The position numbers were made by a program, and so were the translations under genes. 64,000 bases of DNA from Phoronis australis (lineage: Eukaryota; Animalia; Phoronida): contig NMRA01000207.1 in the NCBI GenBank assembly GCA_002633005.1, forward strand, positions 578,828-642,827. The letters are read 5' to 3'. Positions 1 through 64,000 of this stretch are shown piece by piece. The notes under the pieces were generated by a model. It was not told where the DNA came from. It searched no databases and saw only the letters and a list, made by a program, of their open reading frames with translations. Position 1 is the first letter of the stretch, and each line of letters opens with the position of its first letter.

Positions 1-1876
1 GATCAGCACTGCTTTTTATGAACTTCAGACCCTTTTATGTAAATATGAGCAGTGTTTGGAATTTGAGAAGTATAAAACTGCAACCATGTCCCATAACTTA
101 TTATGAAAATTCAAACAGTGCTCAGGTTCAGTGTCTCACACTTTGGAGACTCCTGAACTGAAGAATTTCTGGCATAGAAAGATTTTTATTTTTGCAATTA
201 TACGCTATCTAGGACGGGAAGCGTCAAAAGAATTACAATTCTATGGTATATGTGTCACCCACAGAAATATGTTTCATGTCATCTGGGTGGGCAACAATGG
301 AGAGGTCACTGTTACGAGTGTTCCCGAACTCACCTGCGATCACGAAGAAGCAGACACGCGTTTGTTATTGCACGCTCATCATGTCTGCAAGCAGTTACAC
401 CTCAACTATCATCAAAAGCCCTGACCCAGATGTGATAGTTTTGGGCATTGCCCATGCAGCCAACATTCCTGCATCTCTCAAAATGTTAACTGGTGCAGCT
501 CACAATTCCAGGTTAATTGATTTAAGTGCACTCGCACCTACTCTTGGCCATGACAAAGCCCAAGTGTTGCTTGGTTTGCATATTTTCACTGGGTGCGACT
601 CAGTTAGTGCCTTCAAAGGAAAAGGTAAAGTCAAGGCTCTGCAGCTGATGTTGGAAAGTCCTGCAGTATGTGAGTGGTTTCTAAAGAAGTTGGGCTCAAC
701 TTTTGAGTTTTCTGAGCACCTGATGGAAGACATTGAACTGCTTGTGTACAAGCTGTACAGCGACTCCGCATCATCAACAGTTAACGAAGCACGCTACCAC
801 ATATTCAGATTAAAATATGTGATGGAATCATCCCTCCCTCCTAATCATGATTGTTTGCTGTTACATGCCAGAAGAGCCAACTACCAGTGTGCTATTCACA
901 AACGAGCCTTGCGACAGCATGTCGGTGCGCCATCTCCAGTTGGTAATGGGTGGCTTTTGGAGCAGGGCAGTCTGAAGCCTCACTGGATGACACTACCTTT
1001 AGCCCCAGAAAGCGTCATGAAGAATGTTAATTGCAAATGTAAAAAGAGTGCTTGTGGTACAAAAATGTGCTCATATTTGAAGTCGGGCATGTCATGCTCT
1101 GAGTTGTGTGATTGTCAAGATTGTGTGAACACAGTGCCACCTGAAGAAACAACTTTTGGTGACACTTTTGATGATGATCTTAATGATGATGGAGTGGATG
1201 AAGAAACATAAAAAGGGTTTGCAATGTTATTGAAGAACTTTAAAATTGTAGCCTAGTGGAAAATGTGGACACTATTTTATCATGCTCATGACTGACATTG
1301 CTCGGTGTGTCGTTCCCCCTGAGAGGCAGTTGACAGTGAACTGCAATGGGATAATGTTAATTAATTATGACAATTAATGAAATTGATGACAGAAAATTTG
1401 TTGCAGAAGCATTGGAAATGTATGGTTTTCACATATAGGTTGTGATGTCAAATCTTTATCAAGTTCCAAATGGTTAACAGTATAGTAGGAGTTCAGAATA
1501 TAGTAGTGTGTTTTCTGGCCAACAGGAGGCGCTGCTTAAAGTATATATTTTCTCTTTTTTGAGCAATTCTCCCCCTAATGTCATAATATTTATCACTTTC
1601 CTTGTTCAATAACTTCAAATGAATAAAACCCAATCAGATTATCATTCAGTTTTTAGCTAGTGTTGTTGTTTTTTGAAGATTGGTTTTCTGTGCCAAATTA
1701 AGCAAAAAGTTAGATTTTTGAGGTCAAATTTCTCGAAAACGTGCAAGTCAAACCTTGGGAACTTTTTAGATTCTTAAAGTATACTACTCAATGACCTTAA
1801 AAACATCAAAATTATCTTGCCCCCAAAAAGTGGCCACGGAAGTCATTTTCTAGGCTTCCTGGAGTCGAATGGACTA
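1..1876 (+). mobile_element. 3' part of an Academ (AcademX-type) DNA transposon
   Basis: Contains the XPG-like and Cys-rich coding remnant at 243-1211. The sequence ends in ...GAATGGACTA at 1876 (reverse complement TAGTCCATTC), consistent with TAG...CTA Academ termini. The left end lies outside the window, so TIR and TSD cannot be confirmed. Confidence 0.65.
212..1211 (+). pseudogene. Frameshifted Academ transposase C-terminus: XPG/FEN1-like nuclease domain plus C-terminal Cys-rich (CXC-like) finger
   Basis: The HEEADTRLLLHA motif is in ORF 131-424. SPDPDV, LLGLHIFTGCDSVSAFKGKGK (H3TH-like GCD motif) and CKCKKSACGTKMCS...CSELCDCQDCVN are in ORF 243-1211, so the frame shifts near position 385. 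Confidence 0.75.
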
Positions 1877-2208
1877 CAGCCTAAATGGTGTTTGTTGTCA
1901 TTCTAGTCTTAGTGCATTACAATAATTATTGTATTTGCAAAACAACATCAAAATTATGTTTTGTTCAAGCAATTTATAAATGATAATTCCTCAAAATTGG
2001 TTTTATGTCTAGAAATCTTGTTATCCAATGCCAATTACAATCTTCACCGCCAGGCTCACGCTTGGCTCTAGGGTCTCCGAATACAACTTGGGCTCCACTT
2101 AATAGGTAGAGCTGTTGCAAATGTGTGACGAGGCAAATTACACTAGGACTGCCATCTTGAGATATAGTATCTTTGACAACACTGCACACGAGCGACTGCT
2201 GCGGGGAG

Positions 2209-2365
2209 AAGTGCTATAGTGGACCGTATGGGCGCACGGAGGCGCAGCCAACCACCTTTTGGCATTTGAACGTAGTGCCTACGCACCGCAAGTTACGTTC
2301 AGTGCTCAAGGTGATGCGGTTGGCTCTGGGAGCCTACTTACCTCTAATTTTACCACTTCACACTG
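2209..2365 (+). mobile_element. ~157-bp hAT-like MITE (copy 1)
   Basis: Homologous to 14768-14923. Degenerate TIRs, flanked by a near-identical 8-bp duplication gcggggag/gcgaggag. Confidence 0.75.
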
Positions 2366-3261
2366 GCGAGGAGAGCGACGTCGCGCGTCTGCTCAACTGG
2401 TAATCCACGCTCTCTACGAACCTCAAGTTGCACACTTTTTGTTCCACCCAGTACGTTGCCCTGCTTATCATCGTTTTGTCAAGTGGTCAGTATTGCTACG
2501 CTTGCACGAAAAGCGACGGGATGGCGATTATGAGCTCTTCTTACGTATCTGGGGAAGCCAAATGGTACGAACAGTTTGGACAGCCGGTAAGTCTCAACAG
2601 TCTTTTTTCGCCTATGTTTTCTCTGCCTCATTCCCGTCATAAACCGTACGAAGGTCAGCTACTACGGATATTTATACACGTTAGACAACACTCAGTCTAG
2701 TCTGACAACAAAGGTTCTCTTTGGGTTTGATTATATGCCAGATGTTGGCCGTCCATCTACACTGTACTCGTGGATAGGTCCCGGATGACGTGTCTCCCGT
2801 TAGAAGTACACGTGTGCGTTTTTAGGCTAGCTCCTATTATATTAATGAAAATTTAAGATCTTGGAGGTCTTGTCAATATTCTGTGTGGTTACCTAAACAG
2901 CCCCGACAACACGACTTATGAATAAGTTCCAAGCCAAGTAGCAGGCCGGCCGGGGCCCGACCGATGGGTGCAACCGACGTCCTCCGGTTAGCGTCTTTCA
3001 CTTGCCGTTTCTGTTAGAGTTTATAGTATCTTTCACGGTTATTACTAGAGTGTTCCTGCGAGCATAATTTGGCCCACACTATGTATTTCTCGCTTTGCTC
3101 TGGTCCTCGTCAGTTTTCATGTGGCCCTCCCTTGTTCGTTGGAAATAAATTACGTTTGACATGAAATTCGGTCAGGAAAAATTCGATAATCGGGGACGTC
3201 CGAGATCATTTAATTTGAGCTCCGTCGCTGGAGACGGGGCCTTGAGAAGGATCTAGCAGCT

Positions 3262-3403
3262 AGTGTTCGTAGCCAGGAGGGTTCGGGGGGTTCAATCGAA
3301 CCCACCCTCCCGCGGAAAAGGTCCAGCCCCGGCCTACCGTTAAAGATGGGGTATAGATGGACAACAACAACAACTAAATTGTTGCAGCTGCTGGAACTAC
3401 TAA
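3262..3403 (+). repeat. Interspersed repeat (MITE end), inverted copy at ~11351-11489
   Basis: gtagccaggagggttcgggggg...aaaggtccagcccc...ccgttaaagat...ttgttgcagct...actaac matches the reverse complement of 11351-11489. Confidence 0.7.
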
Positions 3404-3849
3404 CTATCGGGCCGTACCCTGCCGTACCGGCCTTCGCCCGAATTGTGCTTGATGATAGGATCGTGCAGACGATTAGAGGAGTCTTTATGTTATTCATGGT
3501 GGCTATAACGTAAGGTAACACGGGAGTCTAGAAGCAAATGTCTATACATACCTAGATAGGACATATATAGCAACGAGAGAGCTCCCAAAAGCTAGTGCCG
3601 TGTGAACGTCTTAAAATCGAACAATTAAAGAAACAAAATAACAGAAAGTAGGTTTATCTGCTATTTTGATAGTGACAGAATACGGTAAAGTGCAGACATT
3701 TTCAAATTTCCTCTTTGGTTGTGGATTGGTGGATGGCATGCATGCGTGTGTGCGTTTCCATTCTTTTAAATTCAGTACACGCCGATGATAATTAAGTTCA
3801 TTATAAGCAGTCCTCTGTCGTTGTTCAAAAACCAGACATTTAACTACAC

Positions 3850-3979
3850 GGGTGGAGCACCTTAGGGGGTTGGGGGGATATAGTCCCCACTTTTTTTCAG
3901 GGCTGCGGCGCCCATGGTCTATGGGCGGTGCACCACAGGGGTTTATAGCCCTCCCTTTTTCAGTGCTTCATCGCCAATG
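3850..3979 (+). repeat. Two tandem copies of a ~70-bp mini-MITE, also at 8524-8597 and 22330-22400
   Basis: Shared pattern catgggcgg..gcaccatagggg...tatagccccc.cttttttcagtgctgc..cgcccatg with short catgggc/gcccatg inverted ends. Confidence 0.6.
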
Positions 3980-5972
3980 AACTACCGTATTTTCTTGCAC
4001 TAAGAAAACCCCGACGGGCATGTTCATATTATTACGGAGAAGAAGGTCCAAACCTAATAAAAACTTTGGTCAATGAAGGAAATCTTCTCTTGTCAATCAG
4101 TGCCAATGGCGCACAGCCTCGCAGGCGTCATACGAGCAACAAACTTGATGGAAAAGATTTCCAAGGTTACATGTCATTATTCCGAAGGTTCACTACTCCT
4201 AAAGTCCACTACTCTGAAGTTATTGCAAGGGTTCGCTACCTTCAAAAGTTCTCCGAGTACTTCGAATGTCCACAGTTCATTACTCTGATTGTCTGCTAAC
4301 GAGTCGGAACTGACATGAGAAAAGTATTTGTATTTGTTCCCATTTAGTAACCATTTAAAGTTGAATAGTTTTTAAAACATTGATTACATTGTTTACAAAT
4401 GAGCTCAGTTCCAATCACTGCCAATCGTGAATCTTCAATCTAACTAACGACTCATTCAGTCTCAAGCAGGGTCAACATCGGGTCTGGACAAGCGACAAGT
4501 ATAGTGGCGGTTTTAAATTTAAGACGACTTAATGGGACTCTTCGACTTCGTGAAGGCTGGCAGGGACAGTGTAGCCTACTAACTACATTTAGTATACTGT
4601 AATTTCGACCCGGCCATGCGCGTTGTTCCGATGGGTGAGTTTGAGGGACAGCGGCCCTAAACTTGCTCAGTCACGCAATGAAATGATGCGACCTTGGCAT
4701 GGATTTGATGAATGTATCGTAGTTGATAATTCATCAATATTCCTACTTCATAATCCTTAAAAATTGAAGTATGTACTCATTTATCGTATTCGAAAGACAT
4801 GCGGGCAATTTCGCATGCGCATGAAATCCGGGCGTTGTTTGAGCATAGGTACACCACCTAGGGCATGGAATAATCGAAGTGTCGTTTATTTTTGCAGGTA
4901 AAAGGGGATATCTGATAAACCAAGTCCGAAATTTTAGATCTTTTCGGAATAGTGAACCTTCAGAGTCAGTGAACCTTTGGAATACTGGGCTGTTCCCATT
5001 TCCAGCGATGTAAGCAAAGTTAAGTAACACGCAAAATACAACCAGATCAAAATATTCAAGTCGATCATGCTCCTATTAAATATTTCCGTCCTAAAGTCTG
5101 CATTAAAATTCTCAAGTGTCCACTAAATTGAGAGCGGGTGGGATGAACGGAACGAAATGGTGACTGGCGTGTTCTGCGTTGCAAGTAAATGTTTTGTAAA
5201 TAATACGTTCTCTAGTGATTTGCAGAATAATGGTAACATTCAAATTGCAGTGAACACTAGATTGAGACAACTGGTGTGATATCCAATCAAACGTTGATCA
5301 CGGGGTCTCAAATTTGCGCATCAAATTTAAGCCTATACTAACACGTGCATTCACTCACTCTCACCTCGACTGCGTCACACACGCTGTTCGTAATGTCTGC
5401 ACAGTACTACCTTACTAGAGTCAGTCTAGATTCAAAGAAACCCCTTGTCCGGTCGCTTATTTCTGCAGTGGTTGTGAAAGATTGACCAGATTCTTTTTTT
5501 TTACCAACCCCAACTCTAAATTTATTTCTATAGATCGGAAAAACATCTGTTATTACTATCTCTATCGACAAAGTTAGTAACTGAGAATCTACAAGCCTAT
5601 CTCTGTCTCTAGGATGGAGAAAACAGCTTTCGTTAGATTTATTGTCTCGATAAACTTATTAACTCCTCCATAGAGTTAGTAAGTCAAAGACAGAAATTAA
5701 CACTTGGCCTGCAGAATTGATACAGTTAATAGGTTTACTTTTTATGGTATATGTAAATGACGTACATCTCTCCACGTCACTTGATGTACTCGTGATGCAG
5801 ATGACGCATGCCTTATCACCCCTCTTAGCATGAACTCTTCCTCAACAAATGCATCTGCTGTTTTCATAAACAATGAACTCTCACGTCTAAATGCCTGCCT
5901 GAGAGCAAATAAACTCTCACTTAACTCCTCAAAAACCAAAAACATGTTTTGATTCTTCAGAAACATCTCAAG

Positions 5973-6122
5973 GTGTGCGTTCCGGTAACGCTGGGACCTA
6001 CGCTACGACCTAACTAAAATCTAGGCAAAGTCACGTGATTTTATTTAAAATACACAGCAATAATTCAAGTAATCTCGCGAAGTCTTGCTCTTTAGCGAAG
6101 TCCTAGCGTTACTGAACTGGCC
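5973..6122 (+). mobile_element. ~150-bp MITE inserted into the LINE; same family as 41975-42348
   Basis: Interrupts the RT reading frame. Ends gttc.gtaacgct / agcgttactgaac are inverted, and the reverse complement matches 42205-42348. Confidence 0.7.
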
Positions 6123-7529
6123 TGCAAGTCTTGAACAAGTCAATCACATATGTCGAAACACTTAAGTTTTTGGGATTACACCTAGACCGACCCTTACCTT
6201 GGAACAAACATATACAAGAGATAGAAAAAACAAGACTGCTGAAACTTGTGGTGTACTGCGTACTGCTCAAGTTAAAAAGAACGCTTCCTCAACATGTTCT
6301 TCTTTTCATTTATAGAGCACTCATTTTACCACACTTTACTTATTGCTGTAACTTGCTGGGCTTTCTACAAATGCTGTCGACTACAAGTATTACAAAACGT
6401 GCTGTTCGAAATATTACGTCATCATACTTCCTAGCTCATACTGACCCGTTATTTCGGTCACTGAATCTTCTTTCCTTAAACAATTTTTTTATATTTCGTG
6501 TCTAAAATGTTTCCATAAGTCTTGTAATAAGCTGTTTTCCCCTTTTTTCTCAGATTTTTATGATGTTATCAAGTTTGATTCATACAAAAGACAAAGAAAT
6601 GTCCCCTCAAGATGCGCCGATTTTTGTGTAACACTTCCATAGCTCAACCAATTATTACCAATACCACCAACCAAAGCCAAGAGCATCCGCAACTTTCTTT
6701 TAGAACTTATTAATTGTTGTATTATTCCCCAATTCATAATTGAAAAGATATTTACTCACTCCAATCACACCTTCTCCTCAGCCGCAAAAACTCACCTGTT
6801 GCAAAACTATTCAGAAAAATGTTCAATACCAAACTGCCGAATCTGTGCATCTCAGCATGGCTAAAGTTTTAAAATTTTAAAAGTATTAGACAGATGTGTT
6901 TTACCTATAATCTCTAACTCTTGTTTCCCTGCGCTGTGTAATGAATTTCAATCATATAGTTATGTCTCCTCAGCCATTTTTATTCTGTACTCTTAGCCCT
7001 TCTTTGTAATGTGATTTTTCTTATAGTATGATATACATAACGTACTCATTCGTCTTTTTTCATTTGTTGTGCCAACCATGTTAGAGTTTAGGATACAGCA
7101 TTCTTAATCTGTTCCTTATTTTAGTTTCTCACATTATTGCATCCGTAGTTTATATTGTAAACTGTAGGTAATTGTACATGTACAATTTTTACATAGATAT
7201 ATAATCATTTTGTTGATACTCAACACAGGTTTGCGTTTCACTCATGTATTGAGAAAAATTGTTGAAACGAATTACTTACATAGTTTATTTTTGACTAAGT
7301 ACATGTTTAGATATAGGTGACTTTCATGCAAGAGGCTCCGTAGCCCTTTGAAAATCTTGTTTTGATATTTCTACAGTAGTCAATGACTATTATACATATT
7401 GTCTTAGTAAAACTGTAATTTTGTTGTTAACCTTCGGCTACTACAAATCCCACTCTTGTCACTTCAGATGCGCTTTGCAACCAGGAACGACTTGAATAGA
7501 TGCATGGCTATTACGAATGGCTAAATAAA

Positions 7530-7575
7530 CTCTGTCTCTGTCTCTGTCTCTGTCTCTGTCTCTATCTCTGACTCT
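7530..7575 (+). repeat. (CTCTGT)n microsatellite, LINE tail
   Basis: Direct inspection; immediately follows AATAAA. Confidence 0.9.
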
Positions 7576-9635
7576 GCCTGGAGAAAAAAAAACGTGCTGA
7601 CCTTTTACAGCTGAATCGTTTACACCGATAATTGAAAGTAACATTGACTGGTTTGTGTGAAATGGTAAAGAACATGGCATTCTAGTGGCCGTCTCGTTTT
7701 ATTGGAAAATGAGCCAGGCCCGTCTAGTGTTATCAATACGGATTTGGGTCAGACCGTTCGACCACAAATGTCACTAAGTCACCGCCTTAATTCAAAATCA
7801 TATTAATTAGGATATGCGCCATGGGATAAAGGTGTCGTTTCGATCTATACCAAGAACTGCATGACGTCGAAATGCTTGTCAAAATTGTGTGAAAGATCAT
7901 TGTCTACCTGCAGCTTTCGAAAGTAAACGCTCGCGTGGGCCCTAAAATCGACATGGCTGTGTGTGCGTGGGTGAGGCGGGGCTGTGTGGGGGGTCTGCTG
8001 CTGTAACCTTTGCCGGTGTTAGACGATGGAAAGTGTTTGTACATGTAGCACAAAATATTACATTTGATCACATCTCTGGGACATGTTCCCCTACAAAATC
8101 GTACCTTCGCGATCGATCTTTTGACTTGCACCACTGTGCAGTAAACCCAGGCTGCCTGCCAAAACAAATTTTGGTTACTCTGTTGTTATAAAGTCGATCT
8201 CATCTGGTTCCGTACACATGCTTTATAGACATGAGAAGAACTGATAACTTACTGTTGCTTCAGATCAGTCCCTGCTAAGTGACCGTGAGAAAAGTCATAT
8301 TTTCAGGTGATCCCCTGAACCTGAAATATTCGAGTCGCCGCCAAACCCTGTTGACTGAGCTAAATCGCACTGAGTATTCAGCAGGGTATTTAACTGGCTA
8401 AGTCATAGGCCTCGATTTCTACACATGTCTGGCACTTGCACAATGGCGTGAATTGGCGATTTGTATTAAAATCATATAAATACCCAGGATTTTAGTGTTT
8501 TATAGCTTTGATTAAAGCTCGTTCATGGCCAGCGCACCATAGGGGCTGGGGGAGGGGCTATAGCCCCCCACTTTTTTCAGTGCTGCTCCGCCCATGCCAT
8601 TACTTCAAAAAGTCTACCCCATTCAAGTATAATCCCGTAAAAACAGTAATCACCTTTAAAGTTGCTTTTTACGGCGGCTTAGTTATAGTTATCGTGCGTA
8701 AGGTGTCAGTAGAATTCCAGTCGTTTTCATTTATTGCAACAAATTTCAGTTTAAGCAAAGGATGAGAGTACCATGACGCTGGAAGTTGTTTTTAACACCA
8801 GAACATGGTTTACTTTGATATAAGCAGTGTTCTACGTGGTGCAATATACTTCGAGTGAAAGCCGCTATTATTCCCTCGTCTGTGCTGCCGCTTCTCGGCT
8901 TTGCAGTCAGAATGAAGAACGACTTTCTTCACAAGCATATCGCTCTTCAAAGGCAATGTCCTCCGATATACTGGCGTAGATATTTCATGGTGAATTGAAA
9001 CTGCAAGTGTTAGTATCTTTGGGTACACCTTGAAAAAAATAAAATTAAAGGATACACTTTTAGTCCATATAAGCCCGACAGTCTTTTAGGTCACCATTCC
9101 CTTGCAAACGAATAATGCACTTTATTCGAAACGTCGGCAGAAGATCCTTTTCTCTTGGATTCTTTAATTTTTAGACGCTGCTCCGAGAGATCTCAACTCT
9201 TACAAGATCCCCTTGCTGCTGTTCTTTGTTTGTTCTGAAATTGGTTGCAGCAACATCAACACGCTTGGTATTCCCCTAGCAACACACCGTGACAATTAAT
9301 CATTATCAGCTTGCTCTGAAGCAATGACAAACTAACAGCTCTTCTCCAGTACAGAAATTAGCCCTAATCCGATTAGAGAACACTTCAAGCGATTCCGACA
9401 TCATAATAGTCAGGCACAGGCCTAAATTCAATGTGGGAAAGTGCAGCTGAAATTAAAGGTTATTGATAAGATACTCCACCCTTTTAAATGATGCGATCGT
9501 GACTTCTGGTATAATGTTAGACGTGTGCACGAACATGTGCCCCCACTTCGCGAACTCACACCCTCGCCATTCGCGCTTGCGGTACGTTCCGAAAGGCAAC
9601 GACTGACTACAACGCAGTTGATTTATTGTCAGGAC

Positions 9636-9781
9636 ATGTAGGACCTTATGTAGGACCTTATGTAGGACCTTATGTAGGACCTTATGTAGGACCTTATGTA
9701 GGACCTTATGTAGGACCTTATGTAGGACCTTATGTAGGACCTTATGTAGGACCTTATGTAGGACCTTATGTAGGACCTTAT
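9636..9781. repeat. Perfect 12-bp tandem repeat (ATGTAGGACCTT)x12
   Basis: 12 identical units with no spacers; explains the (VGPY)n ORF 9626-9823. Confidence 0.95.
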
Positions 9782-9899
9782 CGACAAGTCTCTAGATTTA
9801 GCCAAATATGTACAAAGCTATAGAAATTAACTCGATAAAAGTATATACTTTCTGAAAGTAGAAATTCCATAGTATTTTATTTTTGACTTTGTACAAATC

Positions 9900-10285
9900 T
9901 GGTCGCCTTGTTTTTTGAAAAATTTAGGAAAAAGGAAAGGTGCATTCATAGCAAAACAATAAGATCAATAAGATCAATAATAGAACCTAATTTCGTAATG
10001 ACATGCATGTACATGCTCAAGATAAATTCTCAAAAACGCTGTTACAGTTTTGTAAATTGTTTCGTTTTTGTTCTATGCAAATTTCATCAAATCATATCAA
10101 TCCTATTTTGATACACCCTCATGCAACAATGTAACGTTTACATACAATCCCTAACACCGCATTGGAGAACAGTGTGTAAGGCGTACTTTCTGAGAGTTCA
10201 TGTGAATCCGATTAGCCACTTCCGAGATATGATTTTCAAAAGTTGTCCAAAATTGTACATTTTTCTATGGCCCCACATAAAGTTT
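9900..10285 (+). repeat. Interspersed repeat, diverged direct copy at ~12520-12945
   Basis: Collinear shared blocks aaaggt.cattNatagcaaaacaa, tcaaaaacgctgt..cagtttt, attttgata..cctca.gcaa, gaatcc.at....ttc.gagatatg. Confidence 0.7.
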
Positions 10286-11808
10286 TCCCACCGGCTCTGT
10301 AGCTTCGGTGATGGCGAAATTTCGGACATTGCAGGGGAACATACTAACAGCGCGAGTTTCCTCCGGAGTTGGAGGTGGTGAAGAGTCGACGCCACCGTAG
10401 TTATGGGTAGGGGAGACTGACAACAGCGGGTGGTGACTGGTCGGCAGTATTTGTTAATATTTTGTTCTAATATTTATTATTTTGGCAATATAAGCATCTT
10501 GTTTTAATTTATCCGTGTGTATGTTCTATTCTTTACATTGCCAAAAAATCACTGAACATACGCAAAACGAGTTCCTTTCATACGTCATACTACCTTTGCT
10601 CTGATCAGCTGAGACTCAACCACCTTGCGACAACTCCGCTGAATATTGGCCGTAGCTGATGGGAACGGCAACGTTAACTTCGCGGTCAACCGCTGTTAAC
10701 ATCGTAGCGTGGATAGCTAGCGCAGTTTACTGCATATGAAATGGCCTTTGTCACCTCTTATTTCGTAGGCAGTAATGTAGCTGGAGTAAGAGACTAAATA
10801 CTAGTCTCGTTCGTTACTAACATATCAGGAATGATTAAATTTTTACTGAGTTTTGTAGTGCCATAAAAGTAACAATCTAACCAATCAACTTTTACTCGTT
10901 CAATTTAATTTTCTGTCATACTTTCTCCTGGGCTTTCTGCTCTCGTATCATGGTGTACCCTTAAGTATATTACTTCGTCGGATAACGTCCAATGTCGGCA
11001 TTACGAAATCGGAAATGTCATTTTCTATTGACTTTCAGTGCCAAAGCGTCCACTCTATGTCTCCGTGTTTATAGTTATTTCTTCACTGTTTGTTCCTGAT
11101 ACACCGTATTGAGGCCCATACGCCCATATCTATTTTTTTTCGAAGATATTTGTCTCAAGTAATTCACGAATACGTACATTCGCCAAAACTTCGCTTACAG
11201 GCGCAGGTGGATATCTCGTTTATGTCTTTTGGGACCCTAGATTTCTGAATTACGGTGGTATTTTCGTACGTTTTGTCCATTTCAGATAAGTCAAGTTCCA
11301 ATCGTATGTTTTTATATTATGCCTTTTTTTACTGGAGTGTTTCACATATTGTTAGTGGTACGAGTAGCTGCAACAATTTTGTTGTTGTCCAACTGTATCC
11401 TATCTTTAACGGATAGGCTGGGGCTGGACCTTTCAGCGGAGGGGGGGGGGTCGTTCGAACCCCTCAAATCCCCCTGGCTACAGTCCTGAGGCTACTGGCC
11501 CGTTCAGTGACTTAAGTTCATTTTTGACTTAAGTCTAAAATTTGTCTTTGGGTAAGATGTTCAACATTAAGATAAAGCTCAAGATCTCTTTCTTGAAACG
11601 GGTCTCAAACAAACTAAACTTTTACCTTAAAATTGACTGAAATTTGAGATTTGTTTTTAGCTAAATCAGTTTTTTTGAAACGGGCCCTATAACTAGAGTC
11701 CAACAGTGAGATTTATGAAGTTGTAGCTGTTAGGAACATGGAAGTGTTTATCTAGTAATTCCATCCCACTCAGCGCTATTTATATATGTTGAGTTTTGGT
11801 TTCAACAT

Positions 11809-11963
11809 CTGGGTCCAGTTGCATAAAAGTTATACGCCATATAGCAACAATGACGTCGCATTATCACGCTCCACGTTGTTATTGTTGAACAATGCACCTG
11901 ACGTCATGTAACAATTAAAGTTATCCGGCGTATAACTTTAAAGTTTTATGCAACCCAGTCCTG
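11809..11963. mobile_element. ~155-bp palindromic MITE
   Basis: Left end ...gttgcataaaagttatacgcc is inverted relative to ggcgtataactt...aagttttatgcaac at the right end. Confidence 0.55.
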
Positions 11964-12753
11964 AAGAAGATATTCTGCCAAGTTATACTCATTTCAACTT
12001 CAATGCACTCTTCTTTATTTTTTGCTTTACTAAGTTAATTTAGCATTGTATAGTAGTGAACAAAATATGTTTAAATTAGTTAAAATTAGTCTCGTTTTAC
12101 GATATTGTTCTTTTTAACCTGAGAATGGTACCACTTTTCCTTAGGCAAAACGCCCAAAACTTGCTGAAGATATGTGTCATTTGTGTACCTTAAGGGAAAT
12201 CGTTTTTATCAAAATACCTTCAAAAAACAAATGTTCGTTATTTTATGTGTTAGAACAATCAATACCATTCATGTTTACCACTATTATTATTTGATCATAA
12301 TAAAATAATTTAAAAGTAAGAAGAGATTCTCTTCCTGGATAAAGTAAGAATATTCTTAAAATAACTCCAGGTTGTGTCGGATCTGATCAACAAGTATGTA
12401 CGTTTAAAAAATATCTAGAAAAGTATAAATTTCAATGTAGAAAAAGTATATAGGCCGCAGAATTAAATTGTTGATTTTTTAGCAAACTGTTATTAATCGG
12501 GTCACATGACCATGTCTTTTTAGTAAAATTTAGCAAAAAAAGAAAGGTACATTGATAGCAAAACAACGATATCAATAACACGATCAAACTTTATTTGATA
12601 TAAATGTTCAAGGCGAGACATCAAAAACGCTGTCGCAGTTTTCGAAAATATTATTTGGTTTCGTTTATCAACTTTAAATATTTCTCATGAAAGTATTATT
12701 TTGATAGCTCCTCACGCAAAAGGACATTAAATAATTCCTAAAAGCATTTTTGA

Positions 12754-12864
12754 GAATAGTGCATAAGCATTGTATCCGCAAGTGTTATATGAATAGTGCA
12801 TAAGCATTGTATCCGCAAGTGTTATATGAATAGTGCATAAGCATTGTATCCGCAAGTGTTGTAT
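12754..12864. repeat. 37-bp tandem triplication (GAATAGTGCATAAGCATTGTATCCGCAAGTGTTATAT)x3
   Basis: Units start at 12754, 12791 and 12828; the third has one mismatch; no spacers. Confidence 0.95.
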
Positions 12865-14767
12865 GAATCCAATCGTTCGTTTCTGAGATATGGTGTTCCG
12901 AAATTTGCCAAATTTGGTCATTTTTATAGGATCATGCATAACCCTAAATTCACCATGGCAGTAAAGGTCTGGTTTTCCTAGCACAGGTGGATACTTTCAA
13001 AACTAAACACTAATATTTCAAGATGACACCTACATCCTTCTTAAAACATGAATCTTCTCACTATCACATATTTGAAGATGACGTCCCCAAGTTTCTCATG
13101 AGTTCTACTCGTGGTCGTTTATGTACACACATTTTTTAAAAAAACAACTTTCTTCTTATTTTCAGCCATGTATGTTATTCCCAAAGTTCAGTTTAGTGTC
13201 ACTCACTTTGGGCCGCGGGATCTTCAAAAATAAAACTTAAAACGTTTGACATAAAATGTAAGGTTGCATTTTCACGCGCCCACATCTTTACATGTACATG
13301 TGGGCGCATTATGCCGTCATCCCCGTCTCCAAAACCCTTTGATGCATGCTCAGGAAATTTTGCATTTGTGTTCATTTCACAGATGGGACGGCATGAGCGA
13401 ACTTTCGAACAGATCCGACTACCTGTGTGCCCCCTAGTGTCAATTTTAGCTGTTTACGCTTACCTCTATATCTTCAAAGGTCCTCAACGGATTTTCACAG
13501 AATGTGGCAGATAGGCATTTATTAGTGAGATGACGATACTCTCCCGTTTTCGGATGGATTCGAGGTATTTTTTGCTACCTAGTGGTCATTGTTTACAGCT
13601 TTCGAGTCTGTTTTTTGTGTCCGCCCCTCTATCAGCCAAACCTCTTTAAGGATGATTGTGAAAATTGACATATTCATTCGTACTGTGAAGAGGACGGCTG
13701 ACGGTGGTTCTCCTACGACTTCGACTACTGTGGTGCCTCCTAGTGGCAATGCAATTTCAATAAAAACGACATCTTTAATTCGCGGGTTGAGCTCTATCCG
13801 ACTCCCGGAACGCCTGGGATAGTTTCGCAGCCTCAAGTTTCCTCTCGTAGGTGAACACGATCTGCGCATGTGCAATCTGCAGTGAATGTACGACAAGACA
13901 CGTGACTTTTAGCTGGAGAATGACTGACTCACCTACGCGCTTGCACAGGTAACGTTCATCTCCGAGTGGAAAATAGCTAATTACCACCATGAACACGCTC
14001 GCGCTTTGTCTCAATATATTTATCATTAGTGAAAAGCGGCAGACGAGTTATTGGAATAATTAACTTGATTTTAGTCGTTCCCAGCTTAACGAAATACATA
14101 TACCGCTAATGATTAACTGAAGACTAGGTGGACTTAGCTTTCCAAGAATGGAAGGTCCAAGTAAAACTATAGACATCTGAAAATAATTCTATATCACATA
14201 CAATTAAATGACCTTAAATTTGTTGAGATAAGAGATATCTATTTTGTCAAAATAGAAAAATTAAGTAGTTACCAGGTGAGAGAACTCTCGAAATGCTCTA
14301 CAGGTCAGGGCCTACAGGCTATTGCTCTCATAGACTAAATTAACTATAATAACAATAGAACAGTGGTATGAAAATTTTTCATAAAAGAATACACAAAACG
14401 AAATGGTCGACACTTATTTTAGATCCTCTACAGGCCCATTGCAACGGACACGGTGCTTTGATTTCGCTGCTCATACTCACTAAGTTTACCGGCCTGCTTG
14501 AGAATACTTTGTCATCATGAATCTTGACTGTTTTCACTGAAACAGGATTCTATTGGTCGACCTGTTCTCGGCTGTCAAATTGTGCTTTGTACTTGGTGAC
14601 ATCAACATTAAGGCTAAAAGTTTTAGTTTTTACTCGAGATCTCGATATATTACTCTAGTTTGTAGCTAATTAAGTGCAACTTGGACTAGAAACACGTTTG
14701 CGTAAACCATAATGTACTTAAGCACTGACTATAATCGCTACTTGTCTTGAGTTCGGAGAACAGAGTG

Positions 14768-14923
14768 CAGTGCTGTAGTGGGGCGTAGGCGCACGTAGGC
14801 GCAGCCAACCACCTTTTGGCATTTGAACGTAGCGCCTACGCACCGTAAGTTACGTTCAGTGCTCTAGGTGATACGGTGGGCTTTGGGCGCCTACTTACCT
14901 CGAATTTTACCACTACAGCACTG
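14768..14923 (+). mobile_element. ~156-bp hAT-like MITE (copy 2)
   Basis: Perfect 14-bp TIR CAGTGCTGTAGTGG/CCACTACAGCACTG; 8-bp TSD acagagtg/acaaagtg with one mismatch. Confidence 0.85.
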
Positions 14924-15866
14924 ACAAAGTGTGTCAAGTCTAGTTTTGGGGCTCGCTTTCGAGTACAAAGACTAGATCCCGGTCCCTGCTGGTTTATGAT
15001 TTTGGTTTCGGGCGGTAAGTACGGAATGTCCTGCATGTACATGCTAGCCTGAAGGTCCACCGGGGGGCTTTTCACCACATGGTGAAATGGATTAAACCAA
15101 AATAATGTGAGGAAAATTCTTGTTCAGCATGTTAGTACTAACCAAATCTAATTCCCTTGACACGTTTAGATTACCGTAAACGGTCTTATCGATTACATTT
15201 CGCCTCTTTCTCACTCTAACAAGGAATCAAATCGTTTGCTATCTTCTACCCTTAATTTTTGACCTATTGATGCCATGTAGTGACCCGAATGCCAGCCAAT
15301 GAGTCCAGTGAATGCTTTAGTCCATGAGATCAACAGAAGGTTTGAAAAATGCAAGTGTCGGAATGACAAGCGAAAAGTAAAAAGTCGAGTCTTGGAGTGA
15401 ATAAGTTCTTTCGAAGGTCTTGATTTCCGTGCAGTTATATTCACTGTACTATTTTTTAAGACAAATGTGTACCCGAGATCGACATTACGACGCGTGTGAG
15501 TTAATGTTTGACTAGTGTGATGTGTATGGCACCATAGATTATAGACAACATATTCGCAACTCCGACATTTTTTGTGTACTATCCTACAGTAGGGGCCACT
15601 CTCCTAAATTATCTGTTGCACTTTCCTGTTAGTGTATTGTGACGGGAAATTTTCTCATCTATTATACTGTTCAGTACAACAAAAAATAATAATTTCGTCA
15701 TTGAAACGCTGTTAAAAGTTCCAATAGCAGAACTGTTGGTATCGTGAGTACTTTAAGCAATGCTACTCCATCCGACCACATCACAGCCGACCATTAGCAG
15801 ATGACGTCCTTGCGCGGAAATAAAACCAGGTGTCGTTAGTGAATAATGACGCAACGACTTGTGCGT

Positions 15867-16474
15867 CTCGCTGGTTCCCTGCGTGCCGCTTAGCGGTGGT
15901 CGGTAGCCAGCACACAGGTATCACTTAATTTTCTTCGTGTAATTTTTTTACACCGGCGTTTCTGATTGGCTGGTCGAATTCTCACCAGGCAGCGCTTTAC
16001 GCAAACAAACTGGCATGACTGATGGAGGAAGTGTAAAATAATTTGGTCTGTTGTACAGACAAATCGGTGATTAAAATTTATGTTTAGGAAATGTGAATCC
16101 TAGAAATTGTGGTTGCGCCTTTTCGGAGTGCACCTTTTTACTGTCGATGACTTTTGTTTACGATACTGTCCTGTACATGTATTCGTACAGTACATGATGA
16201 ATAACACCGCACTGATTAAATCGGCCAGATATGTGTTTATTGTACTAGTACACGTATATACTTCATGCACGCGGCTATTAAAAATTGCTGGAGAAACGAA
16301 ATATAGTTGCTGGTACGCCACTTACATGACAAGGCTAAAAATTGTTCATAGTCCGCCATTTATTCACGTTGTTGTAAAGCTAATCAATGACTGCCGAGGT
16401 TAAACCAACCAATGCGAACGCGCGTGCTACTACGTGATAACTGCGTGCTGGCTAGGCACGTAGGGAACCAACGA
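15867..16474 (+). mobile_element. ~610-bp non-autonomous DNA transposon; other copies at 48670-49385 and, inverted and disrupted, 56958-59459
   Basis: TIR CTCGCTGGTTCCCT.CGTGCC / GGCACGTAGGGAACCAACGAG; long collinear identity with 48670-49385. Confidence 0.85.
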
Positions 16475-16544
16475 GCTTGTGCGTGCGTGAGAGCACAGAT
16501 TTCGTTCATTGAAAGTATACGGAGTTGGCTGTCCATGTACTATA

Positions 16545-16700
16545 CACAGGCGTCCTCAGCCTCTGATCGTCCCCAATACACTACATATAATACTACAAGG
16601 TAGGACACTCCCGACTAGAAATTCCACGGGTGCTTCACTTCAGCCGTCCATACATGTAGCAAACATAAAACTCAATAAATTTACACAAAACAGGGGTTCA
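16545..16700 (+). repeat. Interspersed repeat, possibly a SINE/LINE 3' tail; inverted copy at ~59693-59842
   Basis: caggc.tcctc.gc.tctgat.gtcccaatacact...gaaattccacgggtgcttcacttcagc...aaaactcaataaattt is shared in reverse orientation. Confidence 0.65.
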
Positions 16701-17199
16701 TGAAGAATTTTTCTTTCTCCCAATACCATTCACGGTGTCCTGTTACGGCGACTTCGTAAGCAATTCGCAGTCAAAGAACAAAAATGTTCACAAAAAGCCC
16801 CCATACACGTTCTCCCTAGGCCCGTCGAGGTCAAGGACGGTACGGAAATTGCCGCTTTGTCGCGTAAAGTCACGATGTCGCTACTTCCGTAACTCACCGT
16901 TATTACCTTCACGTTAATAGAAAATTTCGAACACGTATTAAATTTCTATTCGCCTTTTTGTAATGTAGCGTACTGTAACAGGTTCATTTCTCATTTCTCC
17001 GTAGAAAAAATAAATACGCACAACTTTCGATGAAAATTTGTGCTTTTAACTTGAGTAGATTTTTAATCGTTTAGTTGTACTTCTTATGAACGCCTTTTCG
17101 AGTACATTTTTATGTGTTCCATTTTTCACTCTTCTTTATAGTAGCAATTTATTACTTTTTGGTTGACTTAAACTTTTTTCTTTTCAGTTCTTTTAGGAG

Positions 17200-19170
17200 A
17201 TGTTCAAACCGAAAGCCATTTTCAAGATTATTTTACTGACGGCAGTGGTTTTCTTTCTGGTTCAGTGGAAAGAGTTATGGCGCAGCTCAGAACATAACGG
17301 ATTGCTTGCCATTCTCGGGCACGAAAAAACACAACGAGCACATTTGTGGACGAGCTCTGAGGACAGTCTAGTTGTCAGTAAGCGAGCCAATGACAACTCT
17401 ACGCCTATTTCTGGTCACACGGAACGTAGTGCATGCAAGATTCCAGAAATCGACCCATTTGATAAAAGTGTCCTGGCATTTGTGAAAAAATTACCACCAC
17501 TAAACTGCGGACATCAACCACCATTAACACAATTGGTAAATGGAAATTTAATTATTGACCCCGTGTTGCGCAAGACATTTTACAAAGACTTTGTCGACTC
17601 ATGTGAATATCGGACATTTGACCACACTCTAGGAGATGATAATCAGGTCAACATGTCGCGTTTTATTGCCTTTACCCATTCCGTAAATGTAGACTGCTGC
17701 GACTTTATTGAAGTAAAGTGCTACAGTGGGGAAGTGATGACGTACTCTAATGTTCACGCGCATGCGTCACGTTACGGGCATCAGGGAGCGGATTGGAAAT
17801 CCAAGCGCTTCACACGCTCAAACAGAGACGGCCGTAATTTGAGCGTATTACTGCTATTCAACGACGGACTTTCCCGTCTTAACGCGATTCGGCAACTTCC
17901 AAAGACGTACAAATTTTTGACAGAAACTCTTTCAGCAATAACCATGAAAGGTTACCATTCCATAGGAGTGAACACGTTTTACAATGTTGTGCCATTACTC
18001 ACCGGAAAGTATTACACGTCGGTGAGAAATACGACCTTTGACGATTTTCCCTTTGTGTGGAAAAACTTTTCTCGCAGTGGTTACGTGACTTACTATCTAG
18101 AGGACAAGATGTATTCAACCTTCAACTTTGGCAAAAAAGGTTTTTACTCAAAACCCACTGACTACTATGCTAGACCTCTATTTGTTCACACTGAAACAAA
18201 TATGAAAGACTTTATTATGAATTCGGAGAAATATTGCTTCCGTGACAAACCAATCCACGCTGTGGTTGGCGATTACTTGAAAGGATTTTTAATCAAACAC
18301 CACGATACTCCATATTTTGCTTTGCATTTTTTTAATGAACTGTCGCACGACTTGATCAATCCCATACAATATGTGGACGGATATTATTCGCTATTATTAG
18401 GCCACCTTCACGAGAATGGGTACTTGAATAATACCGCATTGTTCTTTTTAAGCGACCATGGTAATCGGTTCGATAGTATAAGATTGACATCTGTTGGTCG
18501 TTACGAAGAACGACTTCCGCTTTTGACTGTATCATTGCCGCCATGGTTTCAAACTAAGCACCCACATATTATCAGCGCGCTCCACAAAAACACAGAACGA
18601 CCAACGTCACCGTATGACGTGTATGCCACTTTGTTAGATATCCTTGGATCTTCTCGTCAATCATTGAAGCGACCTCGAAACATACAAGGTTTAAGTTTGT
18701 TCAAAGAAATTCCGAAGTCGAGAACTTGTTCCAACGCTGGTATACCTAGTTCGCTCTGTGTATGCAATAAGGAGACGCAAACAAACGTGTCATCTCCTAC
18801 GGTCTTACAAGCTGCAGCGTTATCTGTCAAACACATAAATAAAAAGATTGCGAATGACAAAGGCTGTTACCAACTCTCACTGTCCCGTGTATTAGCGGCT
18901 TTCAAAATAGGCGATCCTGTGGAAGACATTATAGGCACAGGCAAGAAATCAACCGGAAGACTGCGTCAAGACTATTTGGTTATGTTTGTTACCAGCCCTG
19001 GTGGTGCTGTGTTTGAGCAAATGGTGCAGATGTACTTAAAGGAGCCCAGATTCAACAGACCTTCAGGGCCCGTGAGTCGGCTTAATAAGTATGGAAGTAC
19101 TTCGTGGTGTATTAAAAACTTCGCGCTTAAGACCTTTTGCTATTGCAAATCACCTCCGCCCAACTATTAA
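17200..19170 (+). CDS. DUF229-family protein (alkaline phosphatase/sulfatase-like fold), N-terminal membrane anchor, single coding exon
   Basis: 656-aa ORF with family-typical motifs CKIPEIDPFD, DGLSRLNAIRQLPKT, GYHSIGVNTFYN, FVWKNF...GYVTYYLED, LSHD, SDHGNRF, EERLP, AGIPSSLCVC, SRLNKYG..SWCI...KTFCYC. Hydrophobic aa ~8-23. A polypyrimidine/CAG acceptor ending at 17188 implies an upstream 5'UTR exon. AATAAA follows the stop. Confidence 0.9.
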   Translation: MFKPKAIFKIILLTAVVFFLVQWKELWRSSEHNGLLAILGHEKTQRAHLWTSSEDSLVVSKRANDNSTPISGHTERSACKIPEIDPFDKSVLAFVKKLPPLNCGHQPPLTQLVNGNLIIDPVLRKTFYKDFVDSCEYRTFDHTLGDDNQVNMSRFIAFTHSVNVDCCDFIEVKCYSGEVMTYSNVHAHASRYGHQGADWKSKRFTRSNRDGRNLSVLLLFNDGLSRLNAIRQLPKTYKFLTETLSAITMKGYHSIGVNTFYNVVPLLTGKYYTSVRNTTFDDFPFVWKNFSRSGYVTYYLEDKMYSTFNFGKKGFYSKPTDYYARPLFVHTETNMKDFIMNSEKYCFRDKPIHAVVGDYLKGFLIKHHDTPYFALHFFNELSHDLINPIQYVDGYYSLLLGHLHENGYLNNTALFFLSDHGNRFDSIRLTSVGRYEERLPLLTVSLPPWFQTKHPHIISALHKNTERPTSPYDVYATLLDILGSSRQSLKRPRNIQGLSLFKEIPKSRTCSNAGIPSSLCVCNKETQTNVSSPTVLQAAALSVKHINKKIANDKGCYQLSLSRVLAAFKIGDPVEDIIGTGKKSTGRLRQDYLVMFVTSPGGAVFEQMVQMYLKEPRFNRPSGPVSRLNKYGSTSWCIKNFALKTFCYCKSPPPNY

Positions 19171-20356
19171 ATAAATCCTTAGCCACCGCTCGTCACTTTG
19201 TGTCATCTTAATATTTGTTATTTTGTACATTATTTATTTGTAACGTTACGCTTTATATCTGTAACAGTACGTGCTCACTCTATACAATTCGCCATTTTCC
19301 GCACGACGCCATACCGTACACATGTATGTACAATCTACACGATGACGTCGCACGCAGATGGACGAATTTTGTATCGAACGAGCTTGGCTAATGTTGTCGC
19401 TTGAATCAGTGTTGGTATCCATCAAAACACGTTGAGATACAGTCGTATTTAATAATTTCAACATTTTACAATGCTCTCACCCCTTTCCATCCAACTCTAT
19501 TGTCACTCAGCGGCTGCTCACAGCTTTGAGTAGACTTACTGAAATTTCCGCAGCCTCCAAACTTCCGATTCGTGTTCGTCTTTCATTTGACCGGCCAACT
19601 ACATGTACATCGGAGGCACAGATGATGTAGCGAAGAAAGAATTTTAAAAATGTTTATTGCGTTTCTTCTTCAGATAGTTGTCTCTCAACTCCTGCAATGC
19701 GGAGAGGATGTTGTCTTTGGGCAAACGGCTTAGTTATGTTATGTTCGAGCTGTGAGTCAACTTTGGGCCATCGTTTTTCATTTCGGTGTGTGAAACGTGT
19801 CCTTTAGAATTCCCAGAAATAGTGTCCTTGCCCTAAAGAATGTTAACTAAGATTCAATACATTTCCATCAAAATATAAGCAAAATAAACTCTGTGGTCAC
19901 TCGTATTACAGTCCAATACTTCCCCTACTCACGCACACATCAGATATCGTACAACGCTATGTTATATTGCATACTGCACCTTCTTGATATTAGCCTATGA
20001 TTTTGGATTAGCCCCCTACGGAGTGGTTTAGTCCTTTTGTTTTGTGATAATTTTTTGCTGGCTAAGAGCGGTACAAGCAAACCTCATAGTACATCTACTC
20101 GCAAATGCTCGCTTTATCTACACACGCGTCCACCCAGTCAAAAATGGGAGACTCGAAGTTTCGACAATGTGGAACTTTTACTAAAGACTCACTGGATACG
20201 TTCAGAGCTACAATTGTACATTCGCCGAATTTTGGTAGTTCCTACCTTTTTAGTGGACTTATATCCTCTTTTCAACTTTTTGGAGTTTTTGTTTATCTGA
20301 GGCGGACCTTTTTCCCATTTTGCCAAATGGGGGCGCTGTCCCTCGGTGCGCGCGTG

Positions 20357-21990
20357 CTATAGATCTTTACTTACCCTCTTCTTCTCTCCTGTTTCATCTG
20401 AACCCTTCGTTTTGTCTGGATTCGTTTTCCTCGCCGACATGCTAAGTCTAGAAAAAGTTGCTGAACGTGTTTGCTTCCGGTCTGCCTGCATCGAAGATAT
20501 TTTGCGGTTTTGCTGTTCGGACTGCACAGTTTGCAATGGAGACGCAGAAACAGTTTGCGAATCGGTCTGTGCGAACTTGTCTCCACCAGAAGCATTTACT
20601 CGCCTCCCCCACCTCCGTCTCTTTTCGATGTGCGCCTTCTCTTTGTGTATCCTTTGCCTAGTTAGACTGTCCACAGAAGAGTCTGACGATCCGGATGAAG
20701 GCGTGCACACTGAATTGTCAGTCTCGTACAGTAGAATGTCTTTTTTAACTCCTTCAAGATTGTCTTGGACAACAACACGTTGCCGTTTTCTGTCGGTGGG
20801 TTTCGGCAGAACCACGGTCATCGTCATGCAGGCGTCCGTTACCGCCCTCGCCCACCTATAGAAATAGGCGACACCAGCGTACACTCGACTCAACTCCTTC
20901 CTGCCATGAATGTGCAGAATTTCTAGACATCGCGCTGCAATCTCTGGGTGCAACTTGGAAAGTTTGAAATTTTTGATTTTGTCAAACAGCTGTGCGCCCT
21001 CCTTCCGGTGCACGTTGAACAGCTTCTTCAGGTAGGACCAGTCCCTCGTCAGGGTTTCAACTTCTCCGAGAACCAACATGGTCGAAACCAACACGTCTTC
21101 CACCACGATCGGCGGATTGGTGTACTCTTGGATCTGTACCAGCATATGTTTGTCCATCTCCAGGATTTTTTTCTCTATCTCCTTGATCTTGTTCCAGGCG
21201 ATGATCATGTCTTTTCCTATTACGATTTCTAACCAGAGGTGATCCGTGTACTTGTCATTACTGGCCTTACGCACTGCCCGCTCTAGCCCCTTGACATTGC
21301 CGTGTAAGCACTCTGATAGAATGATATTCTTGAGCTCTAGCGCCCCGAGGTTGACACCTGTCTGTCCTACGACTTTGTCGTCGATCAGGTGAGCTTTGAC
21401 AAATCCCGTGTATTTTTCTAGTGCTTTCTTGATGTCGTTGACAACAAGAGATTTGTTGGCACGGATAAGCTCAGTTATAAGCACACTTTGCTGGGTCAGT
21501 TGTTCAGGGGTTAAATCGGCTTTAGCGTTCTCTGTTTCTGTACTCGGAGATGTTTCATGAGACTTGACGGAAACTGCTAGTTCGCCGCTCGAAGACTCTT
21601 GTTTAATGTTCATCTCGCTGGCAGCCGCACTGACTATCGTTGGACCCACATTTTCTAAATTTTGCAAGTGACCAGATGTTGGCTTTAAGAGGTCGTCTTT
21701 GGTCAGCGGTTGACCTACCAAACTGTTGCGACGTTCTTCGGGAGATACGGGTTGGTTGCCCTGATGTTCGGTCGCAATGCTGCTTCTCAAACTTTGTTGC
21801 ATTGTGTCTATTATGTCTTTTTGCAGCAACTCGGCGTCGTCGATTTGCTGTACATTCTTCTTGTCGGATTCACGCACCCTCTTCTTCCACCGATGGTACG
21901 CTAAGTATCCGAGGAGAGTACTAACGACGACTAATGCCATGGATCCACCTACTATTGCGTACAGCATCGTCTCGTCTGCAGTGAGGACGC
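20357..21990 (-). CDS. Gene A terminal exon: TM helix, linker, helical region and dynein-MTBD-like domain
   Basis: 547-aa ORF. TM LYAIVGGSMALVVVSTLLGYLAY is followed by basic HRWKKR. Phase-1 acceptor at 21990 (tttcaag|) or 21975 (ctgcag|). QIQEYTNPPIVVEDVLVSTMLVLGE...DW...KIKNF...LHPEIAAR...FYRWARAV at ~20840-21166. Paralogous to 38075-39777 and 49975-51422. Confidence 0.85.
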
Positions 21991-22489
21991 CTTGAAACAA
22001 AGTTGTCTTGCTATATGTTTTCAGACTTTGGTATATATTATGTGTCGTTTCAAATTACATTTGCACGCATGTATCCGAGTTCTCGTAATGAAATACGAAC
22101 AAGGAAATTCATGCGTGAGTTTGACCTGCAGGCAAAGTTAGGCAGGCCTGAACAGCAATAAGAATGCAGTCGGCCTAATTGTCTTTTTAACGTGAAGCAC
22201 CAGAAATGCGCAGACCACATGGTTGGACCATTATGCACACTGGGCACGTAAACAGTAAAAACAGTGTAAACTGGCCACCACAGTGGAAGTTGGGGCTTCA
22301 GTCGAATTCTTTTCCATGCCGATTCAGACCATGGGCGGCGTACCATAGGGGAGACTGGGAGATTAAAATCCCAACTTATTTCAGTGCTGCGCCTCTTATG
22401 CAGACATGTGCCAACCTTGGTTTCATTTCACATGACTTTTGATAAAAGTGGTTTGCTGTCCCTGCCACTTTAATATAAAAACATCTATT

Positions 22490-22509
22490 CACACACACAC
22501 TCACACACA

Positions 22510-22570
<61 letters not shown>

Positions 22571-22590
22571 ACACTTGCACGCACGCACAC
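22490..22590. repeat. (CA)n microsatellite in a gene A intron
   Basis: Direct inspection. Confidence 0.95.
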
Positions 22591-23370
22591 TCAATGCATA
22601 ATAAGTGAAAATGTAACAATTTTTTTCTGTATGAACACATGATCGCGAGCGGCCATTCCGTCTCCATGGAGGTCCATACTCAGTACCCCCGTTAAACCGT
22701 GAGCTAGGCATCAACTCGTCTCCCGTGTACAGCTATTACTTTTAGAGCACGAGCGCTTCGGGCACTTCTGTCGCTGACGAAAGACGATTGTCTTAAAAGA
22801 CCGAAATCAGTCTAAGCTAACCCCGAAAGCTAGTCTACGGAGTAGTCTTAAGATTAGAATTTTGAACTAAATGACCAAGATTTAGTTACATTATCACTGT
22901 AAATTGTTTAGGAACGAATTTCCTTGATACGTTTTCACAATCTAATGTGCCTAAACAATATCAACCAGAACACCGTCTGCTTCCGATTCGAGAACCAGCC
23001 ACAGAGACAATGCTGGGCGACTTACCGGCTCATGCAAAATAATATTTTCTACGTATACCGATGAAGGTCTTCTCAAGCAATGCTGACCTTTATCAAAAAC
23101 CGACTGAATTTGTGTTTAAGTTAGACCGAAGATCAAAATCCGGCTTTGCGTTTATGCAAATGTTTTGTAAAATTCAATCTCCGGTCTTAACTGCCGGCAT
23201 TTGGTTTTAACTTAGACAAACGTTAGGTCTTTAGGCTCAAGTCAGTTTTCACGAAACGGGCCCCAGGAACCAACTTATCGTTTTACACTCTACAACAGAA
23301 GCCATAAAAGCGCACGTTTCTTGTTTCAAACTGCATATTGTCATGTACCGGCTCCCTTTAACACATTTAC

Positions 23371-23694
23371 CTGAGACTAAGAGCAGCACAACACCCTCCA
23401 TGTTTAATTCCGAACGTTTGGTGTTCGTGGCCATACAGGTTATCGACTTTTCACTGTCCGAACGCGACGCAGTGTACGAAAGCACGCTGGAAAATCCTCC
23501 AGTGTTTCTAACCACTGCGCTTTCCAACACATTTTGTTTCTCATTCAATTTGTGGTGCCACGATATGGAAGTTCCCGGATGTGCATTAAACACAGAGCAT
23601 TTCATGCTGTATCGCTTTCCGCTGGTTGTCAGTATGACACCGTCTTCATTAGTCTCCACCTCTAGCGCTTGAACGCTCAGCTGAAGGGGCCCGT
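23371..23694 (-). CDS. Gene A exon: second Ig-like domain (C2/C1-like)
   Basis: Acceptor tttttcatag| and donor cag|gtaaat; 324 bp, phase 1-1. MKCSVFNAHPGTSISW...SVLSYTASRSDSEKSITCMATN shows the Ig C...W...D....C pattern. Confidence 0.85.
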
Positions 23695-24349
23695 CTATGA
23701 AAAAATAAGACGTCAAGGTCACTACAATCATGTACTTTTTGTCAAAAACAAAATTTTCGTTGGCGTATTTACTCTTCCATCAACATCATTGCTGTTATTA
23801 TACAGTAAATCACCCGAAATTTCCCCGACTACCATATTGCTTCGGCAGCAGAATCTGAGCAGCCGTCATGACAAGCTCATTCTGAGACCGTTACTGCTGC
23901 AGATCAGAGTCATTAAATGATGATCTTTTTACTGAACGATGGCGCTCAAAATGAAATGTTTAAGAGGTTGAAAAAGCATAACTGTTTGAGGTCTCTGTTT
24001 TCTCTGTTTTGTTTTGAAAATTGAGTACACGGTACAGTATTTTTAGTTGCTCACATTTCAAATCCACCTGAGACGAGCAAAATGAAGAGGGATTTGTCTT
24101 TTCCTTTTTACCCAAGACATCCAATGGCAAATCATGGTGTCCCAATACGTGATTGTCCTTGATCAAGTGCCTTTGGGCAGCTTTTCGAGAAAGATCTTGT
24201 CTGAAATGGATGCGGGGAGCGTTTCTTGATCGGTTAGGACAAGTCACAATATGAGTCCTGATAGAGACAATAGCCAACTATGCTTTTTGGCCTAGCCACT
24301 CGTGATTCAATGAAATTTCAAGGGTTCCTAACATGAAATACAAACGTAC

Positions 24350-24601
24350 ACGCAATTTGTATTTTGTATTGGGCCCTTTTCGTGTCTTGTCCATCCTGTA
24401 CTGTGCATGTAATTGTCTCCCCATGTAACTCAATTCTAGCTGTATCGTTGAATACCGGCCCTCTTATTTCTTCGCTTTTGGTTGTCGATGTCCACGTGAA
24501 CAACACGTTGGATTGCGGTTGGCCAGTTGGTTGACATAGACATATGATAGGCTGTCCCATAGCAAACCATGTGTGTTCCGTGCAGTTCAACTGGACGCCA
24601 T
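24350..24601 (-). CDS. Gene A exon: first Ig-like domain
   Basis: Acceptor attttag| and donor |gtacgt; 252 bp, phase 1-1. CLCQPTGQP...FTW...HGETITCTV. Splicing to the next exon creates the Ig-linker IAYGP. Confidence 0.8.
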
Positions 24602-24760
24602 CTAAAATATGTCACGTGCGCTTGTTATTTACTACTTTACCAAATGTGGTTTGACGTATCAATTTTGCGACACTCCTCTCACTTAAACAGCATTTCGCCA
24701 TGTTTATCAAGAGCGTAACTCGAAGGAAGCCGTTTATTCCCATAAAATCGGTCTTTTTAC

Positions 24761-24830
24761 CGTGACAGAACTCCACTGTTAACCAACTAGTCACAAGTAA
24801 TGCGTACGTACGCCTTGTCCGAATGAGCAA
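24761..24830 (-). CDS. Gene A candidate leader/signal-peptide exon (5' boundary unresolved)
   Basis: RRTYALLVTSWLTVEFCH followed by phase-1 donor cacg|gtaaaa. No in-frame ATG before an upstream stop, and a repeat begins at ~24834. Confidence 0.45.
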
Positions 24831-24833
24831 TTT

Positions 24834-24960
24834 TAGGGTTGGCCAACCACAATAAATTATGAAGCGTTTTCTCGAGTCGCTGACTGTTTCGATGTTCTTG
24901 CTAGTAATGGTAACAGATTTGTATCACGGAAAAGAATGGTTAGAAATCGATTTTATAACA
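24834..24960 (+). repeat. Transposon-end-like repeat; second copy at ~31252-31375
   Basis: tagggttggccaacc..aat....gaagc.ttttct.gagtcgctga...gatg....gct.gtaa.gg is shared between the two positions. Confidence 0.7.
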
Positions 24961-25199
24961 AAAGTTAAATTCAATTTTCATTTTCGGCCAGCTAAGGAGA
25001 GAGATATGCGGCTTTAATAGGTGATGTATGCTGAAACACAGAATGTTTCCGTTCTTGATTTTCTTTATTTTATCCATGTTTAATTGGATAAAAAGGACTT
25101 TTTTAAAATAAAGAGTTAAAGTTCTTAAAAAATCACAAACGTGATCACAAGACGACCTACTTGTAAATTTTGCGAATTTTGAAGATTAGAAATTCTTAA

Positions 25200-26638
25200 A
25201 GGAGATTGTCACCCGGTTTAATTCGTCTTTTTAACCGTCTTAATCGGTCTATATCCACATCGCTTCTTATACGGTCGACCTCACCTTGCCGTGAGGTGTC
25301 GCGTTAACCTGTGAGGAAGGTGAGAAACGACGCAGCGACATCAGTGGTTCATCTGCCGAGTGAAAGCCACTATATTGCGACGCATCGTTCCCGCTTGTCC
25401 GAACTATGAAGCTGTGAAGAAAGCGGGTGTATCGTTTTTTCGACTTCCTCGAGAGCCCGAAATGCTTAGGAAGTGGCTCGCGATAGTGAAGAATGAAAAG
25501 TACGCTCTTAATAGGAAGTATAAGGCCGTGAAACACCTTCGTGTCTTTGGCCGGCATTTCGTCAACAGTGATTTCTCTGACGAACTCCAGCTTATCAAAG
25601 AACTGTCCATGCGTTCTGCTGCCTGTGCATGTTCACGGCGCCTCTCTAGTATTTCTTGATCTTGATCGGTGTATTCCGGTGAGCTCTCTTAGTCGCCAGG
25701 CGAGTGCCATGTAGACGTTTATTATTCTGCGTTCTGTTTCAAAATGAATTATTCTTACCCTAACCTATGCTGAAACAAAATCTGTCTCATTAGATACAAT
25801 TTGTAATGCCTTTGAAGTATTTGTGAGTGCAAATGTTTTGAGAAGCCAGTTGGGGGAATCTTTATTTAGATATACAAATACATTATTCTAATCATTGTAT
25901 CCTTTTCCCTGGCGGTTCTGTGGAAGGGGAACCTGACTTCACGGCCCCCAACAAGTAAGTAGAATTTCAGTTTCGTGGCTTATTCACCTAAATAATTACG
26001 TGTACATTATTTCTTTGGCTCACTATTATGGGCTTTTCGTAACTGGATGTTTAGTTTCCAAATTAAGCTGGTTTATGTTCATGATGTCCAGTCCCGGCGG
26101 CCGCGACGGGCCTGAACGGGTCCCGAGCCACTGGCGGGGAGTAACAAACGTTTTGTGTGTTTAGAACCGAAAAAATCGCAAGTCTAAAAGTACAACACAC
26201 AGCTACGTTCCCTCTCTGTATTTCACGGAAGAATGATTCGAATTTATCACCAAACAGACCCAAACTCCAGCGATCGACCATGGTAAATTGGCCAGCGAAC
26301 TCTGTAAGCTAAGGTGCGTTCAACTACCTATAAATCCCTAACAGTGAAATAAAAGAACACGTTTGTTCAAGAACTCGATGTATTTGTAAGGGGTTTACGT
26401 CGAATTTTGATGATGATTTATTGATGTAAAACGACGAATTCAAGCAATAAGTCGACACCAGTAAGCGCGTTGTGAACGGCTGAACATACTGCGTTCGAAC
26501 CGATTACATCATTGGTTAATTTCAACAACTCCGTCTACCGTTAGGTCTCAGGTAAAACAACTGAACTTGCTGTTATCGAGTGGAACTACTCTATCTAAAT
26601 TGACACAAAATAGGTTGTTTTTTGGGTGGCATTCTCCT
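25200..26638 (+). mobile_element. Non-autonomous Kolobok-type element with degenerate THAP remnant (ORF 25360-25659)
   Basis: TTAA|AGGAGATTGTCACCC ... GGGTGGCATTCTCCT|TCAA (imperfect TIR, degenerate TTAA TSD). VPACPNY...FFRLP......RKW...LRVFGRHF resembles the THAP at 54876 but has lost Cys ligands. Confidence 0.7.
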
Positions 26639-27176
26639 TCAAAGTATTTATTCAGACAGTGCTTTGCATTGCGCATGCGCATTGATTCCGAGCGTGCACT
26701 TTACTAAAGTACAATAGCTACCATGACAAGGGATCACGCAGACATTTCCCAATTTTGACTCACAATGGCTGAAAATTACCAAGTATTTTCTAAAGGCTTC
26801 TAGTCAGTAATGTACTTTTGGTTAATAAGTTAACCCGAAGTCGTCTCTTCGGCAAAACGTATTGCTACACTTGTGAACCCATGTGCATGCTAAGCTGCGG
26901 CCATATTCGGAATTAGGCGCTTGTTGATAGGCGAAACAGCTTTTAAAATGACATGAGTAAAACAAGATTTGCCTGTTACAAAACGTATTCAATTTAATAT
27001 TAACTTAACTATTCAAAAGTGGTAAAATTAGACCAATCAAATACAGCCAGCTCAAAACACATACACGCACACAAGGAATGTCCGTCAGTGTCTAAAACGA
27101 AACTTACATGGATGAGCATGCCCCAGAATGCGAAACACTTATCAGTAGATTTTTCGTAGTTGTAAGAACCCATTAT

Positions 27177-28614
27177 AGACCTAATTCACGCGGCGGACAT
27201 TAAAATCCAAAGCGAGGCTCACTGAGAAAAACAAAGCAGAAGCTGACATTGTGTGAGTTAAATGGCCGGTCTTTCGAGTCCAACGTGGATATTAAATCTT
27301 AAAAATGTGTCGATAATTAACCACATAGACGTAGAAAAAATACATTAGAGAACAAGTCAATGCACCAAAGAGTTGTCTGACGAAAGGGTATGAGTTTTTT
27401 TCGGAAAACTAGAATCGAAACGTAAAAAATAAATATGACCAAATTGCGTCGATCGTAGTGTTACGGATTAGGTGCAGGATTACGTTTCTTCTTTTAAATT
27501 GTTGATAATGCTTCCTACACGAACCAGGTCATCTGCTCGTATTGTTGACGAGTTGAAGATATATTCGACAGTGGTGGCTCATCACGTTTTGCTGTGATGT
27601 GTAATTAGTCATATCTGGTTTAATTTGTTGATCAAGCATAGCCTATGTCCCGATGATGTAGGGACTACCGGGATTAACAGTTGATTTGTCATTGATCTGA
27701 AAAATAATTGATCTTATTAAATGTGTTTTTTATTAAAATAAATAACCAGGCTCTTAATTGAAAATAAAATTTATTTGACCATCAGTTCTACTTTCTTGGT
27801 TTTAATAATTCTGACGTCTATTTTATGTGTTGAATTTTAAAATTAAAACACCTAATACGTTCATCCAAAGCATAATCTGGTTTTAGAGCTTATAGAACAA
27901 GCATAGTTATCATGTTTCTTCAGGGGCCTCGTTCATCCGATGGGAAGGTGCCTGTGCCTTCTGAGAGGGGAATTTTTTTGCCGAGTGAAGGGAAAAATCT
28001 ACCTCCCGATCACTATCAATAGCACCCCCGCACTACTGCAAGTTCACATAGCCTCTGTCTCAAGTAGCATTTTGTGCTCTTTCAAATTGTCACCTGTGTG
28101 GTTATGTGATTTGAACTTCGAAGAGAAATTTTTAATCAGTGGGGGAATTTTTAGGCCTCGTGGGAGGGAATTTCGCGTGATTTTTCAATGTTTTTGAGAG
28201 GGAAACAGGGCCGATATTCGGCCCCAAAATCGAGGGAGTGAGGGCTCTGTCCTTTTAGGAGGGAAAATGCATCATGTTTCAACCCGTAGTCATGAAAACA
28301 CAGCCTGGCTGACCGAAGATTCTCCGGTCGTTGCTATGTTGCTCGGCAACCGAGATGTGACAAAATATGATCTAACTTTTCGAAAACAGTTATAAATTTT
28401 ACACGGATACATTTTCCTTCGTCTGGGCGTGTGGCAACTACCCAACGCTTCCGAATCTCAACGTCCTTAGGGATTGTAAAGCAGACAGTGGAGTGTCCGT
28501 ATTTTTTCTACCCGTTCGAGCAACGGAATACAGCTACTAGTGCCGATAAGCCAACCGAGCTATCGTAGCGAGCCTCGTTTTGGAACGCGCCTCTTATCGG
28601 CGTGAATTAGGTCT
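27177..28614 (+). mobile_element. ~1.44-kb non-autonomous DNA transposon (AT TSD, ISL2EU-like termini), copy 1
   Basis: TIR AGACCTAATTCACGC/GCGTGAATTAGGTCT flanked by AT; collinear with 60025-61786 and 63274-63835. Confidence 0.85.
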
Positions 28615-29229
28615 ATTGCGGGCATATGTAAGCTTATGTACCTTAAGAAAGGCTTACATTCAAATCAAGATTGCTTTCTCGCCCGCAGCTGGCCGCATAT
28701 AAGGTAAAACACTCAAAAACAGTTGATTTCCCATTTAAAAATAATTATTTTACAGTCAGAACAAAAAATAGTTACAACAATATAAAATTGTAATTGTTGA
28801 TGATGCGTGTGCAACCTAAATACATGTATGTGACTCGGCGTCCTACATTCCCATCTCAGCAGTGAGAGGTCGTGGTGCATGGGAGACCGACTACAAACTT
28901 TTAAGAACGGCCCTAGAATATGCTGCTGCGCGCACAGGCATTCTTTTTATTACATGCTGCGTTGCGTTCCCAATACCACACGAGTCTGGGACAACTCGCG
29001 CCTAGTACAAACGGTACATCGATTAATTAGTGCTGGCTGGCCACCTACCTATTTTTGACGACGCGGGCTCAAACAGCAGAATCGTAGCAAAGACTCGTAC
29101 CATCACGAGAAACACTGAAAAGAAATGACCACGTGTTGAGATTTCTCGAATGTCCAAGAGATTTCTGCTGCAGGTGAAGAGTCCTAGAAGACACTGCAGT
29201 CAGCAGTCCAGCTCTGGCTTTCCGACAAC

Positions 29230-29680
29230 CGGGCTCGCTTCACTTTGTTACAGTATTAGTCAACATTGCAAACTTCAACAGAGCAGCAAATGGGTGGTCA
29301 ACAGACGGTTAAAAAATCATGGCTGTCCGCTTAGCAAATTAAGTTTCAAAAGACTACGGGCATTATTTTCAGTTTGCGGTCTGCCTCCCGATAGTCACGT
29401 TTCAGCACATTACCATAGGTGTCTGTCGGCGCCTTCGGCAACACGCGATTTTGACAGTCACGTGACTTTCTGATCTGCTTGAAATTTGCACATAAGCAGA
29501 TACGAAACAGTGCCGATGTATAATCTGAAGGTACGAAAATACCCGAGGAGTCCCGGATGACCCCTGTCCGGCTAACAAACGCTTCCTCGTCTATCGACAG
29601 CGAAATTCCAGGGTCAGGGCCCTGTCTGTACTCGGAACTAGCCTGACTGGAAAACCGACCAACTGCATGGCACACTTTGA
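29230..29680 (-). pseudogene. Possible degenerate piggyBac-like transposase fragment
   Basis: PGISLSIDE resembles the piggyBac first catalytic Asp motif, and LPKAPTDTYG resembles Y.PxKP.KYG. Heavily disrupted; no termini found. Confidence 0.4.
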
Positions 29681-32600
29681 CTTAAAAATACAATTTGTTC
29701 CTCGACTAATGAGACATGATTGATAAAAGTTCTATAATCACCCTTATTGCTTGCAAAAAAAAACAAAAATCCAACTAGGACTTTTCAAACAAAATCAGTT
29801 TCGTGACATTCCATACGTGGATAAGATGCAATTTCCATTACAAGAACAAGTCACAGACAACGCGTGCATGCGCCATTTCCGAATTCACAATGCATGGCCT
29901 GGCCTAGCCAGCCTGCTAGTTGCATGAAGACTATCGTCAAAGTACAACTAGGTAGCGACTGTGGGTTGAGCTCCGACGGACCACGAAATTGTACACAGCC
30001 TGGGAAGTTCTGCTCGTCACCTCGCCGTCAAACTTGTATCAACATGTAGAGCTAAAGACCGGCGGGAGTGCATGCAAAATCTGGGAGTCAACCGACGCTC
30101 ACCTTGCCCGTTGCAGTCGTTTAAGTGAAAAAAAAACAATGTAATAAACGCCATTTTCTTGCGTAATTATCCGCCGTTTGCAACAATGAAAAGTATGTCG
30201 TCTTTTTGAAAACAGTACACTTATGTCACGCGCCCCCGACATTTCCTAAATTCTTGCGACATCACTTGGGAGATGACATCTTCACAGCAGCAAAATTTGT
30301 TCTGAAATTCGGTTTGCTGGAATCAAAATACTAAAAACTTTTAATGAAGTGAAACCAGTTTCGATAATTTGTTGAAAACGCTGATTGAAGAATCGGCGAA
30401 AAAAGAAACTTGCCAATAGGTGACGCAATATTGCATGGCGCCGAAAGCCGACGTATGAGATCGCTCTACAACTTCAGCAGCAGAGTATCTAGTCAGTTTT
30501 CACCCACATCGGCGCAAAGCTGTATTTAGTATACAGCTTTATCCCATACACGCGTTGAATCAGTCGAGTGCAATACGGCCATGTAATGTGGTTCTCCTTA
30601 TTCACTCCCGCATTTCTTTAAGAGTGCCCTCTCACATGGACAGTTCAAAAGGTAGGTCAATGTTGACTCGATGTCGTAAGCCCGTTCGACCATAGTTTAA
30701 AGTAATACAGTTGCAGCAGTATAAATAGCACTCAACATGCAATCAGGCCATACACGTAACATCTGGTACAAAACTGTTAATTATATGACACTTGTGTCTC
30801 AGTTTTCAATTGCTAAATATTGTACCGTCTGCAACTCAGGCGGTAACTATATTTATTTAACTACTTTCAAATGTTACAAGTTCTATGCTTAATTACCGCT
30901 GTTTTCAACTTTCTTGTCTCTTTAAATAAGAAACCGTTACATTTAAAACTGTTTCTTCTACAAGAAAACTTATAACACAACGCGGAAGTATATACATATA
31001 TGATGTGATCCGCCATGGGAAAAGTCTGGTGAAGTACTTAAAAATCTGCCGAAAAAAATGAAAGAAACTTAGGAATTCGAAGCGTGTGGGATAAGTACAA
31101 AATGTAGCGAGAATAATGTATCTGGGGATATTACTTCATCTACGCCACTCTCGGTGCGCTTTGTGCACTTAGCCTTGGTACAAAGTTGTATACCAAGTAT
31201 TTTGACGACAGTCTTCATTCAGCTAGCTGGCTGGCTACTTTGTACTAAGTCTAGGGTTGGCCAACCCCAATTGCTACGAAGCATTTTCTTGAGTCGCTGA
31301 TGGTTTTGATGATTTTGCTGGTAACGGAAATAGAATCCTATCGTAGAAAGGAATATTGTGACACCGATTTTTTTAGAATAATCGGCCTAGTTCGAGTTTC
31401 GCTTTTACGTAATTGGCAGTACGAAATACAACTTTACGTTTCGAGTATAAGTCTTTCAGTCGAGTGCAGACCTGGTGGCAACAACTATAACCACTAAACA
31501 CATATTACGTGATGCTAACTTCTTTATAGATTATGAGACTAGAGAAGAGAAGACGAAATATGTGTTCAGCTTCAAGATTAGCAGGCTTGCTTTGTGAATG
31601 TACATGTAGAATTCATTTTGCGTGGCTTTAAAACAATATTCATTTGTATCGCACTGCAAAGAAACGAGTCAATTCGAAGTCTTGGCTTTCTTTCCATACA
31701 AACACACTAGATCTGGCTTCCAGCTAAGAAAGCAGACACTGGGGGTACTGTACATACCATTTTTTTTACGCCATGCATTTTGCATTTCCGTTCGTTTCCT
31801 TGAATGGTATAATCATCGTCAATACCTATACCATGTACTTCTCAGGCACGCAGTGAATGAAATGCCGCTTCTCTCGCATTTCACACACGTATGTCCACGT
31901 GCTTCCGTCACGAAATCGTGGTTTTCAAGCAAAAATTGTTTTTCTTCACTAACACTTAGAGATACCTTTCTTCAAAAGCAATCCTATCCTTTTAAAATAA
32001 ACCTTGTTTCGATTTCCTCTTATTAGATTTCCAGTTTCCTCTTTTTTTCTCTTGTTTGATCATTAGTTTGACTTTATTTGTGCAGAAATGCTTACTTTTA
32101 TTAAATTTTATAACACAAAAAATTATCAGACAAGCTTATATATTTGTGGAATTATACATCACCTGGAAAATTACCTCTTTTTTGTCATTTTTCGTTCCAA
32201 GCTCTGAACCTCAGCTTAGCGCAAACAATTGCTTTGGGTTTTGGTTTACCGCGACACTTTCTACATGGTGAGTAAGATAAAACTGATACTGGTATTACCA
32301 GTTTTAACTTAGATTTACTATTGGATGCTTTTCTTGATTCCTGATATTTTCTCACCCAAATGTCTGCGGTTTGTCTACAAGGTGGTCATAGAGAGGCAGA
32401 TATTAGTAGACACACTTTTGGCTGTCAAAGGTCACCATAAAGCTCCTGTGTAAATTATGTATACTTTGTTCAGTGATGTTTTACTGCTTAGACAATTCAT
32501 ATCCTGCATTTAGACATCTTGAATTGGAGAATGATGGTGTTGAGCATTACTGTTATTTTGAATGGCTGCCTTGTTGGTTAAGTAGTTTTGCTTGTAAGGT

Positions 32601-35411
32601 GTGTATATAAGTCATTGCAAATTCTATGAAGTTTTATACCGGAAAATGTTGTAACTTTTGATTTGGGGCCATGGCCAAGCAATCTGGAAATCATGTCTTT
32701 GTTAAAAGGATATTAAACCCTGTTTTGATAATTCCGTCCAATCTTCATTCTGTCACCTGCTGATGCATCATCGGCGTCAATCACGAAAGACAAAAGCAGG
32801 AAGCAACCAAAAACTTGTACCCCTATATCACAAATTAGACATAATGATCATTTGTCAGTGGTATTTTTTAACGAGTTGTGTGTAATTCGCTAGAAGCGTA
32901 GGTCACGTTTTGACCGTTTAGCAGACCTCGAAAAACCCTCAAAATTTTGAGGGTTGTCAAAGGTTACAGATCACTAATTTGTTGCAGAGATCTGGATGGG
33001 AAAGTCACTTTTAGTATCTTTTAATAGGCCAAAACCGTGTTTGGTATATTTCTGAGTAAGGATTATTTTTTAAGTCTTTGTCTCTAGTCTAGCTGTGAAA
33101 TATAGTTTTGAAAAGTTCTTTCCTTGACTGTTTTTTTTTAATTGGGGCCTGCAAGCCTAGTTATCATAAAGGTAACTAATTTAAGAACGCTCTAGGTTCT
33201 TAATGCATGTCAAAATCCTAATGGACTTTTTAAACTTTACTAAGAAATAAAAAGTTCACACTGACAGTTGTGATTATTAGTGTGGGCGATAGTATAACGT
33301 GTCAGCTTCGTTTAATCGATTTATTCTTTAAGTGAGTACGGTTATCTACGAACGACAAATAAAGTTGGTCAGACAAAAGAACCAAACAATGTTCTCAAAA
33401 GGTTAGGCCTACCCAATAGTCAATATGGCTGGCACACGGGACTCGAACCCGCATTGACGAAACCACCCAAAGCAGCCGTTACAGTTCAACAATTAAATAC
33501 TAAGCATACAATGTCCTGCAGACTATCATGAATAGACTAAACGTAAAGCCTTAACTGAATTACATGTACTTACTGGAGTTTTCCGCGTGACCCAGCTAAT
33601 AATTCCGCATCACAACATGTTGAAGACCAATATTCTAAATGAGCGCTGTAAATGACTGCTCAAGCTAAGAACCATCAAAACGGTACTCTGTTTGGTTAGA
33701 TTACAATGGTAGCATATATTTAGCCAATTATTACCTAGGAGCGGGGGTATACCACAATTACAATGCACTCTGGAAACGTCCTAAGATGTATATGCAACGC
33801 CTATAGTGGACATTAAGTATCCTAAACGAAGAACTGAGGCTCTTACATTAACAGTGATGTTTGTACACTTATTGCTTTAGTTTTCTTAGAAATTGCGTTT
33901 GTCGCCAACGCACACACTGCTAAAACTACGTCACATCTATACTCCCCTTTGTGTACAACGTCACTGGTAGAATACCTCCGTCTAAAACTTTTCAGAGGTT
34001 CATTTTCATGAGTTTTAGATATTACAATTCGACCTCAGTTTAAATCGATAATAAACGGTATTCTAATGTTAAAACAGGAACTTTTTTCACAGCTAAATTT
34101 GTTTTTCCCCTTGAATTGAAACTGGTAACAAGAAACTGCCCAGGCGACTGAACTTAACCTTCATGGTAAGCAACTACAACGTCCAGGTCTGAGTCAATGA
34201 TGACCTGAGGAACAAAATGAAGCAAATTTCGGATCAGTAGGAGAACTAGCTACTCAGTTTTTAAAAGAAGTTGTGGGTTTATTGCCACCAAGCATGGAAT
34301 ACATTTGACACTGAAAAACAGGATACTCTTTGAATGAGTTGTATCTATTGATTTATATCACCGTTACTACATAAACAACGTGACGGTAACAAAGAAAGCA
34401 ACCATTTTGTGAAACGCTTTTAAAAATACCGAACTCTGTTTTATCCTGTTGATAGTTATAAGGCAGTTGAAACACTGTGCACGATTGTCTGTAATCATGT
34501 GACCACCAAATGGGGCTATTCGACAATCTTTACATTACTAGAGGGCGCGCGTGTACTAGTGGTGATAGATTAAGCAGCCTCGATTTCGTGAGCCTTTTAA
34601 ATACATGGTGAAATAGCTACGAGAGGAAGTTAGCATGACCTTATACAAAGGTAATGTTTGTGATTATTTTAACGATTATTCCAAGCTAAAAATACTGATG
34701 CCTATTAATAGAGGTACTGGCCGATGTCGCTTATAAATTAATATGACTGTCATTTTTGTGAAAATTGCATTCTTGATGTGACCATACGAGTGAGGTCGTG
34801 TTTGAACATGTTATTCTTACTGCTAATACGCAAATAATGGGACTCAGGATTTTTAATTACTCTTAAACAACAGAAAGATTATCCATCATTTTTCAAGTGA
34901 CACAAGTTTTCATATTCCTCTATTAGAAGAAAAATAAAAAATCTGAGAAACAGTTCCCTCAGCCTTAGACCAAAAGTGTGCTTGACAGACCCATGAAATT
35001 GCAATCGGTGTTTGTAATTGCTGAAAGTATCACAATTCAAATGGCTTGAAAATGGTAACAAAGGTTTGAAGTTGGCTCAAATAACTTGCATATTTTGTAG
35101 ATAAGTGATACGTTTAAAGCATTGTCATGGCTAGGAATGAAAAATAAGGACGCAGTTCTTTACAAGTCAATACTTATTGCATTATATACACCCTTGCTTT
35201 CTGGAAATAGTAATTGTAAAGTGAAATTGTAAAGCAGTTTTCATATCATATTTTTGATAAACAAGGGCAACGTTTTTGATCCAACCGGAAGTACTTAATT
35301 ATTCATGTTTCAACATTTGTTCCAGGTTCAGTGACATTTTTAAGGCCACTTCAAGCTGCAATATATACAAGCTTTGTTACTCCTTTCTCTCTGCATCGCA
35401 CAATATACAAG

Positions 35412-35810
35412 CCAGCGGCCCTGGAGAAATTTGAATCGCAGTATTAAGTTACCATACGAAAATGTGTCTGTGGATTGTTTGTGTGTGAAGAGGAACTATA
35501 TCTGACAACTACACCAGTCAGCCTCATTGGCGAGGATGCCATTTCATAGGCAATGAGTCGTGTGTGGACAATAATGGCTTATTTCCTTTCCTGGAAGAAA
35601 CATGAGGGACTGAAGCTAAAGAAGACCTAGTAACACTCAGGTCTAGTTGAGGGTCAGATTTTGGTCAAAAAGCGAGTCAAGGGATATGATGTTGCTGTGT
35701 TTACCTTCAATGATCTAATTGTGGACTTTATTGAGGCTGGACGATGTTACATGAAGGAAAGCCACGCGCCAAAGCAGACCTTTTTAACAAGCGCTTCTAT
35801 AAGCCATTGA
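35412..35810 (+). pseudogene. YqaJ/lambda-exonuclease-like remnant
   Basis: AALEKFE...CGLFVCEEELYLTTTPVSLIGEDAI (cf. CGLFV....LGASPDGL). After a frameshift: LKLKKT...VEGQILV...YDVAVFTFNDLIVDFIE. Contains stops. Confidence 0.7.
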
Positions 35811-36659
35811 AACTCGATCCCAGTGAAATGAAAACCAAAAGCATCTGGTATAAATACCTGTCCTTTATCACTGAGTGACATTAACTTTTCCTTTCAGTCC
35901 ATAATCAGTGATATCAAGGGCTGACTTTCTGAATTGAGAGGTTCAATTCCCTCAGGTTATTGTTGAAGGACTGCTTTTCACTTTGTCGAAAGGTAAAATA
36001 GATGGTAAGGCGGCTGGTTTCTGTCATTTTCTCTCACCTGTAGCAGAAAAATATTAGCAAATTATAAAAGAAAACACAAGACAAATGAAACAACTTTTGT
36101 AAGGCAAAACCTACTTGACATTCCATCTTCTTAAGACCTGAAAATATATGAAACACGCTAAAAGTGATTTAAGAATGTGTATTTTTCATGACACCTAAAA
36201 TGTGTTTTTGATCTCAACAAAGAAAATTCATTCTAGGTGTCAAAATTTATTCCAAAGCAATGTTACAATTTACTGAAGAGCTCATTCATGTTAGTTCGGT
36301 AACTAATCTGGCAGTCCTGGGGGTGCATGGGGTCCGCTATAAATTAGGGAACTCACTCATCTAGAGAATTTTATTGGACATAGCATAGTTTTGTAAAGTA
36401 ACTGCTGTGAAAAAGTCACCATTGACTTCTGAGCGGCATGTCCCATACACCTCTCTTATATTGGGAGCACTCCCACCCAGGGCAACATGTGGATATGTGC
36501 TGCTAGCCTACCATCCGGGTCCTGGTGAGTTTCTGAAGAGAAACTCTATAGTTCCACTGAATAAATCTGTTATTCCGCGAGGTAACTGGTGGGCATTACA
36601 TCACTGAGCGATGTCGATAGAAACTTAATTGCTAAAAACTTACCAAATAACGTGATTAT

Positions 36660-36860
36660 ATGTAGTCTCTCGATGGAAATGCATAGAGCACACACACAGG
36701 GCGTGAGGCTTCGGCATCCACACACTTTTTGTCACTTGGTGGACCCTTTTGACCGCAATTCTTCACGCCTGTAATAACCTCAGTTCTTTTGGGAATTTGT
36801 AACCACCTGTCGAAGACTTACACGCAGGAAAAGGCTTAGCGCGACGTGGTATTTTGATAA
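36660..36860 (-). pseudogene. THAP domain remnant of the ISL2EU-like transposase
   Basis: PACKSSTGGYKFPKELRLLQA*RIAVKRV...WMPKPHALCVCSMHF; the conserved THAP Trp codon is mutated to TGA. Confidence 0.75.
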
Positions 36861-38074
36861 TTCGTCTTTTTACCAGCTGTTTATATTCAGACGGCGACAC
36901 ATGCGCACTGAATTCATTCCCCACTAGTACAGCAGCGACACCGCGTCGAATAGCCCCATTTAAGAAGTAACTTTTTGCTTTGAACATGATCGAACTTCTA
37001 AAAAACATAAACTGCAGTTGACTTTTGTCTTCGAATAATTGGTATCTACTATTAATACACATGTGACCCCGCCTCAGTTTTTTTTGCTTTCAGTAAAACA
37101 ATAGAGATATCAGCCAACCAAGTACCATTTAAAATCATCGCTTGTGTTTTTTGATGGTTAACATCTGCAGTGGTCAAAGCAAAATAGCAATCTGAGACAT
37201 CGTAATATTTTATCAATAAGGCATAACATCAGAGCAAATTTACACACTACTATATGTTCAAAACTGTTAAACATGTCAAAAATCAAAAGGACGGCCGATA
37301 AAGAATTACCTTGCATTAAAATCCATCGAAATTGCACATTTGACGTCTTGATAATGCATTTATGAAATTTTGAGTAGCAATGGAAAATGTAGACAACACG
37401 GTATGTTATTAATGATTTGGGGGAGTGGTGTCAACAGAGGTTGACATTATAGCCACTGGGTCAATGCTGAAGCGTTTGGAATAAGTTATGTTTCACTCAT
37501 GTTTTTTGTAAGTCAACTGAACGTCGATCGATTGTGCTTGACAAGTTTTTCTTCCGTCAGTTGGTTTCTGTGCATTATGGGTAATCCACCCACTTTTTAT
37601 CAATTTTAAAAATTAGCAGTAAATTAACGGAAGTGCATGACTGTATTTTTTGAAAAATGTTTAATTTTAGTGATAACTTTCGACTGGCAAAACTCATTTG
37701 TGTTCAAAGCAGGTGAAAGTAAAGGAAACAGTATCTTTAATGTGTAGCTGAAACTCTCAACTGTGGTCGTATTCTCACACCACGTCGTGAGCTGTCAGCT
37801 CAGTAATCTTTCACGTGAGAGGGAGATAACTCAGCTTGGCTTGCGGTTGTCCTTAGACGTATACCAACCCAAAAGGCGCAAATTATTACTATTACGTGAA
37901 TATATTATACATGCACAATATCATCAACGAGAACAAAAGTGTTTCTCTGACTTTCAAGGTTCTCTCTACAGTTATACTGCTCCCCAAGCAAACGCAGAGT
38001 CATATTTGTCTGCGCCAGTCACGCCCCAGTGCTCTTATCGAAGTCGATAAACATGATTTGTATATAGTAGTAGG

Positions 38075-39777
38075 TCACTTGTCGCCAACCGAGTCGGACT
38101 GCGAGTAAGAAGACCGCCCACTCTCCACAACTTTTACATTATGACTGTGATGACTTGTGGCCCTTGCGTGTACCCTCGGTTTTATAGGTGTTTGGCTATC
38201 ATTCTCTTTAGCTACGACGTCATCAGCTTTAGGACGCAATGTTTCATTAATTCCAGGTAAAACTGTCATACGAGACATCCTTTTCCATTTCACGTCGTCT
38301 TCGGATTTCCCGCGTTCAATATCAGGGCGAGATATGCGGCCCAAAACCTGCTCAGTGATAGACTGCATGGACATCCTGGAGTTCTCTTCTTGCTCTCGTT
38401 TCTTCTCCTCGGCTAAAACAGAAGCTTTTTTCCTAGCTCCCATGATTTCCACCTGGACCCCGTCCTTCATACTTGTCAGAATGTGCTCCTGTCTCTCCCC
38501 CGTAGCTGGAAACGGTGCCAACATTTCCAGCTGCAGACGTGCTTTACACACAGCGCGGCCCCACTCTTGTAATTCTGCCGCGAGGTCGTACGCCTTTGTT
38601 AGCTCTCTCCGTTCAATATTGTCCAGTAAATTCAGAGCACGAACGGCAATTTCGGGGTGCAGCTTGTGCGGTTGAAAGTTCTCAAAGCGTTCGTCCAGCG
38701 GAGGAGTTTCTAATCCCTGAGCGATGCTGCACAACTTGTTCAGCTTCGCGGTGTCCTTCGTTGTTTTTTCAGATTCGCCTAGAATCAGCAACGTTGCCAC
38801 CATACAATCTCGAACTGTCTTTGATCGCCGGATGACATCCTTCAGCGGAGAGAAGAAAACCTTTTCGACACTCACTATCTTATTACAAGCCCTCTCAATT
38901 TTTCGCAGTATATACACCACTCTACTTGCATTCTTGAGTTCTTGTTGTAGTTTTCCATGTAGTTTTGCACCCTGTATCGTCTTAACTAGGATAAGAATTT
39001 TTGCCAGATTCAGATTGTCAACAGCTTTTGTTAAATCTTCGCTGAACCGGATAGTATTCAGTATCGCATTGGCCTCCTTTATGACATTGCACTCTAGCTC
39101 TGTCTTTTTACTAAGTGACTGGTAAAGAGTAAGGGCTTTTTCAATCTCCACGGCATTTCGTGATTCGTTGGCAAACAGTAAGTTAGTCATGAGGTGGTCA
39201 TGGTCTATGTCCAAGTCGCTGTCTCGGTGCACGACACCCGCAATATAGCCATCGGGAGCGGGAATAGCGGTTTCGGCGTCGGGCACTTCTTTTACCTTAT
39301 TCATACTCGCAGTTTCGTTTGGAATGTTGGAATTTCCTTCACTTGGCTCCAAATTTTCTTCACTGAACCGAGCCCGCCGCGAGGGTGATTCAAACTCCGA
39401 AATCATGGAAGGAGATTTCGAATTGTCTTGAATGGACCCGCCCTTGATGATTGACTTTAGCGGGAAACGCAAGTCACCCTGCAACGTGTCCGTAGAGCCC
39501 CGAAGGGTCTGTTCCGTTACTCGCCGTGCCTTATGACTACTTGATACTGACTTTTTAGTGTCTCGCCTTCGAGACATCGTACTTTTTCTAGACTTTGTTG
39601 AAACTTTTGTGTTGCTTTCTTCAGTCTTAGCCGTCCCCTCTTCGGGGATGCACGTTGATGCCACTTGTTTTTTCGTCCGTTTTAAATATATGACGACGCC
39701 GAGAGCAATACTGGCTATCAATATCGGAACACCAACACTGCCTACCACGATATACACTAGCAAGCCCACTTGTACTT
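38075..39777 (-). CDS. Gene B terminal exon: TM helix, linker, helical region and divergent dynein-MTBD-like domain
   Basis: 564-aa ORF; acceptor ttttgtattccag| phase 1. TM LLVYIVVGSVGVPILIASIALGVVIYL then KRTKK. VRDCMVATLLILGESE...ERFENF...LHPEIAVRAL...EWGRAV at ~38548-38880. Confidence 0.85.
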
Positions 39778-41974
39778 CTGGAATACAAAACGAAAAGTTT
39801 CAGGGTTGGAATGCTCTCGTACATTGTGGTCTAGCAAATCCACACTCGATCGCAGGAAAACAATTAGGTCAAATCTTGGAAATATAACCACCATTGACTG
39901 GTAGCAACATAACAAAGCGATTTAAATTGTTCTTGGAGCAGAGCAACTTGAATAGCAAACGGTGTGAGAACCCATGTTTAACAAAAATCCTACTTTCTGA
40001 CAAGTAGTGAGGCCCGCTACGAAATCGTGAATAAAATTTGCAAGTGAATCACAAGAAAGACATGCAGTTTTTCCCATTTTGTAGTAGCAAAAACTAGTAT
40101 CAAGTGTTTCTGAATTCATATTATTCTGTGACGAACAAAGCTAACATGCTCTGAATGAATTGATAACGGATTACGGATAACGGATTTAAACCATTAACAT
40201 GAAGAGCTTCAACGTTCACGGCTGCATACGTTGACATGGAGTAGCTAGAACAATACAATGACGGAGACCGTATCCATTGATTACCTCGCAAAAAATTATT
40301 TTTATTTTAAGCATTTATTTCTCCATTAACGGTAGGAAATTGAGGAAGAAATGCTTGAAATATCACATTAAATGGTTGGTAACCGAATTCAAGCAATTAC
40401 GACCATGGTTTGAAAAGTTTAACCAATTTGAATCTGAAGTGAGTATGCGTAACACGCTAGCAAGCACAAATATTGCTTTAGTCTTGGAAGCCCTAATTGA
40501 ACGCTCATCAAGGTCAAACTGATGTCAAAAAATGTCGAAGTTAGCTATGGACATAACGTCACGATGTTGTTTAGCTGTCAATGTTGAACTCTAAGCCGAA
40601 GTGCTTTGTGCGTTTAAAAAGATTATAACGCCAACCAGATCCTGAATTAATGCCTAATAAGACGGCCACTTGCCTCGCACCCAATGCATCCATTAGACAA
40701 CATGTACCGTTAAAGAATTCGCAATTCGGGGTCTACTCGTACCAAGGCCAATAAGCGTTGTTTTCTTGAGTAGCTCATGATTTTGGCGTTCATGCTGATA
40801 ATGCGGGCAATCATGCAAGTCCTATCACGGTGAGAAAAATGATGTAACTGGTTTGATGAGCTTATGTGGCATTTTTGGCAGCTATACAGAGAAAATGCAT
40901 TTTTATAATACCAGGACTGCATCATGGGTATTATTCGAATGTGATCAGAATACAACTTTCAAATTTCCAAATGCGGAAATTGGCCTCGTGATTTCGTAAA
41001 ATCGCAATGACACAACACTGTTAGCTGGTAAATGTTGTCTGTAACACGTGCTGCTGGTTCGATAACGGCCGGATCAGTCAATATAGCCTACATTCTTTTA
41101 AACGCACTCGATCGATCTTGTTTTCTTCAACTCTGTCCAATTACGAAGTAGTTTCATTCACATGGAGCGCATATTTACTCAAAGTGTCCTTAATCGCACT
41201 TTCTGATTTGTTCTATATGTTTGCCAGCTGCAGCGTCAATCATGGCAAAAGAGCAAGACTACCTCTCATTTGTTTTCAGCATGTCGGTGCCATTACAGCA
41301 GTGTATGAATAAAGCGGATTTTTTCAAATCAAAGCGATCAATATATGACTTCTGATATAATTCACTTCTCAGCGTCATCTTTTGACAATTCAAAGTGAAG
41401 TGTGTACATTCACCTTTAATAGTGCATACATATATCTTTTTACGAGCTTCCCCACAATGCACTAGAAATACGATAACAGCGCTGTAAATGATGAATTCCA
41501 GCGGAAACTTGGATTTGGGTTAGCGAACGGTAAGTTGGTTGGAATACGTTGAAGATTGTGTGTTCGTTTTCTTATTATTGTTGTTATACATATTGATACT
41601 GTCATTGAAATTAGGCTTTGAGAATTTTGAGTGCATGAAGATTTTTATTGCAAATCCTTTACACGCGTTTCTTTAATTTTCTAAATACACGATTTCATTT
41701 TTATGAAAGATCCGCGTTAATTACTTTTTCCCTGGCGTACCTTCACTGTACATGCAGCAAATAATTATGAAGCGTTAGTAGTAGTAGTGCAATAAATGGC
41801 CCGCAACTTGGCTCTGCAGTTTACTTCAGTTGAGCAAACTTAAGTGCACCACCCCCTTTTTGTGGGTCATTGCGTTTGCTCGAAAAACAGTGGTTGCACT
41901 TGATACTGACTTCGGTTAGTTCTGTCGTGTCCGTGAGCAATGACAACGGGATATAGTTAGTAGCTGCCTCACAG

Positions 41975-42348
41975 GTAGAAAAATCTTGCCAAAATCACGT
42001 ACGTGTTCTCATTTAAAATACTCGGCAATATCTCGCGTAGTCTTGCTTTTTTAGGGATGCCGTAGTTATTGAACTCTGCCCGGGTAGTGTGCAGTAACGC
42101 TAGGGCTTTGCGAATGGCCGTGTGTAGTAAACGAGAGCACGTGATTTTGGCTCTCTAGGCTAGAATTTAGCGAGATCCCCAGCGTCACTGAACTCTACCC
42201 TGCCTTCCGTTCAGGCTAGGACCTCGCTAAAAAGCAAGACTTCGCGAGACTACGTGAGATATTACCGTGTATTTTAAATGAGAGCACATGACTTTGGCTA
42301 GATTTTAGCTAGATCCTAGCGTAGGTACCAGCGTTAGTGAACGCAGGC
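41975..42348. mobile_element. Cluster of about three adjacent copies or fragments of the ~150-bp MITE also found at 5973-6122
   Basis: Recurrent blocks aaaatcacgt.....ctcatttaaaatac.cgg.aatatctc.cgtagtc and agcgt.actgaac in both orientations. Confidence 0.65.
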
Positions 42349-42474
42349 GTGGATTTTCAAGAAAACCGGAAGTCGAGGACCAATCAGGTGTCTCAACCAC
42401 GGGTTGAGTCGGCGGAACCCTTGAAGTTAGCCTAATCAAGTGCAGCCATTAACAATAATTAACAATGCACGTAC

Positions 42475-42660
42475 GAATTGAGCAACTGGGTGCGTTTGTC
42501 CACGAAAACAAATCAGTGATGCTGTCGTTGGTGCACTTAACATATGGCTTTCCTACAATCTTGTGGTTTTCATTGCACGCGAATGTTACGTAGAACAGGC
42601 CATCGTCGGATTTCACTTGGGTTGGTTTGCTGTTTGCTACTGTTGGAGACGGACCGCACA
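42475..42660 (-). CDS. Gene B exon: CCP/sushi domain
   Basis: Acceptor ctattccag| and donor |gtacgt; 186 bp, phase 1-1. CGPSPTVANS...VTFACNENHKIVG...VKC......W...PSC has the 4 Cys plus Trp of a CCP module. Confidence 0.85.
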
Positions 42661-43143
42661 CTGGAATAGCAGTTAAGCACAATGTCTATCAGACGCAATT
42701 TACAAACAGACCCATACGAGGGGCAACACCTTGACCAAAGAACGTAACCAGACCATGGGTGGGGGATTGGAGTTTGGCCCCCAAGTGTGAAGTTTAGTTA
42801 TTGTACACGGATTATTTTCAGTGCACAGGTGGATTAACCTTTGATCTCAGTCCTGTTATTGTATTTGTCTTCCCCGAATACAGTTGGTACTTGTTGACTT
42901 CAATGGTTGTGTTGTTTTATTCATCTCTCGCTATAATTTCCACAAGGGGCCCCGGGTGTGGAAATTGTATCGTAGAATTGGTGTTTTCTGTCATCTTGAA
43001 CGGGTGATTAGGGTGTCCTAGCTGGAGTTTAGAGGTGAGTTATGCAATCGTTTCTACCCACTGGTTATATAATTACTAAGTAGTGGTTGTAAAAGGGATT
43101 AGCGGTCAGCTGCACTCGTGATTTACAACGTGTCACAAGAGAT

Positions 43144-43680
43144 CATGACAGCGTTTTCCTGTTCAGTGACTTTACCAGACGAAGGGGGTTCTTTTTCTGA
43201 GCGTGTGATAACATCTAGCTTCTTTGTTAACTGCCAAGCACAGACTTTTGTCTGTTATGACAACAGGCACGCCACTACCAGGATTATTACAGACCATGTG
43301 TGAACACCGTCAAACCCAGAGTGAATTGGTACATTCGGAAAGAATAGATTATGGTAACTTCGGTTGCAGTTGGGCGATTTTGGCGATTCAAAAACTAAAC
43401 ATGATCACCATTTGACGAGGATTTCAGAAATGCTATTGGATTATGTTCAAATATGTTATAACTTAGCTTTTATTTTTAACATCACATCCCAGTTAGGCTA
43501 GAGATGATCTTATTGAAGATTAGAGCAATTATCGAACAAAAGAGAGCTGGCCTTCCAACCACGAATGCCAAAATGGAGTTAATCAGTCGTGTAAGATATT
43601 GGCTACAGGGGTAAACTTCCCAACTTGTTGTTGGGCTATAGAACCCAACAGGTTGGGAGCAACGGGAAAACGTTATAATG
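43144..43680 (+). mobile_element. ~540-bp TIR element (copy 1)
   Basis: Ends CATGACAGCGTTTTCCTGTT / AACGGGAAAACGTTATAATG; inverted copy at 44683-45167; split copy at 59513-59680 plus 62686-63031. Confidence 0.8.
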
Positions 43681-44682
43681 TTCTACAGCCACAATAACGT
43701 AATCGTAGTGTCCAAGTGGACATCAATCAGAGGCCTACCTTTTGGTTGGCCAATTGGGTACAAAGCAATATACTGTCAGAGGGGATCGATTTGGGGACCA
43801 TAGCCTTGCCAGCCACTGTTATGATTGTCTAAGGGGTTCTGATATTTGGTTAGCTGAATTTTATCAAAATTTGGACCTGACCCTGCGACGAAACCTAAGT
43901 AGAAATTCAAGTATTCGAGACGTTTTTTTTTTCTTAACAGGTGGCTAAATGGCGTCCTGCATGACGCCAGCAACGTTATTTTGATGACTGGCCATGGAAC
44001 TGTGGTTCGGAGATAGGCAGTTAAGGAACTCTTCCGGGGGTAGATGAAGCTGATTCCGGAAGGATGCAGACTCAGGGACGCAGGAATTCCACAAGGGAAG
44101 CTAACGGGATCGCGTACTTCACTTGTAACACAGAACTCCACTGCTCAGAAATTGAATGAACAAAAAAGTATTTGGGCAACAGGTGAACATATTGTACAAC
44201 TGAAAACAGTAAGAATTTATGCAAGCACAAACAGACACACTAGACTACGCAACTACGAGCAGTTTTTCGAAAGTCACGTAAACACACCTGTCTTAGTTGG
44301 GGCAACTTTCCATTTGTAACTGCGGAACAAACACACAGAAACCAAATGTCACTTCTTTCAGTAAAATACAGTAACACGATTTTAACATACAAAATGGTTT
44401 GTTGAAAATCTCCTCGCATGTAGTTTGATAGCTTGTATAATGTAGTTCTAAGACTGGAGATGAAAAATGTCAGAAGCCAGACTATTACCGGTATCCGACC
44501 AGAGCCACGAGTGGGTGCATATAAAGAATGACCAATGTAATTGTCGGGTTTGTTAATTAATTTTGTCGGGAAATGGCTGGTTGTCCAGAACCATAGCTCA
44601 AGAGTCAATCTTGACGAACAAAAATGTCAAAATGAAAATGAAGCAATGAAATTAAGCTTGATTTGATAACTGCAACTTTCAA

Positions 44683-45167
44683 CATTACGGCGTTTTCCCG
44701 TTGCTCCCAACTTGTTCGATTCAATATGACCCCTGTAGCTAACATCTTACAAAACTGATTAACTACATTCTGGCATTTAGGGTTGGACGGTCAGCTCTCT
44801 TTTGTTCGATAATTGCTCTAATCTCCAAAAGATCGTACTTAGTCTGGCTGGGCTGTGCTGTTGAAAATAAAAGTTATAACATGTCTGAACATAAACTAAT
44901 AGCATTTCTGAAATCCTCGACAAATGGTGATCATGTTCAGTTTCTGAATGGCCAAAATCGTCCAACTACAACCGAAGTTACGACAATCTATTCTTTCGGA
45001 ACATACGCTTTAGGTTTGACTGTGTTCACGGGTGGTCTGTAATAAGCCTGGTAGCTAATTGGCCTGCCCGTTGTCACACCGGAAAAAAGACTGTGCTTGG
45101 CAGTTAACAAAGAAGCTCACAACTCTCTACGTCAGGTAAAGTCATTGAACGGGAAAATGCCGTCATG
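44683..45167 (-). mobile_element. ~490-bp TIR element (copy 2, inverted relative to 43144-43680)
   Basis: CATTACGGCGTTTTCCCGTT / AACGGGAAAATGCCGTCATG; collinear with the reverse complement of copy 1. Confidence 0.8.
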
Positions 45168-45351
45168 ATCAAAACTCAGTCGAGCAGACAATCGGAAAGC
45201 TCTAATAGTAGATTACATTGGTCACGGCGTGTGGGAGTTTCCAGAGCTAGAGTTCTATGCCTTGTAATGGTCTGGCGTGATGTTGCGGTTTCGCGAGGTT
45301 CTCGCGTATACGTAACGCACGCCAGGCCTACAGTAGCAGGACAGTACTTAC

Positions 45352-45450
45352 GGGGATGTGTCCAAAAATTCTTCTCCTGCGTTCTCACAGACTGACAGAG
45401 CCGAATGCACACATATGCTGACAAGCTTCGCACAAGAAGACACAGACAGG
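45352..45450 (-). CDS. Gene B candidate signal-peptide exon 2
   Basis: Acceptor ttattccag| and consensus donor |gtaagt; 99 bp, phase 1-1. With ATGCGTG|gtaagt at 45704-45698 it gives MRACLCLLVRSLSAYVCIRLCQSVRTQEKNFWTHP, in frame with the CCP exon. Confidence 0.55.
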
Positions 45451-45697
45451 CTGGAATAAATTATGATCAGGCGAGTGAATATCAGTGTTTCGACACGATT
45501 TGCAAAGCAACGGTTCGCTGAGCAAACAAGAAACTAATAGGGAGCGTCGTTGGGTGAAATGGTCCGACAACCGTAAACATGTTGACCATAATATCAGACT
45601 TAATATCGAACAAGACGAGAACTGCATCGCGAATGTTGTAGGAGTTTCAAAGCCATTACATGTAAGTGTTCGTAATGGTGAAAAACTTGGCACTTAC

Positions 45698-45704
45698 CAC
45701 GCAT
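45698..45704 (-). CDS. Gene B candidate start-codon exon (coding part ATG CGT G)
   Basis: ATG followed 7 nt later by a perfect gtaagt donor in phase 1; nearby upstream out-of-frame ATGs exist. Confidence 0.45.
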
Positions 45705-47074
45705 TCTTACTATATGTCATTTGCTTGTTTAGTATGACGTCATTTTGACGTTTTGAAGCCAATCAAAAATACTAAAAAAATAAACACAATTGGGCCACAT
45801 TTGTGTAGTGCTGTAAATTACTATCCACTACGAAAGTTGTTAACTGGCTGTTATGGACCCGCTCAATCTCAATCTTCCTCAACTCCCAGGGAGCATACTG
45901 TAGAAAGGACCGACAAAAGTAAATACTTACGGCCAAATCACAATCAAGGTCCATATTCGAGAGTTGACTGCGTTACGGTCTAAAATAATTTTTTGGTTAC
46001 TTACCAAATGCCAACTGAATCTCATATGCAACGAGTTATTTAGTTTTGCAAATTAAAAAAGAATCATCAAATCGGACAATGTTTAGGAAATTTATGCATG
46101 TTTTTGTCTATGAATTTCATGCATTTTTAGCTTTACCAATTTAACCATTAGCCATTTTAAAAATTACGATTTTCAATTGTCAACCGTAGAAAAGAAATTT
46201 ATTTTATCAAGTAAGCAATTGCTTAGATATGAGTGGGAATAACTTGAGTCACTTTCAGAATCACTTAGATGAAGTTGTGAGAAATGGTAGGGTTCATCAT
46301 GGAACAGGCACTCGTTACGAAATTTGAAAATTCTTTGTTTCAACTATCTTATGAATTTTTGCATTATAGAAGTGGGCTGTGACCACAAGTTATAGTGCAC
46401 GTACCCTTTTATACAACTGTTATAGTTTAGGCCATGAAATTTTATTCGGTGGTTCTTGTGCAAAAATATTTTAGATTACATGGCACTTTAAAATAACCCA
46501 GCTTTTACAGTTACATAACAACCTTCATTTTTCACCAAAAGTGGCCACCGAATATGGAACTTGATTGTGATTTGCCCGTTACCAAAGATGCGAATTGAAC
46601 AAAACCGATTTGCGATTTTGATACACAAGGACGAAAGAATCAGACGCTCTTTCTGGAACCCGAGTCATGTGAAAACTTCTCATTGGACGTTGCCGTATGA
46701 GAGACAACTCCAGAGCTTCACAACATTCCTCCCCATCATATCTTTTGGCGTCTTCGGCGTCCAGCGTCATGAATTCCAGTAGAACCCCATCCCCAAGAGG
46801 ATACAATTATCACCGGGAGGTGAGATAATAAAACCCCGGGTATAAGCCCACAACCGCAAAAACAAAACAATGATGAACCATACACAAAAAATATGTATTC
46901 ATACCAGCTTACCTTAACGTATACCTGATCGTATACGTTCTCGAACCACACAATAAAATAACACATAAATAGAGAAATTGTATAACCTTTATATAAAAAA
47001 CTTGAAAATACTATGACCACAATAAACGCGAAATTCCTTTTTCCCTCAAATCCCCAAATATAAAAAGTCGCTTA

Positions 47075-47370
47075 CAGATACGTAAAAGTCTCCCCGTTCA
47101 AGTGCGTACTATGTAAGATCCGGTAGATGGTTGTCTCCCGCAATTCTGCAACGCGAGCAACCACGATGCCCAACCTATGGGGATGTCTGGTCATATGGGG
47201 TTGGCTCCGGATATGCGACGGTGTCTGGTACCCTCTGACACAGCGCCACTTATACTGCAAACTTTCGTTTAGCACTGTGATAGAGTGTACATGTCTGTCT
47301 CAATCAACATCCTGTCCAAGGGATCTGCGCTATGGCTTCTGCATGCTCCAATGACGTTTCCATTGATGTA
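47075..47370 (-). pseudogene. TatD-like DNase C-terminal remnant
   Basis: EAIAQIP/(frameshift)LDRMLIETD matches the TatD IPLDRLLxETD motif. HPHRLGIVVARVAELRETTIYRILHSTHLNG matches the TatD terminal helices. Confidence 0.6.
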
Positions 47371-47490
47371 CTACCGATCGAAAAGTAGGACTGGTGTTCT
47401 AGAAACTTTCGACACACTCACGCACTTCAGACACCCCCACCCCCTGTCCCCGGAAAAAGAGTGTAGCTGAATCCCAGTTTCGCGCGGCAA

Positions 47491-48645
47491 TAGCGGATTT
47501 GCAGCGCAGACGAACTACGCATTGCGCATGTGCGAGTTACTTCCTTCGCGAAGGCTCATGGGATAGCTTGTGGTCAGGCATGTCTTGAGCAGGCTGGATA
47601 GTGTGTGCATTTGGAGTGATTTGCAAACTAAAAACCATGTTTCATTTTTTGCTTTATAATACCAAGCAAGGCCTCTCTCTCGTTTGTAAACACAGCGTAG
47701 CTATGATCAGTGACCGTGTGACCGAGAGCACGACTGTCGCCGTGTTCAGTATTGGGGTTATCGGCGTTGATTTCGAAATCTCCTCCTATTTCAGACAAGT
47801 TGAGAGTTCTTGGGTTGCTTAACTTTTGTAGCTTTCGTCGTGGATATGNGAGGAAGTTACGTGAAATTACGCATGTTGACGAATAAAAAGTCCAAGGGAC
47901 ACACATCTTACAAGTTTCACCCGATACCTTCTCATGCTATTTTACAAGTGTCGCGCGCTAGCGTCACGCGCTTCGCTCAGTCTAACCTTGCGCCTAACTC
48001 ACGGGATTCAGTTGACATGCTTTGTAGTTATCGCGCACGCGGTGATAAAATTAATGGCAACCAAAAAAGTGGAGTTGTAGTTCTTCGCCAAAGTCAACTT
48101 AATTGTCACAACTAAGCTTCATTAAAGATATGTATAGAAGTAGAAAGGACCAATGATGAAAGTAAGCGTTTTTTAAATGATAGTTTTAAGTGTAGAGTGT
48201 ATTTTTGACGAGGTGAAAACTCGAAATCGGTAACCCAAATCCGGTCACGGCCCGTTTAAAATACACTGGAGTAACGAAATGAGTACAGAAAGCGAATGGA
48301 AGTATTGTAGCCCCTACATGGCCAACCGAGGGGCTACGTGTTGCCTACTAGATGGCCCCGCATTCGTTTGAATGCGCTAAATTTCCCCTTACTCCCAGGT
48401 CTCCTAATGTTGTTTATCCATTTTTCACAAAGTTCTTGGTTTGCAGGGAACACATACAAACTCAGATTTTTATCTCTCTTGTTGTTTTTGAAGCAGCCAG
48501 GAACACAAGTGAATCCGCCGTAAGTTTTCTTCGCGCTCATACCGCGTATTATGCTTGTTACTATGGCCGCTTTCGGAATCCTGACCACAGCACCCACAAT
48601 GCACCATTTTAACTAATTTCAATATGGCGTCGCTGCAAATCCGCT
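47491..48645 (-). mobile_element. Non-autonomous ISL2EU-like element with partial THAP ORF (48334-48597)
   Basis: Inverted ends (GCAAT)AGCGGATTTGCAGCG / CGCTGCAAATCCGCT(ATTGC), compatible with an AT TSD. TCVPGCFKNNKRDKNLSLYVFP.....EKWINNIRR is the N-terminal half of a THAP domain. Confidence 0.7.
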
Positions 48646-48669
48646 ATTGCTTACGAGCAATTTCTAAGA

Positions 48670-49385
48670 CTCGCTGGTTCCCTACGTGCTGCTAGGTTGT
48701 CGGTAGCTAGCAATCAATTAACTTTCCTCGGGAAATTTATTTACACCGGCGTTTCTGATTGGCTACTCGAATTCTCAACAGGCAGCGCTTTACGCAAACA
48801 AACTGGCATGACTGATGTACTGAAATGTAAATGTGGTCTGTTGGCAGTGGCGGATTTAGAGGGGGCCAGGGGGGCCGTGCCCCCAAAATATCCCAGATTC
48901 CATTTGGCAGTTTGGGGATGGGAATGCCTGAGGGGCAAAATCCTGGCTAATAGCCTGCCCTGGCCCCCCGCCTACCTCAAAATTCTGGATCCGCCCATAG
49001 TTGGGTAGACAAATCGGTGCTTAAAACTGATGTTCAGGAAATGTGAATCCTAGAAATTGTAGTTGCGCCTTTTCGTAGTGTATTTTTCTACTATCGATGA
49101 CTGTTTACGATACTGTCCTGTATTCATACAGTATGAATAACACACCATGAAATCGGCCAGATATGTGTTTATTGTACATGTATGTGCTTCAAGCACGCGG
49201 CTATTAAACATCACTGCAGAAACGAAATAATTGTTGCAAAGCCACTTGCATGACAAGGCTAAAAATAGTTCACACTCCGCCATTTTTTCATGTTTTCATT
49301 GTAAAGCTAACCAATGACTGCTGATGTTACATCATCCAATGCTTAAGCGCGTGCCACTGCGTGATACCTGCGTGCTGGCTAGGCC
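48670..49385 (+). mobile_element. Copy of the 15867-16474 element, interrupted by a MITE at 48845-48999
   Basis: Collinear identity with 15867-16460 on both sides of the insertion. Confidence 0.85.
48845..48999. mobile_element. G/C-run MITE with 5-bp TSD (hAT5-like)
   Basis: gttgg|CAGTGGCGGATT...GATCCGCCCATA|gttgg; the empty site is seen in the 15867 copy. Confidence 0.75.
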
Positions 49386-49974
49386 CATGCCCTTTGCGGT
49401 GCACCAGGCGTGCTCAGGTCACAAGACCGGATCCTGCACTGCACCAATCACCTGCATGATTATATGTTTAAGACTTAAAATGGTCAAAAGAAAATCGCTA
49501 GGCATTGCCAAAACTGACCCAGCCCCTGACATTAACTTGTTGCATACATTAACAAAAGTTTTAAATTTGTGTGCCGCAGTATCTGAGATTCACTCACTCA
49601 TCCACTGCCCACTACTGCTCATGCGCAAGCGCATCTCCACCACCCAAATTGTGCTTTGGTGGCCAACTAATAAGCATTTCAATCACGACCATACGTTTTC
49701 CTCGAAATGCAGAAGGAAACTAAATGTATACTTGTGTTAGTTTTGCTGTGATGGTGCTCTGATCAAGAGCACTATCCACACACGTGCAATATAAGCTGTA
49801 AATGTAGTGCATAAGTTCTTATCGTGTTTAGTAAGTGCCAGTTAGTGTTGACCAATGAAACGCTCCGGTATGTTGGTTTCAGTTTTTATTTCTTTTATAC
49901 TCTTCTAGGCTCGGTACGCCGGGAAAGAGATCAATGCCAAAGAATACGTGTCACATAAAAGCCCTTTTCTAGTC

Positions 49975-51422
49975 TCAAACGACATCTAATGTGGATTTTT
50001 TTACCACTGCATCTGCACTTTGTTTACTCGTGTCTTGCCTACTGGACATTTCAGTTTCATTTAAATTTTGATTACTCTTGTCTTGTCCATGAATCGATGT
50101 AGAGTCAGCCACGCTGACGTATTTGTCATCATCATTCAACAGCGAATCAGAAAAAGAATCCGACTCCCCTTCAGTCGTCTCATCCAAATGCCTGTCTTCC
50201 TTTATGATGCGTAGATCAGCGTCCACGCGAATATCTGTGATATTTCTCTCTTGGCGATCTCCTGTTGCTTCTTTGGATGTGAAGTGAACCAGCGAGATCG
50301 CACACTTGCTGACGTTCTTCGCCCAGGAGTATAAAACTCCCACACCTTTACTCAGTTTGTCAATTCCCTTCCTTCTGTAAGGGGATAGGCGTGTGAGAGC
50401 TCTCTGTGCAACCTCGGGATGCAGATTTTTAACGTGAAAGTCTTTAATTCGCGTGTACAAACCTAGATATTGCCGCGCACCGACCGTATCAGACATGAAC
50501 TGGCAAGTGGTCCAGTCGGATGACAAGTGTTCGGGCTCCCCCAGGACCAAAAGTACTGCCATCATAACGTCGTGTACTACAGGCGGCGGGGGATTGTACT
50601 CGCGCACTTGAGAGAGGATTGCTCTGTCCATTCGCAGTACGAGTTTTGTTGATTTCTTCGTCCTTTTCAGTGCTTGGGAAACCCTTTTGGCTACTCTCAG
50701 TTCAAGCCACAACCTTTCTTTCAAACCTCTCGTTTTCACCGACCGAATCACGTGGTTAATAATTGACAGGTCGCCCTCTCTGATCGCCATGTACAAATCT
50801 GTCCTGCACTTGCCAACGAACAGGAATTCTCTTGACTGTCTGATTACGTTCTGGTCGATCTCGAACACTACGCCTATACTCTCGTACGCAGCGAGACACC
50901 TTTGAATTTCGACAACATCCATAGAAGAGTTCGCATCCAAGAGTGATTTCAACAGGACAAGATAGGTCTGCTGTAGTTGATACTGTTGTTCCGTTTTCTC
51001 GTCCTCCGTCAAATCGCCTGCTTTCCGTGCTTGTGCAATCTGCTCCGCCAATGTGATCTGGGGAATATCATCGCTAGGTCTGAGCGAGCTTCTTCCGTGT
51101 GCGGGAGATCTATTTGAGGAGAGCGTGCGAGTCACTGGTGCCTCTTCACACATTTTCTTGAATTCGGAGACGTCTTTTTCATAGTCCCTGTTTGCATCCA
51201 AGATAAGGTCAAGCGACGCTGTTTCTTCATCTTCCACGGTTGAATGGTTTTCTCTTAGTTTTTTGACGGCCTGCGTTGGTAAGTCATCCGTCAGGACTGA
51301 GCCTACCTGCAAGCTTGGTTCCGTTTTTTGCGGCTTCATGTACCACACGCCCATCAGGACAACAAGAACCCCAACAAGAATGAAAGATGATGCTACCGCT
51401 ACAGGGACGATAGCCACGTGAT
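49975..51422 (-). CDS. Gene C terminal exon: TM helix, linker, helical region and dynein-MTBD-like domain
   Basis: 480-aa ORF; acceptor ttatctttgcag| phase 1. TM IVPVAVASSFILVGVLVVLMGVWY. LSQVREYNPPPPVVHDVMMAVLLVLGEPE...DW...RIKDF...LHPEVAQRAL...IDKLSKGVGVLYSWAKNV at ~50305-50640. Confidence 0.88.
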
Positions 51423-51867
51423 CTGCAAAGATAAGGAAATGCTGTTACCGCAGTGATCTTTGCTTCTCAGACAAATTGAGTCAAGCTGGACGTGTAATAT
51501 CTATGATTGGATGTTCGCGATCTGAATTGTTGGAGTTATTTCAACATCTAGCTTTCTGTGTGACCGATCAACATCATGATAATTATCAGCCATTTTCAAT
51601 AGGAAGGATAAAGCACGACATTGTCCGGTGAACGTTGTTCGCTATGTGTCGCGTCAGACGCTTGTTGAACTGTTGAAACTAATACACATATGCAATGAAA
51701 ATAATTGTTCATGTCAACTGCAAATTACATTGTAGCCAAGTTAGTAGCCATGCACAAGTTCCACACTATCTTAAAGTGGCTCATTTTTCGAAGCCAACTT
51801 CCTCTGGTACAGTACAATTTCAACACGTTTAAGATACGTTCAATCATGAATTCTAACCCATAAGTAC

Positions 51868-52146
51868 CATCACATAACGGTATGTCGCAATATGCCCACC
51901 GCTTATAGCCGGTTGTGAAGCACCACGGCCCCTTCTTTTTGCGGCTGGGGTTCCTGCAATAGTTGGATACGTTTTCCATGTGCCGATCTGGGAAATGCGA
52001 GGCGTCCGTGTACTTATGTGCGTGAGGCATGGGTACTGACCACATTTGACAGGTGAATGGTAGCTTCCCCAAGAAAACCCTGTTCTGCTTGCCGATATAG
52101 TTGTATCCAATAACATCTGATTTGCAGTCTACGTTGCGCGTGTAGC
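51868..52146 (-). CDS. Gene C exon: kringle domain
   Basis: Acceptor tctctgtttag| and donor |gtactt; 279 bp, phase 1-1. DC....GYNYIG...CQMW...PHAH...NYCRNP....GPWCFTT...RWAYCDIPLC has all six kringle Cys and the NYCRNP signature. Confidence 0.92.
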
Positions 52147-53040
52147 CTAAACAGAGATAGAACGGGGCTGCTGTGGTACAAATGAAGATCAAAATTATGT
52201 TATGACAGCTTTACAAATGGAACTCTAAATACACAAGCTTTGTATGTTATAAGAGCTGGTCGTCGCCCGCCGGTGACAATGTTCACCGAGCTGCCAGTCC
52301 CATATTTGTTACTGATGTCGGGTGCCTTAGTGTGCATGCCCTATTCACCAAGTGACGATCGATCGCGATCCACCTCACTCAAAACTGACAAGCAACAGAA
52401 GGATGTCACAGAATCGAAATTTCGTGAGACCGCTCAAAACATCTCGGTAAAGGGCGAATTTAAATATGCCTGAGTAAGGGAAGCAGAAATGAAGGACGCT
52501 AATTATTAAATGCCGATATATCATATCCTTTGATATGCCATATGGTGACATGTGAAAATAATTCTATCCAGATATCAGAAATTGAAGATATGACTGTGCA
52601 GGTGTGGACTTTTCAAGTAAACGATATGCGTGTACTGGCTCACAAAGGAGATGTATTCACAGTGTCCCGGGAAGTCATTCAACGGAAAACCAACTCTGGT
52701 TCATAGAATTTATCGTGTCATTAAAATCTTCTAGAACACGAGATGCGTTCCCGGACTATAGCGAACCTTCTTCAGTGCAATTTTGGCGAAAGTATCACAC
52801 AAGGTCTCGCGTATGAAAGGGAAGTGTTCCGCGAGTATATCTAGAAATTTGAGCTGTTACCAGCTTAGACTAAGAACATGGCCGCCACTGAAGTGATTGG
52901 AATGCGATCGAGGCTGAAATGTTCAATGATACCAAACTAACGGTTTCTCGCGCCATATCCCCGATTTCTCACCGCAAGTATATAATATCCTGCCTGCGGG
53001 ATCCTCTCTCTCTCGAACCAGAACACTCGTAATTACTCAC

Positions 53041-53094
53041 CTTCTGTGTCGTATGACTGGATTGTTATCCACAGCACCATCAGTTGGCCTGCAA
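53041..53094 (-). CDS. Gene C candidate leader exon
   Basis: Perfect donor gaag|gtgagt in phase 1; acceptors at 53094 or 53088, both phase 1. Encodes (VA)GQLMVLWITIQSYDTE with an in-frame ATG at 53080. Confidence 0.5.
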
Positions 53095-53814
53095 CTACAA
53101 AAGTAGACGGATGTTAGCAACGTCCTGGTCTTTCTACCTGTACTTCGTCTTCTTTGTATAAGTGACGGACCACACACACTCCCCAGAGCATTACGTCACT
53201 GTGTAACAATGCAGATCAGCGGAGAACACCTACACCCAGGAGGTCATTCAGCAGTGAGTTGCAATGGTCAAGTCACTTTTCGGACTTTGGCGTGTGCGGT
53301 TGTTGGGATATTTTCAGCTGTTCTTGGCAACAAGGATGAATGTGTTTTTTAAAGAAATAAATATAAGAAAAGCTCAGAATTTCTGGTAGAACACTTCGAA
53401 AGAATGTATTTGCAGGAGCTCCATCTCGAACAATTTGTTATAGAGACAGTTTTTAAACTTTAAGTCAAATTTGCTTAAAGGCGAAGGCAACCTTTTTCCA
53501 TGTCATTTTGAGCTAAAATAAGGTTGGTTGGTTATCCTAGACATATTTTTCACTTAATTACAGCTTTTCAGAATTTTATAGAATACTCGTCCCCTACTCC
53601 GGAAGTGACGTTTTAGGAGGCAAGCGTTTCCCGCCACTTGGTTTTGCGTTGACTTTACCGTGCGAATTGCTGTTCTATTCTACTTTTGTTTTGTGCTGTT
53701 TTTCAACAATTGTCGCCACCACTTTCCATCGGCGAGTATTCTGCGGCAAGATAGGTTAGTAGAGAACTCAACTACGTTGGATTTAGGGAATGTTTAGCGT
53801 GTTATAAGCTGATA

Positions 53815-54126
53815 ATGGCTGGAGTCGGTGACCCGTATCACAGTGAAAGTAGTGTGAGTGACGGAGACCTTGTTCATAGCAGTGGTGACGAGGATTTTTT
53901 TCACGGACATTCAGTGGGTGGGTACATGTTTGAGCCCGAGTATAACGAGGCAGAGTACGCAAAGGCACAGGCAGCTGTTGAAAGAAACGAGGCGGCTACT
54001 GAGGACAGACGTGGTGACACATCTTGGTGCAAATGCACTTTGTGCGTTGTCATGCCTACCTCAATGGAATGCTTGTGCTGTTCAGAGTTCGACGAGTCCA
54101 AGCCACTACTGGACATAGTTAAGTAG
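53815..54126 (+). pseudogene. Truncated KolX-like accessory protein (Cys-rich domain similar to the P2X7 receptor cytoplasmic C-terminus)
   Basis: YMFEPEY...WCKCTLCVVMPTSMECLCCSEF matches the WCxCxxCxxMxTxxExxCC motif of KolX/P2X7 ballast-like proteins. Confidence 0.75.
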
Positions 54127-54876
54127 ACCTCCGGCATACCACGGACAGAGGAACAACTGCCTCACTGGATGGTGACCTGAGCACCCAAACTGCTTACATC
54201 GTGTCGTGTTACTCCCTCGACACACCTGGCACCTTCTAAATAGCTCCAACACTTTAGACAAGTCCACAATAAACTTATCAAAGTTTGGGTCACCGAACTG
54301 TTCACTGGACGACGAACTGTCCTCTTCACTGGGTGTCGAAATGGGCGTGTAATCACTCCCACTACTCAATATCGCTGCAGGGCTGCTTAGAGGCTCTGGG
54401 CTGGAGAAAACAGCACAGGGCGAATCACTACTGGTTCCAGGAATTGCACGCTCTGGGGTACGTTCGGAGGCACGGGTGACAGTAGATGAAGTGCCTCCAC
54501 TGGCTCCAGTCACTGTACTGGCCACAGCTCGCGAGGCTTCTCGCTTCAAAAACGCACTTCTCGGGGGTGGCGACGGGGCACTGCCGGGAATCAACACAGA
54601 CGGAATGGCATCCTTCTTCAAGCGTTGTTTCGCGGGGACCTTCATCAGTTCAGCGTACAAATCCCTTTCGTAATCGGACGGCAGAAAGTGCTTGCCACAC
54701 ACACGGTAATTCTCCACTGCTTTGTACGTTGTGTGGACGGGTAACGCTGCGTTCTTCACACGAACGAGCCAAGTACGGCGAAGTGTGTCATCCATCGGAA
54801 AGCGATGCAAAGGTACTCCCAAAGCGCGCGTGAGCCGATAATTAGTACATCCTGGTGCGCAGCAGCAGTGTGGCAT
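54106..54876 (-). pseudogene. Truncated Kolobok transposase N-terminus (intact THAP domain plus start of zinc finger)
   Basis: MPHCCCAPGCTN...LHRFP......TW...RVCGKHF...LKKDAIPSV is a canonical THAP. Then KFIVDLSKVLELFRRCQVC. The DDE core is deleted. Confidence 0.85.
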
Positions 54877-55888
54877 GTTGACTGACTAGTGAATGAAAGC
54901 AAACGACGACGGAACTTAACACAATCGAGGTAGAACTATGACTGACTCGTCAGCTCTCACAGTCAGACTACATGAAAAGAATATGGCGCGAAATGCTTGC
55001 CTCCTAAAACGTCACTTCCGAAGTAGCGGACGAGTAATTAATAAAATTACGAAAAGCTGTAATTAAGTGGAAATATGTCTAGGATAACCAACCAACCTTA
55101 TTTTAGCTCAAAATGCCATGGAAAAAGGTTGCCTTCGCAATTAAAGGTCAATTGTATTTCTACTGAAAATTAGGACTTCGCGAAACGCAACGAGAACGCT
55201 TAATTATGTGCTGCTCAGCGTAGAAACAAAAATGAAACTTTGTAGGATGCCTCTGTACTCCATCTATCAGATACAAAGCATAGCAAACCTTGTACAAACC
55301 TATTTTCATGTCACTTCACAGGATCTTCCAGCTGAGAGGAAGTTGAACTTCAATCACTTCTTCAGTCAAACAATTGTTGAGTTCAAAGCAAACAGCACGT
55401 GTGATCTGTGCGTCAATGATCTTTCCACGAATATTGCCAATCTCCCGCGCTGAGGCGAAACACACTTTCTCGATCTGTGCTGTCTTTTAATTGGGTAGAG
55501 TTTCATAGACACAAGTGCCCAGTTACACGAAACAGTACCATTAAACAGGGTCACAGCTAAATTCCCTACATCAATTGCGTATTTGTGTCTTTTTTACTCA
55601 GTCATGTAATTCTTTCGTACCATTTCGCTAGTCTTTGACATATTATGTTTTCTAATAATATAACTGAAAATTTAGTCACGTGTTCAGGGAAAATAGTTAC
55701 GTAGTCCTTAAATTAGGGGTGTTGCAAGAAGAGATCCCAATTTGTTTTCGATAATATTGCAAATACAACGTACAGTTCAGGCTCTTGGATTGCATCAAAG
55801 CTAAACATTGACTTAGTTACGACACTAAAACAGACAAATACGCAATAGATTTAGTGAACTTAGTTGAGTCCTTATTTGGGGCTGTTTC

Positions 55889-56894
55889 CATAGGCGGATT
55901 TAGGGGGGGGCAGGAGGNCCTTGGCTGCCGCAAAAAATATAACAGCAAGAGCGTAGGAAAATGTTGAGTTTATTAATTAACCCCGCTAATTAACATGATG
56001 CGGCTGAAACAAGATTTAAATGTGTGCAGTTTTGATGTTTGGGGGGGGGTCAGATCAAATTTCAAGTGTCAAATTCGGAACACGGCGCAATCGTAACGGA
56101 ACTATGACTAAGTATAGGCTCTTCCGCGATATCTCAGGCGACCGGCAGTGGCGCTGGACACTACGACTCCGTTACCGTCGTCTGCTCCACTGTGCAATGA
56201 AAAAATTACTTCATTTTTTAAAGAAACTGGAATCTGAGTGATGGTGAAAAACCAGAAGCTGCTGGTAAGATGTCAATTTTAATCAAAGCATTAGTGAATC
56301 ACTCAGAAACTCATAATTCCCTCTTTGTCAAACCTTTTAAGGTTTGAAAAAGAGAGAATTATGAGTTTCTTTTAAAGTTAAAACTTTAAAAGACGATTTC
56401 CGAAGCAATCGCGTCATTATTGCCAACACAAAAAACGGATTTGGTCTTTTGGGCAATTGAAGACTATTTTAAATACAACAAATTTGTTACGAACTGATTG
56501 CACAAAATATAAAACATGTAATAAGCATTACAAAAAGAAAGAGTTTTCGCGCAAACGCTGTGGACCATAAATAAGTACGTCTCTTAGTATCAATTTAGGA
56601 GTTAAATCGTGGTGGTGCAGTTATAAAGCACGCGCGCTCTATTGTCTAGGGCGTGAGTTCAAGTCCGTCGTACTTGCCGATTTTCCTGTTTGACACCTTC
56701 TTCGTTTTTTTTGCCTTTTTTCTTGGATAAAACTTCGGGAATCGAGGAAAATGCTTGATTTTTAGTCTGAGAAAAAAAACACAAAAAAATCCTGGGCCGA
56801 CCTCCCCCCACTCGGTGCTATGCGCATCTACAATTGTGCTTGAAGCAAATGTTTACAGACAAAATGTTGCCCCCCTTGTGATATCCTGCCACTG
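55889..56894 (+). mobile_element. ~1-kb non-autonomous element with 5-bp TSD (hAT5-like); second copy starts at 63836
   Basis: gtttc|CATAGGCGGATTTAGGGGG...ATCCTGCCACTG|gtttc; the 5' ~150 bp matches 63836-64000. Confidence 0.7.
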
Positions 56895-57055
56895 GTTTCA
56901 TGCAATCGGCAAAGAACCACGCTAAGGAAGCTCGTGTGATCACGTGCTTTGGTTATACTCGCTGGTTTCCTACGTGCCTAGCCAGCACGCAGGTATCACA
57001 CAATGGCACGCGTTAGCATTGGTTGATGTAAACTCAGCAGTCATTGATTCAGAAA

Positions 57056-59394
57056 CAGTGGCGGATCTACGTTTTCAGCAAGGGGGGTTAGGATTCCCGC
57101 CAAGGTCGAATCCTAGGCCCGTGGCGCCGAGCGGGGGGAGGTCGGGAGGGGGGGTTTCCCCTCCCGTGAAAGATATGTTTTGTTTTTGTAGCCAAATAGT
57201 GAAATTTCCATGCATCCTGGTAAGTTTCTGGCACTTAACATGTCTCTGGAGTTTTTCTTAAGATAATTAAAAACCCTTCTCGATTTCGTCACATGAACTT
57301 GGCACATAAGTTTCGTGAAACCATATTGTGCACATCTGGGAATGAGTCACGCCACCAGCAAAATTTTTTGTTGGAACATCTTCCTACACACACCTTTTTA
57401 GCATACAAAAAGTCGTATACGAAAAAGTGTGTTGTGTTTACAGGTGTTTAGACAATTTGCAAATATTCAAGAGCATAATTAAAGAGCACCGACGGGGCGT
57501 AAAAACTTGAATATCAGATGATCGCGTAACAACAGCCTCAAGTTGTTTAAGAACGAAGACCTGTACTGTTAGTCCGGAAATAAACATGTGTTCTGTCTCG
57601 TTACGAGAAAAACTGGCGAACGAATGTGCTCTCAACTCATAGTCTATTATTAAAAGCGTCAATAAATAATTAGGTATCACTTTATTAAGCTGAATCACGT
57701 TGACAACAATTGAAAAACGTCAAATCTATCAGGAAACAAATCATCTGAAAACAGTTTCACGAAACCAAAACATCCTGTGCACAGTGGTGAAAAGATACAC
57801 TGGACTAGTTTGCAGAGGGACCAGATGTACACTGAGAGTACACAAAAAGCTGACCTGGTCCGTCACGAGACCAAGAGTACACCTGTGCTTATTATCCCTA
57901 TAAAATAGTCGATCGCGGGACCAAACAGTACTGGCTGAGATAAATAGTTTACAAAGCACACTTTGGTAAAAAAAATCACAAGACTAGTTCGCCGAAGGAC
58001 CAGAAGTACACTGAAACTCAACATATACACAAATCAAGCTGGCCTGGTCCGTCGCGAGACCTAAAGTGTACTATGCAAAAAATTTTGAATTGAAAACTTC
58101 TCTCTAAAATTTTAATCCCCAGTGGTTACTCATACGTTAGTCCTATCTTTCTGTTGTAGTCTAGACTGCCGAGGAATTTGTATATCGGATCCAATGATTT
58201 GCTCGTCTTGGAACCATTCTACCCAGATATCTTCGATGTTTGTTCCCAACGCTTGCACTTCGTCAACTGCTGTGACAATGAGCTTGTAAGCCTCTACAAT
58301 GTGAGCATCTCGTTTCGCAGCTCAGTTGACACTAAGACCCTTGAGGTTGCCAAGTCCATTCAAAAGACTTACATGCGCAACTAAATTTGATCCGTTCATC
58401 ATGGACTACTTCAAACCTTGACGAAGCATCCCAGGAACTATTTGCATCTCTTGCAATTTTCGTAATAAACATCCCAATGTTTGAACGCTTGAAACCCGAA
58501 ATACTAATATCAAATAAATGCCCATGGACATGAGCGTTTCATCGGGTGAGCCTTCCTGCGGAAATTCCCAGTATAGAAGACGGCAGTGTGCTTATTGCAG
58601 GTAGACAGACGGTAGGTGTTGAGGTCGGAACTAGGGCTCCTTAGGAGGCCTACTGAACATCGCACGAGTCCTGCAAGACTTTGTTGTGAAAGAACAGCCT
58701 CCCCGCAATTTCTGGTACTGTACACTTTTCGCGAATGCGGTCACTTTCTCATTGTGAGTGCCCCCTTGGTCATTCCTTGTATAGACATAACTCGCGACCA
58801 GACCACGGCGCCCGCCACAATAGCAATTCTTCGAAAAAAGATTTTTTTTTCAAAATATTACATGTACATGTACACAATATTACATGTACACTGCATGATA
58901 TTGCGCAAGACAACTTTACTATACATCAGTTACAAACGTGTGGAATGTAATAGAATGACACGGCATGACAGATGAGGTAAAAACGTTGCACGTCAATTCG
59001 CCTGAATATCAGAGTTGCCACACAGCAGTATTTCCCCTAATCAAATCAAAATATATCTTAGAGTAAAGAAGCTAGTTACCTAAAGAAATCAGCTATAGAA
59101 CAGCGGTGAATCCATCTGAAATGCTTGGCTACTTCAGAAGTGTCGACGGAAGAGCGCGCAGAATAAATCCCCGCCGATGAGCCACAAAGACTCAGCAATT
59201 CACAATGCAAAAAACTATATTTTCAGAGTGAACCCCCGCCTCAGTTTTTTCCAAGTTGGTTTACTTGGGGTTTACACACGCTGGCGGTGCCGTTTTTGTT
59301 TTGCTGGAGACGCTTTTGTTTTTTTGTTTAATTTTTGGGTCCTGGCCCGAGGGGGGGGGTTTAAACCCCCTGACCCCCTCTAGATCCGCCACTG
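57056..59394 (-). mobile_element. 2.3-kb deleted hAT element with 5-bp TSD, nested in the 56958-59459 element
   Basis: agaaa|CAGTGGCGGATCTA ... TAGATCCGCCACTG|agaaa (perfect 14-bp TIR). Minus-strand remnant at ~58133-58470, LKGLSVN*AAKRDAHIVEAYKLI...NIEDIWVEWF...IPRQSRLQQKDRTNV, resembles PRKRIR/THAP12/ZMYM1-like hAT transposases. Confidence 0.8.
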
Positions 59395-59512
59395 AGAAAA
59401 TTAAGTGATACCTGCGTGCTGGCTACCGACCACCTAGCGGCAAGCAGAGAACCAGCGAGTTGCTTATGGTGACATCTCGCGAGGTTTTGCGTCAGTGCTC
59501 TATGTTGCGTTT

Positions 59513-62500
59513 CATGACAGCGTTTTCCCGTTCAGTGACTTTACCAGACGTAGGGGGTTCTGACCGTGTGATAACATCTAGCTTCTTTGTTAACTGCACA
59601 CTCTTTTGTCTGTTACGACATCAAGCAGGCCAATTATCTGCCAGGCGTATTACAGATCACGTGTGAACACAGTCAAACTCATAGTGGTTTGTTGAAACCT
59701 TGTTTTGTTTAAATTTATTGAGTTTTGTGTTTGATAAGGACTGCTGAAGTGAAGCACCCGTGGAATTTCTGGTCAGGAGTGTCATAATTTGTAGTATTGT
59801 GTGCAGTGTATTGGGACAATCAGAAGCCGAGGATGCCTGTGGTCATAGCACCTGAATTTCAATGGCTTCCGTGAGATTTCTGCTCTGTAACGTATGCGAA
59901 ATTTGGCGTTGAAATTTTAGAATGTGAAAGCTTGAATCGAAACAATTTTAGCATAGGAGTAAAGAGTGAACAATTACGAATCGATTGAGGTATATATATA
60001 TCATCCGTATGTGATCATTTGTATAGACCCTATTCACGCGGCGGCCATAAAGATCCAAAGCGAGGCTCACTGCGATAAACAAAGCGAAAGTAGACATTGC
60101 GTGAGTTAAATAGCCGGTCTTTCGAGTCCAACCTGGATATTAAATTTTAATGATGTGTCGAGAATTAACCACAGAGACGTAGAAAATTACATTAGAGAAC
60201 AAGTTAAGGTGTCTGACGAAAGGGTTTAATTTTTTTGGAAAGCTAGGTTCGAAACATGAAAAGTAAATATGACCAAATTGCGGTGATCGTAGTGTTACGG
60301 ATTAGATATTATGCTGAATGCATGGTTACGTTTTTTTCTTGTAAATTGTTGATCAAAATACTTTCTACGCAGACCAGGTCATCTGCTCGTATTGTTGACG
60401 AGTTGAAAACATACTCGACAGTGGTGTCTGTCATGTGCAATTAGTCACATCTGGTTTAATTTGTTGATCAAGAATATTAACATCAAGCATAGCCTGATTC
60501 TATGCACTCACTGGGACTAACAGTTGATTTGTTATTGGTCTGAAAGAATAATTAATGTTATTAAATATATTTTTATTAAAATGAAAACCAGGCTCGTAAT
60601 TGAAAATAAAAATTATTTGACCATCAATGCTTTCTTGGTTGTAATAATTCTTACGTCTATTTCATGTGTTAGATTTCAAATATCAATCTGGACCACGTTG
60701 AATTTTAAAATTAAAACACCTAATTCGTTCGTTCAAAACATAACATCGTTTTAGAACTCAATTTCAGGTAACTGGACAATGCAATCATAGTTATCATGTT
60801 TCTGCAGAAGCCTCTTTCATCCGAGGGGAACGGTGCCAGTGCCTACTGAGAGGTGATTTTTTCGCCGAGTGAGGGCGGGAACAATCTACCTCCTGATCAC
60901 CATCAATAGCACCCCCGCCCTGTTGCAAGCTCTCATAGGCTCTGCCTCAATTTAAAGTAGCCTTTTGTGCTCTTAAAAATTGTCACCTGTGTGGTTACAG
61001 GTGATGTGAACTCAGAGAGATTTTTCACTAGGGGAATTTTTATGCCTCGTGGGGGGAATTTCGCGTGATATTTCAATATGTTTGAGAGGGGAATAGGGCC
61101 GATATTGGGCCCCAAATTTGAGGGATTGAGGTCCCAGTCCTTTTTGGAAAGAAAAATTTAAATGTTTCAACCCGTAGCAGGGGCGGATCCAGGTTTTTCA
61201 GTTAGGGGGGCAGGGCACAGGAATAAGCAGCATTTCGGCAGATGCGCGCGCCCAGCCTAAACTCTGGGGATGCAGGGGTCTTGAATTCTTGGGTTTGCGG
61301 AACGGTAAACGGGGTTCATTCAGCGCCTATGCGTTGTTTATTCACCACCCAAGACCCGCCCTGGTTGCGCACGTGTGCTAGTCAGCAATTCGCACCCGAA
61401 CTCAAAAATGGGATCTGATACACTTTAAGGGGGGGGGCATGCCCCCCCTAAATCCGTAGTCATGAAAACACAGTCTGGCTGGCCCATTCTCCAGTCGTTA
61501 CTATGATGCTTAACAACTGACCGACATGCGACAAAATATGACCTAACTTTTCGAAAACATTTATATATTTTACACGGACACATTTTGCTTCGTCGCAGCA
61601 ACGACCCAACGCTTCCGAATCTCAACGTCTTTAGAGATTGTGAAGCAGACAGTTGCGTGTCCGTATTTTTTCTAGCCGTTCGCGGAACAACACGGTCTGA
61701 AACAAAGAACTATGCCGATAAGCTAACAGAGTTATCGTAGCGAGCCTCGTTTTGGAATGCGCCTCCTGTCGGCGTGAATAGGGTCTATGGGAGATATGAA
61801 GGATTAAATTTATACTTTTACCCCGTTTTCTTACCTTCCCTAAGAACAGACAGCGTGTCAGCAACATTCATCTCTGGAACATTGAGACGAAGGGTGTTCT
61901 TGCCAACAAACCACTATAACTGACAACACTGATGGCTATCTTATCCTTAAACTCAGTCTTCCCTCAGCACAAGATTCTTGTATATCGATATTCCTCGTCA
62001 GAAACGAACCGCCTTCAGAAAGGAACTCGTCCACTCCATGAGTTCAATGTGTAGGCTCATTTGCATAGCCTAACTAACGAGAAAAAATAGAAAACAACTA
62101 TACAGATCAAAGTTAAAACAAGCAGGAACCAAGCCATCCAAGGGGCCTGACCAACTGATAAACAAATTGAAAACACGAAGAAACGAAATTCAAGTAAAAA
62201 TGTAAGTTATTCCTGATCAAACCTTACACAATTCTGGATAAAAAGCCCAACTCAAGAATTATGCACAAGAACTCCTGCACACTTCCACACACTATTTGGG
62301 TCCGAGCAAATTAACAAGATGAGAGAAAACAGAATCTAAAATTATTTCTCTGAAATCACGTGCAGTAAACTGTTTCGGCGTTTGTGTTTGTGAACAGTCG
62401 TTTACAATGAGCAACTGGAGATCAGCACAATTACGTGACTATTTCAGAAATAATTACAGTACACATAACTAAAACAAAGAGTATTGCGTTGCACTGACAT

Positions 62501-63031
62501 TTATTTTGTACATGAAGCAAACTAATCCCTACAGTAACAGAAATTCGGCGAAAATTCAGTCTACTTACCTGTAGCACGCTTCTGATCCACAAACGGGCGG
62601 CCCGTTTGCGGATGACGTCACGAACACACATTTTGCTTACGTCATCCCTAAAACGCGCAGATCAACATAACGCGCAGAACAAATATACATTCGGAAAGAA
62701 TCAGATTGCGTAACTTCGGTTGCAGTTGGGCGACTTTGAGGATTCAAAAACCTAACATGGTCACCATTTGACGAAGATTTCAGAAATTGGTTTATGTTCA
62801 AATATGTTACAACTTAACTTTTATTTTTAACAGCGCAATCCAGTCAGGGTAGATACGATCTTATTAGAGATTAAAACAATTATCAAACAAAAGAGAGCTG
62901 GTCCTCCAACCATAAATGCCAGAGGGGAGTTAATCAGTCCTGTAAGATATTGGCTACAGGGGTAAACTTCGCAACTTGTTGTTGGCCTATAGAATCGAAC
63001 AAGTTGGGAGAAACGGGAAAACGCCGTAATG
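59513..63031 (+). mobile_element. Third copy of the 43144-type element, split by nested insertions (left 59513-59680, right 62686-63031)
   Basis: Left part matches 43144-43318, right part matches 43330-43680. Confidence 0.7.
60025..61786 (+). mobile_element. Copy 2 of the 27177-28614 family, carrying a nested MITE at 61178-61454
   Basis: TIR AGACCCTATTCACGC/GCGTGAATAGGGTCT with AT flanks. The nested insertion is flanked by cgtag/cgtag, and its empty site caacccgtagtcatg is present in copy 1. Confidence 0.85.
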
Positions 63032-63273
63032 CCTCGAGATTCGCACCTCTTCATAGCAACACACGCCTGTCAACGTGACATTTATTTGACTTCTAGTACT
63101 TTTCAGAGACAATAATTCGTTGCCACGTAACAACGTCTTTGATGTTTATCAATTTTCCTGTTTGTGCCCAAAAACGCCTCCGGCACACAATATAGTGAGA
63201 TTTAAGACAAGAATCCTACGATGACAGTTGTCCTAATATTAAGTATCCAACTGCTCCCAGTTGGTTTGGTAAT

Positions 63274-63835
63274 AGACTCTATTCACGCGGCGGACATTAA
63301 AATCCAAAGCGAGGCTCACTGCGATAAACAAAGCGGAAATTTACATTGCTTGAGTTAAATGGCTGGTCTTCAGGAGTCCAACTTGAATATTAAATCTTAA
63401 AAAAATTGTCAATAATTAACCACAGAGACGTAGAAAAATACAGTTAAAGAACAAGTCAATGCACCAAAAAGTTTTCTGAGGAAAGGATATAGGTATTTTT
63501 TCCGGAAAACTAGGTTCGAAACATGAAAAGTAAATATGACCAAATTGTGGCGATCGTAGTCACGGATTAGGTATCATGCTGAATGCAGGGTTACGTTTCT
63601 TCTAATAAATTCTTGATAAAAATGCTTTCTACACGAACCAGGTGATCTGGTCGTATTGTTGATGAGTGGAAGATATGTTTTACAGTGCAATTAGTCTCAT
63701 CTGGTTTAATTTGTTGACCAAGAGTAGGCCTATTACTAGCTTCAAGCATAGCCTAGGTCCTGGTGAGGTAGGCACTATCGGGACTAACAATTGATTTGTC
63801 ATTGAGCTGAAATAATACTTGATGTTATTAAATAT
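63274..63835 (+). mobile_element. Copy 3 (5' part) of the 27177 family, interrupted at 63836 by the 55889-family element
   Basis: AT|AGACTCTATTCACGCGGCGGACATTAAAATCCAAAGCGAGGCTCACTG, collinear with copies 1 and 2. Confidence 0.85.
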
Positions 63836-64000
63836 CATAGGCGGATTTAGGGGGGGCAGCGGCCCGGGACCCCCCCCCCCTTGGCTGCCGCAAAAAATAA
63901 AACAGCAAGAGCGTAGGGAAATGTTGAGTTTATTAAATTGCCCCGGTAAATAAAATTATACGGATGAAAAAAGATTTAAATGTGTGCAGTTTTAGTGTTT

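What the first reader, a model, noticed from the sequence alone, without database searches (positions are those of the whole stretch)
20357..53094. Tandem family of three single-pass receptors whose cytoplasmic tail carries a dynein microtubule-binding-domain (MTBD)-like module
Seen: three co-oriented minus-strand terminal exons (20357-21990, 38075-39777, 49975-51422) each encode TM + basic stop-transfer + Ser/charged linker + a shared ~250-aa block (L..AN.S....I..xL..Y ... LG E.E...D ... F....LHPE(I/V)A.R.L..L ... W.(R/K).V ... T..RQ) + disordered tail. Established: the dynein heavy-chain stalk MTBD has the pattern [helix]-E(I/L)(K/R)S(Y/L)xxPP-[helix V..VMEAV..LLG]-W...-..L..F...-..ASKA...L..WV. 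Gene C (SQVREYNPPPPVVHDVMMAVLLVLGE..DW..RIKDF..DKLSKGVGVLYSWAKNV) and gene A (QIQEYTNPP..DW..KIKNF..FYRWARAV) follow it with matching spacing, and no AAA+ motor is present. Inference: these may be motor-less receptors that tether the membrane, or extracellular ligands, directly to microtubules (for example in cilia or sperm flagella), with the preceding helices mimicking the stalk coiled coil that sets MTBD affinity. I recall similar stand-alone MTBD-like C-termini on some soluble invertebrate proteins but know of no described transmembrane-receptor family with them.
Basis: partly seen in the sequence, partly recalled or inferred. Interest (0 to 1): 0.92.

Follow-up and report, generated by a model that had tools for sequence, protein, structure and literature searches.

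The report
Receptors carrying a motorless dynein foot
Three neighbouring, spliced and expressed animal genes encode predicted cell-surface proteins whose inner tails carry a relative of the microtubule-gripping foot of the motor dynein but no motor, which would likely let them tether the cell membrane loosely to microtubules.

Summary
Three minus-strand paralogues are spliced (GT-AG) and co-expressed in 2 of 3 raw RNA runs. They join Ig-Ig (A), sushi (B) or kringle (C) exons to a terminal exon encoding a TM helix, a linker, a shared ~260-aa block and a tail. The block is a dynein stalk-tip/MTBD homologue: a family profile hits the yeast MTBD at E 1e-11, and the AlphaFold model (pLDDT 92) matches mouse MTBD at Z 16.8. 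There is no AAA ring and no long stalk. The block belongs to an invertebrate family (519 representatives), mostly the C-terminus of soluble KY-like transglutaminase-fold proteins. In 9 of the 150 best hits it also follows TM helices (amphioxus CLCA/CD20-like, tunicate, rotifer); the trio's membrane fusion looks separate from these (AU p 0.03). Microtubule binding is untested and the residues are mixed. The trio lost the H1 glutamate that locks dynein onto alpha-tubulin (kept in 154 of 154 relatives) but has two basic contacts that most relatives lack. Best reading (0.45): weak, ATP-independent membrane-to-microtubule tethers. Main rival (0.40): the fold is repurposed for another partner. Ten paper searches found no description of such receptors.

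The parts
31758..31845 (-). Gene A exon 1 (5' end near 31845; ATG at 31785)
   Evidence: Molecule ends pile up at 31843-31845; joint 29114/31758 has 104+91 reads; frame
29049..29114 (-). Gene A exon 2 (66 nt), hydrophobic core of a predicted signal peptide; skipped in frame in a minor isoform
   Evidence: Joint 24601/29049 has 93+61 reads; skip joint 24601/31758 has 17+9. Signal peptide judged by eye, no predictor run
24350..24601 (-). Gene A exon 3, Ig-like domain 1 (weak call); skipped in a minor isoform
   Evidence: Joint 23694/24350 has 95+69 reads, skip 23694/29049 has 10+10. No Pfam hit; best PDB hits are Ig domains, MDGA1 E 0.008
23371..23694 (-). Gene A exon 4, C2-set Ig domain
   Evidence: PF08205 E 5e-8; RNA
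20357..21990 (-). Gene A terminal coding exon: TM (21896-21967), linker, block, tail; the spliced protein is 767 aa
20720..21499 (-). Gene A shared block (hairpin repeats, CC1-like helix, MTBD fold at about 20810-21166, RQ helix)
45352..45450 (-). Gene B 99-nt exon, hydrophobic and signal-like. It has no in-frame ATG, so a first exon lies further up (unresolved; one candidate has ATG 45704 and a consensus donor after 45698)
   Evidence: Joint 42660/45352 has 34+18 reads; candidates; acceptor at 45450 read from the sequence
42475..42660 (-). Gene B sushi/CCP exon
   Evidence: PF00084 E 7e-4, 20.4 bits against a cutoff of 20.7; joints
38075..39777 (-). Gene B terminal coding exon: TM (39683-39763), linker, block (38420-39208; MTBD fold at about 38519-38878), tail
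   Evidence: stranded depth 20-30 in X1/X2 and 0 in X3
53041..53094 (-). Gene C short upstream exon; the true start is unresolved
   Evidence: Joint 52145/53040 (cut +1) has 57+40 reads; acceptor at 53094 inferred from the sequence only
51868..52146 (-). Gene C kringle exon
   Evidence: PF00051 E 5e-17; joints
49975..51422 (-). Gene C terminal coding exon: TM (51340-51417), linker, block, tail
   Evidence: stranded depth 36-72 in X1/X2 and 0 in X3
50191..50973 (-). Gene C shared block: two helical hairpins (residues 1-88), CC1-like helix (89-113), MTBD fold (about 50281-50640), C-terminal RQ helix (238-260)
   Evidence: AlphaFold pLDDT 92.1, pTM 0.84; VIA Z 16.8, rmsd 3.5 over 145 residues to 3err

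Best explanation
These are three spliced, co-expressed tandem genes for predicted type I membrane proteins whose tails hold a motor-less homologue of the dynein microtubule-binding domain, which likely acts as a weak, ATP-independent tether from the membrane to microtubules. Shown: gene structure and expression, the different ectodomain exons (Ig-Ig, sushi, kringle), one TM helix each, and homology and predicted fold of the block. Inferred from trees and shared motifs: the block was captured once, in the trio's ancestor, from the C-terminus of a lophotrochozoan KY-like transglutaminase-fold protein, and the gene then triplicated and swapped ectodomain exons (all introns are phase 1). Inferred mechanism: the ectodomain binds an extracellular or neighbouring-cell partner. 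The disordered 127-163 aa linker holds the rigid module away from the membrane. Basic residues on H1 and H6 would grip acidic tubulin. Because the H1 Glu that drives dynein's weak-to-strong switch is gone and no motor drives a registry shift, binding would be low-affinity or diffusive and would strengthen only when receptors cluster.
For: Homology: the 64-row profile's 40 PDB rows at E<0.001 are all dynein heavy chains or MTBD constructs (by name, or by their 4,000+ aa length for four oddly named rows). The best is yeast MTBD, E 1.2e-11, across the whole domain. The three window rows alone already rank six MTBD constructs first, E 0.011-0.054. Fold: Z 16.8, 16.7, 14.7, 13.7 and 11.7 to five dynein MTBD/stalk chains; the best unrelated row is at 8.2. 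Residues: at the yeast K3117 and R3201 positions (salt bridges to tubulin in PMC7042235) all three have K/R, against 29 of 152 and 16 of 125 homologue rows, and keep it across branches of 1.1-1.8 changes per site. C and B also keep the R3124 site. The family keeps the E3122 site in 154 of 154 rows and K/R at R3124 in 124 of 154, which suggests tubulin binding was ancestral. Weak, diffusive binding without the Glu-Arg bridge is described for dynein (PMC4298687, passages). Precedent: chain 9ya2_L (Z 9.9, 7% identity) is by length and residue range probably Toxoplasma ICMAP2, whose globular domain sits on a microtubule every 8 nm (PMC12819142 passages; the chain identity is my inference). Topology: kringle, sushi and Ig exons splice upstream of the TM and basic residues follow it.
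Against: The trio alone lacks the otherwise invariant H1 Glu (Q, Q, P). Only 3, 2 and 3 of 6 salt-bridge sites are kept, no better than the family median of 3 (121 rows). Both H3 sites are lost in all three, and gene B also loses the H3 Trp and the PP turn. The family's basic GK-x-G loop (66 of 122 rows) is gone. Net charge of the MTBD span is +6/+4/+1 against a family mean of +2.9, so it is not strongly basic. Other motor-less look-alikes sit in a radial-spoke head (7jrj_I, 7jtk_C) and a sperm axonemal chain (9fqr_Xl), where the fold need not touch tubulin. Pfam MT does not hit the window proteins, and Foldseek gave no match at E<=0.001 (best 0.0033).
Confidence: 0.45

Rival explanations
1. 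The MTBD fold is real but repurposed. In these receptors it is a protein-docking domain for a non-tubulin partner (cortical scaffold, septin or actin-linked network, or signalling adaptor), and the proteins are adhesion or scaffold receptors that do not touch microtubules directly.
For: Loss of the invariant H1 Glu, both H3 sites and the family loop; long branches. Motor-less look-alikes occur in radial-spoke entries. The conserved core of the trio is mostly hydrophobic or structural (LGE, LHPE, W). A review passage links hillarin to septins (PMC3081291); that hillarin belongs to the donor family is my recall and was not tested.
Against: K/R is kept in all three at two dynein tubulin-contact sites where most relatives have Q or D/E. 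The family-wide invariance of the H1 Glu fits a tubulin-binding ancestor.
Confidence: 0.4
2. The domain binds microtubules tightly and is regulated. Ligand binding or clustering, or the hairpin repeats and RQ helix, shift the short CC1/CC2 registry and switch affinity as in dynein.
For: A CC1-like helix and the start of CC2 flank the domain in a confident model.
Against: The Glu needed for the strong state in dynein is absent (PMC4298687). A disordered linker of 127-163 aa separates TM and module and could not pass on a helix shift. The CC2 match stops at the kink. The Pro at W+16 seen in A and B is not a family feature (absent from the 8 commonest residues in 97 rows).
Confidence: 0.08
3. The domain is a decaying passenger, or the genes are assembly or annotation artefacts or dynein fragments.
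For: Long branches; gene B is the most degenerate.
Against: Open frames of 489-574 aa, canonical splicing with tens of reads per joint and stranded co-expression. The fold core is kept at 27-29% identity between paralogues. No AAA domain lies in the spliced models, and the nearest relatives are KY-like proteins, not dyneins.
Confidence: 0.07

Closest known systems
Dynein heavy-chain stalk tip / MTBD (Pfam PF12777 MT; PDB 3err, 6kio, 5ayh, 8i3j)
   Same: Homologous sequence over H1-H6 (profile E 1.2e-11); same predicted fold with a CC1-like helix (Z 16.8, rmsd 3.5, 145 residues); basic residues at the K3117 and R3201 sites.
   Different: No AAA+ ring, linker or long stalk; capped by helical hairpin repeats; H1 Glu and H3 contacts lost; placed in the cytoplasmic tail of a membrane protein.
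C-terminal domain of invertebrate KY-like / transglutaminase-like proteins (Transglut_core PF01841 + Ig-like_KY PF23265; e.g. Owenia CAH1802903.1 named 'Kyphoscoliosis peptidase', Helobdella XP_009018530.1, Patella, Gigantopelta)
   Same: The nearest sequence relatives (profile E down to 2e-54). The subgroup nearest the trio shares HPE and the P-x-x-x-x-RQ helix.
   Different: Those proteins are soluble, keep the H1 Glu and mostly the GK-x-G loop; the trio has no transglutaminase or KY Ig domain. I found no paper describing this C-terminal domain as dynein-like.
Other uncharacterised TM fusions of the same block: Branchiostoma CLCA-like (XP_035689228.1, XP_078700756.1) and CD20-like/4TM (XP_066272931.1, CAH1240778.1), Styela VWA-TM (XP_077966891.1), Clavelina (XP_076813484.1), Adineta multi-TM (CAF0857834.1), two unnamed ENA proteins (P0039, P0113)
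   Same: TM helix or helices upstream of the block (9 of 150 hits).
   Different: Different ectodomains; they keep the H1 Glu; they fall in another part of the tree (one clade with the trio rejected, AU p 0.031 careful and 0.015 quick).
Motor-less MTBD look-alikes in solved structures: 9ya2_L (probably Toxoplasma ICMAP2), 9fqr_Xl (bovine sperm; EFCAB5 by my recall), 7jrj_I/7jtk_C (Chlamydomonas radial spoke; RSP2 by my recall)
   Same: A similar fold without a motor (Z 9.9, 10.0 and 7.4).
   Different: 7-20% identity and not among the 60 of 63 rows shown by the family profile; soluble cytoskeletal proteins. The passages I read do not call them dynein-like.

Membership tests
Dynein heavy chain (motor) | AAA+ ring and motor domain in the same chain | tested here: not met
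   Spliced models are 767 aa, >=661 aa and >=592 aa and end at stops; no AAA Pfam hit
Dynein heavy chain (motor) | Long antiparallel CC1/CC2 stalk | tested here: not met
   The model has a 25-residue CC1-like helix; the compact match to 3err spans 3261-3408 only; upstream are hairpin repeats
Dynein MTBD fold | Sequence homology across H1-H6 | tested here: met
   Family profile E 1.2e-11; trio-only profile E 0.011; sponge member P0043 hits dynein directly at E 1.8e-5
Dynein MTBD fold | Six-helix MTBD structure | tested here: met
   Predicted for gene C only: pLDDT 92.1; Z 16.8-11.7 to five dynein chains; Foldseek best E 0.0033
Dynein MTBD fold | H1 Glu that pairs with alpha-tubulin R402 (yeast E3122) | tested here: not met
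   Q in C and A, P in B; E in 154 of 154 homologue rows
Dynein MTBD fold | Basic tubulin contacts on H1, H3 and H6 (K3117, R3124, R3152, R3159, R3201) | tested here: inconclusive
   3, 2 and 3 of these 5 kept in C, A and B; both H3 sites lost; the H3 loop mapping is loose
Dynein MTBD fold | Binds microtubules | not testable with these tools
   Needs an assay; the complex predictor was not available
Pfam MT (PF12777) | Score above the curated cutoff of 24 bits | tested here: not met
   No hit on the window proteins; homologue P0043 passes at 26 bits, P0135 and P0096 fall below
KY-like transglutaminase-fold proteins | Transglut_core and Ig-like_KY domains | tested here: not met
   None in the window ORFs or exons
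KY-like transglutaminase-fold proteins | C-terminal hairpin + MTBD-like block | tested here: met
   A profile without the window rows scores the trio 88-167 bits
Type I single-pass membrane proteins | One TM helix with a basic cytoplasmic flank and extracellular-type domains spliced upstream | tested here: met
   Hydropathy, RNA joints, Pfam; no dedicated TM predictor was run
Type I single-pass membrane proteins | Cleavable signal peptide | tested here: inconclusive
   Signal-like N-terminus in A by eye; first exons of B and C unresolved; no SignalP available

The most novel reading that the evidence does not exclude
Invertebrates have repeatedly bolted a motor-less dynein foot onto membrane proteins (Ig, sushi and kringle receptors here; CLCA-, CD20- and VWA-type proteins elsewhere), creating an undescribed class of receptors that couple extracellular partners straight to the dynein site on microtubules with no adaptor and no ATP. 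This trio would be a version retuned for sliding, avidity-gated attachment.
Probability: 0.35. Interest if true: 0.9.

Novelty: new variant of a known kind. Interest (0 to 1): 0.72.

Why it matters
The dynein MTBD is usually treated as a part found only in the motor. Here it is a mobile domain in hundreds of invertebrate proteins, from sponges to amphioxus, and in this locus it forms the tail of surface receptors. If it binds tubulin, these are direct receptor-to-microtubule anchors that could compete with dynein for its site. They would also be natural experiments on what the H1 glutamate and the stalk registry contribute, a long-standing question in dynein mechanics that one co-sedimentation series could test. 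If it does not bind, the domain still gives a first structural handle on the unannotated C-terminus of KY-like proteins.

Tried and rejected
No whole genome was held, so synteny, further paralogues and dN/dS were not tested. Single-sequence searches missed the dynein link: Pfam and phmmer of gene C against PDB. The word-indexed homologue search found nothing in 3 of 3 runs although HMMER found 519, so those blanks are uninformative. The first AlphaFold model (3 rows, pLDDT 67.8) was superseded. The AU test (p 1.6e-39) is rejected as confounded: it held unlabelled fragments that are sisters of TM rows; searches use only window, TM and KY rows (36 of 117). One origin for the nine other TM rows is not rejected (p 0.355). 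Three TM flags (P0074, P0087, P0106) were dropped as hydrophobic stretches in KY-type proteins, leaving 9 of 12. The W+16 proline as a dynein relic was rejected (the count used a wrong column). The index listed no RNA holder; the raw runs came by species label. X4 contigs show no depth on the B and C terminal exons, which proves nothing. ESM Atlas for the C block gave unnamed, mostly mollusc clusters at 0.93 and 0.90 and an MT-stalk cluster at 0.78, a lead only; the A block search did not complete. The N-terminal hairpins have no fold match above Z about 8 and were not folded alone. The two 'MTBD-like' papers concern TTLL11, not dynein. Two radial-spoke papers could not be fetched, so the RSP2 and EFCAB5 labels remain recalled. 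The scan's earlier findings returned nothing in 3 of 3 look-ups.


Full report
Observation. Stop-to-stop ORFs of 565, 574 and 489 aa lie on the minus strand at 20357-22054, 38075-39799 and 49975-51444. Each has one hydrophobic stretch near its start, then a Ser/charged linker of 138, 163 and 127 aa, a shared block and a tail. The blocks align with 38 invariant columns; pairwise blastp gives E 2e-23 to 3e-34.

Gene structure and expression. Three raw RNA runs with the same species label were laid on 37600-55000 (with one contig run as well) and on 22600-37500; about 18-19% of each run was read. X1 and X2 show strand-specific depth on the B (20-30) and C (36-72) terminal exons and on the A Ig exons (about 25-70). 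X3 shows none on any of them. Joints: A 29114/31758, 24601/29049, 23694/24350, plus loose ends that match the A terminal exon; B 42660/45352, 39777/42475; C 52145/53040, 51422/51868. All eight introns are GT-AG and phase 1. In one search, 125 weaker joints were not shown, so the first exons of B and C stay unresolved. Gene A is complete (767 aa) with a signal-like N-terminus. Ectodomains: C2-set Ig (E 5e-8) plus a weaker Ig-like exon in A, sushi (E 7e-4, just under cutoff) in B, kringle (E 5e-17) in C. These modules upstream of the TM and the basic residues after it place the block in the cytoplasm; this is inference, as no topology predictor was available.

The block is a dynein MTBD homologue. 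Single sequences show nothing. A profile of the three blocks ranks six dynein MTBD constructs first among 8 PDB hits (E 0.011-0.054). Against 1.84 billion representatives it finds 519 proteins at E<=0.001 and 167 at <=1e-10. A 64-row alignment (the trio plus 61 short hits) hits yeast MTBD at E 1.2e-11 across the whole domain, and its 40 rows under E 0.001 are all dyneins. AlphaFold of the C block with that alignment gives pLDDT 92.1 and pTM 0.84. VIA-align places five dynein MTBD/stalk chains on top (3err Z 16.8, rmsd 3.5, 145 residues, model 78-232 on 3261-3408), and the first unrelated row is at 8.2. Foldseek also ranks dyneins first but without a match at E<=0.001. The first 88 residues are two copies of a helical hairpin: 109 first-hairpin segments score a median 9.7 bits on a second-hairpin profile, against 0.1 for shuffles. 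There is no long stalk and no motor.

Where it comes from. Of the 150 best hits, the 78 longer ones were scanned with Pfam. Fifty carry Ig-like_KY, often with Transglut_core, with the block at the C-terminus; none shows an AAA domain; three hit PF12777, one above cutoff. Named members come from annelids, molluscs, a brachiopod, a flatworm, a rotifer, tunicates, amphioxus and two sponges (30 clusters looked up). A hydropathy scan flagged 12 of 150 with a TM upstream of the block; 9 remained after dropping three KY-type false flags. They include CLCA-like and CD20-like amphioxus proteins and tunicate and rotifer proteins. In trees the trio is one clade (99/97). It sits beside annelid and mollusc KY-type rows that share HPE and the RQ helix, outside a supported group (98/91) that holds all nine other TM rows. 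A single clade of all 12 is rejected at p 0.031 (careful, 36 rows) and 0.015 (quick). Long branches and the midpoint root temper this, so 'at least two separate membrane fusions' is likely, not proven.

Does it bind tubulin? Nishida et al. (PMC7042235; passages read) list six salt bridges for yeast MTBD: E3122, K3117, R3124, R3152, R3159 and R3201. Uchimura et al. (PMC4298687; abstract and passages) make the Glu-Arg pair the switch from diffusive to strong binding. Lacey et al. (PMC6629372; passages) name H1, H3 and H6 as the interface. I mapped these sites through the HMMER alignment. The Glu is invariant in 154 of 154 homologue rows but is Q, Q and P in the trio. The K3117 and R3201 sites are K/R in all three, against 29 of 152 and 16 of 125 rows. 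Both H3 sites are lost. Totals are 3, 2 and 3 of 6, with a family median of 3. The evidence therefore cuts both ways. A weak electrostatic grip without the locking step fits it best; a repurposed surface fits nearly as well. The complex predictor was not available, so nothing structural bears on binding.

Precedents. The fold search also returns three non-dynein chains. 9ya2_L, in the Toxoplasma intraconoidal microtubule structure, has 162 modelled residues in the range 1208-1457. That fits ICMAP2 (1,678 aa, about 10% resolved, bound every 8 nm; PMC12819142, passages); the assignment is mine. 9fqr_Xl and 7jrj_I/7jtk_C I recall as EFCAB5 and RSP2, unverified; the passages of PMC11779644 and PMC12423330 and the searched supplements of the former (5 files; one scanned PDF unread) do not mention an MTBD-like domain.

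Literature. Ten full-text searches gave no paper describing a motor-less dynein MTBD in receptors or in KY-like proteins. I saw listings for all of them and passages of PMC3495828, PMC13406575, PMC3081291 and PMC12366701, none on point. The library lacks most subscription journals, and automatic annotation already tags a few family members with PF12777, so the homology is latent in databases.

Verdict. The feature is real: expressed membrane-protein genes with a dynein-MTBD-homologous cytoplasmic domain, part of a broader and apparently undescribed invertebrate domain family. They are not dyneins and not KY proteins. They may work like a passive dynein foot (0.45) or use the fold for another partner (0.40). 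New variant of a known kind; interest 0.72.

Noticed in passing
window 17197-19170 +: Single 657-aa ORF of the DUF229 family (PF02995 E 5e-108, sulfatase-like), convergent with gene A.
   Followed up: partly
window 24601/31758 and 23694/29049: Gene A has two in-frame exon-skip isoforms: one drops the 66-nt signal-core exon (17+9 reads against 93+61), the other drops Ig domain 1 (10+10 against 95+69).
   Followed up: partly
window 20357-53094: All three genes are on in runs X1 and X2 and off in X3 of the same study, which suggests shared tissue-specific control.
   Followed up: partly
window 54106-54885 -, 25324-25659 +, 28334-28507 -, 48334-48612 -: A THAP-domain ORF (E 3e-15) and THAP-like remnants judged by eye; repeat-derived, with heavy unstranded RNA cross-mapping at the two.
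   Followed up: no
window 213-1211 +: 332-aa ORF ending in a TCR/CXC cysteine-rich domain (E 3e-5); looks transposon-derived (my impression).
   Followed up: no
window 9636-9781: Perfect 12-bp tandem repeat, 12.2 copies.
   Followed up: no
window 46480-46600: Minus-strand read excess in X1/X2 only (105 against 18 reads at 46559) inside a repeat remnant; may be a 5' exon of gene B.
   Followed up: partly
P0043, P0088 (database proteins): Sponge members (Oscarella, Sycon) are soluble, Sycon's with EF-hands; P0043 hits dynein directly (E 1.8e-5), so the motor-less domain is at least as old as animals.
   Followed up: partly
P0001, P0096, P0111, P0048 (database proteins): The block occurs three times in a Pinctada KY protein, after a CARD-like domain in two KY proteins, and in a Styela VWA protein without a flagged TM.
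   Followed up: no
PDB 9ya2_L: The probable Toxoplasma ICMAP2 domain resembles the dynein MTBD fold (Z 9.9-10.1 to our models); the passages I read do not remark on it.
   Followed up: partly

Follow-up and report, generated by a model that had tools for sequence, protein, structure and literature searches.

Three adjacent Phoronis australis genes are predicted to encode receptors with unrelated ectodomains and a dynein microtubule-binding-domain-like cytoplasmic tail

Receptors are generally considered to reach microtubules via adaptors or motors. The dynein stalk microtubule-binding domain (MTBD; PF12777; 3err, 6rzb, 6kio and DNAH6) has a fold and flanking helices that are also predicted for the receptor tails described here. 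Unlike the dynein heavy chain, these tails have no AAA+ ring, linker or long CC1/CC2 stalk, an approximately 100-residue helical bundle precedes their MTBD, the H1 Glu is lost, and the MTBD faces the cytoplasm as part of a predicted type I membrane protein. KY/hillarin-like proteins (Transglut_core plus Ig-like_KY) carry a homologous bundle and MTBD module at the C-terminus. They are cytoplasmic, many have MG..S starts and the H1 Glu is kept, and they have no signal peptide, kringle, CCP or C2-set Ig domain. The transglutaminase-like core and Ig-like_KY are absent from the three genes in our window, which have only the C-terminal module in common with this group. Hillarin is the name that we presume for the KY-type homologues; none of the database names retrieved contains it. 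CLCA-like and CD20-like proteins of amphioxus and a vWA-TM protein of a tunicate (P0123, P0126, P0012 and P0048, all uncharacterised entries) have an MTBD-like module in a predicted cytoplasmic tail behind other ectodomains. They are not sister to the tails in the window, which suggests that these membrane fusions are probably independent.

The shuffling of Ig, CCP and kringle modules as phase-1 exons is textbook knowledge. Class 1-1 exon-shuffled proteins, as presented in PMC6600238, use symmetric exons for mobile modules in non-homologous settings, and the mechanism is identical here. What is unusual in comparison is the combination of three adjacent paralogs, three unrelated ectodomains and an MTBD tail. 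A chitin synthase of molluscs that carries a myosin motor domain (PMC2241824) is likewise an invertebrate membrane protein with a motor-derived domain, but it is actin-based and an enzyme with a full motor head, whereas the receptors here have only a putative track-binding foot.

The window is a 64,000-nt stretch of P. australis contig NMRA01000207.1, and all coordinates are positions within it. Stranded raw-read RNA runs (X1, X2 and X3) revealed three adjacent minus-strand genes, A, B and C, each transcribed and spliced separately with its own leader exons. Their exons are as follows.

Gene A
31758..31845, minus strand: exon 1, with the ATG at 31785, ending in phase 1; read ends pile up at 31843-31845
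29049..29114, minus strand: exon 2, signal-peptide core by hydropathy, 66 nt, phase 1-1
24350..24601, minus strand: Ig-like exon 1 (Ig1), a weak Ig assignment; joint 23694-24350, 95+69 reads
23371..23694, minus strand: Ig C2-set exon 2 (Ig2), Pfam C2-set_2; joint to tail A, 63+55 reads
20375..21990, minus strand: TM and cytoplasmic tail exon, phase 1 to phase 0; conserved core 20750-21487
19734..19832, minus strand: coding part of the last exon; loose ends at 20374 and 23370 match 19802 onward

Gene B
ending at 45698, minus strand: candidate ATG exon, predicted only
45352..45450, minus strand: signal-peptide exon, 99 nt, phase 1-1, with the acceptor at 45450 inferred
42475..42660, minus strand: CCP/Sushi exon with 4 Cys, Pfam Sushi E 7e-4, spliced from 45352
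38075..39777, minus strand: TM and tail exon; conserved core 38459-39196

Gene C
55300..55309, minus strand: coding end of exon 1 (ATG, three codons and 1 nt); joint 53094-55300, 38+25 reads
53041..53094, minus strand: signal-peptide exon, 54 nt, phase 1-1; joint to the kringle exon, 57+40 reads
51868..52146, minus strand: kringle exon, Pfam Kringle E 5e-17; joint to tail C, 28+14 reads
49975..51422, minus strand: TM and tail exon; conserved core 50221-50958
50287..50676, minus strand: dynein-MTBD-fold part of tail C, core residues about 95-224, by AlphaFold and VIA

The three genes have a common skeleton of ATG exon, signal exon, domain slot and TM-tail exon, and complete ORFs of 596-794 aa run from signal through ectodomain and TM to tail. 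The slot holds Ig-Ig in gene A, a CCP in gene B and a kringle in gene C, each ahead of a related TM-tail exon. The leader exons, present in all three genes, were absent from the initial annotation. Its description of the ectodomain exons was borne out: Ig1, Ig2, CCP and kringle (252, 324, 186 and 279 nt) are minus-strand exons with ag and gt at their borders, each is a multiple of 3 nt long, and only the phase 1-1 frame is open in them. The domain names held firmly for the kringle and for Ig2 (E 5e-8). The CCP reached a Sushi match just below threshold, with 20.4 bits against a cut-off of 20.7. Ig1 had no Pfam match and gave weak Ig-superfamily matches (MDGA1, E 0.008); its single-sequence model was all-beta at low confidence (pLDDT 50), and the weak Foldseek matches were mostly to Ig/FN3 sandwiches. 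All three TM-tail exons start in phase 1 (21990, 39777 and 51422), with the acceptors 21990 and 51422 confirmed by RNA, but not all are terminal exons as had been proposed: 86+71 reads splice tail A from 20375 to 19832 across a phase-0 intron. Phase 1 was found in 8 of the 9 RNA-supported introns, compared with about 30% of introns in typical animal genes; such an excess is usual among secreted modules.

Splicing of ectodomain exons to TM exons, on which the initial annotation depended, was observed for Ig-Ig to tail A and for the kringle to tail C. Joints were found on both sides of Ig1, Ig2 and the kringle; for the CCP, those listed include the upstream joint only (42660-45352, 34+18 reads), and its connection to tail B is suggested by read depth. 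Stranded depth was continuous over the tail A exon (49-97), 18-29 over tail B and up to 70/56 over tail C in X1/X2, with both B and C at 0 in X3. The X4 contigs gave no depth over tails B and C and are uninformative. Signal peptides and TM topology were called by hydropathy in all three genes, with peaks of 2.1-2.8 directly after the tail acceptors. For genes A and C, joints plus hydropathy put the signal peptide, the ectodomain and one TM on the same transcript, as in a predicted type I membrane protein. Gene A is also spliced variably. Exon 2 follows exon 1 (joint 29114-31758, 104+91 reads) and is joined to Ig1 (24601-29049, 93+61 reads), but is sometimes skipped (24601-31758, 17+9 reads), as is Ig1 (23694-29049, 10+10 reads). 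A further isoform joins Ig2 directly to the last exon, which is then frameshifted, giving a TM-less product of 232 aa (29 reads, run X2). This Ig-Ig form would be secreted and could compete.

The initial annotation left the tail unidentified and treated it as one receptor tail acting as a constant effector. That constancy did not hold: the tails are 27.5-29.1% identical over 251-292 aa, their flanks cannot be aligned and key residues differ. A poorly conserved linker of 120-160 residues separates the TM from the tail core. A six-frame HMM search found only three TM-tail copies within the window, and blastn found no DNA similarity among the three gene regions. In their cytoplasmic part, the three tails have no ITIM or ITAM, the sole motif match lying within the TM of B, and Pfam gave no match to a kinase, TIR, death or AAA domain in the three genes. 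PF12777 likewise did not match the window tails themselves. The novel and interesting point of this locus is that the tail core is predicted to consist of a helical bundle and a dynein MTBD fold. When a profile of the three tails was compared with the PDB, six dynein MTBD chains ranked first at weak E-values (0.04-0.5), and an 82-sequence family profile matched yeast MTBD (E 3.6e-11) and DNAH6 (5e-11) across the whole MTBD. Two homologues, P0042 (26.0) and P0013 (24.6), score above the Pfam cut-off for PF12777. The core of tail C, the sole tail modelled, gave a confident AlphaFold model (pLDDT 91.7, pTM 0.84). Dynein and axoneme entries filled the top 10 Foldseek rows with this model (TMt 0.71 to 6rzb_C), and VIA Z scores to dynein MTBDs were 16.7, 16.6, 14.5, 13.7 and 11.8, with the best unrelated row at 8.2; the match to 3err had Z 16.7 and an rmsd of 3.2 A over 151 residues, and that to 6l4p Z 13.7. 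Atlas clusters for the tail were unnamed and mostly molluscan (0.93, 0.90 and 0.87), and a PF12777 cluster at 0.78 is a lead only. Chain 9ya2_L also matched the tail C model (Z 10.2, 9% identity) and, judged by its size, is probably Toxoplasma ICMAP2. ICMAP2, a precedent for a non-motor domain on the microtubule exterior, is not called dynein-like in the passages of PMC12819142, and unlike the window tails it is not a membrane protein.

An exhaustive HMMER search recovered the motor-less bundle and MTBD module in 521 cluster representatives from sponge to tunicate, whereas word-indexed homologue searches gave no matches. Of these matches 150 were listed, and 83 of the 150 were scanned against Pfam (E 1e-5 or 1e-3), the 67 others being mostly short. 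Carriers were mostly KY/hillarin-like, myristoylation-motif or membrane proteins: Ig-like_KY was found in 51 of the 83 scanned, MG..S-like N-termini in 35 of the 150 listed, and membrane fusions included CLCA-vWA-TM, vWA-TM and CD20-like proteins. No kringle, Sushi or C2-set Ig domain occurred in the 83 scanned. Many KY/hillarin-like and CLCA-like proteins of invertebrates have an unnamed region at the C-terminus, to which the module assigns a fold. No published description of a motor-less MTBD module or of this receptor architecture was found, subscription papers being outside the search; the only related mention concerned "MTBD-like" TTLL11. A FastTree phylogeny with a midpoint root, built from 220 columns of 121 sequences after 32 of the 150 matches had been dropped for partial coverage, placed the three tails in one clade (support 0.997); their branches are long, with 2.1-2.4 substitutions per site between the paralogs. 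The sister of this clade, a candidate for its donor, was of KY type at weak support (0.61).

The predicted microtubule interface has diverged. The glutamate of H1 (E3304 in mouse, E3390 in Dictyostelium) is, according to PMC4298687, central to the weak-to-strong switch in dynein. It is present in 118 of 118 homologues, but tails C, A and B have Q, Q and P there. The equivalents of K3299 and R3382 are basic (K/R) in all three tails. That of E3378 is also K/R in all three, and in dynein an E-to-K change at E3378 strengthens binding, according to PMC4987762 and PMC6659695. The R3306 equivalent is R, Q and K in tails C, A and B, and the K3298 equivalent is acidic in all three. Tails A and C have the PP, LG and final W; tail B is without the PP motif and the W3333 equivalent. 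Net charges of the MTBD part of the three tails are +8, +4 and +1. H1 and H6 of tail C resemble those of DNAH6, which likewise has D-K at the K3298/K3299 positions. Most homologues are acidic or neutral at the R3382 position and a minority have K/R, so that the interface of the family, too, differs from that of dynein. Judging from these residues, microtubule binding by the three tails is likely to be weak or lost, because the H1 Glu is gone, though basic H1/H6 residues are kept.

The arrangement of the locus admits other readings of the gene structure. The initial annotation raised the idea that read-through splicing between the co-oriented paralogs yields chimeric receptors, for example a kringle with tail B or A. 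All slots are phase-compatible and gene A does skip phase-1 exons; the kringle to tail C joint also has fewer reads (28+14) than the signal to kringle joint (57+40), leaving room for another acceptor. However, no link between two genes occurs among the 15 joints listed from a set with 179 more, and the 8 joints that make up the full list for 20250-40249 are internal to gene A or to a repeat. Among the loose ends listed, which go down to 19 and 16 reads in a set with 141 more, none falls at the Ig1 or tail A acceptor, where canonical reads number 110/70 and 63/55. Each gene also has its own leader, and gene A its own 5' end. Regular chimera formation is therefore improbable, though minor chimeras may occur. 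That all exons form one gene with alternative last exons is less probable still, to the point of being largely refuted. The common strand and the same on/off pattern of B and C across runs would suit a single gene, but there are three separate signal-peptide exons, gene A begins at the cluster of read ends at 31843-31845, tails B and C end in stop codons, and no joint leaves tail B within 20250-40249.

A stronger competitor accepts the same gene structure and takes the MTBD-fold tail as a degenerate scaffold that binds another cytoplasmic partner and no microtubules, in lineage-specific adhesion or recognition receptors. We consider this a credible minority reading. It fits the loss in all three tails of a Glu invariant in 118/118 homologues, the further core motifs lost from tail B and the long branches between the paralogs. 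The MTBD fold also serves other contacts, as in the LC1 complex 6l4p and in the radial-spoke chain 7jrj_I, which the tail C model matches at Z 7.3, so that the fold alone is no proof of microtubule binding. On the other hand, the model retains the fold with high confidence, conservation of 28% persists in the core between unalignable flanks, basic residues at K3299, R3382 and E3378 were kept or gained in all three tails, and H1/H6 of tail C are DNAH6-like. On balance we lean towards the reading that the locus encodes three tandem predicted single-pass receptors, with Ig-Ig, CCP or kringle outside and an MTBD-fold tail inside, and that these receptors tether an extracellular partner to microtubules without a motor. 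A dynein heavy-chain fragment or pseudogene was rejected, since the genes are intact and spliced to signal and TM exons, and a transposon origin of the tails was also rejected.

Such tethers could have arisen when an MTBD module, of KY/hillarin type or stand-alone, became intronless by retrocopying or intron loss and joined a TM exon. Among the short homologue fragments, 20 of 24 located break off at a single fixed position, with Val (GTN); the sequence continues to Trp there in 112 of 118 full-length homologues, and the window genes read through it. This contrast is intron evidence for an intronless copy. An ancient duplication of the gene would have followed, after which different modules may have entered the phase-1 slot between the signal and TM exons. 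The initial annotation proposed tandem duplication of the TM-tail exon, each copy acquiring an unrelated sensor; homologous TM-tails with unrelated ectodomains were indeed found, in separate genes. Given the skeleton common to A, B and C, we infer that whole-gene duplication with module replacement fits at least as well as duplication of only the tail exon. In the resulting receptors, the ectodomain would bind a cell or matrix partner and the tail, beyond its linker, would hold cortical or axonemal microtubules. This hold would probably be weak and electrostatic, given that the basic H1/H6 residues persist without the H1 switch Glu, and ligand clustering would add avidity.

The exon-shuffling part of this locus is by itself a tidy textbook example. 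More broadly, and with some reserve, the dynein MTBD may be a free motor-less module of invertebrates that was repeatedly fused to membrane proteins and serves here as the effector of receptors with exchangeable ectodomains that couple directly to microtubules. The motor-less family keeps the switch Glu (118/118) and the receptors have lost it, which would make them natural variants for an MTBD uncoupled from the AAA+ ring. If this reading is true, a surface protein with its own dynein-type foot would provide a direct link from membrane to microtubule, with no adaptor or motor.

A sequence check of the four ectodomain exons of the tandem genes A (Ig-Ig), B (CCP) and C (kringle) bore out the initial annotation: all lie on the minus strand with GT-AG borders and lengths divisible by 3, and phase 1-1 is their sole open frame. 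The TM-tail exons were likewise confirmed to begin in phase 1, with a phase-1 acceptor at each of three long ORFs directly followed by a hydrophobic segment.

Ectodomain exons and long ORFs (ORF scan) of the tails
24350-24601, minus strand: possible Ig-like exon 1 (Ig1) of gene A, 252 nt, phase 1-1
23371-23694, minus strand: C2-set Ig exon 2 (Ig2) of gene A, 324 nt, Pfam E 5e-8
42475-42660, minus strand: CCP/Sushi exon of gene B, 186 nt, Pfam Sushi E 7e-4, slightly below the cut-off
51868-52146, minus strand: kringle exon of gene C, 279 nt, Pfam E 5e-17
20357-22054, minus strand: tail A
38075-39799, minus strand: tail B
49975-51444, minus strand: tail C

The proposed module identities stood for kringle, Ig2 and, marginally, Sushi; Ig1 gave no match in the Pfam scan, leaving weak evidence that it is Ig-like.

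Raw RNA reads carrying the same species label (~18-19% of each run sampled) were mapped to 39000-58999 with four runs and to 20250-40249 with two. Gene A has at least five joints.

Splice joints, minus strand (paired counts are from two runs)
Gene A, exon 1 to 29114: 104+91 reads; read ends cluster at 31843-31845
Gene A, 29049 to Ig1: 93+61 reads
Gene A, Ig1 to Ig2: 95+69 reads
Gene A, Ig2 to tail A: 63+55 reads
Gene A, tail A to 19832 (last exon): 86+71 loose ends, target then located
Gene B, 45352 to CCP: 34+18 reads
Gene C, 55300 to 53094: 38+25 reads
Gene C, 53041 to kringle: 57+40 reads
Gene C, kringle to tail C: 28+14 reads

Eight of the nine RNA-supported introns are phase 1. In minor forms of gene A, exon 2 (17+9 reads) or Ig1 (10+10 reads) is skipped. 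Skipping of its TM-tail exon (Ig2 at 23371 to 19832, minus strand) was seen in 29 loose-end reads of run X2 and was not among the X1 rows listed; it would yield a 232-aa TM-less Ig-Ig isoform, probably secreted. At 51868 (minus strand) of gene C, kringle-tail C joints are fewer than signal-kringle joints, and the kringle exon may splice to a second acceptor beyond the joints listed. Joints thus verified the assignment of exons to tails for Ig2-tail A and kringle-tail C, with CCP-tail B resting on depth: this joint was not among the 15 listed of 194 (39000-58999, four runs), and depth was ~31 and 21 on CCP (bin means, by hand) versus 18-29 on tail B. We infer that CCP is spliced to tail B because the two share strand, runs and matching depths, with near-zero stranded signal between them. 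Run X3 gave no depth at all on tails B and C; genes B and C are therefore expressed only in certain tissues, stages or conditions.

Read-through chimeras between the paralogs had also been proposed. No inter-gene joint occurs among the 15 listed of 194 or in all 8 joints of 20250-40249, which makes regular chimeric splicing improbable; rare chimeras could sit among the further 179 joints (39000-58999) and 141 loose ends (20250-40249). That all exons form one single gene is scarcely credible. The genes are real and expressed. Since kringle, Ig and CCP modules are already known to be shuffled via symmetric exons (PMC6600238), the mechanism originally put forward is ordinary, and the interest of the locus is the tail, not exon phase.

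Several other ORFs occupy the window. An intronless DUF229 ORF (17197-19170, plus strand; 657 aa, Pfam E 5e-108) is convergent with gene A and stops ~0.5 kb from its last exon. THAP-domain ORFs and one P2RX7_C-like ORF lie at 54106-54885 (minus), 25324-25659 (plus), 48334-48612 (minus) and 53755-54126 (plus), one of them inside the first intron of gene C; where reads mapped, they covered both strands and carried numerous mismatches, a pattern typical of transposon repeats. A 332-aa ORF with a Tesmin/TSO1-like CXC domain (213-1211, plus; E 3e-5) is probably transposon-related, and a 12-nt tandem repeat at 9453-9823 produces repetitive ORFs on both strands.

Contrary to the original claim, the three genes do not carry the same tail: the common core of ~250 residues is only 27.5-29.1% identical (E 1e-25 to 6e-37), its flanks are unalignable, and blastn between the gene regions found no DNA similarity. 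SxIP is an EB-binding motif, and the linker of tail B (38075-39777, minus) holds three similar [ST]xIP motifs (raw count), with none in tails A and C.

Searched against the PDB, a three-tail profile placed six chains of the dynein microtubule-binding domain (MTBD) on top with weak E-values (0.04-0.5). An 82-sequence family profile matched the MTBDs of yeast dynein (E 3.6e-11) and DNAH6 (5e-11) over the whole domain, and some family members already bear an automatic PF12777 label. For tail C, an AlphaFold model (pLDDT 91.7, pTM 0.84) superposed on mouse dynein MTBD with Z 16.7 and rmsd 3.2 A over 151 residues; structure matches 2-5 were also dynein MTBDs, the best unrelated row had Z 8.2, and Foldseek gave the same answer with modest E-values (best 5.9e-4). 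Residues 1-99 of the model form a generic helical bundle.

When the core alignment was used for an exhaustive homologue search, 521 cluster representatives were recovered at E<=1e-3 (169 at 1e-10); named members among the 20 looked up came from a sponge, a rotifer, molluscs, annelids, amphioxus and tunicates. Ig-like_KY was present in 51 of 83 Pfam-scanned homologues, frequently with Transglut_core, and others had vWA, CLCA+vWA, CD20-like or EF-hand partners or were stand-alone modules. An MG..S-like N-terminus was found in 35 of 150. Two KY-like homologues, P0098 and P0135, show a weak CARD match immediately upstream of the module. In the tree, tails A, B and C form one clade (support 0.997), and the closest relatives of this clade do not include the other membrane-anchored homologues. 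Such MTBD-like tails occur on P0123 and P0126 (amphioxus CLCA-like), P0012/P0023 (amphioxus multi-TM) and P0048 (tunicate vWA-TM), apparently through independent membrane fusions.

Among 24 short homologue fragments in which an LG motif was located (27 in total), 20 end in Val eight residues past it; the next position is Trp in 112 of 118 full-length homologues. This break is the product expected from read-through of a phase-0 GT donor, and therefore points to an intron there in many homologous genes. In the window genes a single exon holds both the TM and the entire MTBD-fold domain, consistent with ancestral retrocopying or intron loss. Their common skeleton (ATG exon, predicted in B; phase-1 signal exon; module slot; TM-tail exon) suggests whole-gene duplication with module exchange in the slot.

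Interface residues were numbered as in mouse dynein by counting off printed alignments, checked against the acidic positions tabulated in PMC4987762. The helix H1 Glu (mouse E3304, Dictyostelium E3390), whose salt bridge to alpha-tubulin R403 is given the key role in strong binding and in activating the ATPase by PMC4298687, is conserved in all 118 homologues of full coverage despite a query without Glu; tails C, A and B have Q, Q and P. K3299, which adjoins beta-tubulin D427 (PMC6629372), corresponds to R, K and K. The R3382 equivalents are K, R and K, most homologues having D, E or a neutral residue, and those of E3378, where E-to-K raises the run length and binding time of dynein (PMC4987762 and PMC6659695), are K, K and R. 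The interface evidence is therefore mixed: H1 across the family seems to be under the constraint of a genuine MTBD, whereas these receptors have given up the switch Glu and gained basic character in H6.

The main rival, that the tail keeps the MTBD fold as a scaffold for a different partner, is a serious but lesser possibility. Four axonemal or microtubule-bound PDB chains in rows without a dynein label (9fqr_Xl, 9e5c_2e, 7jrj_I, 9ya2_L) match the tail C model at Z 7-10. Of these, 9ya2_L (Z 10.2), by size probably the ICMAP2 of PMC12819142, is a likely earlier case of an MTBD-fold domain that sits on microtubules without being part of a motor. Searches of the open-access literature yielded no published description of a motor-less MTBD module or of this receptor architecture. 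Unlike dyneins and KY proteins, to neither of which they belong, the window proteins would, if they function this way, resemble a dynein foot on its own. We somewhat favour a role for each as a surface tether, in which the Ig-Ig, CCP or kringle ectodomain would bind a putative partner, the TM would anchor the receptor in the membrane, and the MTBD-fold tail is predicted to grip microtubules weakly, with clustering adding avidity.
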